From: Cenococcum geophilum
Taxonomy: Eukaryota
Assembly (NCBI GenBank): GCA_050273025.1
Contig: CP158635.1
Span: 5,146,001-5,210,000 of the forward strand
Length of the DNA stretch: 64,000 nucleotides
Direction of reading: 5' to 3'
In this document: positions 1-64,000 of the stretch, one piece after another
Layout: every line of letters begins with the position of its first letter
Numbering within the stretch: position 1 is the stretch's first letter
Notes under the pieces: model-generated
What the model was told of the DNA's origin: nothing
Seen by the model: the letters and a program-made list of their open reading frames with translations, nothing else
Database searches by the model: none
Position numbers and translations under genes: made by a program

Positions 1-1982
1 ATAGAAGCTATTATAATACTAAGTAAAGACCTAGCGCTACGTTAATAGAGTATTACTATAGTAATAGAGGCTAGGGGTCTACTAGTATAAGTAAAGATTT
101 ACTATATATATTATAAAATAGATAGATATTAAATAGAAATAACGCTAAAAGAAAGCAGTAAAAGAGTAGAGAGTAACTATATAGAGCACCCTATAGTTAA
201 TATTAACTCTCCCTCTATATAAAGGATAGATAAAGGCAAAGTTTATAGCTGCATTCTTACTGTAAATAAAAGTCCTAAAACTAAATATATAGCTAGTAAG
301 TATTTATATCCTAAATACGTATAGATAGCCTAATAGTTCTCTCTTTAGAGTAAATCTTAAAATATAATTAGAGCTAATCTATTAGGCAATTACTTTATAG
401 TTAGATTTTATTATTAAATTTACCTATATACCTAGCCTATTAATAAGCCTACCTTAGTATCTACTATAAAGCTTTATTACGACCTTTATATTTTCTTTCT
501 CTTTTCTTTAGATAGGCTATAGTCTAGTAGTAGGTCCTTAGGGTTTATAAGGTGTTATATTCCCTAAAGTATTTACCTTTTTTATCTTTCCCTATTGTTT
601 TAAAGAAGGATTTAAAGCAGTCTTTTTCTAGCCTTAGTTAGCGAAAAGCTAATTATAGCTTTTTAGGATATATATTCTTAGGGGCTTTAAGAGAAAAGGA
701 ATAGCCTCCTTTATAGATTCTAGTAGTATTTTTCTTTATCCTTATTCTATTACTAGTTCTTTTTCTCTTACTAGTTTTTCTATATAGGGTCTTTAATTCT
801 AGTTTATTATATATTTAATCCTATTTCTCTCTCCTATTTTATATACTAGTACTATACTTAATTTACTATCTTTAGAGCTATCTATATAGTATATCTACTA
901 AGTCCCACTCTAGGGATTCTTATAGATTTTCTACTAGTCTTAGATATTCTTGTATAGCTTCTTCCTTACTACCCCTAGAGATAGAAAAGAATGCAGAAAT
1001 AGGAGGAGACCGCGGTTATTACTAATTTAGAGAAATTCTCTCTATTTTCTAGTTATAAATTAGTTGTTAAACTCTAGACGCTAGAGATAATAGCTGTTTT
1101 TGGCTGTAAAAGGTGCTTTATAGTAGAGTTTTTAGGGCTAGAACTGGAGCTAGAACTAGCTGCTAGTTCGTCTCTATCTTTGTCAATCTCTTCTATATAG
1201 ACCTCCTCGATTGCGTGGTTTTCCTTAAATTTTAGGATTTTAAATGCGTAGCTATTGCAAAGCTTTTCAAATATAATTCTAGGAGGAAAGAGACTATATA
1301 TATAAGAGGGTACCACGAACGGGGTAGACGCCTTCCTTGCTAGTATCTTTTCAAAACAAGCGAACCCTTGCAAAATGGTTGGGCTGTATTATTCTGCTAG
1401 CATACTAGTAGGGAGGGCGTTTGCCCTATACGTGTTACCCCCTTGTATATAGGGTAGGTGATAAGAAGACTGACGGTGATGCTGACGACGATTTATAATT
1501 GTCTCTTTATTGCCACTTAGTCAGTAATAGGTAATAGAAACAGGTGGTGAGTTATAGGGTGATAGGTACGATCTTGGTTGATAGAAAAAATCCTCTAATA
1601 ATACAGAAGCTTCACGTTTACGGTTTTAAGATTACTCTATTAAAAAAGAAAATGGAGATCTGACTGCCGGTTTGGGAGGGTTCTGTCGCTGTTTTTGGAG
1701 GTCACGTCGCTAAAATTCCCCGCCGCCTTAAGCCTCTTGCTTGCCGGTCTAACGTTAAGCCTCTCACTTACTGCCCCGTGCCCCTTGCTTTTCAACAGGC
1801 ATACTAATTCATCCCAGAAATATGACCCTTCTACGCGCCTGGCGCTGAAGCTATATATACTCTATGGCTCCTACCTCTGATCTGTTTAATCCAGGCCCCG
1901 TTTCTCTTATTCTTTGCCCTCCCATCTCCTTAACCCTATATTACCGCCATTATTGCCCTAAGTTCTCTTCTAGCTCCCTAGA

Positions 1983-4511
1983 ATGCGGCGCGCTTAATTA
2001 TCAAATCGTAGCTTATTATCTAGCGTTACTGACGATAAGTATATGGATACGGACAGCGACGGTGACAGCTATAGGATAGAACCGACCGTCCTCGATAGTA
2101 ATGCCGACAGTGATGCCGATAGTGATGCCGATAGTGACGCCGACTGTGATGCTGACAGTGGCATTAACCGTGACGCTGATAGCATCGCTGGATCTGACGA
2201 TGCTTGCGAAGCGCCCGCTTAATCATGGCTTTATGAGGATTAAGACCATCTACTAGAGTACTACCTTAAACAGTTAGAAGAGTTTAAGGAATCCGATTTC
2301 ATGACGTAGGACTACGCCGATAGTAGTATAAATCTCCTTAACCGTATTAAGGATCACTAGTATTAGTAAGTAAAAACCTGTTTAGCGGCTTTCTTTTAGG
2401 CCTAACCTTAAGCTAATGATTTCTAGATACTGCACCTATATAAGGAAGGACCCTAAGAAAATGTACCAACTCCTCTCGCTTTAGCTACTTTATAGCTTTT
2501 TCGACTAGATCCTAAATTAGAAACAAGGAAAGGGGGGTAGGAAATAGCGTAGGATAAAGCTTTTTAGCTCGCTTAGCGTATACTAGAAGTACTATTGCCT
2601 TATATATAAGAGAGCAACTAGAGGGAAAATCGCTAGTAAATTAAACCGCTAGATATATAAGGTAATTACGTTTCTAGTTAACCCTTTAAACTAGCAAAGT
2701 AAGCTAAAGCTAAGATATCTTTTCTAGGTGCTTTAGAAACTAGCGAAGAAATATAGCTTAAGTAATAAGCCGTAACAAAAACCCGCTATAGACGTAGAGG
2801 ATCTTGCCCTAGTTCTTAAGACCAACTTAGTTATAACGAGGAAAAGATATATAGTTAGGCGATATTAGATATAAGTCCATTTCTTACTATAACTAGGCCT
2901 TTATACCGCAAGCTGACCTAAAGCTCTTCTTAACCTATACTACCAATATATAATAATTATACTTATTTACAACCTAAAAGGCGGGCCTTATAAGATCGTG
3001 CCTAAGTTTATATTTAAATTTACTAAGGAATATCTTAGTATAAAAGAAGCGTACGTTCTCTTTCTACCTTATTCCTCTCCTTACGCTTATAGAGAACTAG
3101 TAATACTTTCCCGATTCCTAAGATTATCTTTAACCCTTTACTTATTTTTAGCCCTTACGTCTTTCTCCTAGGCCTTCTTTTTACTAACTAAGCTTTTATA
3201 GCCCCTAATCTAACGTCCGTAGAGTAGCTTAGTAAGCTATATATTAAGCCCAGGCGTAATAAGTTGCCGCTACTACTCCGTTTAGACCTAGACAATATCC
3301 CTATATTTCGGCGATTGATTAAAACTTTTTATAGCTATAAGGTCTCACCCAACTAGCCCTTACTATACTTAACCCTTTTGCTATAGATTAAGGACCTTAG
3401 CGCAATTACGGGATTTTAGCAGGTTGCGCGCCTATATAGTCTCCATTACGGCGTAGGTAAGGCATTTAATAAGAATAGTAAGTTCTATAGTATAGGGCTA
3501 GTTTTATTAAGACCTTTCTAACGCCTATACTACCTAGGTAATATAAGTGACGCCCTTTAGAACCTTATAATATAGTACGCGGACGCTTAAACATTCCTAA
3601 AGCACTACCTTCTGTGGCGTGTTGGCGTAGATACGTAGGTAATTGTTTAAGGCTTAGAGCCTTAAGAAAAGTTAATAAAAGCAGTATACTAAATAAGCCG
3701 ATTAATTAATCTGTGGCGGCTATAGGGCCTAATAATAAAACAATCCTTATCAGTAAACGAGGACCCGCGTATTTATTTCTTAGTTAAAGCTTAAACTAAG
3801 CTAAAGCACAGCCTTAAAAGTAAAGCTATAGGGAATATAGAATACTAAAAGCTTAGCCGGGAGATTATAAATAAAAGGCGACGTTAAAGAAATGCACTAT
3901 TAGAAAATATTAAGAAGAATTAGGACAATGAGTAAGCTGTAATTAATATTAAGCGGCAACTTTCTGGGGTTAAATTTAGCGAGGATATTAAAGCAACTTT
4001 AGAATCTAGCGATAATAGATTAGTTAAACACAAACGCCTTATTAAAGTAATTATAATGCTTTCTGGTATATTACTAGAAGATAAAATATATAGACGCAAT
4101 AATGCTATTAGTGCGGTTATAGACTACTATAATATTAAGGAAGGTAAAGTATATCGGCGGAATTATTACCAGAGATAGTTTAGGATAGATATCGCCCTTA
4201 GCAAAGTTAAGATTAAAGAAGATGCTAAGATTTTAAAAGCGGCTAAAGCGCTAGAGAGGGCAAAGTCATCCTTGTATAAGGAGAAAAGACTAAAAATATA
4301 CTTTATCTGCCTTAGGAATAAAAAGCTTACAATTAGTAAGCGTATATATAAGTTTTACACTCTAGCTGCTTTTATAAAGCATTTCCGATAAGCGTATCTC
4401 TCTAAACTCCCGTAGTAGGGTGAGATTAAATATAACGTTTGCGAAGTAACCCTTTAGCACAAAATGTATCTTTAAAACTATACGTTCCTTATATATAGGA
4501 CCTTTTCCTAG
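1983..4511 (+). pseudogene. RIP-inactivated DUF3435 tyrosine recombinase (Starship captain-type) with acidic N-terminus and C-terminal C2H2-like zinc region
   Basis: Manual translation from ATG 1983 gives an Asp/Ser-rich tract, then HLLEYYLKQLEEFKESDFMT*DYADSS, QLGLYTAS*PKALL, FKFTKEYL, NTFPIPKIIFNPLLIFSPYVFLLGLLF, VARLYSLHYGVGKAFN and *YADA*TFLKHYL, ending HKMYL*NYTFLIYRTFS*. Several short GT..AG introns. The stops are explained by C>T/G>A changes. Confidence 0.9.
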
Positions 4512-5029
4512 TCACTACACACTTATCTTATTATTCTTTATCGCTTTTTATTTTATTTTATTAGTTTATTGTCATCTAATCCTATCCTAGTGTTTAATAG
4601 AATAGATATAATAACTAGGATTGTGTAATTTGTTTAGGGGGGCGAGGGGTAATAGGTGAGGTGAGGGTAAGGTAAAGGGTGAGGTAAGGGGTAAGGGTCG
4701 GTTATATAGAATAAACATCTTTCTTTATTTATTTGCACTAAATGTAAGATTCCCTACAGTTATCTAGTGTGTAAGGAAAGCTATGTGATATTAAATAGCG
4801 TTCTGCACTTTAAAAGCCATACTTAAACAGTTTATAAAATTAAGTATTGAGTTCTAAAGACTAATTCTATATAGCCTTTCTACCTTTATTAGGAAATAAG
4901 TATATTTGCGCTAGGAAGTTTAGTAGGGCTAGGAGAAGAGATGGGTGTGATTTGGCGGGGGTGTGATTTTTAGTGGGGGTTATTTTTGGTAGGGTCTATT
5001 TTTGACCTTACGACAAATTAGGTGTTCTA

Positions 5030-5470
5030 TTTTTAGTCTCCTAAAAGCCTTAGGCTTTTAGGATTAATTTTCTAAGGAGCTCCAAGTCCGAGTAGTAGCT
5101 ATGTCCCAGTAATGGTCTCCTAGTAGCCCTGGACTCCTAGGATTAAGCTCTAAGGAGCCTTTAGGTTTTAGGGGAATTAGTCTTCTAAGAACCTAAAGCT
5201 CCTAGGAGAATTAGTCTTCTAGAAGCCTTAGGTTCCTAGGGAATACGTTTTTAGGAGTTCTATAGCACTTTATAATGGAATAATTATTTCTCCTAGGATC
5301 GCATCCCTTCTGGGATCGGCCCTCCTGGACCGAAAGCCCTCCTAAAATTAAATCTCTTAGATATTAAGCCCTCCTAGAAGCCCTACCTAGATAATTCCTA
5401 GTGGCCTTAGGCTTCTAAGGTAAAGCTCCTAGTAGCTTTAGCCTCCTAGAAAAATTAGTCTCTTAGGAGC
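5030..5470. repeat. Degenerate short-unit repeat tract (CTCCTAGGAG / CCTTAGG cores)
   Basis: Recurrent cctagg, ctaggag and gccttaggct words with no ORF. Confidence 0.5.
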
Positions 5471-6039
5471 CGAGTGCTAGTAATGGCAGCCTCTAAAAAT
5501 TATGCGGCTAAAAAAATATGCTGCCTATAGAAAGTGTGCGGCCGCAGCGTCTGGGAGCAACTAATAGCCTAGGAGCATTACCTAAGAGTAATTTATTTCT
5601 GGTGGCCTTTCCTGTTATATAGCCTTGTTATTTTTGGCAGAATATTTAACAGCATTTAAGCTCTTGGCCGGGGTATCCGGAGGGAAATATCCTCTTGGGA
5701 TGGGGTGACCTGCTTGGCGCCGTGCCCTATTATCTGCAGCGGACAAACAGTATCCCAGTATACGTTTCGATTTGAGGACGCTTATGATATTGGGTTCTGA
5801 ATTTCGAGCGTAACGCAAATTTATTGGGATGTATATATAATGGACAGGTGTAGTTAAACAACGTACCCCTAACCAACTATTGACAAGAATAAATGTAAAG
5901 AGAAAGGATAGCTGAATTTTAAACGTATATCTGCCCATGTGCCAAAAGGGCGTGCTTTCTGTAGAGCTAAGTGTAGGACTGCAAATTATTAAACTGGCCT
6001 CCTCTTATGAAATTATGCTAAAATTCTACATTTGTAGTA

Positions 6040-6225
6040 AAAAGTCTAACTAGTAAAAGCGTATGACCGGTAAAAAGTTTGACTAGTAGAGAGTTTGACT
6101 AGTGAAAAAGCCCGACTGGTAAAACCGCGAGACTAGTAAAACGTTTGACTGGTAGAGAACTCTAAATAGTATAAAGGTTGGACTAGTACTAAAGTTAGAC
6201 TAGTACAAAGGTTAGACCAGTATAC
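6040..6225. repeat. ~17-bp minisatellite (GACTAGTACAAAGGTTA-like)
   Basis: About 10 units with GACTAGTA/GACTGGTA core at roughly 17-bp spacing. Confidence 0.8.
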
Positions 6226-6829
6226 GAAATCTTGCTGAATTGTAACCAGGTAAGTATAGCTGACTTCCGGGTTCCCGTGCTTAAGGGGTTGCGTAGGTCC
6301 AGTTTTAGGCCCCTCTTAGGATTGTTTTCTAGCGCATTCTAAAAGATTGGTCTCGCAGCAACCACAACGTGGTGCGCGATAAGAGGATACAATAATGCAT
6401 ACCCGAAAGTTTTGTGGTGCATATGCAGCGCCAAGTATGTCTGGCTTGAGATAAGGAGCGACGCAGAAGGATTTAGTTGACTTAGCAACCGCGCCACGCC
6501 AATCTACTTTGCCTTATGATCGCCACAACGCCGAGCTGAAGATCCAACGCGCCAGTCTAGGGCAGAATAGCTTCTTGCCCGCTTGCTATCTTTGTTCTGA
6601 GAAAATAGTACGCAAATAAGGGTATAGCTAGAACGGGTTGGCCATCCTTCTTGCTAGCGGTGGCGACTTGTTACTTTTACTAAAGTTGAACTACCAAAAC
6701 GTTAACAAAAGTACCGCGTTTAAATCTATGGTAATAAGATATATTAGGCGCGGTAGAAAGAAGGCAAAACAGGTAAGACTTAGACTAGTTGTGACTTTCT
6801 GCAGACTATTATTCTCCGGATGTAACCGT

Positions 6830-7260
6830 TCGTCAGACTAGTTGTTCTCTAGACGTAACTGCTCTCCAGACGCGACGGCTCCAGACGTGGCTATTCCAGA
6901 TGTGGCTGTCAGACGTGGCGTTCTTGCTCTCCAGACGTGACTGTTCTCCAGACGTGGCTGTTCTCTAGACGTGGCTGTTCTCCAGACGTGGCTGTTCTCC
7001 AGACGTGGCTGTTCTCCAGACGTGGCTACTCTCCAGACGTGGTTCTCCTATTTGGCGCTGCCAAGAGGACTGGTCATTTTGGGCCAATTGGGCATCCGAT
7101 AATTCTCCAGACGTGGCTATTCTCCAGACGTGGCTGTTCTCCAGACGTGGCTGTTCTCTAGACGTGGTCCTCCTATTTGGCGCTGCCAAGAGGACCGTCA
7201 TTTTGGGCCAATTAGGCATCCGATAACCCTCCAGACGTAGCTGTCCTCCAGACGTGACTA
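6830..7260. repeat. 17-bp minisatellite CTCCAGACGTGGCTGTT with a twice-repeated ~60-bp insert
   Basis: Many near-identical units. The insert tcctatttggcgctgccaagaggac...ggcatccgataa occurs at ~7045-7102 and ~7170-7226. Confidence 0.95.
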
Positions 7261-8117
7261 GGATCTGCTAACTACGGTTAGCTAAAAATAGAGGGTCCTA
7301 GAATTGGGTTCTAAGAATGATATTTGAAGCGCAGCTGAAAACTTATGTAAGTTATGATAAATAACCTGTTCTCCCGTAGCAAATATTATCGAATAGGCCA
7401 TATAGACATGTAAAAGGTACGATTCCTTGAGCACGAACGAAGATTCGTAGCAGAGAGAAAGGTATAGTTTCTAGAAGTTGATGCTTAGTTAAGAGCTTGG
7501 TTTTTAAAAGTTATTGCTTAAACAAGCTTCTGCGGCGCTGCTGGTGGATTTAGGCAGCAACTGACATGGGGATTGTATTAAAGCGTTGGAGTCCCGCGAA
7601 ACCAGCTTCCGCCTAGGCGCAGCTGTTCCTTTGCTTCTCAACCAGGATCCTTTTTTCCTAACTAAATTTGGTTAAGTGCCAAGTGTCTAATTATGGTACC
7701 TGGACCGGCCTTGCTATCGGCAACGTGTCCTTTTTACTTTTCGTCCTCAGCCGTATAGCCCTCAGTCGTATAGCGGTAAGCCTTTGCTGCCTCGTAGCAC
7801 GGCGTGATTTACTTTGTTCCCAGAATATAATCTTATTCCTCTCTATTTCAACTATGGCTTGCATTGGGACTTCAACGGTGGGATCTCGTGTCAGGACTTC
7901 GACAAGAGCAGAAATGTGGCGGTGCGGCGGTGCTTCGGGTATGGGCCGTTACGGAGCGCTAAAACGCCTCTCAACAAGGGTATGGCCGTAGCGGGTCGGC
8001 CATCCTCCCTGCTAGCGGTGGCGGCATCAAGTGCCAAATCATCCTCATTGTGTATATAAAGACATCCTACATTCTGCAAATAGAATAACTTAATTACAGC
8101 TTCCAAATACAGAGACT

Positions 8118-8588
8118 CTACAATAACCACGGGACAAACTTAACACATTGAGGATTGGGCAGGCTTAACGCCCTCTCCTTATCAGTCCAGCCGTTCTGAA
8201 ACTTGGAAAAATAGTCACATTCTCCCGTCGCACACGTCCAAAACCCCAACCCAGGCATGCTACTCTCAGCACCCGCTCGATCCTGACGACTGGCGGCGCC
8301 ACAATAGCAGCGTGGGTTACTACCACGTATTCCACGGTCATCGTCCCATGTAATCCATCTTTTGTGGTGATCTTGTAGGCCTTGACTGCAATTCCAGTGG
8401 CAGCGGACGCAGATGTAGTACGGTCGGCCGACATTGCCATTTTGATTGCCTGTCACGGTACATCGATATCGAGGCCTCCAGCCACAGCGGCGGCAGAGAG
8501 GAGAGTTAAGAGGAAATTGGGGCTGTAGTGGTCGGCTTAGTGCGTGCAAGATTTCGGACATTGGAACGTCTACATTTACGTTAAGCAA
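8118..8588 (-). CDS. Small GRF-type zinc finger protein
   Basis: Open ORF with CRRC...NGNVGRPYYICVRC, WITWDDDRGI, NPRCYCG...SRQDRAG and GFWTCATGECDYF. The start is uncertain; there may be an upstream exon from ATG 8661. Confidence 0.8.
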   Translation of the reverse strand: MLNVNVDVPMSEILHALSRPLQPQFPLNSPLCRRCGWRPRYRCTVTGNQNGNVGRPYYICVRCHWNCSQGLQDHHKRWITWDDDRGIRGSNPRCYCGAASRQDRAGAESSMPGLGFWTCATGECDYFSKFQNGWTDKERALSLPNPQCVKFVPWLL

Positions 8589-9416
8589 GCTCTGTCAGGT
8601 ATACTTGCGGGGACTAACTAATATACGTAGTGCTACTGCCTCCCAAGGTCTGAACGAGCATTGTTGCGGCCATTAATCCGTCAAACTGCGTGGAATACCG
8701 TCCGGTCAACGTCGATGCAACAAGGCGTTGGGATGTCAACGCCCTAACCTGCGACGGCTGGAGGGGCATGATGGATGATGCGTGTTACATAAGCAATGGT
8801 CTAGGATTGAACCTATATTTTATTGGCTGCAGCCCCGGCTTGACACCAGCTGCTCACGTTAGCTAGACCAGTTCTGCCCATAATAAGAACGGGCGATTCT
8901 ACAGTCGCTAGCGAAATCGGCTTCCGCCCAAGTGCAGGTGCAACATCGCCTGTAAGCAAAAGGCTTGGCGCCCCACTTTACATATCTAGTAAGGCGCCAT
9001 GCTTGTTTGCACGTGATTTGCCACGGTACGAGAAAATACTTCTCTATCACAGTATGAGCCCACAGGGGTGTGCGGGTCGGCCGCCCTCCCTGCTGGCGGG
9101 GGCGAGTTTAAAGTATTTATGCTTTAATAGTCTGCTGTAAATACCGCTAAATATGCTGCCGCTGAAACCGTTCCGTGCAAAGAGGAAGTCGCCTTGCAGC
9201 CAAGCATGTGGCAAAAGTATTCAGATTCACCTCACGCAGCAGTCTCGGCAATGAGCTTTACCCAGAATAGTCAAACGCCATGCTCAGCCCGACTCTGACC
9301 AAGCATCCATAATGCAGGTAGACGGAGCCTATAACTATGTAGACCATACCTCATAACTTGACATTGAATTCGTGTATCCATCACTTACTCCGCAAGATTT
9401 TCAAATACGAAGCCGT

Positions 9417-11060
9417 TCACACGACTCGCACGTTGAGCCTCTGTCTCACTACGTAGTCACTCTGAATCCACCCAACTCCAATCCTCGTATACTCGCCATC
9501 CACACTGGTCGGTCTGACAACTAATATGTAGTACTTTTTATCCCTCAGCCCATGCTCATTCCCATGAAACTCCCTCCCGACAACAACACACCGTTCATCA
9601 TGAAGGTCTCCACTCGCCTCGAATACCTCCATCATATGCCATCCATGACCAAGATGGCACGATCGAGGTTTCGTACCCAATCCGCTTCGTCTTCTTTCCG
9701 TCAGACCTCTGCCATAGGAGATTCCTGTGAAGGTACCGCTGAAAGATGCCGTATCTGCTTTCACACCCTATAGCGCGTGCAATACGGGCCTCTAACCCGG
9801 ATATTGCAACACATCTGTCAGTTCCATCTGTCAAGCCACGCTTCGAGTAGCCCTCGGAAAGAAAGTAAATGAATTCCATGGTACGTTGGTCGCCCGATGC
9901 AAGGAGCCGGTCCGGGAAGTTTGGATCAAGCATGAAGAATTCTTTTCGAAGGGAGCTGAGTAGAGTACCTGGGTTAGGAAGATGTGAGGCTATTAAATAT
10001 TGTTGAGCTCTTACCTTTCCAGTCTAGTAAGGTTTTCGCAGTAAACCCCGGTTCCACATTCAAAATATGTCTGATTGGCGCTAAAATGGATAGTTCGTCG
10101 TGACAAAACTCTTTCTTGCATTACCCAGGCTCGCGTGTTAAGCCGAGCCTTCTCCACATCGTTGTCAAAATCATCAATGTCGGTGCAAACATAGAATCAC
10201 CGGCCTGAATTGTCTTAAACATAAACATACTCACTGCTTACGTCCCGATCAAGGAATCCCGCATTTAAGTTGACAGCCGAAGTTGCAGCAATCGTGCAGT
10301 AAGCCGAAGCGAAGACGCCTTCCATACATTTGGCCTCGTGCTCCCAATCTTTCTGGTTCCACTAAATTGTGCAAAGTGAGTCGATCCGGAGGTATTGGAC
10401 ACCAAGTTCTCGAGTCACCTGGATGGCGTCACGAAATGTCTTTGGTAGCTCAGATAAACTAAACATTCTCAGCCGTGATTCGATATTGTCGTCCGTTGTG
10501 CAGAACTTGAGTTTTTCCTCTTTGGTGGGTATGCCCCAGCAATGGGACAACGCGACGTATTTCATTCTGTCGTTTTCATTGGGACGGTAGAGACGCAAGA
10601 CATTACCCGGATCCTTCGGACCGCCGACGCAGAGGAGTCTCGTTGGCAATTCTGTATTGGATTCAACATGGTGGTCATTGCACTTGTGGGACCTATCGCA
10701 CCAACGAAGCCATGCGCGAAGTAGTGCAAAACGTGCAGGATTTTCCGCTTCGGGTAGGACTGGGAAGCTGATCTGGACGTCTTGACCAGTATCAGCCAAA
10801 CATTCTGCGGTAGATATATGCAATAAGTAATGGCTCTGCCTAGCGCATGTAAGTTGAAGGTACTAACCTGCATCAGAACACAGCCGGAGAATTCGAGGCC
10901 CGTCGCTCCCTATTTTTAACGCTGGCAATTCCCGAACGATTTGAACATTTAGTTCATCATTACAGTGGCGTTTAACTGTGCGGAGGAGCAGAGCGCAGAG
11001 CCGGCAATTTTCTCCAGCAACACTGACTTTAGAAAGATTAATGTTGCAATCAGCAGCCAC
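9417..11060 (-). pseudogene. HET-domain (PF06985-type) gene remnant, 5'-truncated, with stops and a frameshift
   Basis: LPTRLL, YVALSHCWG, LPKTFRDAIQVTRELGVQYLRIDSLCTI*, LNTRAWVMQERVLSRRTIHF and VPSWSWMA motifs. In-frame stops at ~10362 and ~10200-10220, a frame break near 9600, and introns near 10810-10865 and 9970-10013. Confidence 0.9.
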
Positions 11061-11186
11061 AAGGTAAGTTGAATCGGTAGCACACTCGATGGCAAGCGCT
11101 TAAAGAATTCCAAAGCAAATTTATTGTCGAAGGTATGGCGCCAGCTGCCGAGCTACATTCATATTAGTCCCTGTTCAAAGGCAGAC

Positions 11187-11619
11187 ATTCACAGGTCTAC
11201 TTGCCTCCTACACCACCAAACGCGCCAGAATCAGCAGCAGCCTCGCATGTCAGGATTCGCAGATCTACCTACATCCTACACCACCAAACGCGCCAGAATC
11301 AGCAGCAGCCTCGCACGTCAGGATTCGCAGGTCTACTTACCAACTACACCACCAAACGCGCCAGAATAAGTAGCAGCCTCGCATGTCAGGATTCGCAAGT
11401 CTATTTACATCCTACACCACCAAACGCGCCAGAATCAGCAGCAGCCTCGCATGTCAGGATTCGTAAGTCTACTTACTATCTACACCACCAAACGCGGCAG
11501 AATTAGCAGCAGCCTCGCATGTCAGGATTTGCAAGTCTACTTACACCCTACACCACCAAACGTGGCAGAATTAGCAGCAGCCTCACATCTCAGGATTCGC
11601 AGGTCTACTTACTTCCTAT
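11187..11619. repeat. 68-bp tandem repeat, ~6.3 copies
   Basis: CTACACCACCAAACG starts at 11208, 11276, 11344, 11412, 11480 and 11548 (exact 68-bp period). Confidence 0.95.
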
Positions 11620-12346
11620 AATCAAACATGTTAGTACAATATCTAAAACAAGCGCTTACCCTCTATACCTACCCCGTTAGCTAAAATCACAATGTCTAGT
11701 TACTGTTAAGGCCTACCTGGAACAAGCTATCCTCCCATGTTTCTTGGCCCATCGGAATAGGTTCAATCGTAGTTAATAGAGATAACGATATGATAAACCA
11801 GATAGTATAGAAAGACTCCTACGCTTATAGAGCTTGGCTTTAAGTGCGCCTTTGTGCTAGGGTTGAGCGATAAATTCTTAGACTGTGGTGCGGATGCGGG
11901 GCAGTTCAATCGGCTGCTGACACGTAGCCCGTCCAAAGGCCAGCTGATCGTCATCTCTGCATATACCCAACCAAGCAAAAATATTCCCATAGGATTGCTA
12001 GAACAAGTTTAGTGACAGGATAATTAATGGTATTTGCAGTAGGTGATTAGGCCATAAAATACGTTAAACTCGCCCCGGCTGGCAGGGAGGGCGGCCGACC
12101 TGCACCGACCACGCCCCTGTTAAGGGTCTACTTCCTAAGATTGAAGAATAGAGAATATGGAATGGGGAACTGTGGTTGGTGTTGTCTTGAGTGTGGCGTT
12201 GTGGCGGTGATGCACTGCCTCCGCTGCTCGGTGTTTGGCTTGGCGCTGTTGCTGAGTCAACTGAACCATGCCGAACCCCCAAACCCCTCGAGATGACCAC
12301 CGTTCAACTTCAGGATACAGCCCATCTCATGCCATGACATACGGCT

Positions 12347-12721
12347 ATGTCTACACCGCAGCCTCCTCTGAAAGAATCTCAGCATACCACACCGCCTTCA
12401 AGCCTCGTAGGCGCACCTTTGACGCCTCCGCCAACCGACGAGAAAGCCTTCACCCAAGCTCCCCGAGTTATCGCGCTTCTCAGAGACATCCAAGCGGGAA
12501 GACACAGCAATCAAAACCCGTGGACATCCTTTCAGCTTACACAAGGGGAATATGATGAGACAAAGCGTCGGCTTAGGCAAGACGAGTCGCTATTTGGATT
12601 TGTTAAGGACAAGATACGATACGTAGCCTCTGGCGGGGAAGAGGCGCCAGCTGATGATGCCAGTCGGACATATGACTATGGCGGCAGGAGGAATCAACTT
12701 GTTATTCGCATGCCTACTTAG
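12347..12721 (+). pseudogene. 5' fragment of a conserved fungal hypothetical gene (PLTPPPTDEK...DKIRYDY...LVIRMPT), 3'-truncated
   Basis: Protein-like ORF with a probable intron after DKIR, ending abruptly after RMPT. Family recalled from memory only. Confidence 0.55.
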
Positions 12722-12784
12722 CAGCACCAAAGTAGAGCGCTTTTGAGCTTCTGTATAAATAAAGGCTTTGTAGCGATAGGTAAA

Positions 12785-13026
12785 AGAGCCGGATGAAGGG
12801 CGGTATCCGGAGCGTATATATTCATTATCTCGCTGCCAAATTAGCAGTTCATGCCATGCGAGCTCGCTCGGAGGCATATTCCAGGCACCATCCTCTTGGC
12901 GGAGGCATCTGCAGCGAAAATATCCTCTTGGGATGCCCCCACTAAGCCTATAGTGGAATGGCCTGCTTGGCGCCCCTGCTTCATTTTATTTACGGGATAC
13001 TGCCACTTTCGCTGCGTTTTAGACAT
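12785..13026 (-). pseudogene. N-terminal fragment of a PAQR/haemolysin-III (IZH-like) membrane protein
   Basis: WHELLIWQRDNEYIRSGYRPSSGSF matches the PAQR N-terminal W..DN.YI..GYR motif. The transmembrane part is absent and the sequence is frameshifted upstream. Confidence 0.65.
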
Positions 13027-14922
13027 TAACTTATAGGTAGCATTACTAGATATTAATGTCTAAGATGTAAAAGGATCCATGTTCACCGGTTAGCGACACC
13101 TGCAAGGCTACTACTTAATATCTTAGAGCCTCACTGTAAGCACCTTAAAATGGAATAGTCTAAATATCTAAGTGCATTTTCTTGCTGCATGCAGCTGTTT
13201 TTACGCATCTTTACTGCCAACATATCTGCACTAATATGTATAAATCCAGCCTCATTTAAGTAGAGGCAAGTATTAATAGTTTATGTACCTACCAAAGTCC
13301 ACTTTCCTTAGCTCTGTTCTATGCCAACAGCTTAAAGAAATATTACTCCGTAAAAGGCTATAAAACTACAAATTCCTATAAAAGAAGAGCCAGCATTCTG
13401 CCTTAAATTTGTGAGATCATTCCTTACTATCCACAGAAAGCAGCTAACTCGTCTCTAAAGGCATACTATATGTGTTTAGGAAACACTCTCATATAGTTGC
13501 GGTTACTTTTACTCTAATAAGTGCACGCGCAAGTATAATACGGCTAGACAAAACAGCGTACAGTGTGCGGAAAATAATCTAAATAATATCTGGAATACGA
13601 GGACATTGTAGGGTATATATGGCTATAATTTAGAGTATAGGACACCGGAATTAATGGAATAAGCCTTTTAAAGTTAGGAGTGCCTAACGTAATACTCTTT
13701 ATTTATAGTTACAAATATAGCCAAGTTAAATAAAACCTTACTCTCTTTCCAAATTCCTCCAGCCTTAGACAGAAAAACTTAAGAACATTATTTCTCAACA
13801 CTATCTTTTAAATTATTATATGTCTACAATCAACACTTTATTATATCATTCCGGCTAATGTCTCCTGCCTCTGATAGACATTTCCCCTTCTTAGGCTTTA
13901 AACGGTTCTTCCTTAACTTAGTATTATTAGCCGAATGTCCACTAGAGAAGCCTTTAATTAAGAGTACTTATAGCGGCTTTAAATTCTTGCCAGACATCCT
14001 GGGAGGTACTAGCGTTTACCATTTGTGTATAAATAGGGTGATCTCTAGGTCTATATCCGCGCCAGTCTTTAACACATCTAAAAGGAACCTCTAGCTTTAG
14101 TTGGTATTTATGGATTGCTTTTAGTTAGTCATCAATACACCCTAAGAGTTTCGTATCTTTAAGAGTGTGTGCTATAAGTGTGCCACTTTAGAGGCGCAAT
14201 CGTAGAAGTTGGAGATATATGTCCTTACCGGGCTCGAAGCAATCAAGTAGTATTGTAATATTTATAAGACTATACATTGTAGCAAAATGGCGAGGCTTAT
14301 TCCCTTTCTTATTAAGTATAGCGGTCAGACTAGAAATAAGGCCGTTAAGCGCTATGTCAAGATCAGGGCCGATATAAACAAGAGTAGCTGGAGCGAGCGT
14401 GAAGACAAGACGAGAATGCCTATCAAGAAGACATTCTAGATTTATTCGGACTTAAGATGCCATAAAAGCAATCAGGCGGAGCGGAGAGTTATTAGTAGAA
14501 TTTCCTGTCGCTCAAATAATCAGCATTGCTACTCAACTCGGGGCCGAGCGCTAGAGAGAAGGCAATAATGTCAAGGAGGTTCAGGGGATCGAGTAGACCC
14601 TAAAAATCGAGTAACCAATTTTAGGCGTCAAACAAAAGACTTTTTTTGGATCAGTCGGATGCTCCCTCAGTCACTGCTTGTTGTGAGGAGTGAGTGCATG
14701 TTTTGGGCCCATGCGCGGCGTAGCGCAGCATGGGCACCTGGCTTGGTGTTACCTCAGGCGTGCGAAGCCTCACACTTTGCCGTGTCTCCAACCTTTAATT
14801 CTTTTACTACCATCTGCACTGTTCATGGTTCCTCTATCATCCTCTCATCTGTATATAAAAGCGTCTTCTACCTCACATAGTCGCTTGTCACGTCCACCGC
14901 ATACGAGTTGCGTTTTCTCGCA

Positions 14923-15160
14923 ATGGCGAATCTGTCCTAATTAGAGATAATCGAGACAAAACCTATCGGAGATGGGTTAATGCCTTTCGCGACTCGTTTA
15001 ATTCGACCTGTACAACTGTAGGCATCTCTAGTTCCTTGGACGCACTGCATCAGATAAGCAGTGAAGGTAATGTCTATATGCCTGTCGCGAGTTCTCTAAC
15101 TCCCGTAGGACTTGAAGATATTCTGCTTGACCTGGTGTTAGCTCTACAGAACCTCTTTGG
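14923..15160 (+). pseudogene. 5' fragment of a FunK1-type kinase paralogue
   Basis: atggcgaatctgtcctaattagagataatcgagacaaaacctatcggaga aligns by eye with 47815 onward, including the first intron position, then breaks off into repeat-like DNA. Confidence 0.75.
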
Positions 15161-15551
15161 ATGGTAAGATCTCGAAAACCACCACTGTTGGTTCCCCTTC
15201 ACAGTAGACGACTACTACGCCTTACCCCGGGCCTCCTGTGTGTAATCCTCATAGATGCGCATTGGAATCAACGTCCCCCAACCCCCAATTGAAATCAACG
15301 ACAATACCTCACGATCGACGGACGAGCGAACGAACGAGCGATCAAACGAATACACCCCTTCCTAACCCCAGGGCGATCACCCGCGGAGCACGTCCGCGCC
15401 GTATTCTGCCTAGCAGCCTGGATAATAACCCTCCACGGTGTTCCTTGTCTCCTCTCTACGGACTAGTCACCCCTAGAGAGGGCCTAGTAACTGGGGCCTA
15501 GGTGCAAAAGATACCTAGCACATACACATACACATCCCGCTCGCCTTTTGG

Positions 15552-16104
15552 TATTACGGAGCTAGTTCTACACCGTTGAAAGGCTCTAGGGGGGGAAGGG
15601 TGTACATGGTAAACAACAGAGGTGGCATATACAGGGGACGGCCACAAGATATAAGAAACTGCTACAAGCAATAGCAATCAATTAACGGCAGGGCCTAGCT
15701 AGGACGCAGTGAACCCTAGCTACGGATGAGCTGGAATAAGGATGCAGTGGTTCCAAGGAGATCCAATATCCAATTAAGATCAGGGCGTAGCTACAGGCTG
15801 CAATAGCTGTAGACTACGTGTAAAGACAGTCAACGGGGTTTTTCATCCGACCGAGGTGGCTCGTAGGGTTTTTCCTCCCCAACATATCAGGGGTTTTCTT
15901 CCTGTATAATACACAAGTTTCCCCTATATACAGAGTAGTCTGCGTGGGCCTAGCTAGGATCCGTATCAGACGTTAATCAAAGAACATAATATATCATACT
16001 TCGACACGAATAGACGGTTCGAAAGAATGGACTTTCACGTATCACAGAGGTATCACAAAGGTATCACAAAAGGGATATCACAAAACGCGTGTATCATTTA
16101 TTAC
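15552..16104. mobile_element. Possible solo LTR
   Basis: Starts tattacgga (RIP form of TGTTACGGA, as in the 22548 LTR) and ends ...TTACA, with internal short repeats and TATA-like words. No target-site duplication found. Confidence 0.4.
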
Positions 16105-16929
16105 AGGAATAATAGGCACGGTTCCTTACATGCCGACGCCCATAGACAACTCCAGTTTCCTATAACTGCACAGCGCTAGCATACAACTCGGCCACTTAAT
16201 CCTATGCCACTATCATCAACACTTGACATCGCCAACACTCTCATCTTCACTTGATTCGAGCTAGCAGAATGTCGCACCAACTAGATTCTGCGCTCCATAC
16301 ATCCTTTTTCCTCCTAGCTACTTGCAGGTTGTGTTTCCATTTGTAACACTTGATCCTTAGGAAGCAAGATAGTTGTGTAGCTAGACCTTCAGATGCCTGA
16401 CGAGTTAAAGACGTACAAAGTCCTCCACTTTCTGTCCTTTCTAATGTCAACACTTTCGGGCCATATATTTGTCTTCTCTCCCGAGTCCCTTTTTTAAAGC
16501 CATTTCCAGTACATCAAGTAAAAAGTATGAGGCGGTAGACTAATCCCAATGCGAGAAGTGGTATGAAGCTGACGAGTCAAAGAGCATCAGAAAGGCTATC
16601 ATTGGTCATTTAGTGCTCTGTCTGGGTATTAAAGGTAAGTTGCTTCATGCAGCAATGCAGGAGACTAAGCATCCGAGCAGAACATCCACAGAAAACCGAC
16701 CTTCGAAATTATGTGCAAGGCTACCACCGGCTTTACTCTCGGCTATTGTGAAGATGAAGATAGCCAACCACAGCCCATGGATCCATATGGATACTGGCGT
16801 TGTAATGATGGTGGAGGTCGTATGAGGCTGTCAACGAGCCGGTTAGTGTTTTAGGTTGCTCTTCCGCAAGAAATGTGGCGTGCAATCAAAACTATCAATT
16901 GCAACTGAATGCAGGAGAAACTATTAGTA

Positions 16930-18520
16930 TTAACCTACACACTCGTCATATTGTGACAAAATCTCCTTCTCAAACCACAACCTATACTCGTTCTGACCCC
17001 ACAGCGTAATATCACAAAGGTTATTAAACAACCTCTTTATATCATCTATAGAATAAGTATCTCCTAGCCTTAGTGGTCCCAAGAAGAACATATTAAATTC
17101 ATCTGGTTTCTTTAGAATTTCCTCAGCCGTCACAACATGGAGAAGCCAAGCATCGGTTTGAATTTCCACTGCAAAGACTGGCATAGAGAGAGGCCAACCT
17201 TCGAGCTGCCGCTTTCGGAATTCCGCTGCTATCCAGGCTGCTAATTATATCGCCGGATCTTTATTTATATGGTTGCGTTTAACTTCTATATTAAGGAACA
17301 TAGGGTAGTAGTTCGTGAAGGAGGCGGTCTGGTTAATAGACTTAGTGACGGTTGGGGCCGCTTACAACATAAGGAGGGCATGTCGGCTAATGTCGAGGCC
17401 GACAGCATAGTCAATTTTCTTATCCAGGTCTTTGAACAAATCAGGTTCAGAGGAGTAAGGGCAAAGCTCAGGCAGAGATATTTCAACGGATGCGCTGTAG
17501 CAAAACCAACATTAGCAAAGCTTGCACCGCACGGATAAATCCATGCCACACTACGGAGTCGGGACAAGTAAACGTACATGTCGAACACTGTAATATTCTC
17601 ATTCCCTAATTTATTCTTCTTCTAAAAGTGGTGGAGGCACCGGAGCAGGTGCAGGATCGGGCCCACGACGACCGAGATCCAGTGCGACTCCGTGGTATTG
17701 GTGGAGCGCCATTTCTCGGCCATATCAAATGCATCTATCAATGTGTTGTTAATCAGCTCGGTGTCTGTCGCGGTAAAAGGGATTAGGGAGCTTGCAAAGG
17801 GAGGTGCGCTGCGGCGGGCCTGGCACTCTCTATTAGTAATCAACATTCACCTCACCGATGCGACAATTAGTAGCAATATACCTCGCAACGCTCCCAGAGC
17901 GCCTGTACAGATCCAGAGAGTGTAATTCCAAGATTCTCGGCCTGCCTCATCGCTTTGAATTCGATCCGCGGGCTGAGATAGGCTAGATCCTCCCGCTTTG
18001 TGACTACCCGCTTCTTCGGCGATGATGACCGGGTGCGGGTGGAAGATCGCGATGTCTTCGACGAGACAGTCGTCGGTGGATGGAACGATGGAGCTTCCGA
18101 TATCGTGTCGAAGGCTGAGACAACTGATGCGTCTTCTGTGACAAGTATAGGGTTTTCATCTTCAGCTATTGAATTCACCGTCGACCGAAGCGACAGCGCT
18201 GACCCCAGCCTTGCCGCATTCCGGGTGCGACTCCGCGTCGCTTGATTCTCCTCGTCATCTGCTTTCCGCTGCTTTCGGAGCGTGCTGCTCATAATAGATG
18301 GTTTATGATATTGAGGGTTGTGGGTGTGGGAGATGTCGGCTAGCGCGCGGCGATGCTTGTGAGTTTGGGAAGTGACGGGTGGAGGGCACTCGCTTATCCA
18401 GCACGCAATGTCGGGGCGACCATCGATGCGAGTTGCGTGTAAGATGTCGAAAACGTCGTGGGGCCGTTTGCGCTTGCGCGAGTATCGTGCGATAGTCATA
18501 ATGGGAGGCTGGTGATATTC
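16930..18520 (-). pseudogene. Fungal PD-(D/E)XK nuclease-like gene, intron-containing, with premature stops
   Basis: Low-complexity RSSSPKKR N-terminus, then ESHWISVVVGPIL, KKIDYAVGL, SINQT...PMFLNIEVK, LAAWIAA, MPVFAVEIQTDAW and LGDTYSIDDI. Premature TAA stops near 17365 and 17225. Confidence 0.75.
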
Positions 18521-18618
18521 AAGAGATAGAATGAGTGGCATGATGTTGATGCAGCTTGAGCGTTGCTTTACCAACCGAAGCGAAGCTTCCGGGGCGACAT
18601 CAGCCACTACTGTCGCCC

Positions 18619-18948
18619 AGTATTCGCTCATTGAGATCGGCTTGTTGTTCGCTTGGGTGTAGACGTCCTACTCGTACGAAGGACCGCGCAAAATTAGATT
18701 TCCTCTTCCTTTTTGGGACTAGTGACTACTCCCCATAAGGCCCCAGAGTTACGGGGGCTCTATCGCCTAAGCAACGAGATTTTAGGCGGTCTGCGCCCAT
18801 AGGACCCCCTAAGCACAGCAACCTTATGGGCGACCTTATGGGGGAAAACCACTAATCCCAAAAAGGAAGGGGAAATCTATTTTCGCGCGGTCCTCCGTAC
18901 CTCCTTCGCAAAGCGGATCGTGGCTTTGACCGCGCTAATGTCTGGGAA
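18619..18948 (-). mobile_element. Truncated LINE-tail derivative (SINE-like), interrupted by a MITE
   Basis: The reverse complement ttcccagacattagcgcggtcaaagccacgatccgctttgcgaaggag...gccgatctcaatgagcgaatact matches 35006 onward, 40644 onward and the LINE 3' region at 34512 onward. Confidence 0.8.
18677..18897. mobile_element. 221-bp MITE, Tc1/mariner-type (TA duplication)
   Basis: Terminal inverted repeats cgaaggaccgcgcaaaattagatttcc / ggaaatctattttcgcgcggtcctccg with TA on both sides. The homologous site near 35055 is empty, with a single TA. Confidence 0.9.
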
Positions 18949-19180
18949 ACGCCACGAAAACAACCCTGTGGCCGGTGCGGGTCGGCCGCCCTCCCTGCTA
19001 GCGCAGGCCAGGTGTAAGAATCTTACTCGCAGCGCAAGGCTGCGAGGATGTGCTGCGCCGCAGGTTTAATTCACACGTGACTTAGCCGGGGTGGCAGTGG
19101 TTCTTTTCACGTGATTTCCCAATTGTATATAGTATATTCTTGGCACTACAAATTTTAAGAGCCGAGCCACTAGATAAATC
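18949..19180 (+). repeat. Left arm of a ~230-bp inverted repeat (partner 29172-29406)
   Basis: Colinear reverse-complement match, with small indels and RIP-type changes mainly in the partner. Confidence 0.9.
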
Positions 19181-19309
19181 AATCAATCAACACTTGATAC
19201 CAAGGTAGCCACAAAGGAGGACGCTACAATATATCGCTAATCCACGGGAGACCACCAACAACATTACATCCTATTTCGACAAGCTATCCAACTGCTTCCT
19301 TTGACTGAA

Positions 19310-21915
19310 TCATTGTATTTCAAAAAGTTGTCTCTCTCTTTCAGATTTCTTCTGTAGCTCACAGGCCTCCCCGTTCATCATACCGTGAATATAGCATTCT
19401 CCTATGAGCTTGTAGTGGTACTTATCGGCATCACTATTCTCATTAACGATCTTCCGGAGAACAACAGGTACGCTACAGCCATATAGTATGCAGATACTTA
19501 ACGGCATTAACACGATGATTAGATCGATCAATGTAGATAGGCTGGAGATACTTACAGATCTCCAACCTGAGTGGCTGCTGGAGCCAACCCTAGTAATTGA
19601 AGCCCTCCTTCCGATTTTGGAGAGTCAGTCGTAATAAGTCTTTTATTCCACACCACAGATTGCACCCGTTGCAGATAGTCTTTTACCACACGCGAAAAGC
19701 CGCTATCAATCAAGCTGCCGATATCGAGAACATTATCCGTGCCGAACTTTCCTGATTGCTGGAAGGCATATCCGCAAAGCCGTTCGTAGTACGATGGCGC
19801 TCTGTTCCCACTGGAATCTCTATTTGCAGTAAGTGTCCTCCAAAAGCGCTCAGGTGGCGGTGATGAAACTCCATCCCACCCCACGAATCTTGTCCACTTG
19901 AGCGGGATACAGGCTTTGAGAGCTGACGGTTGCACCTTTTGGATCGACTCCAAGATAAACCCGTCTACAGACAGGCTCTTAGCGCACACCCCTTGTCCAA
20001 ATTCCCACGAGAGCATCCGGCTACCTACTGCAAATCCTGCGCTATATTGTCTTCTACCAGGACCCCGTAACCCAACCAGCGAATCGGCGTTGATACGATA
20101 GTATTCTCTGTTAGGACCAATTTCAAATGCAGCGTCGGATAGATTTCCAATCCATGACGGGAGGCCCTCGATCTCCTTTGGTACCCAATGCTGACAAATA
20201 ATATCGATACATCCAGATTTCAAAATCGTATGACGGACAAAATCCTGGCACACTTGGAAAAATGTCTTGGAATAGTTAACTGGGAAGTTTTGCGTCTCCA
20301 CTGCCCCGCTGAAGGCTTTCTGCGGGGACTTGTATCCCGACCGTGCATCCATGGCGAGAGGTAGAATTGCGTATATAATGTCATGAGGCACTGAGGCTTT
20401 AAATGCTGTCAAATTGAGAACAAGGTTTTCCAAACTTTGGAATCGCTTTAATATGGTTCCGTGATCTGATTTTTCAAACAGCCCCTCAGTGACATCAACA
20501 AGACGAGCGGCACCCGAGGTAGGGATACTTGCCCAAGGACGACTTTCATCGTTGGGAAGGACCCTCCCGTGTATATCGGACAGCCTGTAAACATGACCCC
20601 TCACAAGTCCTATAGTAAAGATGAATTCAGGCCATGCTACCTCACTGCTTCCGCAATGCAGAGCCGCCTGTTTCGCAAGAGCGATCTCCTGGATTATCCA
20701 CCGGCGGCTAAACCAAGGCCTCCTCAGCAAAGCTGATAAAGCACACCATTGTCGGGAGTATCTACCGTCCAATAAAAGATCGTCGGAACGTTCAATACAC
20801 TGTTGGACGAGTTGAATGAAGTCCATTGCTAATCCACTGTCATTTTCCTCCTCTCCAATCCATACGCACACCGAGCTTGCTTCTTGATATATCTCAGTCA
20901 TCATCCGTACCTGGGAGCTCTTTTCTTCAAAATCGTCTTGATTGATACAAACTGTATCAACCCAAAGGAATCTTGCAGTATCTAGTCGGCGGAAATGCCT
21001 CAAGGCCGATTCAAGAGTTGGCTTAACAGCGAACAAAGAGATTTTGTCACCTCGCCGGATTTTGATAATCGATTTGCGCTCCTCCTCGCCCCAATGCCAT
21101 GACAAAGCCTCGTATGACCCACCCCCCAAAAGGGGCCTTTCTGAAAGCGAGCAAACAAGCTCCGTGCTCTCAGCGCCAGGAAATAATTCTATAATGCGAA
21201 TCCAAGATCCATCCGTCAGAGGTGAATAACTGTACGGTTCGATGACACGAAAAGTACCATCTCCTGTCTCTTCAACCTCTATACGGCTATGATTTCCTTT
21301 GGATGTAATCCGAACATTTCGCCCAAGAGAACCGAGCACTCTGCCTACATCGTAGCCAGCATTAAAAGGAACCCTTGATATAAAGATTGGCTGTTTGGGC
21401 GTAAACACGAGATCGGCACCGGGTTTGAGTTCAACTGCTGCGACTGAGTGGATCCTGCCATCACACTTTCGGGCCAGTCCAACGACGTAGCTGTTAGGAT
21501 ACGGGATTTTGTTGTCGGTAATGATCTTAAAAGTTCCACTATCGGCATTGCTGCCGGCATCCTTAAGTTGTAAGCCTCCGTCCTTTGGAGTCACGAACAG
21601 CTGTGTGCCATCGTTCTTAATAGTCCCAATTTTGACAGGTTCAAAATCGATGATGGAAACCTTCGTTTCCTGGTCCAACTTTGAGCTAGCGTTACTGGAA
21701 ATGCCAGCGAAACCATAGAAGTCCGATGTGTACTTAAAGACCGATTCACTGTTGTTGCAAAGCGGATCAGTTATAGACCACAAGATCTGGCGAGTCTTTT
21801 GGACGCCGCCTCCAGTGACGTTTGGAGGTTCAGAGTAGACAAAGTATTTCCGCGAGTTATGTGTGTCCGCTGTCTTATTCCGGATGGCCACTCCGTAAGT
21901 AACTGGATCCGCCAT
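19310..21915 (-). CDS. Intact HET-domain protein (HET-6-like) with an extra ~225-aa beta-rich N-terminal domain
   Basis: Long open ORF with YEALSWHWG, LWVDTVCINQDDFEEKSSQVRMMTEIY, RPWFSRRWIIQEIALA and LPSWI. A 59-nt intron at 19497-19555 (GTAAGT..AAG) joins a last exon ICILYGCSVPVVLR...LIGECYIHGMMNGEA. ATG at 21915. Confidence 0.93.
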
Positions 21916-22547
21916 GGGTGATTGCAGGTTGTCTGATAGGACAAATGACAAGATGCTAGCAGGTATCTCGATGCTGTCTGGCAGGTGAGATAAGACGAAG
22001 AGATGAACCTCAGAGATTCCTAGGCGGTCTAGTAATTATAAAGGGGTATGCGGGGCAGAGGTAGCAGAGTGTACTAGCGGAATGGGCTCAAATTGGCTGC
22101 TGCCAATAGCACCGGCCTTTTTGGTGCCAATTACAGTAGTGGTCAACAGTTTTGAGCCCGGGTGACTTCCGCGCATTTTGAGAATCACCAACGACAACAA
22201 GACACGACACGACACGACACGAGTTAATCCCCTTGGCAGAGAAAAATTCAAATTTTACGTCACGTTTTGTGTGATCTAAGCGAAAATCCGAGAGGCTAAA
22301 TCCGTCGGCGAGACTAAAGCGGGCCTAGAGCGGCCTTTAGCGGCAACTAAACCTAAGAGGAACTAGATCTAATTAAATAACTAAAATAGTAAAATCTAAA
22401 AAGAAAAAGCGATTGTTAATATAATAGAGATTTTTTTTTAAAAACTATTAGCTACTATCGAGTTACTAATCTTTAAAAGAGTATATTAATTAAAATTTAA
22501 AGCTATATATTATCCTAATTGGCGTTACTAATAGGATTGATCTTTTT

Positions 22548-22999
22548 TGTTACGGACCTAGTACTATAGACGGTAGGACTACTGTTCTAAGACCTTAGGG
22601 TGATGGCAGAGGCTATGGAACTAGTCGAACCATGGGACGAGGGGTAGGCGAGTTATATGGGAGATTACGTGCTGAGGGTTTAGTACGTGGGAATGTAGGA
22701 ACACGGGACGTACCGACGTACCGAGTTCAGTACGCGGGAAACGTGAGGACGTGGACGTACTGACGTACTGACGTACCGACGTACCGAGAGGATTTCTTAG
22801 GAGTTAGGTTGTGTATTTAAAGGACCACAGTCCCTACCTAGATAGTTCTCTCGTTGTAGTGAATCTTAGGATATAATTGGAGTTAACCTGTTGGGCGACT
22901 ACTCCACCAGTTGTGATACAGAACCGTTGTCTTATTGTTTACCTACATACCCAGCCCATTAACAAGTCCACCGTGGTATTTCCTATAAGGCTCGTTACA
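22548..22999. mobile_element. Solo LTR (452 bp)
   Basis: TGTTACG...CGTTACA termini, flanked by a TTTTT 5-bp duplication (22543-22547 and 23000-23004). Confidence 0.85.
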
Positions 23000-23429
23000 T
23001 TTTTAGTACTAATTAGCGGTTAATACTTCTTGACTTCTACCTTATAGAATAGAACTTATTAAAGGAATAGAAGGTAAGTTTATAACTAAAGTAAACTAGG
23101 TATTTAGTACTATAAGAAGAGATTACATCGGGAAAAAGTTTATAGGCTGAAATTTAAACTACCTATCAAGTAAAATTAAATACTACCAATTACGTCAATT
23201 GCCTGCTAAATAGCTGGTAGTTAACGTAGTTAATGTTATTAACGCATTTAATATTTTTAATACGTAGCCTACGCGCAGCCTACGTGTTATAAACGCTACC
23301 TTAAATATATTACGGCTACTTAAAGAGGAGCTAGACAATATAATCTAGGCAATAGAAGTATAGGCCAGTATAAATTATATAGAACTATAGGATAAAGGTT
23401 AAGCGACGTACTAAACGTACCGAGCGTAC

Positions 23430-23977
23430 TTATGTTCTCTATACGCAATATAGATTAGTTACTTAGGAGTAAAGATATAGTCTATACCTAGTTTAACTTT
23501 AACGGCGGTAACTAGAGCGGGATCTCTATCTTTAGCCTTCCGGGTAACTCCGATAATACTACTACTAAGGGAAATATTATTATTATATGCGATAGTAAAA
23601 GTCCTATTATTAGCGTTGCGGGTTTTAGTAGTCTAAATATTAATACCTCCATTCTGTTTATATATAAGTAGCTAGATACTATTATTCTTAATCGTTCTAA
23701 TTATAACCTATTTACTATAGGCTACTAAAATATTATTTCTGGGCTTTAATACTAAGCTATTAGAGTAACTAATAAAGCTAAAGAACTTTAATATATATTT
23801 AAATAAATTATGGCCGCCTTTACTAATAGCGTTAGTTTTATACCATATAATTAAGGAAATTTTATAGATAACACCGCCTAAGACCTCCGGAAGTTTAGAG
23901 TAGACAATATATTATCTCTTTACATCTCCGCCAGTTCCGTTCTCAATAAATACCTTATAGGTAGATGTTTTTTCCAT
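23430..23977 (-). pseudogene. 3'-truncated RIPped copy of the stand-alone domain gene
   Basis: ATG at 23977 gives MEKTSTYKVFIENGTGGDVKR..., the reverse complement of 25397-25944. Lacks the last ~40 codons. Confidence 0.85.
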
Positions 23978-25944
23978 TTTAGAGGGTTAAAGAGGGCTAT
24001 AGGTAGTCTGGTAGAGTATATAATTAACTAAATATATAAATCATATATAAGGATAAGTTATGCCTTTATAATCTACCCCCTCTATAATTTCTTATAGCCC
24101 TCTTATTAAGAGTTCCTAAAAATTTAAGAGAATTTTACTATTAGGGACTAGCTTTATAGTAACTAAATTTTATTTACCTATGTAGAAGCTAGCTAGTGCT
24201 AGCAGTTCTGGCCTATAGGCCTATAAAAGAGAGCATCTTTACCTTAAAAGGCTATGGCTGTATATAGGGGTGTAAAGCACTTTATTATAGACGTTCTACT
24301 TTATTATACTTTACTAAATAAAAAAAATGCCGTATATAATGTAGGGTTATAAAAGCCCTTTATTTTATAGAGTTTAGGCAGCTATTAAAAAGCATCAGCC
24401 TCTTCGCGAGAGTAGTGGCGCCCGCGCTGTAAGTTTATATAGTAGTTAATAGAAACGACTTTAAATATAGTAGTATACGACCTTCGGTATCCCACCCCCT
24501 ATACGCGGCGGCATCTAATTCCGCTACAGCGGCACCTAAATTAGTATATAGAGCTAGTAGGAAGGAGTGTAACGGGAGTAGGGGCTAGATGGATCTTGCC
24601 TACCTTAAATCTAAAGCTATTCGCGACGCCCCCTTCTTATTAAATCGTGATATTACCTCTAGATCTTTAGTTACCCCCCCTCTTTCTCTAATATAGCTCT
24701 AAATATAGGCAATTAGTAGTATACCTTTATTAAGGTCCTTTTTATAGCTAGCGCTAGTAAATATATATGCACCTATTAAGCTAACTGCTCTCTATTACGC
24801 GGGGTTATAGGAAATACTGCAATGCTCCGGTAATTAGGCTAGGGAAGGTCATATACTACTATATTTAAAGTCGTTTCTATTAACTACTGCATAAACTTAC
24901 AGCGCGGGCGCCACTACTCTCGCGAAGAGGTTAACGCTTTTTAATAGCTACCTAAACTCTGTAAAATAAAAGGCTTTTATAACCCTATATTGTATACAGC
25001 ATTTTTTTTATTTAGTAAAGTATAATAAAGTAAAACATCTATAATAAAGTGCTTTACACCCCTATATACAGCTACAGCCTTTTAAGATAAGGATGCTCTC
25101 TCCTATAGGCCTATAGGCTAGAACTACTAGTATTAGCTAGCTTCTGTATAGGCGAATAAAATTTAGTTGCTGTAAAGCTAGTCCCTAATAGCAAAATTCT
25201 CTTAAATTTTTAGGAACTCTTAATAAGAGGGCTATAAGAAATTATAGAGGGGGTAGACTATAAAGGCATAACTTATCCTTATATGTAATTTGTATATCTA
25301 GTTAATTATATACTCTACTAAACTACTTAAAAACACCTCTAAGCTTTATCTTATCTACCCTACCAAACTACCTATAGCCCTCTTTAACCCTCTAAAATGG
25401 AAAAAACGTTTACCTATAAGGTATTTATTGAGAACGGAACTGGCGGAGATATAAAGAGACGATATATTATCTACTCTAAACTTCCGAAGGTCTTAGGCGG
25501 TATTATCCATAAAATTTCCTTAATTATATAGTATAAAACCAACGCTATTAGTAAAGGCGGCTATAATTTATTTAAATATATATTAGAGTTCTTTAGCTTT
25601 ATTAGTTACTTTAATAGCTTAATATTAAAGCCCGGAGACGATATTTCGGTAGCCTATAGTAAATAGGTTATAATTAAAATAATTAAGAATAATAGTACCT
25701 AGCTACTTATACATAAATAGGACGGAAGTATTAATATCTAAACTACTAAAACCCGCAACGCTAATAATGGGACTTTTGCTATCGCATACGATAATAATAT
25801 TTCCCTTAGTAGTAGTATTATTGGAGTTGCCCAGAAGGCTAGAGATAAAGATCCTACTCTAGTTACCGCTGTTAAAGTTAAACTAGGTATAGACTATATC
25901 TTTACTCCTAAGTAACTAGTCTATATTACGCACGGAGAATATAA
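23430..25944. repeat. Long inverted duplication: arms 23430-24485 and 24844-25944, ~360-bp spacer
   Basis: The arms are reverse complements differing mostly by transitions. The right arm has a small extra insert near 25316-25365. Confidence 0.95.
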
Positions 25945-26068
25945 TATCTATATAATAATTAATCCTTAGTCTATTAAGGTATTTAGCTAAGTAGAGTTTA
26001 AGGGCAGTTTAATAGAGGTGCATATTAAGGAAAATAGTAGTGGTACCTTTAATATTTAATATAAGTGA
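25397..26068 (+). pseudogene. RIPped stand-alone gene (223 codons) homologous to the N-terminal domain of the neighbouring HET protein
   Basis: One frame from ATG 25397 to TGA 26066: MEKTFTYKVFIENGTGG..RRYIIYSKLPKVLGG...KNNST*LL...NANNGTFAI...VTAVKVKLGIDYIFTPK*LVYI...KENSSGTFNI. It aligns end to end with MADPVTYGVAIRNKT..RKYFVYSEPPNVTGG...KNDGTQLF...NADSGTFKI...VAAVELKPGADLVFTPKQPIFI...EETGDGTFRV. Confidence 0.88.
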
Positions 26069-26178
26069 TGATACCAGGTAGGTTTTTATATCTTTAGATT
26101 AGGGATATTACTAATGGGTAATACAAGGTCTATATTTGCGGTTAAGCCGCCTAGGCTACTTTACATTATTAAGGGGTT

Positions 26179-28228
26179 TTAGCCGACTGTTAATACAGAG
26201 GTTACGGTTATAGCTTTTTTTTTTAGTAGAGGAGGGACGTTTTCTCTTGTTTGTATAGGAGAAGCCTATATACCTAGCATGTGACTTATTATATTAAGAG
26301 AACCTATCTACTTACATAATTTACATTTATTTATATTAGCGATTACAACCTTTTATAAACCGGCTTTTATATTTCTATTCGTTTTTAACGCCGTATAAAT
26401 AGTTCTAGCCAACTTTATATATTGAAGTGTTCCTGCCAATCTCTACTTCAATAGGCTTGAATTTTTATATGGCTCGTGCCCGCTTTACCTTTAGCTGTTA
26501 AACAGTTAGTAAAGCTATATACGCGAATTTCCTATATAGTTATTCTTTTCCCCCTAATAACCATTGTAAGAGGTAACCGTTATTAAGCTAAAAACCAAGG
26601 CATATAGTACCTAATTCCCTAGCTAATACTATGTTGGCCGTCTAAACTAAACTACTATACAAGCAAACCCGATAGTCTTTCTGCGAATTTGGTCCATAAC
26701 GATATATTATAGAGTTTCTTGCCCAAATTAGCATTCTCTAAGCCGTATTTAAACTCCCTATAGGCGCCCTAAATTAGCTCCAACTAGTATAAGGAAATTT
26801 GCGAAATATGCCTATTTGTAGCGAATGGAGGCGATACGAAGTATTATCCCAGTCTAGTAATAATCCAGTAGCGAGGCTTAGCATTTAAAAAAACTTATTA
26901 GAGGGTATAAGTAATCTAGAGCTTATTTAGATATTAAGTACATGGCTAAACCTCTATGGCGGCTAGAGCTTAGTCCGGCTTAATTTAAGTATATTAATAT
27001 TGGATTACCGCTCATTTGCCTCTTAAGCGGTCTCTTATATCTATAATATACTCTATATCACCTTATATACGCCAATCTATATCCGTATATATCTTCTAGC
27101 GCAGTCTCTCTAAGAACGACACCTTTAAAAGTAGGGTATATCTAGCTCTGGTTCTAATTAGTAGGACATACTATATTGGCCTATAGCTCGCTTATTAGTT
27201 AAAAGTAAGTGACCTTATTAGCTAACTGTATGTAAGGCTAAGATAAAATGCCTTAAGATACTGTATTCTCTTCTCTAGTTTATCCACGATTTATAGCTAA
27301 TTACTATTAGCTGGTTAGCATTCATCCTAGCTCTTAAGAGGTGACCTAGCTGCTTTCACTGCCACTACTATCTCCAGCCTTAAGGTCGCGGCAACTTATG
27401 TCTTATACCACTTAGTTCAGTTTTGCAGTTAAAAATCCCTAATAGAATAGTAAAGGCATATCTTATTGACCTGGCGTCGATTACTACTATATTAAGCTTA
27501 GATTAGGGGTAAATGCCTTACCCACTTCGTGTATTTAATAAGGCTCTAAATCCTTTTATAGTAAAACAGAGTTCTTATTCTTAATTGCCCTGTTTAATAT
27601 ATCTTAACCATTATTAGTAACCTGCTCCGAGTGCTTCTTTAAACTATATTATAAGCTTGGAAACTTCTAGGTATATTGCTTTTATATTATTACCTTATAG
27701 TATCTTTTTCATCCTAACTTCTAGATAGGCTTAGAACATAGCTGCCCAAGTTATCACTTATGGCCTCAATATTAAGCTTAGCCAAAATATGGATATTATA
27801 TATATGGGTAGGAACTATAAAGATAATGTAAATGTGGGGGTAGCTATAGTGACGAGGGCAGACGCGGAAGGTGCTAGTAACGATCAAGAGGTGTTCCTCC
27901 CTCTTTAAAGTTTAATAGTAGGATTTGCTGGGACAATAGAGGTATAGGTTTATTGCTAGGTTTAAGGTCTAGCAGTTATAAGGTTTATGTCAGTTTTCCT
28001 AGGCGAAAACCGGGTTTTATTTGACAACCAGCCTTAAATAAATATTGGCTTCTTTTACGCTCAAAACCGTTAAGTAGATAAATAGGTTATGCGACTCGTT
28101 AGGGCGGAACCGCTGAGTATAACCATTGGTTTAACCTTTCCTAATCCTGATTATTCTATCAGTATTCGCTCTATACGCGTCAACTTTAATATTTAATAAA
28201 ATTCGTCTATATCGTCCTTTAACGCCAT
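26179..28228 (-). pseudogene. RIPped hypothetical gene of unknown family
   Basis: From ATG 28228 (MALKDDIDEFY...) there are long protein-like frames whose stops are mostly TAA/TAG. A CKLC motif lies near the end. No domain recognised. Confidence 0.5.
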
Positions 28229-29171
28229 TCTTAAGAATATAAGAGAATAGGAGGCCACTTTACTCGGTCCCATCGTCTAACTAATCTTCGCGCGGTTTAA
28301 TATCCTATCTATCACCAGGCTTGCTAATTAATTAATTTAATTTAATTCAATTGACGCCTTAAATTAATTAAATTGAAAGCTTTATAAGCAGAGGGCTTAG
28401 TTAATTAAATTGATTGAATTAATATTGCAACGGTTGCAACTAAATTTAACTAGTATAGTAGTTAGTAATTATTACAAGTCTTGGCATAGTGTTAATATAG
28501 AAAGACCTACCTACTAACGCCTAGATTGTTTTTTACCGTCGTTTCTTTCGCCTTTGCTCTTAATATAGGCCTATCGCGAGTCTTAGTATAGTGTTAAGTC
28601 ACCTTTCTACCGTATATATCCTGTTCCTTCTACAGGCGCTTTAACTGCCCATCTACTATATAAACTATATCTTCCTTATCCCACGATCCTACCGCCATTA
28701 AAGCTCCAATTATATTAGGTTGCAGTCGTGCGCAATTAGTAGTAAGGAGTAAGCCTATAAGGCTAAATATACGTTCGGGGTCTGACGATATTAGTGGAAT
28801 TATTATCAAATCGAGAGCTATATGAGCGAGTCGTTAATATTAAGTTCCTTTTATTCTGGCTTGCTAATAAGCAATTGGATTAGTACAGTGGACGTCCTTA
28901 ACCGCCTTATACGTAAGATAATGCCTTATATAGATAGGTCGCTTTGTCCGATTCTTATGGGACGTACTTAAAGAGTTTACATCGTATATTTGTCGTGTCA
29001 TTTTTGTCTAGTATTAGGCGAAGCAAGCGAACGCTATTAGGCGTCTATAAAAGCGGAGAATAACAGTACTAAGACATGGCACAAGACATAGCACCCAGAA
29101 ACTTAAACTTGTGTAGATTTAATAGCCCTAATGGGTAGTAATAAGCCTAGTTATTATCTGCGATCAAGCGT

Positions 29172-29406
29172 TAATTAATCTAGGGGCTTGGCTTTTAAAA
29201 TTTGTAGTGCCAAGAATATACTATATACAATTGGGAAATCACGTAAAAAGAACCACACTGCTACCCCCGCTAATTCACGTGTGAACTAGACCTGCGGCGC
29301 AACACATTATCGCGGCCTTGCGCCGTAAGTAAGATTCTTACACCTAGCCTGCGCTAGTAGGGAGGGCGGCTGACCCGCACCGGCTATAGGGTTGTTTTCG
29401 TGGCGT
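29172..29406 (-). repeat. Right arm of the ~230-bp inverted repeat (partner 18949-19180)
   Basis: Direct sequence comparison. Confidence 0.9.
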
Positions 29407-32400
29407 AGGAGCCCCGATGGCTGCTTCGACCCCTAAATGCGTATTAGCAACACTACCTCTAAACCCGCTAGCAGCTTTACTAAGACGTATAAAGAAACCG
29501 AGCGCGAAGGTGTAAGAGGCCTAGTAGTTGCTGAGGACACGAGCCTAAATATTAGTATAGTTTAAATAGTAGATAACCGCACTATAAACCGGACTATAAG
29601 CTATATAGTATATACTGCCTCTATTCCCTATAGTAAGAGTCTCTACCTTACCTAAACGTAAAGGAGGAGGTATTAATTATAATGAATTTTATCGACTTAT
29701 TAAAAGCCTTAAAGAAACTATAGTATAGCAAAGCAATATTATTATAAACTAGAATAGTATTATTAAGAGCATTAGAAATGACCTTATAAATATTAAATCG
29801 GAATAGCGAAGCCTTAAAAAGCAAAACACTAAACTCTAAAAGGCCATCCGGTCCTTATAAGCGCAACTAAATACTCCCTTAGCTCTAATATAATTATAGG
29901 TATTAGTAGCGGCTAGTAGAGGCATGGCAGGGTTAGAGATAACCTTGCTATAAATAATAAGCGCTAGGAACCCTAAGGAACCTAATTAGCAGCTAGTAAT
30001 AGACGTTAGCTAAGCGGGTAAGGAGGTAATAGAGAGGGTAGCTACTACTAAAGCAGTAAAGTAAACTATTGCGTAAGGTATAAAGGATGTTAAGGGGCTT
30101 ACGGGAGCTATACTTAAGGACTTCCGCGTATGGCGAATAAGCGATAGCGTGAGCATTATTAGATTCTCGGTGGAAAAAGATAAAGAAGCTGTGTTTAGGT
30201 AGACGACTACTTAATAGCTTAAACTGTATATCCCTAGCGCGAGGCTTATTAGACCTAAGTAGTATACAGTTAAGGCGGACTGGGTTAAAGTACCTTTAGT
30301 AATGGATATTAATAGCGGAAAAGTAAGTAAGTCAGCTATAGAGCGCTTTGGGGTAGAGAATGGGGTAGAGGTATGTATAATAAGATAGCTAGGATAACTA
30401 AGGCCGCGCGGCTAGTACGTGTTAGTAATTATTAAAGTGGCAATAAAGGAGGATGTAGAAAAGCTGCTTACGTTAAACAACGTGTTATTTAGGGGAGGCG
30501 CGATTATTATATCACCATTTAAGGAGCGACGTACCCCTATAGCATACTATAAATGTAAAAGGTTTAGACATAGGGCTAGAGACTATATATAACCTAATAT
30601 ATGCGAAATATATAGGCGGGAAGGCTATCTCTGGTGTAAGACGGTAAATCTATACTATGTAAACTGCTAGGGTCCTTACTAAGCCTTATACTGTAAATAC
30701 CTAGTATATAGAAAAGAGATAAATAGGATTCTTATATAATAGCGCTATAAATAGAGAACTCTGGATCCTTTAGGCGAATATAAAGAAGTATAGGAAGGCG
30801 TAGTATGCGCTATATAATGATGAAGCGCTAGCGGACTTCTACTTTATTCTAGGCTAGGAGCCTTATTGCTTTCTCTTAAATAGGGAAGTGGTGCTAGCTG
30901 GCTTAAATCCCTAGTAAATAAGGTTCGTCCTAATAGGCAGGTAGCAGCGGTATTTTTTAGTTAGGTTATATATCTAGGCATTTAGAGAGCTGGCAGCTAT
31001 ATAGCTATAGGTAGATTTAGTAGACATTATGGTGGTAGTAGCGCACGTTAGCTAAAGGAGACTTATAATTATATTGGTATATATTTTAAATAGAGGTTTA
31101 AGGAGAACTAAGGAAGAGAACCTAGAGAAGCTCTTTAGCAAACTAGAGATAATTAATAGGCTAATCTAGGGTGAACTATTACGCGACCTATATACCGAGG
31201 TAGTAATCGTAGGTAACTTTAATTGGCACAATCTGCTATAGGGAGGAAGTTATATTAGTACCATATTAACACAGAAAGAAAGCGTACTAATTATTGACTT
31301 TATAGCGGACCGGTTACTCTAGAGCCTACTTCTAGTAGGAATACCTACGTTTAAAAGCGACGCGGGGCGAATATTAACAATTGACCTTATATTTATAACC
31401 CCGGGCCTAGCGAATAAACTAGTAAAGTGCGCTATCTAGGAGTATAAGTACGGATTAGACTATAGAGCTATCTATACTAGCTTCTAGGTCAATATAGACA
31501 CGTAGAAGAGCTAGGAGAGGCTGCTTATTAAGAATATAAACTAGGACAAGATATAAGAAGACGTAAAGTAATAGAAAGAGATAGGATTCCCTATAGAAGA
31601 TATAGACGAAATAGTTAACTACTTTAATAGGTGGGTTAATAAAGCCCTTAAAGCACACTGCTAATAGGCCAGACTATTACTGTATATAAAAAGATAGTGG
31701 AATAAAGACCTTATAACGCTGAGGAAGTTATATATATACTAGAGGAATAGAAATAGCGCGATATAGAGGTAAAGAAGGGATGACCCTAAGCTATATAATA
31801 TTGTAGTAAGAGCGAAGAAGCTTTTTTATAGGACTATTCGGCGATATAAAAAGCTCTATTAGGACGAATTTCTTAGTAACAGTAACAATATATAAAAAGC
31901 GTCGAAATACCTTAATCCGTAGGCTATATCCGCGTTCACTAAAATACCGCTAATTAAGAAGGATAGAGGATAGGGAGAAGTCGTTATAGAGAACTATAAT
32001 ATTGCAAAAAAACTACTCTAGGTATTCTTTCCGGTCCCGCCGCCGTGTAAATAAGAGGAGGAAGCTATAACTAGCTATAACTAATTGCTATAAAAGCCTA
32101 TCGCCAAATATAAGGTCGAGGTAGCTGTGTTTAGGGCTAGCCCAGATAAGGCTTCTAGAAGGGACGGCCTACTAGCTAGGGTATAGCGAGAGCTATAGCC
32201 CGTATTAAGTGGTAAAATCACCACTCTCTTTACCAAATTACTTGAGATAGGAAAGGTACCCTAGAAATAGAAGGTAGTAAAGATTATACCGCTATAGAAG
32301 CTAAAGTGGGGGGACTATACAGTAGCAAATAACTATAGGCCGATCTCCCTCCTCCCGACGCTAGGAAAAGCACTTAAATTACTAGTAGTGGAGAGGATAG

Positions 32401-34992
32401 TATACCTAGTAGAGGAATATAGCCTACTACCTAAGACGCACTTTAGAGCTAGGAAGCAAAGATTAACAATATATACGCTATCGTATCTCTATAAGGACGT
32501 ATTTAGAGTATAAAGAGGAAAGAAGACGCTGTCTCTAGTATTATTTAATATTAAGGGTATGTATAATAATATGGCTATAAAGCCGGAAATTAGGAGATTA
32601 TAGCAGCGTTAAATACCTTAGACGATTATATAATAGGTGCAGGACTTTTATATAAACTATTAAGCCTATATCCTAGTTAATGGATACACATTAGAGGTAT
32701 AGGCGCTCCTATAGGCGGGTCTCCTATAGGGATTAGCACTAGCCCTAATACTCTTTCTATTCTTTAATGTGGATCTTATATAAAACACACCTAAAAATAG
32801 CAGCTTTATAGCCTTTGTTAATGACTACTTAGTATAGGTTATAGGCCCTATAGCGGAGGAAAACACATAGATTATCTAGGGCGAGATTATACCAATACTT
32901 AAGAAATGGGAGAGGACTAGTGGAGCCCAATTTAAAGCGAAGAAAACGTTATTTATCTACCTTACTAGATATAAAGAAGCAGGCAGGGATACCACTACGC
33001 CGCTCCAATTTAAAGGAAAAGGGATCCCCCCGACTTAGGAAGTTAAAATCCTTAAGGTGATCCTTAATAAGGAGCTACGGTTTAAGGCGCACCTAGTAAA
33101 TAAGGTAGGCAAAGCCACTAAGGTAGCGCTAGCGTTGCGCAGATTAAAGGGACTGTAGTTTAAGAGCGTTAAGCAGCTAGCTAAGAGCTTAGTCCTATTA
33201 GTAGTAGACTACGCGTTGCTAATATGGTACCCGCTTATAATATAAGAGTTAATACAGCTCCTCTAGTAGGCGCAGAGGATTACGGTATAAGCTATTATTA
33301 GGGGGTTCCGCTTTATTACCCTGCTAATAGTAAAAGTAAAAGCTAGCTTACTCCCTTTTAAGTAAAGGCTGCGTAACCAGGCTATCGCGTTCTGGGTATT
33401 AATCTATAAACTAGGCAAATTATATCCTTATTAGATGATTTAAAGACAAAGGCTCTACAGACGGCACCGGTCGCCGCTTTAGAGGATAGTAGAGATATAT
33501 AAGGATATCCAGGTAAATAGGGTGCTAGAGGTTAAACCGTATATATACCCGCTGTAGGTAGCTAAGCTAAATATAGTAATATGCAAGGACGAAGAGTATA
33601 CTTAAGCTATTATTAAAGACTATAAACTAGGGTAGGTTAACATATACGTTAATATATCGGTACGTAATAGTAGGGCAGGAGTTAGCGTATATACTACGCC
33701 ATCTAAAGTAACGCTTTTAAAAACGGTAGCGGGCTTTAAGTAGGCCGACGCCTACCTAATAGAGCTTCTAGCAATTAGCGAGGCAGCTAACTGGCCATAG
33801 GACCCTATATACACGGCTATTAACTAAGTAGGTTTTCCAATACCTACTTCTAGTATAAGAATATTCTTTAACTCGTAATTAGCATTACTATTAGTATAGA
33901 GCTAGAGGGCTAGAGTTTGCTAGGAAATAGTTATAGAGATCTTAAAGAAGCTCTAGCTAAACAATATTACGCTATACTAGATTCTAGGCTATTTAGGATT
34001 TATAGAAAACGAGAAGGCCAATAAGCTTACTAAAGTAGCGATAAGACTAGAGAGCGAAGAGCCACTATAGAGAGACGGCCTCCTATAGTACCTTATAACG
34101 CAAGCCTTAAAAAAAGCTAAGATAATAATAGGACCGCTTCTATTAGGAAGATCTAATATAGGTAAGTTTATAAGGAAGATTAACGTAGTACTCTACCTTA
34201 GAAAGGCTATAGGATTATACTAGTAGCTAATTAGCCTAGAAGCTACTATCTTTACGTAGCTACGGACTAGTAAGTTATTTCTAAAGGAATATCTCCACAA
34301 AATTAATATATTAGAGACGGCGTTATACAACTATAGGCTTATAAAATTAATATAGCACTTCCTTTTCTTTTATAGGAGGTGGGCGCAGCAGAGGATTAAA
34401 CTAAGAGAGTAATATAGAGATCGATTTAGGGATCTATTATATATATTAGGAGGCTACTTACGTAGATAAGAAGGAGGCAGGAGTATTAACGGCCCAATTA
34501 AGCGCTAGAAGCCAGACATTAGCGTAGTTAAAGCTATAATTAAATTTATAAAGGAGACCGGACGTCTATACCTAAGTATATAAAATATAGAGAGTATAAA
34601 AGCCAATATTAATAAGTAAAGACTCCTAAGAATTCCTTCTCTAATTATCTAACCAAATATACCGCGAGCCTCCTCTATACATACCTCTACTAGTACGTTG
34701 CCGATTAAGAAGCGTATAATACTGGAATAGCCCTATAGACACAAGGCGTTAAAAACTACTTACTTAAGCTCGCCTTTAAACTCTAACTTTCTTTAATAGT
34801 AACACATTACTTTCCTTTATTTTTTCCTTAGTTAAGTATAGTATTAGGTAATAGATATATAGTTCTTATAGTTGGCTTCTAAACTAGAGCAAGTATATTA
34901 ATAGCAGGAAGTATTTAGTTAGCGCTCTGTAACGGCCTATACCCTAAATAGTACATGGCTATAATAGAATATATATATATATATATATATAC
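29407..34992 (+). mobile_element. Full-length RIPped Tad1-like LINE (ORF1 with CCHC knuckles; ORF2 APE endonuclease, RT, RNase H), 13-bp TSD
   Basis: Degraded knuckles at ~30545-30710, GNFNWHNLL*GG, TIDLIF, YRPISLLPTLGKAL, GLL*GLALALILFLFF, AFVNDY and LY*ILGY..NEKA..L. (TA)n/(CATA)n tail. GTTTTCGTGGCGT at 29394-29406 and 34993-35005. Confidence 0.95.
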
Positions 34993-35005
34993 GTTTTCGT
35001 GGCGT

Positions 35006-35150
35006 TTCCTAAACATTAGCGCAGTTAAAGCTATAATCTACTTTACAAAGGAGGTATAAGTAGGATGTTTACACCTAAGCAAATAATAAGCCGATCTTAA
35101 TAAGCGAATACTCCTAAGGATCCCCTCTCCTACCTATACCTTTTAACCGA
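35006..35150 (+). mobile_element. Truncated LINE-tail derivative immediately downstream of the full LINE
   Basis: ttcctaaacattagcgcagttaaagc...gcgaatactcctaaggatcccc matches 40644 onward. Confidence 0.8.
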
Positions 35151-35199
35151 CTATATTTTACATTTCTATATCCTTCTATATCTAGCTTATACTACAACT

Positions 35200-36450
35200 C
35201 TAATAATATACTTCGTCGCTCTCCTGGTCTTTAACCTATTAAGCTAAAGGCTACCCCCTCGCCTTTACCTCCGCCATTTACCCCCTAATAAGCCGCGGTT
35301 TCACCACATCGAAGACGCCGAAAGGAACGTAACACTTGGCCTAGCCAAGGCGACACAGTTCTGATAAATTTTGTTAGCCCTAACTACCTAAATATCGCCA
35401 CAAACGTAGGCTAAAGCCCGTTAAACTCCGCGTCTAAGTTAAAGGCAAGCGACCTAGAGTATAATAAGGCGTTTAAGGAAGTAGAGGGTTTAAATATAAT
35501 AGATAGTATTTCTAATTCTAACTAAGAAGAAAGCGACCGCACCGCTGTAAATATAGAGCCAAAACCCAATATAGCCTAAGCCATAGAGTGCTTATACGTA
35601 GGCTAGGTGCTTTTAGTAAACATATAATCAGAGGTAAAAATGGATAAAGTTAAGGTAAAAGGCTTACTAGGCTAAGAAGCGAGCTAAGCAGTATACGGAA
35701 CAAGGGCATTTAGGGGATTTTTAGGTGCTGTCTCTAAGTAAAGTAATAAGCACTACAGTAGCAAAAGAGCTATTGTGCAAAACTTTAATAGAAGTAGCTA
35801 AAGAGATAACAATATCGCATTATAGCTTGGACACCGTACGCTTATATAGCAAATATCCTTAATCCTATACTATACCATAACGTATACTTAGAGTAGTGGT
35901 TCGCTATTACCTTATGCCGGGGAGTAAAACACCCCGACTTAACCATCTCATTGCCTTTTTGCCAAGGCTTACTCCTTAACTTTCGGTGCCTACGCCAATC
36001 CCATATTATAAGTAGCGCGTCTACGACATCGCGACGCTTAAATAGCCCTGTCGAGCGATTGGCCGATATACACTCGATCTATTTAAAGCAATTTAGTGAC
36101 GTAGATTTTATACTACCGATAAGGATATAAGAGCTTATTATATCTATACGGCGCATTAGATAAGGATTAGGCGTCATTTTAAAATTTCGTATAGTGGTGT
36201 ATACTGGCAAGACGGAATAACGGTGAATTAGCTTATAATTACTAAAGTAGGGCCTAGAGCTTATAGGCACCCTTATGCCTAAGGACCCTAATAGCCTTAT
36301 ATTCTGCAATAGTGGTATCTAAAACACCTTCGGACACTTACTAAATCTCGCATTAGTTATGCAAATTGTAAAAGATATAAATACTTATAAGGTAGAAGAG
36401 CACTATAAAGCTTCTTAGAATGCTATAGTGTATACTCCTACATTTTAACT
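35200..36450 (+). pseudogene. RIPped hypothetical gene
   Basis: Protein-like frame RRRRKERNTWPSQGDTVLINFVSPNYLNIATNVG..., reminiscent of the PSQGDAVL motif of some fungal zinc-finger proteins. Many RIP stops. Confidence 0.4.
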
Positions 36451-36719
36451 AGTATTAGATAAAGAGCGTAGTAGGCTTAGGGTTCTATATAGTTATCTAG
36501 TATATCTAGTATATCCTAGTACGCAACGCAGACTCGTTATATACTAATAAACTTTTTTAGCTAGGCAGGTATTATAAAGAATGATATAAACTAGCTAATA
36601 GGTAGAGATATAGAATTAAACAAGTGATCTATTTTATTTAAGGTGGCTCTAAGAGCCCTAATATATATAAGAGAATTGACCTTCTATAGGGGTCTCTAGA
36701 GAGTGATAATACAGGTTAA

Positions 36720-37336
36720 AACTAGAGTAATACCGACGTCAAACAGCACCCGTCTTACCTCTGCAGTAGAGCTACGTCAGTAGCTAACAAACTTCGTCAA
36801 TATAGCATCTCCGCACAAATTCGTTATAATCTCACCGCTAAACTCTAAACCGAATAGTCTGTCGACAAAAAGGTACGCATACCCCACCAAGTCTAACAAA
36901 GTAAGCACTTAGCCAGCTTGTCAAAGGTTGCGAAATAGCAATATTAAGCGCTATCCTACTTATAAGCGAAAATGAGAAGCTATAGGCAGAAAACTAGCGC
37001 CAGAAAAGGAAGAGGGCAAAGCGGCGCACGTATATAGCTAAGGGGGGTATTCTAATAGGAGTAGAGGGCCTATCTTATGCACAAACCGCCTAAACTAGGC
37101 GTAAGGAGGCTGTAGCAGATATAGTAGCTAAGCGGCCGTAACGCGTAGTGCGCAAGTACAGTATATGCGAATTAACAGAACATATAGCACGTACGTGCCC
37201 CAGACGTCAAACTAGTAGATAGTAGATAGCTGCACTTAATACAATTATTCGTGGTTAAGTAACTTACAATATTTGCCCTTAGTAGCGTAGTGGGTGGCCC
37301 AAATACTTATATAGCCAGCTTGCTTACTAAACACAT
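36720..37336 (+). mobile_element. 3' remnant of a Fot1/pogo-type DDE transposon with right terminal repeat
   Basis: ALSQLVKGCEIAILSAILLISENEKL*AEN*RQKRKRAKRRTYIAKGGIL...YSICELTEHIARTCP, then a ggtggcccaaat...acacat|TA terminus. Confidence 0.8.
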
Positions 37337-39109
37337 TAGAGTTTAAATATAATTATATAATATCTGCCAAGAGAGTAATAAAAATCGGGTATTTGTATTA
37401 CCTTAATTATATATCTAGAAATATTATTATTAATAAGATTAAACAATAGAAAGAGACTTGGAAATTAATTAACTTAATAAAGGGCCCTTATATTATAATT
37501 TAAATCCTAAAAAAATTCTACGGAAATGCCCAATCTACGTATATATTAAGACGAAGTTATCTAAGCAGGACTTATAGAATATATTGACGTAGCTTAGTGT
37601 ATAGTTTAGAGCTAATTTCACGCGGCTAACCGAGCTAGCTGTTAAGTCAGATGCTAGGCCAGTTACAGCGATACCGCCCTTACTTAGTATTATTATTTAA
37701 GGACATAAGTAGTATTTGCACTTGTGGTTGAAAGTTAGGGACGAAGTTGTAAGTCGTTACACCTCTTTGCTTCTTTATATTTAGTTTCCCTTAAATACAC
37801 ATTATAACAGCTATATATAAACTGTTCTATTTTAGAGAACGTATAACTAAGCGCCAACGTAGAGACTTTTAAGCGTCGCCTAAAGTAGGTAAACTACCTT
37901 ACTTGTACGATTAAACCTAGCGCTTAGCTAAATTATCCTTACATAAATCACCACTTCTAGTTAAAATGCCCCCTCTTTCTAAATATAAATTTTCATAAAC
38001 AGTTTAGCGCTGTGCAACTTTTATTAAGTATTTTAGCATAATTCTATATCGATATTGTTACCAGCGCCTTAAGAATTGCAAGCGGGAACTTCTTATATTC
38101 TATTACCTAGAGATAAATAGCGATTAAAAGAAAATGCGACGCTTAATAAACTTCTAGAAAATAATACAAGCTAGAAAGTTATCTTAAAAAATATACTAGG
38201 GAGAAGCAAACGAAGCTATATTAAATATTATTACTTTTAATTACAGAAAGTCCGGGACAATTTAAAAACAGCTAAGGTTATAAGGCTATATAATACGTAT
38301 TTTAGTACTACGCTAAAACTATATAAGTACTTATAATGTTTATTAAACGTAAAGCCTAAATGTAGGAGCCCATTGCTAAAGAACTAGCGCTTCCTTAGCC
38401 TACGGTAGAGGCTATATACTAGCAACTCCAAAGAGAAGGACCTACTATACTTAGGAATACTAAGAGGAAAGGGTAAAGAAAGTCGCGTAATCTAAAAGCC
38501 TCTTAAAAGGAACTAAAATCCCTTCCTTAAATACTATTAGGGTTATACAGCGGCGATAAATACCGCACTATAGATGACCTAGTTAACAACTCTTAAGGAG
38601 CGTGACCCTAAGGGATTGGATTAGTAGGCACTGCTAGGTAAAGAATACGAGTACTATACTGGATTCTAATCTCTCTAGAAATACAACTTGGAAAAAATAT
38701 TGCTAGATAGCATATTATATAAGAGTAGGGTATAGTAGAGCCAGTAATCTTTTTAGACTGGAGTAAAGTAGATTTAAGTGGAGCTGCGGTGGCACTAGGA
38801 TATAGATAAGGGGCTCTAGGCGATATAAAAGTTAGATAGCATAATAAAAGAGCTATATTTTATTTTAATAGCAATAAGAACGCTAGGGAAATACAATAGA
38901 ATATTAAGGAGGAATTGTTAAGAGTAGGGACTCACTAAGAGTAGGGACTCGCCGAGAGTAGGGACTTGCCGAGCTATATCTAATAAAGTTTAATTAGTAT
39001 CATGTTCCTAAGTCGTTTCTTATAATGCTGGTAAAGGAATATAGTGCTAGGGAAGTACAGGCTAATTAAAAGCCAAGAAGCTAAGGACAAAAACAAATCC
39101 TAGCGCTCC

Positions 39110-39415
39110 ATTCCCCCAGGGAATTATTCCCCTAGGGGATTTATTCTATAGGGCTTTATTCCCATAGGGCTTTATTCCCGTAGGGCTTCATTCCCATAAG
39201 GCTTTATTCCCGTAGGGCTTCATTCCCATAGGGCTTTATTCCCATAGGGCTTCATTCCCATAGGGCTTTATTCCCCTAGGGCTTTATTCCCCTAGGGGAT
39301 CCATCCCATAGGGCTTTATTCCCGTAGGGCTTTATTTCCCTAGGGGATCTATCCCATAGGGCTTTATTTCCATAGGGCTTTATTCCCCTAAGGCTTCTTC
39401 CCCCTAGGGCTTTAT
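39110..39415. repeat. 16-bp minisatellite CCCATAGGGCTTTATT
   Basis: Regular tandem units with a quasi-palindromic CCC..GGG core. Confidence 0.95.
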
Positions 39416-40441
39416 ATCTATTTCTGGCTTACTTCTATTTTCGGCTTAATTCCTTAACTACTTAACTGGGTATATATGCAAGGGCCCCCTAGGGCTCTTA
39501 TCCCCTAGAATAATGCACACTATAGTTAAAAACAATATCTACTTATTCCGATCTTTTCCTATTTAATATCTTTATAATAAGATAGTATATATTTGTTGTA
39601 TTAACGCTACCGGTTATTTTAACTAATAGTTTTTTAATTAACTTAGTATTAGCCTAGTTAATAAAAGGATAAATCTTCTAAAGTTAAGCTAGGCGAGTCT
39701 AGATAAGAACCCGTACCAGACGTCTTAAAATATTAGTTAAAGGCGAAGCCATAGAGGGTTAATCGGGTGAAGGTTAATGGTATAATAATACACACTAGAT
39801 GATTTCAAGCGTAAGGTTATCTAAAACTCCTTAGAATTTCTTCGGTTACGTATATATTAGTATAAAACATTTACCAATACCTCCCCTTCCTACACTAAGC
39901 GATTTACTTTTTAGTTGACCTTTACTAAAATCTAATAGCCGTATAAATCTAATAGCCGCGTAATCCTAATAGCCCGTATCACCTACGCTGCTAGGCTCGC
40001 TAGCTTATAACTAGGTTAGCACGAGCAGCAATATAAACACTCTAGTGTTTGCCGCTTATACTAATCACTAAATTGCAATAATGCTTAGGGTATTCTTTGT
40101 CAGCGCTATCCCTTAACCCACTGGCGTCCTACGTTATTAATAAGATAATAGTCCGTATATATAGAATACCAAAAGTTCGTTAATTTAGGACTCCTTATTA
40201 GCTAAAGTCTTATTAATAACGTAGTGCCTAAATTAGCGGGTTAAGGGATACGGCTTACAGATTTTCTATCCCACCCTCTTGCTAAAGCGCTTTAAACTAC
40301 AACTACTCCGATAAAATTAGAATGCAGAGCATCCATAATCTATAGCTTTAGGTAGTAATTCTCCTTATATTATATAATACACCTTCCAACCCTTTATTAT
40401 ACTATATTTACGCGTTCCTATAAGCGCCAAAAACGGGTTTA

Positions 40442-40615
40442 CGTATGTATATATATATATATATATATTCTATTATAGCTATATACTATCTAAGTATAGG
40501 CCATTATAGAGCGCTAGCTAAATACTTCCTACCACTAATATGCTTGCTCTAGTTTAGAAGCCAACTATAAGAGCAATATATCTATTGCTTAACACCATAC
40601 TTAACCAAGGAAATA
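40442..40615 (-). mobile_element. Short 3' fragment of the LINE in reverse orientation
   Basis: Reverse complement of the LINE 3' UTR (34825-34992), including the (TA)n/CATA tail. Confidence 0.85.
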
Positions 40616-40643
40616 ACGCCATCTCGACTTGTTTTTGTAGCGT

Positions 40644-40974
40644 TTCCTAGACATTAGCGTAGTTAAAGCTGCGATTTACTTTGCGAAGAAGATAGGACGT
40701 TTATACCCAAGTAAATAAGATACAGTAAGCGTATAAGCTAATCTCAATAAGCGAATACTCCTAAGGATCCCCTTCTACCTATACCTCCTAACCAATTACA
40801 CTGCGAGCCTCCTAGTGCGTCGCGTTAAGTAATAGACACGTAGCTTGCATAGTTGGCTTCTAAACTAGAGCTAGTACTCTAATAGTAGGATATATTTAGC
40901 TGGCTTTTAGTAACGGCCTATACCCTAGGGGTGCATAGCTATAATAGAATATATATATATATATACATACATAC
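40644..40974 (+). mobile_element. Complete ~330-bp non-autonomous LINE-tail derivative (SINE-like) with 13-bp TSD
   Basis: Matches the LINE from 34512 onward with an internal deletion and ends ...atatacatacatac. Flanked by gtttttgtagcgt (40631-40643) and gtttttatagcgt (40975-40987). Confidence 0.88.
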
Positions 40975-41099
40975 GTTTTTATAGCGTACACTCAGACATA
41001 TTTAAAAGTTTTAAAAAGGACACGTTACTAATAGCAAGGCTAGTTTAGGTACCCGTAATACACCCAATACTTAATTAAATTTTAGTTTAGCGGACCATA

Positions 41100-41335
41100 A
41101 ACCCTACCTACGATATTGATAAGTACCTATAAGTAGGAGTACCTATAATTACGGGGAGCACCCTTAATAGAAGGGAGTACCCACAATGGGGAGTACTTAT
41201 AACAATGAGGAGTACCTACGATAATGAGGAGTACCTACGACAATAAAGAGTACCCGCGATAAAGGGGAGTGCCTATAAGTGGGAGTGCCTACGTTAACGG
41301 GAGGCACCTATAATGTTAGGGAGTACCTACGATGG
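41100..41335. repeat. ~19-bp degenerate minisatellite (GGGAGTACCTACGATAAT-like)
   Basis: Recurrent ggagtacc core. Confidence 0.75.
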
Positions 41336-42499
41336 TATAATATGCCTTTAGCTGGTTTTCAGTGGCCGTTTCTAGAGTTAGCTGGCTGTTAGCGGGTTTT
41401 GCGTGCGGGTTTATAAGAAAGCATACTATTTAGTTAGTATTTACACCGCTTTATTTTTATAAATTAGAAAATAGATACTTTAATTATAATATAACTCTTA
41501 GCTAAGTTATAGTAATTACTAGAGATCTCCGCAAAAGTCTTTACTATAGTTAATTTAGGGCCATCCCAAGGAAGAAACATCCCTTAGGATGCCCCACCTA
41601 AACCTATATTATACTAGTTTAGTCTTAGCAAATCCAATGATCATTTTCTTTAGTTATATATATATTGGTACAAATTATTTATCAATACCTTATAATGGCC
41701 CGCATAAATCTAATGGCCCATATTATCCACTAATAGCCTATAACTAGACTAGCGCAAGCAGCAACGTAAATACTCTAGTATTTGCCGCTTATGCTAAATA
41801 TTAGATTGTAATATAGTGTGTTTTTCTAAGTGCTATTAGATCGTGATTATACCGCTCCTAACCTTGCCTTAGATACAATCTTAATTTAGAGTGGATTATT
41901 TTCGGTCTTATCGTTATTAAAGCCTATTTTAAACTTAGTAGTTAATACTAATATTTAGGTCCTATTTTTAGCACCCTAGAAGTTTCGCCTATAAAAGTTA
42001 GACTAGTATAAAAGGTAGACTGGTATATAAGATTGCTAAATAGGACTAGTATATAGAGCGGACTAGTATTACCTAGCTAGAGCTCTAGGACTAGTATAAA
42101 TAATAGACTAATATACTACTATATATAGATTAGACTAGTGCGGAGAGTCTACTAGTATAGGTAGGCAAGGATAAGGAACTAGTATATAAGGCCTATTACT
42201 ACGTACCGGTCCACTAATTAGGCCATTCCACTTTTTCCCTATATATATATTAATACATCTTATATACTAGTCTATCTTCCTTATACACCCCTATACTGGT
42301 CTAATAATACTATAAGTACCCGCTCTAACGTTACGCGTAGCTTATACCGTCTAATTACTTATCTAATTATTTCCGGAACTTAAATAGGGGAAAATTATAC
42401 CCGTTCCAATTAGCATACGCCTAACGTAATAGCGAGCCAAAGCAGACTGATCCGAAGCGTAGCGCCCTCTAAAAGTGCAGCTAGGATCTTAACGGCTTT

Positions 42500-43625
42500 A
42501 GTAGTTGCGGCTTCAGTCCTATAAGCTAAGAGGTTATAGGAGCTGGGGGTTCCTACGAGCTAGGTAATTATATAAGTAGGGTAATCTAACCTAGTGCCCT
42601 CTAATTAACGCCTAGCGTGCAAATAGGGTATTAATAGGTTTAATAACTTCATAGCTTTAATCCTGCGAGCTAGGCGATTCTACAAGCTGGGTAATTGTGC
42701 GAGCTGGGTAATCGTGCGAGCTAGGTAATTATACGAGCTAAATAATCGTACGAGTTGGATGCTTATAGGAGCTGGCTAATCCTATAAGCTAGGTAATCGT
42801 GCGAGCTAGGTAATTATGCGAGCTAGGTAATTATGCGAGCTAAATACTCGTGGGAGCTGGCTGATCCTATAAGCTAGGTAATTGTGCAAGCTAGGTAATT
42901 ATGCGAGCTAGGTAATCATGCGAGCATAATGCTCATGGGAGCTAGGTAATTATGCAAGCTAGGTGATCGTACGAGCTAGGTAATCGTGCGAGCATAGTGA
43001 TTGTGCGAGTATGGTGCTTGTGGGAGCTAGGTAATCATACAAGCTAGGTAATTATACGAGCTAGGTAATCGTACGAGCTAGGTAATCGTACGAGCTAGGT
43101 AATTGTGCGAGCTAGGTAATTATATAAGCTAGGTAATCGTATAAGCTAGGTAATTGTACAAGCTAGGTAATCGTGCGAGTAGGGTAATTATATAAGTAGG
43201 GTAATCTAACCTAGCGCCCTCTATTAACGCCTAGCGTGTAAATAGGATATTAATAGGTTTAACAACTTTATAGCTTTAATCCTGCGAGCTAGTCAATCCT
43301 ATAAGCTAGGTAATTACGCAAGCTCGGCGATTATATAAGCTAGGTAATAGTAGGGGTCTAAGTATAAGTCTGTCCTGCTACCTTTATAAAGTTAAAAATA
43401 ACCACTAGTAAATTATGCGAGCTAGGTAATCCTACGAGCTAGTTAAAAGCTATAAAAAGATTTAATACTAGCTAATTCTTATAGGATTTCTAGGCTTATA
43501 TAATTACCTAGCTTACAGCATTAAAGCCGCATAGTCTATGCAGAATGCTTATTTATACTAGTGCGTAATTAATATTGCAGCTCTAGTTATGCGGGCTAGG
43601 TAATTATACAAGCTAGGTTAGAGGT
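42500..43625. repeat. 17-bp minisatellite CGAGCTAGGTAATCGTG with a duplicated ~110-bp insert
   Basis: Dozens of units. The insert gtagggtaatctaacctag...tagctttaatcctgcgagcta occurs at ~42575-42672 and ~43195-43292. Confidence 0.95.
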
Positions 43626-44439
43626 ATATCTATTTATGCCTAGTATAAAATTGATAGGAAGCAAATGTTATAAAAATACTAAAACTAAAAACTAAAGGAA
43701 TATACAAGGCCAGATCTAAAAACATTGAAGAAGTTCCTATATAAAGACCCCTATAAACTTTACAATAACTCAAAGCCCCTTTATATACATATATATATAT
43801 ATATACACGTAAACAGCCCTATAAGCGTAGCTATAAGTCTAAGCCCCCTCGCATAACCTAACTACCCCTCCCTACTATACCCAAATAGTTAAACAACCGC
43901 TATATATAATAAGTAGAGAAATAATTTAAACAAAAAGAAAACACTATAAAATAATATATTTATATCCTTAAGGTATAAATCTATAAGTACTATAGTCTTA
44001 AACACAACTAATAGTTACTAATGTAGTATGCGTTCTAGGTCTATAAGAAATTTAAAAAATCCTAAGTCGTTAGCATAGACTTACCTTCTATTATCGCTTT
44101 TAAGGTAGTAAATAAATTTATCTAAGGGAAGGTATAGGTCGTTATAAATACTTTATAGCTTACTATAAGTTAAGCGGGCAGAGACTCTAGTAGGAATGGT
44201 AAAATATTATTTTGTTTCGCGATAGGCTAAACGAAGAGAGGCCAAAGTTTTAACCCTTTTACTAGCTTTTATTAGAACTCTTCTTTATATTTATATCCTA
44301 TACTTACAGATTTAAGACTATAAAGTTAAGGACACCGTATTTAATCGTCGCCTATATAGCCTTATCGCTTAATATCTCTTCATTGCTGTCTGCCCCTATT
44401 TCTTAATCTTTAGTACTAAAACGATTTTCTCCGCCATAT

Positions 44440-46427
44440 AATATCTCTGCGTCCCATTCTTAATCCTTATTACTAAAGTCACTTTCCTAACCAGTTAACG
44501 CCACTACGTTACCGTCGCCATCTCTGAAGTCGGTTTCTCTATCTATAAACGCCTACTTACTAACTAATAATTTAGGGACGCTGCGCTTGTAGGTACTTAG
44601 GTTAGGGGATACCACTTAAGGAGAAATTGTGGTCGATGTTGTTAGGATATAAAACAAGCCTATAGACCTCTAAGTACCGGCTGCTTAGCGCCTTAAATAT
44701 AAGTCCTCCCTTAGCGCAAGGCAGATTAGTAGGAGTTATTATACCGCCTATATAAGGCGGAGCACTTATAAAGGGCTTAGCTAAAATACTAATTAAACCT
44801 CCTGGTAGCGCACTAATAGCTCCTTTACTATAGATAGGGAGTTAATATACGAGATTGACTGGCTGGGATATATCTACTGCTTAAGTAGTATCTTGCCCCG
44901 TAAAGGATGGGCGTTAAAAGTAGATTATATAATGCTATTCCTGCTAAGGGAGGCGTTATTAGGGGGTCATTGTTGCCTTCCGGTTTTAGTTCACAACTTT
45001 ATACAAATTTCTCTAAACCCTACTAAGGCACGCGGCGTCTATTAGGGATTGTCAGCCATTTATATCTAGTAATAGCTTAGCTAATAGCTACTTCCCAATA
45101 ATACCTCACTTATAGATTACTCTAGGCGCCTATAGTCTTAGGCGCAGACAATATATAAGCTAAGAGTAATTATAGCTACTAAATATTGTATTATAGACAC
45201 CATATAAAGTAGAAAAGGACGGCTAGTATACTCCGCCTTTCCCTTCTACCTTCTATCCTAACTCCGCCCTAAAAGAGAAATAGAATATAAACGTTGTGCT
45301 CCTAGTTCTTATATGCCATTAAATCGACTTACCTTTAAATCTAACCTCTTAACCATATATCCCTTACTATCTTTATAAGAATACTAGACATTATATATAT
45401 TACCTTAACTAAGTTTAATACGTTACTAATATAACCTATAGGTCCTCAATTAGTGCTTATAAAAACATCACGATATACTATCGCCCTAAAGATAATATAC
45501 CTATTTATTAACTTACTAGGAACCTTAAATTATCTTAGAATTACATTAATAATAAAGACACGGCATCTACTAATAGGGAGAAGAAATAATTGTAGCTTTC
45601 TAACCCCATATAGAAACAGATGCCTTATACGCCTACTTAAACACCTAATAAGGTTAATTCTTACGAAAATGACGATAATATAAAGGGCGATATATAAGAG
45701 GACACAGAAATGTACCCCAATTACCTTAAGGGACTAGAAGGCCACGGTAAAGCAAAGGTAAGCTTATATAAGCCAATAGAGGGCAATAGCGAGACTAAGA
45801 CAAACTCGCCTTAACTAAAAGAGAACTATATTAAAGGTTCATCCCAGCCAACGGATATAGTCGTAGGTCCTAAACATATATCGCTAGTACCTCTAGGTAT
45901 GATTATAAAACACCTATATATTGTTTAGCAATACTAACAATTAAGCAGAGAATAGTTTGGCTAATCCTATAAACTTCCTTAAAGATATATCTCCCCCGAC
46001 TAAAGTGTTAACAATTTCCAATACTACAATTTTAGACGGATAACTAAAGTATCTCTTATCGTAGTTGCCAACTTACTATATAATAGCGGACTTAAAGCGT
46101 CTCTAAAACCCTGGATATAGATATATTATATCCACATTTAGTCCTATCGCAGTAGTATACTAGTATCCTACCTGGGTTTCACCCGCGGGTATACCATATA
46201 AGAGACTTATATCATACTATACTAAGAATCCACGTCACCTTTATCGTTATACTAGGATATATAAACCGCTTAAAGATGTTATAATAGAGATAGTTCGGAG
46301 TAGTAAGTAAAGAAACCCACCAGGAGAGGCACTAGACCACCAATTAGAAGATCCATTAAAAGGAGGGACACGTAAGAGAAAGGCGGATTATACCGTAGAT
46401 AGAGCCTTTAAGAAGCTAAGGAAATAA
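44440..46427 (+). pseudogene. RIPped hypothetical gene
   Basis: Long protein-like frames ending ...GGTRKRKADYTVDRAFKKLRK*, with a probable intron near 45897-45950. Contains VVY*YPTWVS. No family recognised. Confidence 0.4.
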
Positions 46428-47115
46428 GAAATTTCTTATAAGAAAGGATTTTCGCAATCACGTTCTTGTTTTCTGGCGTTAAGAGTTAAGGCGTCAATTA
46501 GGATTTCATTGGCTCGGTATTGTTTTTCTATTAGTTACTTCTATGTTAAGAGTATCTCATTATCGTTTACATATACGTTAGATTGAAGGGATGTCTTAGA
46601 ATTAACCTTCGTTAGCCCATCCTCTTTAACTTTAGGAATGCTGAGAATAAATATAGGATATCTCTCTTAATATTGGCCTAAGTTATAACTCTGAAAACGG
46701 GATCTTGTTCTAAGAACTGGATCCGATTCTAAAGACTATATCCTAATTCTAGAGACCGTATCCCAATTCTGAGCTAAACGTACCAAACGTGACTAAAAAG
46801 GTATAGCGTTAGGCTAAGCGGTTCAATAGTCTTAGAAGAGAGGAGCTATTTTTAGTTCTAGCTTAAGTTACAATTCTAGGAACGGAATCTAATTCTAAAA
46901 CTAAGATCCTAATTTAGGTTCACGAAGCAGACCAATTAACTACTACAAAAAGGGCGCGATTTTAAAAAAGGATCCGGTTCTAGGAACTAGATCCTAGTTT
47001 ATAGAAAATAGGTCGATTAAGTACTATAAAATGCTATATTTAGCATATTAGGTTTAGCTCGTTTTAAGACTAGCTATATAATTAATCGTAGGCGCTTATA
47101 CAACCAACCTAATAA

Positions 47116-47265
47116 TATAAGGGGGTGATATAAGCGGGCTGCCGGCCCTCCCTACAAGTTTTGGTGGCATTATAGTAGCGTCCCACTAAAATACTACTAA
47201 TATAGTTATAATGCCACCAAAACTTATAGGGAGGGCCGGCAGCCCGCTTATATCACCCCCTTATA
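47116..47265. repeat. Near-perfect hairpin: 59-bp arms (47116-47174, 47207-47265), 32-bp loop, each arm carrying the dispersed GC-rich motif
   Basis: tataagggggtgatataagcgggctgccggccctccctacaagttttggtggcattata and its reverse complement, with one transition mismatch. Confidence 0.95.
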
Positions 47266-47814
47266 ATTAACCCGCTATCGCTAGCTATACCTTACCTAGC
47301 GCCCTTTTAGCATCGCTATATTAGAGCCTCACTCTATTTAGGCCTTATACGTCGCGGAATAAACTAAAGCTAATAACTACGATTAGTTATAGACTAATAA
47401 ATGCTGCCTATAACTTTCTAATAATGCCGGAACCCTATATACGCACTACATTTTTAACCTACACAACTAGGACTGCAAACGATGTTCCTGCACTTTGGGT
47501 CATTGTGGCTTAGCATTTAACTAAGCCCCGTAAAGCCCTAGTCTAAGCTACGTTAGATTGGCTTGACTTTTCCACGCCCAATCTTTAGTCCTCCTTGCAT
47601 TCCGCTTACACCTTACTTTATTCCTCACACTTTTTTCCTCATTATTTCCTCATTGCAAGACGCGCTTAACGTGTCCTCAGCCTCCCTACACTTATTTACT
47701 TCTCTACTATTATACCCTCCATTATATACTAGCCCCTTTAATATCCCCCCCTCGCCTACCTACTCGCCTGCTAAGTCGGCCCTCCCGACATAGCTCTTAG
47801 CGCGTTTGCTTATA

Positions 47815-50196
47815 ATAGCGAGTCTCTCTAAATTAGAGATAATTAAAACAAAACCTATCGGAGAAGGACTAAATAACTTTCGCGATTTATTTAAGTTGAC
47901 TTATTAGGATCTAGACATCTCTAGCTCTTTAAACTTGTTGCACTAAATAGGCGATAAAGGTAATTGTTAATTAGTCTATTATAGGTCCCGTCTAACACAC
48001 ATAGGGCTTAAGAATCTCGTTATTAACCTTATCCTAGCATTATAAAACCTTCCCACTACTTAACTACTCCTATCTAGTACTAGCCGCGGCACTCTTCATA
48101 GTGACCTTCTCTAACTTCTCCCTTTGGTTAATTCCGATAACTTTAATATTAAACGGTTTACCCCTCTCCTAAAAATAGTTCTTAATTACGAATTAGATAA
48201 GGACGTTTAGGGCAATACTATCGCCACTATAATAAAGTCCACGCCTCCTCCCCAACCGCTGCCATTCTATATTTAAACCCTATATTAATATAATATAAGC
48301 AGCTTCGCTAACTCGTCTAAATATAGGAAATACGTGGATAATATTCTAAAGGAGGAGCTAGGCCCTCTTTACGTGGGGATTCCTGGCTTATATAAAGCAT
48401 TCTTTAGGGAAGTAGAAAGTCTTAAAGAAGCAAGCGCCGCCGTTTTTAAGAAATGTAAGAAAGGGGACAATCCACTATACGCTAAGGGCGGCTGGCGTAA
48501 CTGGCCTAAAGGCGCAAAAGAACGTAGAGTCCTAAAGTGGTTTAATAAGCTAATTATATTATTTCTAAATTTTATAAAGGAGCACGGGTTCGTTCCAAAG
48601 GCACGATAAAGACTAGTAGAGTATACTTAGCAGCCCTTATAAGGATCTACGGCCGACTAAAAGCTAGATATTGGCTTTATAGATAATCTAATAGCTAGCG
48701 AAAGCTCCTAATGCCATTGGTTGCATATACTTATACTAAAAGAGCTAAAGAGTAATTTAAATACTAATATAGCCTTAAAAGTATGGTTTAATTTAGGGAA
48801 ATATATAAGGGAAGTATTCGCTACTTAAGACAGTCGTCGCTTTATCCTAGGCTTTACCCTCTATAAATCTATTATATGGCTATAGGAGTATAACCAGGTA
48901 GAAGGCATCGCATTATCACTATTTAATATTAATAAAGACGGACTATAATTTACCTCGGCGATATTAGGATTTCTCTAGATAAATAAGAAGCAGCTTAGGT
49001 TTAACCCTACTATTCTAATATCAGACGACGGCAAACGGTATATCAAAATTATACGTAATAACCAGACTAAGCGTCTTATCCTTAACGAACTTATAAAGCG
49101 GGCACGCTATATCACTAGTTAAGCGACTACTTACTAGAAAGTATACCGTAAGGGGACACCTAAGATACCCCTTATTATTAAAGACTTATAGTAGTACCCA
49201 GAGCGCAAGAAAGAAGGTAAACTACTATATAAGATATTAGAGAAGGGAGTAGTTAACGTGGCCAGGTACTATCACTATAAGACTATTCACGTAAGTGGAT
49301 AAAATAATAACATCTTTAATATTCGTAAGGGGCTGGATATTATAAAAGCGACAAACTATAAGCTAGAAGGTTTAATAATGCCTTTAAGACTAGCTAGAGT
49401 GTAAGGAAGTATAAAAAAAGGTCAAAGTTCTAGTAGAAAGAGGTCTTCTAGCTATAGCGCCCCATTACCGCCTAGTAAACGCCCGTGTTTAACCTCTTTA
49501 ACTAAGCGCCTTATTATATAGAATTGCATATACTAATATGTTATTACTAGTAACTATAAAAAGCCTCTTTATAAGGCAAGCTCTTAGGCTGCAATACTTA
49601 CTATACTAAAGGGTAGCATTAAAGAATATAAGTCTTTATATACGCAGGCCAGTATTATCTAATATAATATTTTAATAGGCAACCTTATAATAAATAAGGA
49701 AGATAATAATCCTTCTTAATCGGCATTCTTAATTGACTTTAATCTCGCGATTAAAGAGAAGTAAGAAGGACCTTTAGGAGCACGGGGTAAGACTAGTATA
49801 AGAGTATTTATGGCTATAGGAGTGCTTCTAGGCGAGAAACACTCCTTTAGGCATAATCTAGAATTGTTCTTCTAAGTGCTTTTCTGGATATATATACATT
49901 ATAATAGGTTAGGTAAAGATATTAGTCCAACTAAGTTTAAGTATTAGAACTATAAGAATACTATAAAGCTAGCTAAGTTAAAATTAGGGCTAGTAAGTAG
50001 AGAAGGCCATTTTCTTAACCGTATAGCTAAGGCATTTATACCTTACTACTAACCGCTAAAGCCGTGGGTTAATAGGCTGTAGAAGGTAGTTTTCCCAATA
50101 GACGGGAAGTAGGAGAAGGAAGATAGAGCGCTTTATTCCTAAATAAAAGAGATTCTTTAATAAGTATAGAAGGATCTAAAGGTATTAGCAGAGTAG
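47815..50196 (+). pseudogene. RIPped fungal-type protein kinase (FunK1, Pkinase_fungal)
   Basis: VDNILKEELGPLYVGIPG, GSTAD*KLDIGF, W..ILILKELKSN, RRFILGFTL, LIIKDL**YPERKKEGKLL, FLIDFNLAI, GKTSIRVFMAIGVL.GEKHSFRHNLELFF*VLFWI. Confidence 0.9.
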
Positions 50197-50439
50197 ATAG
50201 AATAACATTTTATTACCCTATACTCTTTTACCGCACAAGTTAAAGGTTTGCAGAGATTTGGGCGGCTAAGGCTAGATAGTAGCCTTAGTTAAAACGCATA
50301 TAAAATAGCATAGGGTCCCTATACCCCACTATCCTATATAGGCTTTATATTTCCACAAAACATATAATCTACTCCTTAGCCTATTAGAAGCCGCCTTATG
50401 CCGCCTAAATAGAGGCCGTAGAAGAATTAATTCCTTCCT

Positions 50440-51090
50440 TTAACTAATCCCCTACTTAAATAAGTCCCCTACTTAAATAAATCCCCTGCGGAAGCCAATG
50501 CCTATATGTTTTACCGCCCTATAGGAACTAGTCCCCTACTTTAATAAATCCCCTACGGGATCTAGTCCCCTATTTTAATAAATCCCCTACGCCGATAAAT
50601 CCCTTACGCTAACGAATCCCCTTTTTAATAAATCCCCTACTCTAATAAATCCCTTACTCTAATAAATCCCCTCTAGGCGCTAACGCCTACGTGTTTTACC
50701 GCCCTATAGGAATTAATGCCCTACGGCTTACATTTCTATACGGCTTTTACTCCCTTATAGAAACTATTAGCCACCTTTTCTACTCCCCTACGGAAACAAA
50801 TCCCCTATAAATTCCGTTCCTATATATAGTAACTATATCTTCTACTACCCTATAAGAACCGTACCCTATAACTTCTATTCCTATACGGCTTTTACTCCTC
50901 TATAGGAATTAGTAGCGATAACTTTTACTCCCTTACGGAAACTAATCTCTTATAGCTTTCAGTTCTCTATAGGAATTAATACCGGCGTTCTTTATCCCTT
51001 TATAGCTTTTAGTTCCTTATAGGAACTAACACCTATATCTTCTACTCCTCTACGGGAACTAATACCCTACGGCTCCTGTTCTCCCGTTCC
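50440..51090. repeat. ~17-bp degenerate minisatellite (AATAAATCCCCTACTCT / CCCTACGG cores)
   Basis: Regular units at 50440-50680 grade into degenerate ccctatagg/ccctacgg units. Confidence 0.8.
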
Positions 51091-51459
51091 TAAATTCGCC
51101 TATATTATAGCCTACTATATAGGCCTTATTGTTATAGGAGTAAGGAAGTATATAGGCTTATATCCCGTATAGGAATAGGAGCTATTTACGTACTAGCTAC
51201 CCATAATTGAGGTTTTAGGACAATAATAGGTACTTTAAGTTATCTAGTTATATTTATTAGAACCCGGGCCTATAACTAGGGATTTAATATATAACCACCC
51301 GACCGTATCTATATCCAAAATCGCAGCTGCCTAGAAGTCTTAAAAAGTGGGAAATACTTAGTAGTAAGTATTTAAATTGCTAACTTAGCCTGGACCCTTA
51401 TAGTTATAGTTAAACTTATTACCTAGTCGTAGAACTGTTTCCAGATACTAATAGGATAA

Positions 51460-53850
51460 CGATTTTTTTTCCTCGTGCGCTAAGGCAAGGGCTGCTCCTA
51501 TAGTATTTTTGATCTACGAAATATAAATAATTTAGCATAAAAATTCTCTACTAGGACTTTAGTATTCCTACCTATTAGCCGTTAAGCTCCCGTCGTGCTA
51601 ATTCCTTAAGCTCTTTATAACTAAATCTTGCCCTACTAGTAACTACCTTCGCTAGGAAACTGGCCTAAAGGCCCCGTCTTATATTAGCGCCTAAGGGAGG
51701 GTATTTTATGGCTATATATATTCTGCTTTGCATTACGTCATTAAAGTCTTTTATATAATTAGTAGTGAGGATTATAATTCCTTTATAGTATTTAAGTTTC
51801 CGCAGAAAAATTAAAGTTAGGTTGTTGCCTATATAATCTAATAATCGTTACTTTATAAATACGTCAGCTTTATTTAATAAAAGTATAGTATTCTAACAGC
51901 TAGCCAGCTAGAAAGCGCAAGAAAGCTAAATTTCAACCTCCTTTGCGTTAGTGGCTAGGTCCCTACTAGATAACTAAAAGAGTTAGGCAAATAGTAGCAG
52001 TTTAAATAAGTAGGGCATACCGTGTAAAGCGGCTTTTACAGCTCTTTTAAAAGTCTTTCTGCGGTTAAGGTTTTTCCAACTCTAAAAGGACTACTAATGC
52101 TCTATATTAGTTTTCTCTAAGTATAAAGTAGAACGGAGCTCGTACTATAGTAGTATAATTAAACTACGTCCTTTACCTAGTATAAAATTATTAAACTAAG
52201 CCCTATTTGCGTAAAAAGCTACAAGAGCCCAAATAAGCTTCTTCCGGTCCTTTGGGATGGCAAGGTTCCAAAAAAAGAGAGTATTCTACTTAATATCGCT
52301 AATATTATTAACAGCAAACTCCACTACTAGATATTAAATTAGCTTTACAGTCTTCTTAGCTCGCGAATCTAGGAACTTACACTAGAGCTTATTATTAAAA
52401 CTAAACCCTAATATAGTTAGGCTGCAAATAAGCAAGTCCTTATATTTTAACTCGGTAGGCTCCTTGCCATTACTCTTAACTTTATTAAGTTTTTTTTTAG
52501 CCAGTTTACTAAAACAAATCGTCTAAATATTATTGGTTTAGTATTTTCGCTACTTATCAATGCTAGGTTTGGCATAGTTTAGATTATTCTCTTAGAAAAG
52601 TACCGGGTCGACTATAATCCGACCATTAATAGATAATCTAGAGGGCTTTCCTTTCTCTATATAAAAGGCTTTACCTTTATACTATTGGTAGTGTATCCCC
52701 ATTAATAAAATGAATTTATAACCGCTATTAGCAAGTTCTTGCTTCTCCTCCTCTGCGTTAGGGTAGTATTTAAGGGGAAAATATGCAAGGCTATGTATTG
52801 GCTTCAAACCTAGGAACTTCCAAATAGTAGCTGCGGTTACAGCCTTACCAAAATTTTTACTATTAAAATCTAGGTACCGACCTTAAATGCGGAAATATTT
52901 ATCTCCTTTATTGTCCTCTTTCACCTCCCCCAAGTTAAATCTTGTGCATCTGTGCTTCTTAGTGCCATAGCATTTCCCATATACTAATTCATTTAACTTA
53001 AATAGAGTTTAGAGCAGATTAAATATAATTTCTCCGCTATCTTATAGCGATATAAGGCGCTGTTTTGTTAAGGCATATATATCCCTAATATAGTTCACTA
53101 AGAGGTTAAGGTAGGTGCTATTTTCTAGGGCTCCCTTATAAGCTTCTAGCTTAAAAAGGAAGTAGTATAATATATTCCGCTCTACCTAGTCTTAAATTAG
53201 CAGCCGATCTAGGGCCTAATAGATAGGGTTTTATACCGTAGGTTTGTCTTCCTTAAGGAAAGTTCTATCTATACCTTATAGAACGGACCTAAGTATATCC
53301 TATAGGCCTTTAAACTTAACGTTAATAAGGTACGTCGTACGTTTAGTCTTCTTATCTATTATTTTATCGTTAGTAATATAAACCTAGTAGCTATTTTCGT
53401 ACTTACTAATATATATACAAACAATAAATATATATTTGTTATATACGTCCACCTTAGAAGGTACTATAGAGGATTTAACTATCTTATACTTTAAGGTTGC
53501 ATTATCCTAGCTATATACGGCAAATCAGCTAGGGTTACACTTTCGGTTTAGTAGGGACATACATTTCATTAACTATCTTATACTCTACCTTTAAAACTTA
53601 GGCTCTTAGTTCTTAAGGTTAGGAACTATTTATAGCTTAAGGCTTAGTAGCCTTAGGAGAGTCTATAGCGCTAGGTATTACTTTTACTACCTTTAATACG
53701 TCCTTAAGCAGCTCTGTAAGGTAAAAAATAGTAACTAGGTCTAAGGGCGGTATAACTAGGCTAGAAAGAGGCGTTTGCGGACTTCCGTAGCTAGGAGGGG
53801 TATCTAGAGACACCTTATATGGCTTTATAGTCTTAGGCTAGTTCGATATT
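51460..53850 (-). pseudogene. RIPped AAA+ ATPase (fungal DUF7025-AAA type)
   Basis: FNNFILGKGRSLIILL, Walker A ..VGKTLTAE split by an intron, Walker B ILLLNKADVFI, LIFLRKLKYYKGIIILTTN, FNDVMQSRIY. Several introns. Confidence 0.85.
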
Positions 53851-56800
53851 ATTGCTTTACAAAGCTTTGGTAACGTAGTGCTAAATTAAAGTATAAAATT
53901 AGTAATGAGCTAAGTGTATAGAGTGAGGAGCTAAGTGTAGAGAAGGTCGATAGTATCAGTTCTCAAACAAGATCCGCCCTCTCTTATACCTATCGATGCG
54001 AAATAAGCTGTGCCACAGGTGTGTCTGCACCCCTCTTCTAGTAATAGGCTACCCTCCCCAATCAATCCTAGCAGACTTTAGTTGAGACACGTTAATATCG
54101 TCTCCGTCGTAGTAAATAAAGCCATAGTGTACGTGCTTGCTATACCTATAGAAATAGTCCCCTAGCTTACATACGGGATTTCAACTCCGGCACTAGGGCG
54201 AGCTTAAAAAAAGACATTACCTAAAGTATGGAAGTGCTCTAATTGACATACAGAAGATAGGTAATGTCTTAGGTCGAATTAAAGATATAAGTGCAGAATT
54301 AGTGCCAGTAATGCTGGCCGGATTACAGTAAGCAATTTGGCTGTGTATCATTTAGGAAGGGCTCTAGAAAGAACCCCTAATTAAAGATCCGATTTTTCAG
54401 GTACTTAACGCCATCCCTCTCTAGGCGATAATACTCAGCCACCCTCGCTTTAAAAGTTCTATAGACCTATATAAATTAGGCAGCTACCTAGCTTTAAAAT
54501 CCAAACCTGGCTTTTAACGGCCCTATAGTATATAATTTAATCAGCTCCTTTCCCTCTCTCCCCCCACTACTATGCCCACTAGTCCCTAATCTTTTAGTAT
54601 ATTAGCAACTACGATACTTTCGCAGTTAAAGGGCCTACTTAAAAAGACTAAGCAATTATAGCCGAAATTCTGTAAAGTCTATCCAACTAATAACTAGTGG
54701 GACACTTTAAGCGACTTAAGCTTAAAACTTTTAGAGGTGGTAAAGAAGGTTTAGGATAAAATTTAAGTGTTAAAGGAATTGCGGATATAGTAAGCGTGGA
54801 AGGAAAGCAAGGAACATAGGTCGAATATATAATTATTAAGGGGTAACCTTTTCGCTAAGGGTTGATTGAAATAATTAGCCGTCTTTAGGAGAAATATTAT
54901 TACAATATTTAAGGGACCTAAAGATTTAAAATTTAATTCTAAGGACGTAAAGTTTAGGAAGGAATCTACCTATAAGAGATGCGAGTTAATCTAAGGCTTA
55001 AGTCCTAACAGGGTAATTTTATAGGTAATTACTTTCGCGCCTACCGTTTAGGCTAGAGGATTAATAGCCTTAGATGTATTTACCTGCCTCCTTAACAATA
55101 TTAAGCCTAAGTTAGTTTAGATATAGCTACCTATAGTACGAGATATATTACACATGCTTAGGGAAGATAAAGAATTTTTATAAAAGTCTCCTAAATACAG
55201 CGAATTTCTTAAAGGTTGGTCTGCTAGATTAGTAAAAACAGCATAAGGAACTAATTATAGCTAGTAATTAACGATCTATTACGGAAGCTAGTAAAACATA
55301 GAAAATAAAGGCGTATTAAAGACGAAAGTAAGTAAAAGAAACTAGCACTAGCCGATTTATTATCACCATTTAAGGAAAATAGGGGTAAGGAGAAGCTTTA
55401 AATATGTATAAGGCCCTACTAATAATTTTACTAATAGAAATAAAGTATATATATATAAATGCACTAGCTAGCAATATCTTAAAATTACCCAAGCTATTTA
55501 GAACGGCCGTTTAGAATAGTTAGCTATAGAAATAAAAAAGAAGTTAATAAGAATTAGAAATAATAGGATGCTTAGCTACTTTATTCCTAAAGGATAATAT
55601 ATAGGATGTCTCCTTTACCATCTAGTGTAGTTACCATAATAGATACTATCTAATTAATGCCTTCGGGCTATAACATGCAATCTCCTCCTAGATTTTAAAA
55701 TATACGCTAGCGCCTTTAACGTAATAAGTATACTTAGTAGGCACCTTATATTCCTAATATTTACTTATATTTTCTTTAAACGTTTTCCGGTCGTTAGTTT
55801 CTTAATTAACAATTAAAAGATATTCGCCTTTAAAGTATATTGTCTTATCTTTGGTAGTTAGGGGGAAAAAATAACCTAGGATATCCTTTTCTTCTTACCC
55901 GGTAAGAGCTTCGTTACCTCTCTAAATAAATATACAAGTTAGCTATAAGTACGTTAAAGGGAGTAAAATAGAAGTTTAAAATATCTAACCGCTATTATTA
56001 ATAAGTAAATAATATAATGCGAAAGGTTTTAACGGAGACACTAAGTTAGCTAGGGGAGGAAGGCTATAATTTACGCAAGACCTATTAGCCTGTTAGTAGC
56101 TAAGGAAGAAAGGCTCAGTTAATATTCACTTTATTTAAGAATGCAACTTATGGTTAACTGGGAAGGGGCACGCGAAAAGGGTAAATAGCTAAGCTGATAT
56201 TTACCTTAATGGCAAAAATAGAATTACTAGATAACTGTGAGAGGCGGAACGCAAGAAACATAAAAAGAGGTAAATGGTAGGCTTAAATAGAGAGCGGCTT
56301 TGCGGAACTGCGCTGCGAACGATCACCGAAGTAGGGTTAAAGGGAAAGGTTAAAGGGAAATTATAAGGGAAAATAGAGGTGTTGCTGCTCAGGCGTTGGT
56401 GCCCGACAGGAAGGCTTATATGAAATAATTGCCAAGCGGCTACCTCTCGAGCTGAGCTGCGGCCGGATTCGCCCTACCCCACCATTAAAGCTTTCTAGCG
56501 CAGAACATCACGTGTATAATTAGGCCACCAGCCGAACAGTAGAACGGGTAAGGCGTCCGCTATAACGCGCATTTCAGCTATACATTAGACACCAACTAAA
56601 ATATCTCATAAGGATTGGATTCTCGTGGCTTGTTCTTATTTATAAGGCAAATTAACTGCAGCCAGTTTATGCGCCTTTACGTCGTATGCATGAGTTAATT
56701 AATTATTAACGCCCGACTTCATATTATTCGGACTGCCGCTCAGTTTCGGCTGTGTCACGTGATTTGAATTGGCTAGCCAAGTCGTGAACGTAGTTTCAGC

Positions 56801-58639
56801 CTTGCATTCTCTATCGTTCGTGGCGTTATAAGTAGTGATAAGTGGTTCTTGCTCACCGCCCTCAAAAAAGTGATGCTCTTGCGAACCTTTTCATGCAGCC
56901 CTTATGTGATTGCCTTCCATTCGAGGCGTCTCGGGAAAACAAGTTATTCCGGCCGAGAACCGCCCACGTGTCTATCCGCTCACCGCACCGAGTCACGTGC
57001 CTTCAACCAGCACTTACCATAGTCCTAATTATAACAAACACTCGTTAAATAAACCTCCTTATCTCGTGCCCAAATTCCCTTCAACGCCAGCCGCTGCCTT
57101 GCATCTGCGAATGCTGGAAGGGCTCACTGGTTTTCTCAGGGTGGATGTTGGCAATACGATGGGCCTATAAAGCTACTAAATGCGAACGCGTTGAGCCGAA
57201 AGCGGAATGGGCTAGATAATTAACAGCGTTTTATATACAGCAGTCTTTATCTAAAACACACTAATATAGGATGTGGAAGGCTGAAGCAAACTTTATAAGG
57301 CCTCCATCTTTATTAAATGCCGCGCTAAATGCGTCTGGTGCCTTATAGGACATAACCATAGGGTAAGGCTTTGCAGGAAGCTAAATATGCAAGACCCCGG
57401 AATTGGGAGTAAATATATAGCTAAAGGTATAGGACTAACCACCTCGATGCAAGGTAATAAAGTTAAATATTTTAGAGCCTTAGCTAGCTAATTATTTATT
57501 TAATCTGGTTCTAACTTAAGAAATAATTAAACTTATATATATATTTTATTTATTATAACCTTAATACTAACTGCTTTATGTGTCTTATATATACCTACTA
57601 TTTTGTAGGCTGTGGCTGTACGGATTAAGACGTCTGGGAGGAAATAAACGGCTATAGCGGACAATATATGGATAATAATATTACGTGGACTAGAGGAACC
57701 CCAGATTAGGCGGGGAGTTATTATAAATATACTTACCCTACTCTAGAGTTGTAAGACCTTCTTAAGTATAACTATAGCTTTAACTATCGCGCGTACGACA
57801 CTATATACTATATCGCCCCCAATTTAAGTTCTTATTACCACTTACCTAGCTCTACTTAACTCTTATTAGTTAGATACTAATTAGGCGGATATAGAGTTAA
57901 TTTATATATTCTCTAAGTAAACACTTAGTTTTGCTAACACTATAGTAGATATAAAGCCTACACAGCATTTAATTACAAAAGTAGTAAGATATATTTAGAT
58001 TATCTTTAACTATAGGGTTCCTAAGAATAATTATAAACCTCCCGTAGCCGCGTTTTGGGTATTAGATAGATTTACCTTTTTAACTACTAGATTTTACCAT
58101 CCAGAATTAGAAAAAGAGGTAAATAATATAGTGGATATATCGTGGGGTCGTGGCGCGAAATTTCCCACCTAAATAGACCTTTGGAAGAATCGAGATACTT
58201 AAGAAAATGCAAAGCAATGAATTTCGTCTTTAAACTCTATATAAGTCTATCTGTAGCTAATATAAATTAGGTGCTAAGCGCTAAGAAAAGGACCGTTAAT
58301 AGCATCCTCTTTTATCATCTTAAGTATAATATTAGGAATATTTATACGTTAAGGTTATTGCCTATAAGGGAGTCCTTTTAGAGACAGTAGGCTTGCCGCA
58401 ATATAGCGTATAAATGTAACTAAAGTAGAAGAAAATGCAGACACTATAACTATGCAGATGCTACCTATTAATATAATGGCCTAGTAAACCTAGTTTTATT
58501 TATTTTTTAGCGTGTAAAGGGTAGTATTACTAATTATCACCTTAACTAGTAAAAGAACTACTACTAATTAAAACACGGGGATACGCCTAAGCTCTAGTCC
58601 CGTCCCTTCTATACGGTAACTCTGCCCTTTACTTTTGCA

Positions 58640-59840
58640 ACTTTAGAAAAAGAATGTACCTATAATAATCTAGCTTTAGCTTGCCGAACGCGTCTTTAGT
58701 AAGACTTAAGGGCATCTTTAGAATTTGAAAGCCCGCTCTTATAGACCTAGGTAGGCTTCTAAGCCACCTTATATTTACGCCCTAACTTAGTTATTCTTTC
58801 CCCTAGAATATTATTAATCTCCTATTTATTATCCAAGCTTATTTTATTAATTTTGTCTTTTTTAGCCTAGGTATAACGCTTTATAGTAGGCTTTGGGTTT
58901 AAAACGTCGCCCTAGTTATTAGTAACGCCACTACTATTACTATCCTCGTCCTTATTATAAGTATAATTGCTAGCCTTATTATGTAGCGGTTTAATGCTGT
59001 GGAGAAGGGTAGGCTTTTAAAGCGAAGGGCTGGCGGGCCGTGGAGTAGATACCGCTTGCTAATTAACTTGCGGGTATTAAGAGTTAAGGTCGAGGATAGG
59101 AGGGATAGGGGGGCTAGAAGACAAGTCTTTACAATAGGTGGGTGGCCTTTATTGCTTCTGGGGACGTGGACTATTACTACCCTCGCCGCCCTCGCCACCC
59201 CTACTACTCTCTTTAGTAGGGTTGTTAGAATTATAATTGGTGACGTTGTTCCGCTTAAGCTAATTAAGCTTCCGCTTCCTTAGCATAAAGGATAATTTGC
59301 CTCCCATATTCCCTTTTTTATAATTACCCTCCTCCCTAATAAGCGGATTGTCTATATGTTATGGTTATTAGGTTATAGTAATAATATTTTTAATATTTAT
59401 AACTTACTAATATTATCCGCATCATTGGCTATTAAGGAGTCTTGGTTAGTTACTATATGGGTCTCCAACTTCTGTATAGCCTAAGGGACAGTTATAATAT
59501 TAATTCCCTTAGCTAGACTATCTATTTTGTTAACGTCTTCTGCCGTAGGTTTAAGATGGTAATATAAAGATGCGTTAAAGAGATCTTCTAGCTCCTTTAA
59601 AGAAGGTAGCTCCTTATTTTTGTCGTCCTTATTACTACGGCCATTTCCGTTACCTAATAATTATTAAGTAAGGCCGTTATATAGGGGGGAAGTGTATACC
59701 TAACTCATGAGGTGCTAGTTAATTACTAACTTTATTAGCTTCATTGCTAGTATTGCCGGCTCTATCGCCTTTAGGTTTTAAGTCTAGGTCGGCTGTATTA
59801 TCTTTAATAAATATTAGATTCGCTGCTAGCCGTTAGACAT
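58640..59840 (-). pseudogene. RIPped gene with C-terminal chromodomain-like segment
   Basis: 58830-58680 translates LDNK*EINNILGERITKLGRKYKVA*KPT*VYKSGLSNSKDALKSY. With TAG read as TGG this is the W-E-I...Y.V.W..TW chromo pattern. Confidence 0.65.
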
Positions 59841-62549
59841 ATTTATAGTTATTAGGGAAAAAGGGAGGGGATAATTGCTAAATTACCTTAATTGCTTCCT
59901 CTAGCGTCTTAGCTATTACTTTTATTCTTATAAATATCTTTATACTTATTAAAAGCCTCAGGATCTACAGGTGCCTTATTAGGTAGAATGTTTAAAAAAG
60001 GTAATATGGAATAACTTGCCTAAGCGCAACTAGCCTAAATATTTCACAGGATTATCTCTTAGAGGGAAGTAAGGTACTCTCTCTTTTTTCGTCCTCCTCT
60101 TTTTAGGTGTGTTACTTACATTTACCTCAGAAGCTGTAATTACATAATACTAAGAAGTCCTTAGTTTTTTAGGGGGTGTAGTGTAGAAATTGATATTATT
60201 AAGTGAAATTTCTAAATGAAAATAAAGGGGTTGAGAAGATGCCACCGTTGCTGCTATTATTTTTCCAATAGCCCTAAAGGACGGGTCACGCTAGGCTTTT
60301 AAGCCCACGCTAGTCCCCTCTTCGCCACTAGCTTATATCCGCAGCATCTACACTAAAATAACCCTACTAGCTTAATAGCGAATTAAAATATATAATCTAC
60401 GCTTTGTTAGCAATTACCGTTCGCAATATATAAAGGTTTATATAGGCTTAAACTCTATTATAAGATTAACGCCTATTAGGAAACTGCGATTAAGACCTAA
60501 CTAACTAAGCTAGCACATTCTGCCTCTAATAGGGGCATCGCACTAAGCCTCCTTATTAAGGAGGTTGGTGGCGAAGTACCTCCTTTGCCCTTATTCCTTA
60601 GGGTTAGGGCTAGCGCTAATATGTCTATTTTCTAACCTAATTATGCTAAAGAGCTAGATCCTCCACGCTAGATCCTCTATAAGACTATAATTCCTAATAT
60701 TAGGTAGGTAAAGGGCGTGCCGTGATTTTACTATAAGTATTAAAAGACACTCTAAGTAATAAGGGTATCCTTAAATCTCTCCCTAGGATCTAAGGAACTT
60801 CCTTAGTTATACTCTATAAAGCTTATAGCTGCTGCTTAGCCTCCTAAATATGCGCAAAAGCCTCACTTTTACTCTTACCTATAGCTAGATATTATAAATA
60901 ACATAAGGGGGTAAATAGCGCGAGTAGATTAGGTGATTACGCTCATATCTATCCTATTATGCCCTTTTAGCTAATACAGCTACCGTATAAAGTCCATCTC
61001 CGTTAGGAGATTAAATACGCGAATTTTCCTCCAGTATTTGTTAGCTAAGAGTAAGATTATAACACCAACTCTACTAGAAGCCAGGCTATGCTACTAGGTA
61101 GGCCGTTTACCTTTAGATTCTACCTTATAAGTCTTAGGTCTATATAAGGGATATTTCCATATAATTTATACCTCCTCAGCTAAATAAGGGGCTAAATTAG
61201 GCTAAAGCTTAGCGGCTTCTCCAATTATAATACAATCCTCTAATTATTAGGGAAAAGTAAGGTTTAGGTCTAGGTTAAGAAGGCGCTAAGGAGGGTAAAG
61301 GCTTTTAGTTTTTAGCAGCGTAGCTTTAACTAAGCTAAGTAACTAGTATCAGCCTATAGTTTCACTAAGGACCCACTTCGGCTTCCGGCTTCGCCTTTAT
61401 TATAATGCTATAATGCGACACTACCTAACGCGTCCCGCAGCTCGCAGCAGCTATAACCTATATAATCTATTACTAGGCGGTTCTCGGCATAGCCTTATAG
61501 CCATTTATAACTATTCCGACAGGGATTAAGTCATATACTGTAGTCACGCCTAAGACACTGCTAGATGCAGAGGTAAAGAAGAGGATAAACGGAAATGTTA
61601 TTCCAGTGCACTAATTGGTAGGGGACGTGGTCAGGAGAAGAGGAGAAAGAGAAGAGAGGAGGAATATAGTAGAACCGAAGCACGCGTTAACACTAGGAGA
61701 GAGTATAAATGTGTCCTATAAAAAGGGCCGGGAGTTGCAGCGCTAGGTTATCGTTAGTATAAAACATGCGGAGATTAGGGAAGGCGGGCAGAGCACCTAC
61801 ATAGACGCTAAGGGGATGGAAAATGCCTCACGGCTGACAGCTAGAGTCCGAGGTAGCACGGTAGCGGGAAAAAAAAGAGGAGATGGAGCATAAGGGCAAA
61901 AGCAGCGAGGAAGAAGGCCTTTTATGGTCGAGGTTGAGGTTGGGTCTTGGCCGAACTGGGGTGGGGAAGCGAGCGCGCCTTGCCCGTAAAGGAACCTCCA
62001 TTTCCTGATGCGTGGTCTCCATGTTGTTTTTTACTATATAAATGCATATTCCGCCCCAAAACCACTCAAAGCCATCTTTATTGCTTGGATTTCGAGGTCT
62101 TCGACCTCCTTCCATCAGCTTTTATTCTAAATGTCGACGCCAAGTTGGCTACACTCGCCAGGGTGGAAAGATGCTCCGCCAGTAGCACCCTCACACATAT
62201 TTCATTTCTGTCACTTGAAAATCCCTTAGCCTTCTCCTATGAGCCTTGATTCCCGTACGTTGACGCTTGGCTGTTACACTATTTGGCGCAGAGTGATGCT
62301 CTACTGCTAGAGTCTTTTTTGTACCCCTTAGCGCTCGTTAGCTCATTTCATCCGCTACTTTGTAGGTTTATTTATCATCAGATACCATTATACGGCGAAG
62401 GCACTATTCTGAGTGTATATGCTGTAGTATATCGAATACCATCAAATGCACGATGATCCCGTACTGCGGTTTGATGATTCATTGATGTATAGGCTCTGAA
62501 ACACTTCTACTTTAATCGTCAATCTCCCGAAGTAATTTGGGTTCGATAT

Positions 62550-63720
62550 TCAGGGAGTTTTCGGAGCAGTATTAGTATTGCCTAGATTCCCAGACACAAA
62601 CACCACCAGAACGGCTGCGTAGGCTGCCGTCGCCGCGAATATTTCTGACCTTTTCGCATTAGTTAGAAGCCCCACGCCAATAGCGAAGAGAATGGTGAAG
62701 CCAGAAATCATCCCGAGTTTAGCACCCGGATTTGTCACAAAGTATAAACTTGTAATGGCACCGATGAGAAGAATTGCAGCGATGACAGTGCTGATGAATG
62801 CTACCGCCCACATGACATGGCGCTCGGGGAAGTGCCTCGTATTATCTCCAGGGTCTGGGTATGCTTTGTCCTTGTGTAAAATATTAGGTAGGGATTGAAT
62901 CAGGAAGCGGGTACGTTACCTGGAAGGGCCAGTGGTCCTGTAGAAAGCGGGATAATGCATCTTTATCTGTGGGAGGTCGAAGGGCAGCGAGATCTTTCTC
63001 ATCATCTAGCATGGACTTCGCTCTTCCGGTCAGGATTGGACTCTCTCCGCGCGATTTTGGATACCTATTCTTTCCATTGAACCAGTTACGGAAAGCAGTG
63101 AGTACCCGGCTACTAGGTCGGTCGAGATTCGCAATTTGTGATTGAAGCAGCAATGCTTCATCTAGTCTCTGGTTAGAAATGCAAAAGAACGCTTCGTCTA
63201 TAATGTCATATCGGAATACAACACTTAAAACGTCCGTAAAGGTTAGCATTTGAGGAAGCCAACTCAGAGAAAGAGGCACCGCGAGGGTTATGACGCCTGT
63301 AATTTCGAAAATCTAATGGAAATAATATTCGAGTATTGTAGTTGACTTACGGTATTCCTTAATCTTTTTCTGGATGAGCTCGGCGAGCTCCATGCGCCTT
63401 CTCTCAGGCCGATTCGGGTTCTCGGCATTCTCCACAAACGTTTCCCACCTCTGCGCCGACAACCTCAATTCCATGTCCTGGCTTTCTTGTGTTTCTTCAT
63501 CCAGCCTATCCAAGGTCCCTTCTAACGCAATCAATTGGCTCTGGAGGTACAGAAGATTGCGCGCGCTGAGTCGATCAAATTTGCGGAAGACATACGACTC
63601 GTTGTTAGGATCATGCGCAATCCAAGCGGCGAGCGCAGGATAGCCGTCTCTAGGGGCTCTCGGCGCTCTAGGAATTGCGAGTTCGATGTCTGGAGGCGCA
63701 CCGATCGCTTGCTTCTGCAT
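62550..63720 (-). CDS. DUF6594-family membrane protein, intact, 3 exons (63720-63351, 63161-62920, 62870-62550)
   Basis: GYPALAAWIA.DP...VFRKFDRLSARNLLYLQSQL, KEYDEALLLQ, DEKDLAAL, and a C-terminal transmembrane region ending AKRSEIFAATAAYAAVLVVFVS. Canonical GT..AG introns. Confidence 0.88.
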
Positions 63721-64000
63721 CTCATTGTAAGTAGTAGAATTTCATACCATTGTATTTGATTCTGGAGCAACTTCCTTTTCTTCTTCACAAGAACAGATCA
63801 TTACGGTGCTATTTGGAGGGTTCGCCACCCTCAAAGCTGACTTGTCGACTCAACGGGGCGTAAAGACAGCGCCAATCTCACGCTGACAACAATCATACCT
63901 TCGCTGTCTTTCCAGCCGCTTTGTTGTGGTTGGGGGAATAGCTGACGTACTCGAGAAGACAGCAAATTAGGCCAACTCATGTATTGCGAATGATACAACA

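Follow-up and report, generated by a model that had tools for sequence, protein, structure and literature searches.

Pack-MULE and Pack-TIR elements of plants are non-autonomous elements that carry genes between terminal inverted repeats (TIRs). The repeat described here, from a 64,000-nt stretch of Cenococcum geophilum DNA (the window), resembles Pack-MULEs in that inverted terminal repeats surround host genes, an internal transposase is absent and short MITE-like relatives exist. Unlike the gene fragments of Pack-MULEs, however, the cargo here consists of complete genes, many of them intact and all from a single functional class (NLR/HET); no 9-11-bp target duplication was seen, and the host is a fungus. 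The motif ends are unrelated to any family that could be tested. A second likeness is to integron attC sites, with arrays of gene units bounded by an imperfect palindrome and a swappable cassette at a given flank. The repeat departs from attC in having no excess folding or covariation, no GTTRRRY-type core and no adjacent integrase; inverted pairs are common here, and the host is eukaryotic.

Fungal NLR and HET genes show great strain-to-strain variation, and our literature search found no concrete vehicle for single genes of this kind. One source reports such genes near transposable elements and on Starships and, citing Gluck-Thaler et al. 2022, describes NLRs as frequent Starship cargo (PMC13449251). 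Starships mobilize NLR/HET genes in Pezizomycotina, and the window has a degraded captain, but the motif-bounded units measure only 0.15-10 kb and lack a captain, and none was seen within 4 kb of at least 125 further loci. The mimp elements of Fusarium oxysporum are reported to be MITEs in effector-gene promoters, and there too the position of a short TIR repeat predicts a class of fast-evolving genes (PMC3599309). Mimps are complete small promoter elements, whereas in our case the gene lies inside the element, with a single outward-facing end to either side of it.

The repeat has a sharp outer edge, varied flanks, inverted pairing, NLR/HET cargo and one documented inversion. On balance, we judge it probable that the motif is the core of a TIR that bounds non-autonomous DNA elements carrying NLR/HET genes. 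In an initial annotation of the window, the motif copies had been proposed to delimit gene-carrying units, either as terminal repeats of an unrecognized DNA transposon family or as attC-like folded substrates for a tyrosine recombinase. The proposal of unit ends is borne out; homology stops at ACA, the breakpoints of an inversion fall at the repeats, and the transposon option fits best. As a sequence tag, the 44-nt end-repeat could serve to find and delimit NLR/HET units genome-wide, and it suggests a mechanism, open to testing, by which they are duplicated, inverted and exchanged.

Repeat copies and units in the window

The nine motif copies annotated initially were all verified in the sequence, with the same coordinates and strands. 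A profile search with nhmmer, built from these nine, returned 10 window matches at E ≤ 8.8e-6, with the next match at E = 9.9, and the 27-nt tail of the consensus, with three or fewer mismatches allowed, matched five times in the window versus zero in each of 100 dinucleotide shuffles. The tenth copy, at 1302-1345(+), is new and forms the partner of 1404-1446(-). Together, the 10 copies make up four inverted pairs, always with ACA outward, and two solo ends (6616+ and 7974+). Two of the pairs are MITEs of 145 and 148 bp, one bounds a 3.06-kb unit and one a 10.4-kb unit, and a HET gene lies inside both of the larger units. Neither the inverted pairing nor the specific NLR/HET cargo had been recognized in the initial annotation. 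An Rfam scan of the window found no family at gathering score; near 18960, it gave only a chance-level snoRNA match (E 3.4).

The repeat family exists in two forms, MITEs of 145-148 bp with little beyond their two ends and gene-bracketing units of 1-10 kb. The 145-bp MITE (1302-1446) is RIP-mutated and flanked as T-ACA...TGT-A, and the 148-bp MITE (47117-47264) has 59-nt arms that are 98% identical and relatives in loci L008 and L090. The 3,059-bp unit at 9062-12120 is bounded by inverted arms (about 9062-9166 and 12008-12120, 79%) and contains a frame-broken HET gene on the minus strand, with its HET domain in the ORF at 10365-10862, as well as a 68-nt tandem array at 11119-11662. The 10.4-kb unit at 18960-29395 (arms 18960-19182 and 29171-29395, 89%) carries an intact 827-aa HET ORF on the minus strand (19555-22035), together with RIP-degraded DNA that includes a 2.5-kb palindrome. 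The host, an ascomycete, is RIP-active, and a source gives the name Cenococcum geophilum 1.58 for a protein 100% identical to this ORF. The first solo end (6616-6665, plus strand, ACA outward at 6616) has a 17-nt tandem array at 6843-7263 in the interior to its right. The second (7974-8023, plus strand) starts a 1.09-kb unit (7974-9061) with a GRF-type zinc-ribbon ORF inside (8121-8594, minus strand), and in L014-16 and L053 versions 92-99.6% identical to this unit follow left flanks that differ.

The positions of genes relative to the motif had been described about correctly, the GRF ORF lying ~98 nt and the HET ORFs ~300-550 nt away, and a RIP-degraded DUF3435 gene (Starship captain-type tyrosine recombinase; 1503-4500, plus strand) does stand downstream of the 1302-1446 pair, as context outside the repeat family. 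That the copies sit in unrelated flanks holds only in part, as three pairs have sequence in common beyond the motif: 236 nt at 89% identity for 18960(+)/29395(-), ~98 nt at 79% for 9062(+)/12120(-) and 59 nt at 98% for 47117(+)/47264(-). Because flanks are alike between partners, we regard the copies as paired termini.

Copies beyond the window, their edges and their cargo

Scanning metagenome contigs with an exact 22-nt pattern yielded at least 125 more loci, which include at least 24 different contigs from a single assembly; the loci probably derive from one species or close relatives, and copy numbers are not per genome. Window and metagenome loci together gave 150 non-redundant copies among the matches listed. 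The core is multi-copy in other isolates as well, with the canonical ACAAGGG and variable flanks at window position 18967 (covered parts of contigs from four runs). The motif consensus is ACAAGGGTGTGGCCGGAGCGGGTCGGCCGCCCTCCCTGCTAGCG, with a conserved core of 44-50 nt and the ACA end outward. Among the copies listed, per-position conservation is at most 0.61 at -22 to -1 and then 0.81-0.95 at +1 to +4.

Homology between loci ends exactly at ACA in 14/14 pairs, and likewise between the window and L014-16 and L053, in keeping with the breakpoints anticipated at this end. All 14 copy pairs with at least 150 nt of common interior have different outer flanks, and different cassettes occur behind one same outer flank. 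For 90 of the 150 copies among the matches listed, the outer flank is common to no other copy; the other 60 fall into recurrent flank classes, and CGCC[AT]C occurs within 14 nt in 47/150. This counts against a TIR element, because random insertion predicts neither the recurrent flanks nor this hexamer, and either a preferred target or secondary insertion beside the repeat must be invoked.

NLR/HET genes are the bracketed cargo, with a whole HET-domain or NLR gene per unit. Among the loci listed, 33 of 38 NLR/HET ORFs of at least 200 aa near a copy lie on its inner side, compared with 10 of 11 other Pfam-annotated ORFs on the outside (Fisher p 3.6e-6), and in 20/23 loci the NLR/HET ORFs are confined to the inner side. 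Architectures in the 1-10-kb units comprise HET-NACHT-WD40, HET-NB-ARC-TPR, PNP_UDP-NACHT-ANK, HET alone and the GRF zinc-ribbon gene. This tight tie to one gene class, with 110-780 nt between the motif and either the 5' or the 3' end of the gene, and a core far better conserved than its surroundings would also suit a cis-regulatory or chromatin-boundary element that spread by gene duplication and carries no mobility signal. We nonetheless find that explanation decidedly unlikely: the bracketed genes are of unrelated architecture, gene-less MITEs lie in RIP-degraded DNA, copies of the same unit have different surroundings, there is a case of unit inversion, and the motif is inverted between the two sides with similarity that runs past the core.

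Besides the four inverted pairs in the window, four more non-redundant ones occur, in L048, L005, L028 and L056. When arms were compared by ungapped identity, partner ends were 57-88% identical over the 40 nt past the core in 5/5 pairs tested, each ranking in the top 0.2-4% when set against 10,964 pairs from different loci (mean 31%), and a sixth pair, 9062/12120, aligned over its 98 nt; a BLAST-anchored arm test detected one of six partner-arm pairs. An inversion with breakpoints in the repeats, as the boundary interpretation anticipates, is seen in a 3.07-kb HET unit that lies in opposite orientation in L048 versus L005. The two loci have both flanks in common (about 220-400 nt), and the exchange point is no more than 28 nt into the repeat. 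Inverted pairs around NLR/HET genes, together with the tiny 145-bp elements, thus mark the motif as the edge of units that have been copied, flipped and reshuffled.

Such rearrangement and homology breakpoints at the motif would also be expected of a mere fragile site or recombination hot spot, a GC-rich quasi-palindrome of no dedicated function in AT-rich, RIP-degraded DNA. A retroelement that nicks precisely at the motif edge fits this idea, and so does the finding that 26-36 of 129 copies among the matches listed have 5 nt inverted locally, from AGGGT to ACCCT. It has little probability in our estimate, given that 44 nt are highly conserved over 150 copies among the matches listed despite diverging flanks and that outward polarity and gene-class specificity are consistent.

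Target sites were considered for both forms of the TIR element that we favor. Window and locus sequences contain four MITEs (two in the window, L008 and L090) and none further, all gene-less and each flanked by T before ACA and A after TGT; were nt 2 the true start of the repeat, these flanks could reflect a duplication of TA or of 8 bp, although n = 4 and the flanks are AT-rich. No target-site duplication was found at any of the six larger complete units, which counts against the TIR interpretation. A search for outer-flank ends lacking the repeat and a regular-expression scan showed no clean empty site or excision footprint, another point against it; only retroelement junctions turned up. 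Near window position 40630, ACTTGT between two inverted flank-type ends is a possible remnant.

Folding, recombination and candidate enzymes

The initial statement that most copies can fold is true only in a trivial sense, because none of the 10 window copies beats its shuffles at z < -2 (z-scores -1.66 to +1.90). Compensatory stem changes did not emerge either: 78.0% of cells pair compared with 78.1% in shuffles, the score of the real alignment is equaled or exceeded in 373 of 500 shuffles, with the 3' arm fixed by the search pattern, and RNAalifold gave zero compensatory pairs on the motif copies. The frequent ACAACCC variant breaks the outer stem with no compensating change. We also considered a longer stem spanning the ACA boundary, in which CGCCAC on the upstream side would pair with GTGGCG on the downstream side; it was rejected, as the two show no association (odds ratio 0.53, p 0.13). 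An attC-like folded substrate therefore finds no backing, for lack of excess folding and covariation.

A rival reading makes the core a site for a tyrosine or serine recombinase, lox/FRT- or attC-like, at which cassettes would excise, integrate or invert. Two short arms in inverted orientation, RTGGCCG and CGGCCRY, would enclose an asymmetric 8-nt center, GWGCGGGT. We consider this reading unlikely. Its appeal lies in same-orientation runs 1-3 kb apart with one unit per copy (window 6616/7974/9062; L015, L034, L053, L042), in the inversion between inverted copies with exchange so close to the repeat's start, in the single outer flank with different cassettes behind it, in the lack of target duplication at larger units and in the DUF3435 recombinase gene in the window. 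Against it, none of the 73 ORFs around the at least 125 loci encodes a recombinase, covariation and excess folding are missing, and gene-less MITEs with paired ends are typical of transposons. Moreover, partner ends match for 70-236 nt past the core, as the termini of a transposon would and a minimal site for recombination would not.

The same ORFs bear on the suggested link to Starships. The window's captain matches DUF3435 at E 1.8e-63 in a read-through frame, but it sits outside the units, and no motif-bounded unit contains one. None of the 73 ORFs is DUF3435 or another recombinase, no captain was found within 4 kb of the metagenome loci among the matches listed, and, as to an adjacent integrase, the window has a single degraded DUF3435 gene. 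A specific Starship connection is thus not upheld; in the loci sampled, one window and at least 125 from metagenomes, the motif tracks NLR/HET genes, and only in this window is a captain nearby.

The search for an enzyme gene bracketed by the motif likewise produced no transposase in the window or in the 73 ORFs within 4 kb of loci, which counts against the TIR interpretation. A weak Dimer_Tnp_hAT match (E 2.8e-4, about 28681-28884) falls a little beyond the interior module that other loci conserve (module end 28897) and has no counterpart in those loci; we treat it as unrelated debris. The 8-bp target duplication of hAT elements is absent at the larger units. The CAAGG of the motif end fits the hAT end consensus YARNG, which we take as a lead only.

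For the TIR elements that we favor, an enzyme encoded elsewhere in the genome may recognize the ends and move units in trans. Once a unit is resident, its inverted ends could permit flipping and exchange, and turnover of the NLR/HET repertoire, including loading into a Starship, might be aided in this way. A more ambitious reading, unlikely in our view, makes the 44-nt repeat the handle of a dedicated NLR/HET cassette system, in which a putative enzyme would excise, re-insert, flip and swap cassettes, diversify the repertoire and feed Starships, with a LINE/SINE lineage specialized on the site. Such a system would be a eukaryotic counterpart of integron cassettes or RSS-flanked gene segments.

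Retroelement insertion at the repeat edge

The repeat edge is a precise target of LINE and SINE elements. Site-specific non-LTR retrotransposons include R1 and R2 in rDNA and Tx1L inside the Tx1D DNA transposon, and the LINE and SINE-like 'T' elements beside the repeat are similar in that they occupy a fixed position and orientation in a repeated target, with target duplications. What sets them apart from those cases is the target, here the junction at the terminal dinucleotide of a TIR. They add a second case of a retroelement aimed at the very end of a repeat belonging to a DNA element. In the window, a RIP-degraded non-LTR retroelement (29407-34992, plus strand), with reverse transcriptase homology (RVT_1, E 6e-10) at about 32325-32994, adjoins the outer edge of the 29395 repeat, and the 13-nt sequence GTTTTCGTGGCGT is duplicated exactly on its two sides (29394-29406, 34993-35005). 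A zf-CCHC domain occurs in an ORF of L012, and a SINE-like 'T' element fragment at 7937-7962 (plus strand) stops 12 nt short of the ACA edge of the copy at 7974.

In 3/3 resolved cases, the insertion point of the LINE and its SINE-like derivative lies between the second and third nucleotides of the repeat, and the target duplications are exact (13, 13 and 14 nt), all beginning at nt 3. Seven loci show LINE homology, and at each of them the 5' end of the LINE is 12-185 nt away from an ACA end, in fixed orientation, as it would be if the motif were the 5' head of the neighboring LINE/SINE family. That origin is highly improbable, as the exact duplications contradict it, 90 of the 150 copies among the matches listed have unique flanks, and MITEs and inverted pairs misfit a retroelement head. 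The exact 13-14-nt duplications instead show that the repeat predated the retroelement insertion beside it.

Inverted repeat pairs and their outer edge

The initial annotation listed nine copies of a ~50-bp GC-rich repeat with an ACA end (conserved core 44-50 nt), all of which we confirmed in place; a search of the window with a profile of these nine returned ten matches (E ≤ 8.8e-6; next-best E = 9.9), adding a copy at 1302-1345(+). The 27-nt consensus tail gave 5 matches at ≤3 mismatches in the window, compared with 0 in each of 100 dinucleotide shuffles. The ten copies resolve into four inverted pairs, invariably with the ACA end outward, and two solo ends at 6616(+) and 7974(+). The pair 1302/1446 is a gene-less MITE of 145 bp, and 47117/47264 spans 148 bp with arms of 59 nt (98%). 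A 3-kb unit, 9062/12120 (3,059 bp; arms ~98 nt, 79%), contains a HET gene with a broken frame, and a 10-kb unit, 18960/29395 (10.4 kb; arms 236 nt, 89%), contains an intact HET ORF of 827 aa at 19555-22035(-) with 100% identity to a protein source-named Cenococcum geophilum 1.58. A GRF zinc-ribbon ORF occupies the 1.09-kb unit headed by the 7974 copy.

To extend the comparison, metagenome contigs were scanned with a 22-nt core pattern, giving at least 125 loci, including at least 24 different contigs from one assembly. The loci listed hold 154 profile copies, and at least 150 non-redundant copies are available with the window included; these numbers are not per-genome counts, as the loci were drawn from several samples. 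Every locus was selected by an exact match to the core 3' half. Some of the contigs clearly belong to the same species as the window, with three loci (L014-16) matching 7970-9817 at 99.5-100% identity. The core is also multi-copy in other isolates, judged from their contigs aligned to the window, which carry the canonical ACAAGGG with variable left flanks; 11, 11, and 6 of these contigs are loose-ended at place 18967.

Conservation per position points to the ACA end as the true outer edge of the repeat, rising from ≤0.61 at -22..-1 to 0.81-0.95 at +1..+4. Outer flanks differ in all 14 copy pairs that have ≥150 nt of common interior, and the GRF unit occurs in three different left contexts at 92-99.6% identity across 1.1-1.5 kb. 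Partner ends resemble each other beyond the core: over the next 40 nt, all five pairs tested have 57-88% identity, each value falling in the top 0.2-4% of 10,964 between-locus pairs (mean 31%), and for a sixth, 9062/12120, the alignment extends to 98 nt (79%). Complete pairs of 3.1-3.9 kb in four metagenome loci (L048, L005, L028, and L056) resemble the 3-kb unit of the window. A family of non-autonomous elements that have these repeats as terminal inverted repeats fits all of the following: the ends are paired, outward-facing, and sharply bounded, gene-less MITEs exist, the extension of the repeat is partner-specific, and identical units lie in different contexts.

The window consists of fungal DNA that is AT-rich and of RIP type, with milder degradation in a block at 6-22 kb. 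Within the 10-kb unit, RIP-degraded DNA at 23430-25944 forms a 2.5-kb near-perfect palindrome (arms ~1.1 kb, 88-91%). Tandem arrays of 16-17 nt (or 68 nt) are numerous (5143-5484, 6041-6224, 6843-7263, 11119-11662, 39053-39463, 42573-43274, and 50439-50724); some fall within repeat-bounded units, 230-1,000 nt in, and others are distant from every copy.

NLR/HET genes as cargo

The loci listed contain 86 ORFs of at least 200 aa, of which 73 were scanned, the other 13 being overlapping-locus duplicates or alternative-frame overlaps. HET, NACHT/NPHP3_N, NB-ARC, WD40, ankyrin, TPR, and PNP_UDP_1 domains are building blocks of fungal NLR/HET proteins, and 38 of the 73 ORFs carry at least one of them; other Pfam domains were found in 11, and the remaining 24 lack any. 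Among the 38 NLR/HET ORFs, 33 are situated inward of the nearest copy, away from the ACA end, whereas 10 of the 11 ORFs with other Pfam domains are outside (Fisher p 3.6e-6). Counted per locus, NLR/HET ORFs are confined to the inside in 20 of 23; of the two loci where such ORFs occur outside only, L026 has a weak core and L075 a fully palindromic one. Either gene end, 5' or 3', may face the repeat, with the nearest ORFs at 150-780 nt. The pair in L048 encloses a 530-aa HET ORF, and a NACHT fragment is the sole large ORF inside the pair in L056. NLR/HET genes are the cargo of the element family.

Within the literature searched, including passages of the NLR genomics papers PMC12258605 and PMC13449251 and with subscription journals, supplements, and the species' original genome paper outside its scope, NLR/HET units bounded by inverted repeats or MITEs are undescribed. 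PMC13449251 reports an enrichment of flanking TEs for one NLR subgroup, whose internal repeats are highly conserved, and states that NLRs are often captured by Starships.

For the HET protein at 19555-22035(-), the next-best relative is a source-named Lachnellula protein at 66% identity; a second Lachnellula match has 60%, and other named relatives among the matches listed have ~27-44% identity. Horizontal transfer would fit this patchy distribution.

Inversion at the repeat and the hairpin reading

Two metagenome loci, L048 and L005, have both flanks in common (~220-400 nt) but inverted to each other, whereas the 3.07-kb unit aligns without any reversal, meaning that unit and flanks are inverted with respect to each other. 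The arms differ diagnostically at a single place, nt 29-30 (AT or AC), and this difference moves with the interior, so the exchange point lies within nt 1-28 of the repeat. This inversion fits excision with re-insertion, recombination between inverted ends, or a site-specific crossover. Action of a site-specific recombinase on the core is a live rival to terminal inverted repeats. Target duplications are absent around the larger units. All four MITEs are flanked as T|ACA..TGT|A (n = 4, AT-rich); were nt 2 the start of the repeat, a TA or an 8-bp duplication would be compatible with this.

The initial annotation also described most copies as able to fold. Stems can indeed be proposed, namely RTGGCCG/CGGCCRY with an 8-nt loop and an outer CAAGG/CCCTG, but they fail on testing. 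Not one of the ten copies in the window outperforms its shuffles in folding (z -1.66 to +1.90), and the best structure pairs 78.0% of cells versus 78.1% in shuffles. RNAalifold found 0 compensatory pairs in 129 copies, in which the 3' arm is fixed by the search pattern and compensation there could not show. The repeat exists as ACAAGGGT and ACAACCCT, an exact 5-nt inversion apart (alignment A2, columns 29-33); ACAACCC, in which AGGGT is locally inverted, occurs in 26-36 of 129 copies and breaks the outer stem while the opposite side is unchanged. An extra stem spanning the ACA edge was rejected on test, and no Rfam family matched.

Retroelement insertions and enzymes near the repeat

An outer flank in common with another copy was found for 60 of 150 copies, and CGCC[AT]C occurs within 14 nt in 47 of 150. 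These recurrent flanks are partly due to a LINE (RVT_1; zf-CCHC in L012) and its SINE-like derivative T, 125-170 nt long, which share a LINE 3' end and a (TATG)n/(TA)n tail. Three insertions have exact 13-14-nt duplications, each beginning at repeat nt 3, with insertion between nt 2 and 3: the window LINE at 29407-34992 (GTTTTCGTGGCGT at 29394-29406 and 34993-35005), T in L015 at 3803-3972 (GTACACCCTCAAC), and T in L019 at 3847-3971 (AACGCCACGAAAAC). LINE/T looks like a site-specific retroelement that would target the outermost part of a terminal repeat belonging to a different element. At all seven loci with LINE homology, 12-185 nt separate the LINE 5' end from an ACA end, in the same orientation, and 9 of 12 non-redundant LINE/T 3' ends are followed by a correctly oriented repeat copy (six at <250 nt, three at 1.25-5.5 kb); with loci preselected for having the repeat, this evidence concerns position and orientation only. 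The 'alternative ends' ACGT(ATGT)n after the same flanks are explained by LINE/T insertions. The explanation of flank classes is incomplete because the duplications show that U1, a recurrent outer-flank class, previously abutted the repeat; U1 flanks the 10-kb unit on both sides, in inverted orientation. A 536-bp inverted pair of T-type ends occupies 40441-40976. It encloses, near 40630, two inverted ends of flank type with nothing but ACTTGT between them, a sequence that might have been left behind when a repeat-bounded unit was lost.

ORF scans of the window detected no transposase, and neither did read-through scans covering 22-29.5 kb, 29.4-34.9 kb, and 1.5-4.5 kb. A weak match to a hAT dimerisation domain at ~28681-28884 was treated as unrelated debris because it lies outside the interior module conserved among other loci. 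One copy had been placed just upstream of a captain, the DUF3435 tyrosine recombinase of Starship elements; this is correct for the 1302-1446 MITE, with a RIP-degraded captain at ~1.5-4.5 kb (E 1.8e-63). PD-(D/E)XK ORFs (PDDEXK_12) at 16933-18667(-) in the window (E 1.1e-3) and at 1572-3212 in L019 (E 1.2e-17) are found beyond the outer end of repeat copies, adjoining U1. A DUF6594 gene broken across three adjacent frames (62553-63741(-)) and a DUF7025 fragment (52685-52882(-)) are probably RIP-damaged genes.

The 8.4 kb at window 9818-18255 is missing from the 99.5-100% identical L015, which joins 9817 to 18256 within a 269-aa open frame, and from three contigs of run X6. A ~227-bp foldback/MITE-like insertion at 18674-18900 (arms 67 nt, 85%) is skipped in contigs of two other runs, with joints from 18660-18672 to 18899-18909.

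What the first reader, a model, noticed from the sequence alone, without database searches (positions are those of the whole stretch)
18949..29406. 10.4-kb unit enclosed by ~230-bp inverted repeats contains the whole HET / stand-alone domain / unknown gene cluster
The arms 18949-19180 and 29172-29406 are inverted homologues, each with the hairpin motif at its outer end. They enclose X-HET, both stand-alone X copies and the hypothetical gene at 26179-28228, with no recognised transposase. This resembles a Pack-type or invertible cassette. Caveat: homology continues outward into the LINE-tail derivative on both sides (18619-18948 vs 35006-35110), so the arms may instead come from an inverted segmental duplication.
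Basis: partly seen in the sequence, partly recalled or inferred. Interest (0 to 1): 0.7.

Follow-up and report, generated by a model that had tools for sequence, protein, structure and literature searches.

The report
Transposon-derived ends around fungal HET gene
The inverted repeats around this fungal self-recognition (HET) gene are real, and their outer part is a transposon-type end that brackets many immune-type genes in the same genome, but here one end is a local copy of the other and nothing shows that this 10-kb block itself ever jumped or flipped.

Summary
Arms confirmed (18949-19182 / 29171-29406, 89%), but composite: a 43-bp hairpin motif M, the end of a dispersed HET-TPR unit, and a solo-LTR-like insert. 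That junction was found only in these two arms. The right copy keeps both ancestral neighbours; the left is a copy of about 365 bp (a later MITE not counted) that includes 105 bp of the outer LINE-tail piece. M itself matters: 97 exact core matches, enriched in inward-facing pairs, mostly around HET/NLR-type genes. New here: M aligns without gaps (30-33 of 43) to the TIR of TA-duplicating Tc1 elements of this genome; one relative unit has TA on both sides and is inverted between two genomes; 10 of 25 units have matched ends like this one. Best reading: a secondarily symmetrised member of a non-autonomous Tc1-derived cargo family (ToxTA-like), whose ends a LINE targets. Against: TA-TA in only 1 of 25 units, no empty site, no transposase shown to act on M. 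The scan noted the M-bracketed NLR units and the LINE targeting before, on other DNA of this genome.

The parts
18619..18948 (-). D-left: 105 bp of a LINE-ORF2-tail-derived repeat, truncated at 18619 and split by a MITE; outer part of the duplicated segment
   Evidence: 19 RIP-type transitions, 0 transversions against D-right; contigs of runs X6 and X11 stop matching the left flank at 18622 and 18616
18677..18897 (.). MITE with its own inverted repeats, TA on both sides, inserted later into D-left
18949..18960 (+). 12 bp outside M; the same letters form the LINE target-site duplication at the right end
18961..19003 (+). M, left: 43-bp hairpin motif related to a Tc1 TIR (CAACCC variant, shared by both arms)
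   Evidence: 30 of 43 identical to the TIR of L316 and L317
19004..19097 (+). A: inner end sequence of the dispersed HET-TPR unit family
19098..19208 (+). B, left: near-complete ~105-bp solo-LTR-like repeat with a probable 5-bp duplication (19093-19097 / 19204-19208, one mismatch)
   Evidence: the LTR label is inferred from TG..CA ends and a purine tract before some other copies
19552..21915 (-). X-HET gene, intact and not RIP-mutated: all-beta N-terminal domain X (about 190 aa) plus HET domain
23430..24485 (-). left arm of the inner inverted duplication, with a broken stand-alone X copy (23444-23965)
   Evidence: 87 transitions, 0 transversions between the arms
24844..25944 (+). right arm of the inner inverted duplication, with a broken stand-alone X copy (25406-25945)
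28681..28884 (-). hAT transposase C-terminal remnant, unrelated to the arms
   Evidence: PF05699, E 1e-4
28897..29168 (-). C: upstream region and start of the HET-TPR family gene, cut off at 28897; ancestral inner neighbour of A
29171..29406 (-). right arm: 3'-deleted B, A, M (29352-29394) and the 13-bp LINE target copy (29394-29406)
29407..34992 (+). RIP-mutated LINE inserted at the outer edge of M, 13-bp duplication at 29394-29406 and 34993-35005
35006..35112 (+). D-right: counterpart of D-left; the repeat continues to about 35977

Best explanation
The block is a secondarily built member of a family of non-autonomous cargo units whose ends (M) derive from the terminal inverted repeat of a Tc1-type DNA transposon and which mostly hold HET/NLR-type self-recognition genes. 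Steps. (1, shown by alignment) The right end is the decayed start of a dispersed D-M-A-C-HET-TPR unit into which a small LTR inserted. (2, shown for the product, mechanism inferred) A segment of about 365 bp of that end (105 bp of D, M, A, the LTR and its duplication) was copied in inverted orientation 10 kb away, most likely by templated repair of a break, giving the X-HET block two matched ends. Such end matching recurs in the family. (3, shown) A LINE then inserted at the outer edge of the right M, a MITE inserted in D-left, the right LTR lost its 3' end, and RIP mutated everything right of about 22160 while X-HET stayed intact. (4, inferred) The arms allow inversion by recombination and might be read by a Tc1 transposase in trans, but this unit shows no trace of having done either.
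For: Arm pieces occur separately: none of the 38 other best-scored genome matches covers both A and B (145 candidates, 40 scored), and among all loci held only window-derived loci span the A/B junction in full. A continues into C and a HET gene elsewhere. D-left and D-right differ by 19 RIP-type transitions and 0 transversions and share an indel with 1 of 14 other D copies. M core: 97 exact matches, control 0; of 14 adjacent pairs within 20 kb, 9 face inward (P=0.002 against 1/4; about 1 pair expected if uniform). HET, NACHT, NB-ARC, WD40, ankyrin, TPR or PNP domains in 25 of 35 ORFs, 18 of 23 loci. M aligns ungapped to the TIR of two 1.4-kb elements with DDE_3 and HTH_Tnp_Tc3_2 domains (33 of 43; the arm's variant 30 of 43); a copy of that TIR family shows TA duplicated against uninterrupted D copies (L120). 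L063 (G000) and L215 (metagenome contig) share both flanks, have TA on both sides, and have the interior reversed from M to M; this unit has the same A and C as the right arm. In 10 of 25 paired units the inner 40 nt of the two ends are more alike than 95% of between-unit pairs (P=2.5e-4). A 2613-nt contig of run X6 matches the left flank from 16794 to 18622 and then runs on unlike for about 760 nt; a contig of X11 stops at 18616: both at the outer edge of D-left, not at 18949.
Against: TA on both sides in only 1 of 25 paired units; the two bases outside M were CA 50, AA 35, TA 33, GA 14, other 17 of 149 ends in metagenome loci, so most ends do not look like fresh Tc1 insertions, and the recurring 12-mers outside M are unexplained. 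No transposase lies between two M ends in any locus held. No empty site was seen for any unit. The 35 ORFs were chosen by me as the longest near M, with no background control, and these gene families are expanded in this kind of genome (PMC9293092, passages). The L215 inversion rests on one short-read contig across a 46-bp perfect repeat. The arms carry 5 transversions in 234 bp while D carries none in 103, which a single copying event explains only by chance. The direction and mechanism of copying are inferred.
Confidence: 0.6

Rival explanations
1. A true Pack-type transposon: the 10.4-kb unit was cut and pasted as a whole with the arms (or M within them) as functional TIRs, and LINE-derived pieces later inserted independently at both ends.
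For: M faces inward at both ends and is Tc1-TIR-like; LINE-derived elements do insert repeatedly at the outer edge of M, so D could have arrived twice; the unit size matches ToxTA (14 kb; PMC12506042, passages); the left flank continues differently in runs X6 and X11.
Against: No TA or other duplication at M; D-left has no tail or target duplication and differs from D-right only by RIP changes; single copy in G000; the flank match in X6 and X11 ends at 18616-18622, 330 bp outside the arm.
Confidence: 0.15
2. An ordinary rearrangement scar: a short inverted patch copied from a nearby repeat nest during break repair at the edge of a 43-kb repeat block. M is incidental here and X-HET is simply a neighbour, never cargo.
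For: The left copy has neither ancestral neighbour and joins the flank through a 4-bp microhomology at 18619-18622; a second, younger inverted duplication lies inside the unit; everything from about 22160 to 61900 is RIP-mutated repeat DNA.
Against: Matched ends centred on M recur in 10 of 25 units; the M-bearing copy sits about 350 bp from the HET stop codon, as in other units; a second inward M pair around another HET gene lies 7 kb away (9070/12105).
Confidence: 0.15
3. M works mainly as a recombination hub, not as a transposase substrate: nicks by the M-targeting LINE endonuclease start repair between M copies, which swaps flanks, inverts units and copies ends, so immune-gene cassettes are shuffled without cut-and-paste.
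For: LINE-type inserts sit at the same base of M with 12-13-bp duplications in 13 of 84 outward flanks (many too short to show one), often in tandem; one outer flank class is joined to different inner ends; TA-TA is rare; an M-to-M inversion exists.
Against: No cleavage or recombination was measured; shared outer flanks are themselves repeats and may be independent insertions; outer flanks of one unit are not more alike than those of different units (2 of 25, P=0.33).
Confidence: 0.1

Closest known systems
ToxTA (formerly ToxhAT) of wheat-infecting Dothideomycetes (PMC12506042 and PMC6737239; passages read)
   Same: About 14 kb, non-autonomous, 74-bp TIRs, TA duplication, judged Tc1/mariner-like, composite interior with nested elements and a hAT-like gene, holds an NLR-related gene, and was found inverted precisely from TIR to TIR in one isolate, with recombination offered as an alternative cause.
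   Different: ToxTA is one element with a documented empty site and TA duplication. Here M ends number at least 97, hold many different HET/NLR-type cargoes, mostly lack TA, and are targeted by a LINE; this unit has no duplication and its arms were lengthened by copying one end.
Tc1-type elements of the same genome (L316, L317 and 150-bp MITEs)
   Same: TIR aligns to M without gaps (30-33 of 43), same terminal CAAGGG and the same inner CCCTCCCTGC(T/A)AGCG.
   Different: They have TA at both ends and a DDE transposase or no cargo; M units have host-type genes and varied outer bases.
Tx1L/Tx1D of Xenopus and Tx1-Mar/SINEU with Mariner-N4_AMi of crocodilians (PMC4494074; passages read)
   Same: A non-LTR retrotransposon and its short derivatives insert preferentially into a non-autonomous DNA transposon family.
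   Different: Those are animal Tx1-clade elements; this is a fungal LINE (Tad1-like by my reading of its translation, label recalled and not tested) inserting at the TIR edge in tandem arrays.
Starships as NLR carriers, and TE-associated, occasionally moved NLRs of Podospora (PMC13449251; passages read)
   Same: NLR/HET genes near transposons show presence/absence and relocation; ectopic recombination or direct mobilisation was proposed.
   Different: Starships are tyrosine-recombinase elements of 20-700 kb without TIRs (size recalled); the passages seen name no shared TIR around NLRs.
Pack-TYPE elements of plants (Pack-MULE, Pack-CACTA; recalled, met only in a search listing)
   Same: TIRs of an autonomous family enclosing captured host sequence.
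   Different: They keep family-typical duplications and usually hold gene fragments; here whole genes, and no duplication at this unit.

Membership tests
Non-autonomous Tc1/mariner cargo transposon (ToxTA-like) | Inward-facing TIRs at both ends | tested here: met
   M at 18961-19003 (+) and 29352-29394 (-)
Non-autonomous Tc1/mariner cargo transposon (ToxTA-like) | TIR related to that of a Tc1 transposase-bearing element in the genome | tested here: met
   30 of 43 (arm) and 33 of 43 (canonical M) ungapped against L316 and L317, which carry DDE_3 and HTH_Tnp_Tc3_2
Non-autonomous Tc1/mariner cargo transposon (ToxTA-like) | TA target-site duplication | tested here: not met
   This unit has AA outside the left M and TT outside the right M; TA-TA in 1 of 25 paired units (L063/L215)
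Non-autonomous Tc1/mariner cargo transposon (ToxTA-like) | Movement as a unit (second locus or empty site) | tested here: inconclusive
   Single copy in G000; no contig of 4 runs joins the two flanks; relatives of the right end occur at 10 or more other loci
Non-autonomous Tc1/mariner cargo transposon (ToxTA-like) | Ends bound and cut by a transposase in trans | not testable with these tools
   An open Tc1-like frame exists at G000:C7:384192-385223; its specificity is unknown
hAT or Mutator (Pack-MULE) element | 8- or 9-bp target-site duplication | tested here: not met
   No direct repeat of 2-9 bp abuts M in this unit, none at 18949/29406; the hAT remnant is internal
Invertible cassette | Both orientations observed | tested here: inconclusive
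   Not seen for this unit (the 19099-29139 joint is explained by LTR-free A+C copies elsewhere); seen for the relative L063/L215
Invertible cassette | Dedicated recombinase in or beside the unit | tested here: inconclusive
   No such Pfam family in six frames of 22401-29000 or in X-HET; RIP damage lowers sensitivity; 21916-22400 not scanned
Starship | Tyrosine-recombinase captain as first gene | tested here: not met
   The genes next to the two ends are X-HET and a HET-TPR start; the 43-kb block to the right was not scanned for a captain
Helitron 3' end | Hairpin, then CTRR, then host T | tested here: not met
   Hairpin and CTAG present but followed by C in 28 of 30 copies, and the motif aligns to a Tc1 TIR; the Helitron rule is recalled
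Inversion with staggered-break duplications | Each duplicate keeps one ancestral neighbour | tested here: not met
   The right copy keeps both (C inside, long D outside), the left keeps neither; the rule is recalled

The most novel reading that the evidence does not exclude
A Tc1-derived terminal repeat has become the common handle of a genome-wide cassette system for fungal immune genes: about 100 or more M ends bracket HET/NLR genes, the units invert, copy their ends and exchange flanks, and the breaks come from a Tc1 transposase in trans and from a LINE that targets the TIR edge. This block would be a new cassette assembled around an intact HET gene with an uncharacterised all-beta N-terminal domain.
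Probability: 0.25. Interest if true: 0.85.

Novelty: new variant of a known kind. Interest (0 to 1): 0.6.

Why it matters
How fungal NLR and HET genes multiply and change place despite RIP is an open question (stated in PMC13449251, passages). A defined 43-bp end related to a Tc1 TIR, an open candidate transposase frame, a candidate inversion polymorphism and a LINE that hits the same base make that question testable in one genome. The unit in this window adds a clear case of how matched ends arise by copying, which also explains why target-site duplications are lost. Taken alone the unit is a single-copy, mostly RIP-mutated composite and is of moderate interest.

Tried and rejected
Rfam on 18500-19400: one match at E 2.3, far below its gathering score; no RNA family for M. 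Helitron end, ribozyme or chimeric retrotranscript readings of M: dropped once M aligned to a Tc1 TIR and the LINE duplications were found between M and the LINE. hAT or Mutator reading: no 8-9-bp duplication. Laying 4 of 24 listed runs on 16000-29600: X5 is identical over the listed interior pieces and is not independent; X6, X11 and X14 give almost no cover over 19178-21901, which proves nothing alone; no contig joins the two flanks; the joints 19099-29139 (opposite strands) and 19003-29059 are explained by other family copies and were not counted as inversion or excision. Function of the hypothetical gene: no Pfam hit, no homologue. X domain: no near-length relative by word search, a single-sequence model was unusable (pLDDT 33); with 37 sequences the model was confident (pLDDT 92) but matched no solved fold (best Z 2.6, no Foldseek E under 0.001), which does not show a new fold. 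Own TIRs for the second Tc1 group near M ends were not found. Outer-flank symmetry as a family rule was not supported. Paper searches listed nothing that describes an NLR/HET-bracketing Tc1 TIR family or a fungal LINE targeting a TIR; the library lacks most subscription papers and no supplements were read.
Full report
Setting. The window is G000:C1:5146001-5210000 of a 178-Mb, 7-contig genome with strong RIP-type mutation from about 22 kb to 62 kb (RIP is my reading of the dinucleotide indices). The one database protein identical over the X region, P0001, is labelled by its source as a HET-domain protein of Cenococcum geophilum.

Observation. The arms are real: 18949-19182 against the reverse complement of 29171-29406, 211 of 236 columns, E 7e-85. 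X occurs only at these three places in G000 (3 matches of 4 candidates).

The arms are composite. A genome search with the left arm gave 40 scored matches of 145 candidates. Apart from the two arms, each covered the outer part (positions 1-151) or the inner part (about 149-234), never both. The inner part B is a dispersed repeat of 93-117 bp that starts TG and ends CA in intact copies, with a purine tract before several; I read it as a solo LTR. The outer part continues in other loci into C (window 29168-28897) and then a HET gene with TPR-type repeats. So B inserted once, at the A/C border. Among all loci held, only window-derived loci span that junction in full; two others, L015 and L022, reach about 18 bp past B at 79% through their purine tract.

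One end is a copy of the other. The right copy keeps C inside and, beyond the LINE, the long D repeat outside. The left copy has a near-complete B with a probable 5-bp duplication, no C, and 105 bp of D cut off at 18619. D-left and D-right differ by 19 C-to-T or G-to-A changes, all on the right, and no transversion, and share an indel seen in full in 1 of 14 other D copies. The arms proper differ by 14 such changes on the right, 4 on the left and 5 transversions, which fits a single copying event less neatly. No direct repeat abuts either M or 18949/29406. The limit at 29406 is the insertion point of a LINE with a 13-bp duplication at 29394-29406 and 34993-35005. Contigs of two other runs follow the left flank to 18622 (X6, 2613 nt, about 760 nt left over) and 18616 (X11) and then differ, which is the outer edge of D-left.

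The hairpin motif is a family end. A 25-bp core of M has 97 exact matches in G000 and 0 for the control. Of 14 adjacent pairs within 20 kb, 9 face inward, 2 outward and 3 the same way (P=0.002 against one quarter, about 1 close pair expected if uniform). I scanned 35 long ORFs that I picked inside or beside M ends at 23 loci: 25 ORFs at 18 loci had HET, NACHT, NB-ARC, WD40, ankyrin, TPR or PNP domains, 1 a phospholipase D motif, 9 nothing. Loci without long ORFs were not scanned and there is no background control. The same core occurs in 121 metagenome stretches (scan stopped at its limit). In 10 of 25 paired units, including this one, the inner 40 nt of the two ends are more alike than 95% of between-unit pairs (P=2.5e-4), while outer flanks are not (2 of 25). 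Matched arms are thus a habit of the family.

M derives from a Tc1 TIR. A related motif, searched with TA as part of the pattern, has 97 matches, many as 150-bp pairs and two as 1.4-kb pairs. Both 1.4-kb elements hold RIP-broken DDE_3 and HTH_Tnp_Tc3_2 domains. Their TIR aligns to M without gaps at 33 of 43 positions, and to this unit's variant at 30 of 43. One such element sits in a D copy with TA on both sides where uninterrupted D copies have one (L120). A second Tc1 group, 44-48% identical, has an open 344-codon frame at G000:C7:384192-385223 and lies on the outer side of M ends in 6 loci, never between two; its relation to M is unknown.

One relative behaves like ToxTA. L063 (G000 C5) and L215 (a metagenome contig) share both flanks in the same order, have TA next to both M ends, and have the interior reversed from M to M. 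This unit has the A and C of the right arm. It is one short-read contig and needs confirmation. It is also the only TA-TA case among 25 paired units (where the extra row L063 was mis-offset and is the same locus as L215). Outside M, CA and AA are at least as common as TA. This is the main result against simple Tc1 cut-and-paste.

The LINE. Of 18 stretches traced outward from M, chosen largely because a LINE was already seen there, 12 had the LINE at or within about 250 bp of the edge of M and several had tandem copies. A 12-13-bp duplication starting at the last base of M was found in 13 of 84 outward flanks, many too short to show one. Of 30 LINE tails, several are followed by sequence that I could not tie to M, so the specificity is not absolute or not measured. 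Animal parallels are Tx1L/Tx1D and Tx1-Mar (PMC4494074, passages).

Mechanism. Shown: the composite anatomy, the copy relation of the two ends, the LINE and MITE insertions, the homology of M to a Tc1 TIR, the family of paired ends. Inferred: that the left end was made by templated repair, that M units were spread by a Tc1 transposase in trans and then reshuffled by recombination, and that this unit could invert. Not shown: that this unit moved or inverted. I give this reading 0.6, a true transposed unit 0.15, a mere scar 0.15, and a LINE-driven recombination hub 0.1.

Comparison and novelty. It works most like ToxTA, a 14-kb non-autonomous TA-duplicating element that was also found inverted from TIR to TIR (PMC12506042 and PMC6737239, passages). 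It fails the TA test, so I do not file this unit as a member. NLRs near transposons and occasionally moved are known in Podospora (PMC13449251, passages), and HET/NACHT families are expanded and variable in C. geophilum (PMC9293092, passages). Six searches listed no paper on a shared TIR around fungal NLR/HET genes; the library is incomplete and supplements were not read. Earlier notes of this scan report the M-bracketed NLR units and the LINE targeting on other DNA of this genome; I had reached both before reading them, and they are not independent support. In the lines shown they do not mention the Tc1 link, the inversion or the end matching. Verdict: new variant of a known kind, interest 0.6.

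Noticed in passing
window 9070-12121: A second inward-facing M pair with matched inner ends around an un-RIPped HET gene (PF06985 E 2.5e-11); further single M copies at about 6615 and 7973.
   Followed up: partly
window 21316-21915: Domain X: 70 relatives, stand-alone (about 220 aa) or fused to HET, ankyrin, vWA or subtilase domains; confident all-beta model (pLDDT 92) without a solved-fold match; weak Atlas lead to RhiA_N (0.93, low recognition value). An X-HET gene beside stand-alone X genes could be a sensor or decoy pair.
   Followed up: partly
window 40441-40987: Two LINE-tail pieces head to head, each starting with a 12-mer of the kind found outside M, joined by only two T: possibly the footprint of a lost M unit.
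   Followed up: no
window 47116-47265: 150-bp MITE with the Tc1-type TIR and TA at both ends.
   Followed up: partly
L321:1893-2924 and L322, L323, L133, L176, L232: Second Tc1-like transposase group on the outer side of M ends, one frame open over 344 codons; in three copies it shares a downstream stretch with an HNH-like ORF (label recalled, not scanned).
   Followed up: partly
L124-L135, L140: LINE 5' junctions often carry short extra copies of the outer edge of M or of the Tc1 TIR, as if transcripts start upstream in the target.
   Followed up: no
L220, L237, L247, L266, L285, L288; L080, L222, L267, L268: The same outer flank class is joined to different inner ends; the recurring 12-mers outside M are unexplained.
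   Followed up: partly
L057:1863 outward, L254:11998: A ~530-bp element with its own inverted ends begins exactly at the last base of M.
   Followed up: no
L083:1480-1501, L292:325-355: Two M copies back to back as a palindrome with no flank between them.
   Followed up: no
window 6927-7259, 11119-11662, 39053-39463, 42511-43348: Tandem arrays with 17-, 68-, 16- and 17-bp units.
   Followed up: no

Follow-up and report, generated by a model that had tools for sequence, protein, structure and literature searches.

Fungal genomes hold tens to hundreds of HET-domain genes, and for most of these the signal that is sensed is obscure. A stretch of 64,000 nucleotides from Cenococcum geophilum contig CP158635.1 (hereafter the window) raises the question of whether one such gene works with a partner: its product begins with a domain, here called X, and a free-standing homologue of that domain lies next door. 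The first-pass annotation had proposed a candidate effector/partner system that could be carried as mobile cargo. Our analysis indicates that the locus is probably the relic of an old local pair of paralogues, the solo member of which was killed by repeat-induced point mutation (RIP), a defence of the fungus against repeats, and not a partnership working today.

The gene, which we call X-HET, lies on the minus strand at 19310..21915, with exon 1 at 21915..19556, an intron at 19555..19497 and exon 2 at 19496..19310. Exon 1 comes from a 787-aa open reading frame (19552..21915, minus strand), and addition of the 59-nt intron, whose splice letters GTAAGT..CTAAT..AG were read from the sequence, and of exon 2 gave a protein of 848 aa. 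The spliced translation is identical to family member P0001, which is the Cenococcum geophilum 1.58 protein OCK98442.1, recorded as HET-domain-containing. The HET domain, a TIR-like cell-death domain (Pfam PF06985), occupies residues 268-410 (20686..21114, minus strand) and matched the whole model, profile positions 1-146 of 146, with 116.9 bits (cut-off 22.5; E 1.2e-33). In other proteins HET is described as sufficient for death (review PMC12881547). Domain X, predicted to be all-beta and RhiA-like, spans residues 1-225 (21241..21915, minus strand) and scored 243 bits with the family profile. HET was the sole Pfam match in the 787-aa frame, where no NOD domain (NACHT or NB-ARC) was found; the precomputed Pfam list for P0001 holds PF26639 and PF06985, without PF27136. 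Judged by its sequence, X-HET is an intact two-module gene joining an all-beta X of about 225 aa to a full HET, with a predicted role in cell death. A literature search, not in depth, found no published description of an N-terminal X with HET.

A tblastn search of the window with residues 1-240 of the protein aligned residues 1-224 to 25397-26056 at 31% identity (E 1e-17). This match marks a full-length, single-exon, free-standing X gene at 25397..26068 on the plus strand, 3.5 kb upstream of the X-HET start. Frame 1 of the interval consists of 224 codons, of which 10 are stops: the terminal TGA that closes the 223-codon gene and nine premature ones. The gene is now a RIP pseudogene. A profile HMM built from 46 family members matched the frame over the full length of the model, with no frameshift (138 bits, E 1e-43). 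Both searches uphold the earlier claim that residues 1-225 of X-HET are homologous to the 223-codon frame; the pairwise alignment is significant, and the shared motifs that had been named are visible in it. A truncated copy of the free X gene, overlooked in the first-pass annotation, lies inverted at 23430..23977 (minus strand; codons 1-182, five stops). It was matched by tblastn at 23977..23444 (minus strand) to residues 1-180 of X-HET (34% identity, E 2e-20) and by the family HMM over model positions 2-183 (109 bits, E 1e-34). The two copies belong to an inverted duplication at 23430..25944, with arms at 23430-24492 and 24837-25944 around a 344-nt spacer (24493-24836), and each arm is a 1.1-kb piece made of approximately 0.5 kb of upstream DNA, where the promoter region lies, and the first 182 X codons.

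Adjacent genes with a homologous segment, one of them death-related, are likewise found in HET-S/NWD2 and other NLR-amyloid pairs (PMC3321046). In those pairs the segment is a short amyloid motif and the partner an NLR, whereas here it is a globular domain of 225 aa, there is no NOD, and one gene is a pseudogene. An NLR-amyloid signalling pair was ruled out by the HET-only Pfam result in the 787-aa frame and by the 225-aa folded shared part.

The stops in the free X gene had been attributed to RIP, and this reading is borne out. Over 1063 aligned bases the two arms share 91.5% identity, and they differ by 87 transitions, by 3 transversions and by an indel of 45 nt; all 50 differences within the coding part are transitions. 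Among the 87 transitions, the unmutated C stands most often in CpA (35), followed by CpG (26), CpT (21) and CpC (5). RIP prefers CpA, and a share of only 35 in 87 counts against this explanation. All premature stops in 25397..26068 are TAG or TAA, which a C>T or G>A change can make out of a Q, R or W codon, and the stop at codon 45 falls where the X family has W. The dinucleotide indices agree: TA/AT is 1.5-2.0 from about 22000 onward vs 0.6-0.8 inside the X-HET gene, and (CA+TG)/(AC+GT) is 0.26-0.49 across 22500-26000. GC content in the full-length free copy is about 0.29-0.32. The composite RIP index is -0.3 to -0.8 in the X-HET gene, which is thus not RIPed, and shifts abruptly near 22000. 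Reportedly, 73% of the Cenococcum geophilum genome is affected by RIP, which is 'leaky' near genes (PMC12910237). The RIP-inactivated duplicated genes described there share with the present locus the transition-only decay, the low GC content, the position at the edge of a large RIP region and the leakiness near genes. The RIP part of the locus is an ordinary example of such inactivated duplicates in this species. An inverted duplication beside a RIPed repeat field would have exposed the solo X to RIP and so led to its death, and the X-HET gene, just outside the RIP boundary, would have been spared.

The free copies are situated on the margin of a RIPed repeat field of 34 kb, in which reverse-transcriptase, hAT-like and FunK1 remains occur. 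A high-copy repeat fragment at 22660..23187, recognized by word depth in a DNA run (936-8822 vs about 6 on the X-HET gene), separates X-HET from the duplication, and a 156-nt part of it (22837-22992) matches window positions 329-473. Pfam scans with stop read-through over 22-64 kb detected RIP-decayed RVT_1, Pkinase_fungal (FunK1) and DUF7025 and a hAT piece below the cut-off; a DUF6594 gene at 62.5-63.7 kb is not RIPed. No tyrosine-recombinase 'captain' was found in these scans of 22000-64000; in the first 22 kb the search covered 10 chosen reading frames of at least 98 aa and positions 8700-11099. The proposal of mobile cargo is not supported by these scans of 22-64 kb. The setting at the edge of the repeat field and next to a high-copy repeat does fit another account, in which transposable elements brought in the free copies as gene fragments that are historically unrelated to the HET gene. 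We regard this as highly improbable. In the right-hand copy the frame of 223 codons is complete and follows the entire family profile collinearly, with no indels. DNA-run depth is at single-copy level over both copies (5-10 over 25397..26068 and 5-17 over the inverted duplication), so the duplication is not a high-copy element. Furthermore, the genome is given as 178.54 Mbp (PMC12910237), and with few family copies in it we estimate that a neighbour at less than 4 kb would hardly arise by chance; for two members of a 72-cluster family, such a placement by chance is very unlikely.

Transcripts from the locus were examined in contigs of two RNA libraries (X6 and X8). These contigs cover 19173-22431 without differences from the window, while none was found in 23188-26600, the interval with both free X copies. 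DNA run X5 covers all 30 bins, including both free copies, and one DNA run of another sample matches the window without differences in the genes. All splice junctions recovered at X-HET in the contigs of the two libraries are antisense. They belong to a spliced transcript over the 3′ end of the gene (19173..19828, plus strand) with introns at 19468-19522 and 19593-19658; the introns are GT..AG on the plus strand, and the joints are present at depth 768-991. The joined form contains no long open reading frame on either strand. One raw RNA run had no X-HET reads in the 12% of the run that was read.

These data speak against the claim of a working effector/partner pair: both free copies are pseudogenes, with nine and five premature stops, and both are absent from the contigs of the two libraries. 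Two intact linked genes, as in the two-gene HET systems het-B, het-c/pin-c and het-6/un-24, were not found at this locus, where both solo copies carry premature stops. It could be argued that solo X and X-HET once were a functional pair and that the partner was lost in this strain, the solo protein having competed for a ligand or target or having bound the X domain of X-HET to restrain or trigger it. X-HET would then be tolerated through being silenced, the antisense RNA perhaps having this effect. Consistent with such a history are the distance of only 3.5 kb, in a genome of this size, between two old paralogues from a rare family, an X-HET frame still intact beside RIPed DNA and abundant spliced antisense RNA over it, and linked partners of HET proteins are known, e.g. 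Bh/Bp at het-B (PMC10890737). Weighed against the dead and silent state of the solo copies in the two libraries, and against the family distribution described below, we consider a former two-gene module unlikely. Adjacency as such is also to be expected of a functional pair, a point against the relic reading.

The relationships of the two X genes argue for an old split. The closest relative of the X domain of X-HET is that of another X-HET protein, P0002 from Lachnellula; P0001 and P0002 align collinearly with 60% identity over 534 residues and are sisters in the tree with support of 100/99. When partly de-RIPed, the solo copy had its best match in the solo protein P0003 (124 bits), followed by P0001 (106 bits), with RIP-compatible identities of 0.59 and 0.55, respectively. 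It is approximately as distant from the X domain of X-HET as are solo X proteins of other fungi. The old divergence claimed in the first-pass annotation is therefore supported: with RIP taken into account, the solo copy still stands no nearer to the adjacent X-HET than to the solo members of other fungi. A placement of the solo copy as sister of the X-HET clade was neither resolved by the tree, in which the solo row is of odd composition and has had much of its signal erased by RIP, nor rejected by the AU test (p 0.129), and either duplication or fusion may have come first. The neighbourhood would go back to a duplication at this locus long ago, with one of the two copies fused to HET.

We then considered whether X is tied to HET across fungi. 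The family, a small fungal one, comprises 72 clusters at E<=1e-3 and consists mostly of solo proteins of approximately 220 aa: 43 clusters are no longer than 260 aa, 11 are of 261-399 aa and 18 of at least 400 aa. Fusions to HET make up two of the 72 (P0001 and P0002). X is also found with ankyrin repeats (P0018), with VWA (P0048 and P0063 above the Pfam cut-off; P0026 with a vWA-TerF-like match below it) and with a subtilase S8 domain (P0058), and in P0020 a PGAP1-like, lipase-like hydrolase lies upstream of X. The supposed specificity of X for HET is not borne out by this distribution. Since X is fused to at least four other domain kinds and mostly stands alone, nothing ties it to HET in particular, which weakens the case for a former module. 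Two metagenome scans for linkage of X and X-HET in other genomes found nothing, and none of the 30 family clusters with records looked up was from Lachnellula, although the latter is a weak test of a former pairing. X is probably a portable binding or sensor module, which in the course of evolution has stood mostly alone and been attached to several output domains.

Domain X had no match in the Pfam library searched. An AlphaFold2 model from 46 sequences (pLDDT 94.1) predicts an all-beta fold with 16 strands. Comparison of the 46-sequence family alignment with RhiA of plasmid pRL10 by hhalign, a single profile-to-sequence comparison, gave a probability of 90% (E 1.6e-6) over 168 columns with 18% identity. 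Family member P0075 (35% identical) carries the precomputed domain PF27136, named RhiA_N in the Atlas, and RhiA_N clusters are within the top three feature matches for two family members (scores 0.93-0.95). Foldseek returned no match to the X model at E<=0.001, and among solved structures, which included no RhiA or PSMB structure, the best matches were generic sandwiches (Z<=5.1). By sequence comparison, X is a fungal branch of the bacterial RhiA family, the relationship being remote. RhiA and PSMB proteins have about 210-230 aa and are described as beta-sandwiches (PMC13490719; PMC2275737), resembling X in size and perhaps in fold in addition to the profile-level homology. They differ in being bacterial, stand-alone and encoded in operons, and the passages of these two papers that were consulted mention none joined to a death domain. 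RhiA, from the Rhizobium rhiABC operon, is a cytoplasmic and abundant protein (PMC13490719; PMC2275737), and PSMB1a of the Pectobacterium PSMB family is reported to bind solanidine and salicylic acid (PMC13490719). By analogy with this one bacterial homologue, fungal X may bind a ligand.

On our preferred reading, X in X-HET would most likely recognise a small molecule or protein, and HET would execute death. Plant NLRs with integrated domains are the model for a further explanation, in which solo X is a cellular target or a binder of foreign molecules. X-HET, X-ANK, X-vWA and X-S8 would serve as baits, each presenting a copy of the target on a domain for signalling or death; the adjacency would then mark only the birthplace of the bait. 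A domain that is found by itself and also N-terminal to several output domains unrelated to one another would suit this explanation, as would the binding of plant defence metabolites by a bacterial homologue (PMC13490719) and the root-dwelling habit of Cenococcum geophilum (PMC12910237). Yet X-HET has no NOD domain and the reasoning is from architecture alone, and we hold integrated decoys to be very unlikely.

Among known systems, het-B of Podospora anserina offers an instructive comparison. Its BH protein consists of HET, a HET-associated domain and, at the C-terminus, a domain with a lectin fold, and the PII-like gene Bp adjoins it (PMC10890737). Both loci have a non-NLR HET protein, a beta-rich accessory domain as the likely recognition part and a closely linked second gene, and in both cases most HET genes of the kind are not proven incompatibility genes. 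Here, by contrast, the accessory domain is N-terminal and RhiA-like instead of a fruit-body lectin, the linked gene is a homologue of the accessory domain itself and is dead, and the locus is known from sequence alone. X could follow the same logic as BH, where the lectin-fold domain sets specificity.

On the relic reading that we prefer, the paired system is dead in this genome, and the locus is no new immune mechanism. A bolder view, which we think improbable, is that X and X-HET form a sensor pair of ancient origin, inherited together, that free X sets a threshold by buffering the ligand or capping X, and that strain 1.58 lost this buffer to RIP and restrains the death gene by antisense RNA. 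If this were true, the control of cell death in fungi would have gained, in RhiA-like domains, a recognition module of a new class, one whose bacterial relatives bind plant metabolites. The immediate value of the locus lies in a new domain family and architecture and in how cleanly it illustrates the loss of a gene to RIP following a small inverted duplication. It also provides a named, foldable candidate recognition module that recurs on HET, ankyrin, vWA and protease proteins, and the only characterised relative of this module is a binder of plant defence compounds, a suggestive fact given that the fungus lives in symbiosis with roots.

The X-HET gene, read on the minus strand, consists of a 787-codon open reading frame (19552..21915) followed by a short one (19310..19507), and the two are joined by removal of a 59-nt intron (19555..19497) that runs from a GTAAGT donor through a CTAAT branch site to its AG acceptor. 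The spliced product of 848 amino acids is identical to P0001 (OCK98442.1), which is recorded in the database as a 'HET-domain-containing protein' of Cenococcum geophilum 1.58. Pfam recognized a single domain, HET, at residues 268-410 with the whole model matched. Residues 1-235, which include the N-terminal domain called X here (~225 amino acids), had no match in the local Pfam library. A further precomputed Pfam match, PF26639, is attached to P0001. Folding of the full-length protein from a 2-sequence alignment resulted in a mean pLDDT of 29, and no conclusion was taken from this model.

The first-pass annotation had claimed that the HET N-terminus is homologous to a neighbouring 223-codon frame. 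Using residues 1-240 as a tblastn query, we found that residues 1-224 align to 25397-26056 with 31% identity (E 1e-17), and the shared motifs listed in that annotation are visible in the alignment. Frame 1 of this right copy (25397-26068, plus strand) comprises 224 codons, among them ten stops, the final one being the natural end. A left copy that had been overlooked (23977..23444, minus strand) matches HET residues 1-180 with 34% identity (E 2e-20, tblastn). We also built a profile HMM from 46 family members and ran it on the entire window translated in six frames. Exactly three matches were significant: the HET N-terminus (243 bits), the right copy (25409-26083; 138 bits, E 1e-43) and the left copy (23435-23968; 109 bits, E 1e-34); the next match had an E of 3.2. 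Taken together, the tblastn and profile matches indicate that the homology is genuine and far beyond chance, as had been proposed for the right copy.

The two free copies form an inverted repeat, its arms at 23430-24492 and 24837-25944 being separated by a spacer of 344 nt. Each arm contains about 0.5 kb of upstream DNA and X codons 1-182. Since the right copy alone reaches codon 223, it is the parent and the left arm is a partial inverted duplicate. The arms are 91.5% identical across 1063 aligned bases, the differences being 87 transitions and 3 transversions plus a single indel of 45 nt; within the coding part, 50 of the 50 differences are transitions. The unmutated C of the 87 transitions lies in a CpA context in 35 cases, CpG in 26, CpT in 21 and CpC in 5. 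Nine premature stops are present in the right copy and five in the left. All of them are TAG or TAA and derivable from Q, R or W codons via C>T or G>A, and the stop at codon 45 aligns with a family tryptophan. No frameshifts were detected in the free copies by comparison with the family profile. Thus, the nine TAG/TAA stops and the transition bias between the arms confirm the earlier suggestion of RIP stops in 25397-26068. The composite RIP index switches sharply at ~22000, from between -0.3 and -0.8 over the HET gene to between +0.5 and +1.7 over 22000-27500, and the AT-rich state extends to ~56 kb in the window. RIP has been reported to affect 73% of the C. geophilum genome and to leak into adjoining genes (PMC12910237). 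That the HET frame has stayed intact alongside RIPed DNA would fit a minority reading, in which solo X and X-HET were formerly a functional pair.

To assess transcription, four runs were compared with the locus: a DNA run (X5), contigs from two RNA libraries (X8 and the root metatranscriptome X6) and a raw RNA run (X21). The locus is transcribed: X6 and X8 contigs span 19173-22431 with zero differences from the window. Clean splice junctions in these contigs occur only at 19468-19522 and 19593-19658, both GT..AG on the plus strand, and these introns are antisense to the 3′ end of the HET gene. The spliced RNA covers 19173-19828 on the plus strand and possibly continues to 22431. There is perhaps a third plus-strand intron, starting with GTAAGT at 19829. 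Depth at the antisense junctions is 768-991 versus 261-324 in the gene body (2-3 times), and no long ORF is present in the joined antisense form. The X6 and X8 contigs lack the annotated sense intron junction of X-HET. Because only the antisense junctions are clean and the sense junction is absent, these data show transcription of the locus and not sense expression of X-HET. Antisense RNA over the HET gene can likewise be counted in favor of a former pair.

Over the free X copies, the X6 and X8 contigs have no depth in any bin of 23188-26600. The X5 DNA covers 30 of 30 bins at a depth of ~5-17 over the HET gene and the duplication alike, which indicates that the missing RNA contigs are not a mapping failure and that the duplication is not high-copy. 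A very high-copy repeat lies at 22660-23187, where the X5 word depth reaches 8822 versus ~6 in the single-copy DNA on either side; a stretch of this repeat (22837-22992) matches window positions 329-473. In the part of X21 that was read (12% of the run), no reads fell on the X-HET gene, which has no firm bearing on expression or presence in that sample.

The surroundings were analyzed by Pfam scans with stops read through over 22-64 kb, and less thoroughly over the first 22 kb. The RIP field on the right side of the free X copies holds a decayed reverse transcriptase (RVT_1, ~32325-32994, plus strand, E 2e-9) along with a weak hAT dimerisation piece below the Pfam cut-off (~28681-28884, minus strand, E 6e-4), both transposon remains. 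Further along are a weak PDDEXK_12 match at ~37.5-37.7 kb, also below the cut-off, a RIP-decayed fungal kinase (Pkinase_fungal, ~48664-49890, plus strand, E 1e-76) and a RIP-decayed DUF7025 (~52760-53053, minus strand, E 4e-21), the latter two with stops read through. A DUF6594 gene (62553-63741, minus strand) lies in non-RIPed DNA as three adjacent frames, reflecting introns or frameshifts. On the other side, an ORF for a GRF-like zinc ribbon (8121-8594, minus strand; PF23549, E 4e-14) was found together with a second HET frame at ~10113-10559, within 8700-11099 on the minus strand (Pfam HET 1-146, E 5e-24). This frame has three in-frame stops inside the domain and represents a HET pseudogene in normal-GC DNA, 9 kb from the intact HET gene and without an X domain. 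No tyrosine-recombinase gene was seen in 22-64 kb or in the less thoroughly scanned first 22 kb, and the idea that the locus is mobile cargo therefore finds no support.

Next, we analyzed the X domain itself. AlphaFold2 with a 46-sequence alignment produced a confident all-beta model with 16 strands (pLDDT 94.1, pTM 0.89). Foldseek against the PDB gave no match at E<=0.001, the rows given having a TM of ~0.1, and an independent wide structure search found generic sandwiches only (Z <=5.1, ~90 residues aligned). The best match of the family profile to PDB sequences had an E of 0.26, NCBIfam matched the 46 members at chance level only, and self-comparison of the family profile revealed no internal repeat. 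One family member, P0075, has a precomputed match to PF27136, named RhiA_N in the protein Atlas, where RhiA_N clusters are also in the top three feature matches for two X-family members (scores 0.93-0.95, 210-223 shared features). A tblastn search of plasmids with P0075 gave one match, at chance level. We took the RhiA sequence from plasmid pRL10 via the published locus and compared it with the family profile by hhalign, which resulted in 90% probability and an E of 1.6e-6 over 168 columns. Based on the RhiA_N match, the Atlas features and hhalign, X is best named a fungal RhiA-like domain. RhiA is described as an abundant protein of the cytoplasm with no known function (PMC2275737), and a 2026 report describes a Pectobacterium RhiA homologue with a 'butterfly-wing' beta-sandwich that binds solanidine and salicylic acid (PMC13490719). 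By analogy, we infer that fungal X may bind a ligand.

The extent of the family was determined by running phmmer in full against 1.84 billion representatives (E<=1e-3), as word-index searching suits this family poorly: near-length searching with the X domain returned nothing, residues 1-235 of P0001 returned P0001 alone and the family alignment returned 7 proteins. Metagenome scans with two single proteins, P0014 and P0051, gave no confirmed relative. The census comprises 72 clusters, 43 at <=260 aa (six being fragments <180 aa), 11 at 261-399 aa and 18 at >=400 aa, one of the long clusters being a 2809-aa bacterial invasin-like protein with a marginal match to Ig-type repeats. Pfam was run on 32 of the 72 (all 17 long clusters besides P0001, 8 of the 11 mid-length and 7 short). 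X is joined to HET in P0002 of Lachnellula arida, to ankyrin repeats in P0018, to VWA above the cut-off in P0048 and P0063, to a vWA-TerF-like domain below it in P0026 and to a subtilase S8 in P0058; in P0020 a PGAP1-like hydrolase lies upstream of X. The other long clusters had no Pfam match. In a literature search mainly at listing level, we found no description of an N-terminal RhiA-like domain on HET, nor of RhiA-like proteins in fungi as a family with further fusions to ankyrin, vWA and protease domains. Named members of the 30 clusters looked up are all fungal (Cenococcum, Lachnellula, Cosmosporella, Uncinocarpus, Orbilia, Ophiostoma, Fusarium, Podospora, Malbranchea, a Naviculisporaceae member and one Mycena), and alignment searching added the lichen fungus Candelina. 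The Mycena entry, P0081 in the cluster of P0017, carries a basidiomycete name, Mycena olivaceomarginata, which may mean that the RhiA-like family reaches past Ascomycota or that this record is contaminated.

Across 534 residues, which take in X, the linker and HET, P0001 and P0002 align collinearly with 60% identity, and the two are sisters in the tree (support 100/99). This indicates that the X-HET fusion either arose once before their split or moved between them. Cenococcum is a Dothideomycete and L. arida a Leotiomycete, and for a HET gene compared between classes, 60% identity seems high. To lower RIP noise, we partly de-RIPed the solo frame by comparing the two dead copies and choosing C or G at transition differences. 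Its best match was the solo protein P0003 (34.8% identity, 124 bits), followed by P0001 (33.5%, 106 bits). RIP-compatible identity, which counts aligned residues encodable by any pre-RIP form of the codon, was 0.59 to P0003, 0.55 to P0001 and 0.49 to P0002. The solo copy falls in the 27-row clade of P0001 (support 96/85), its position inside the clade not being settled by the tree; the AU test neither rejected a sister relationship to the X-HET pair (p 0.129) nor established one. The searches, RIP-compatible identity and tree placing agree with the initial view of an old rather than recent pairing.

The first-pass annotation had further proposed that X-HET works as an effector with the adjacent solo X as its partner. 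Such a working pair is not borne out, as both free copies are dead and missing from the X6 and X8 contigs; X, moreover, occurs mostly as a solo protein, and its fusions involve at least five different types of partner domain. There are known examples of HET proteins that have variable beta-rich recognition domains and linked partners. At het-B, a lectin-fold domain of the HET protein BH is reported to set specificity toward the product of the adjacent gene, a precedent for both a linked partner gene and a beta-rich specificity domain (PMC10890737). This precedent and the adjacency of X and X-HET would again speak for a former pair. Two members of a rare family lie less than 4 kb apart in a genome reported as 178.54 Mbp (PMC12910237), which makes a chance adjacency very unlikely. 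A shared local origin of X and X-HET explains this adjacency without functional coupling.
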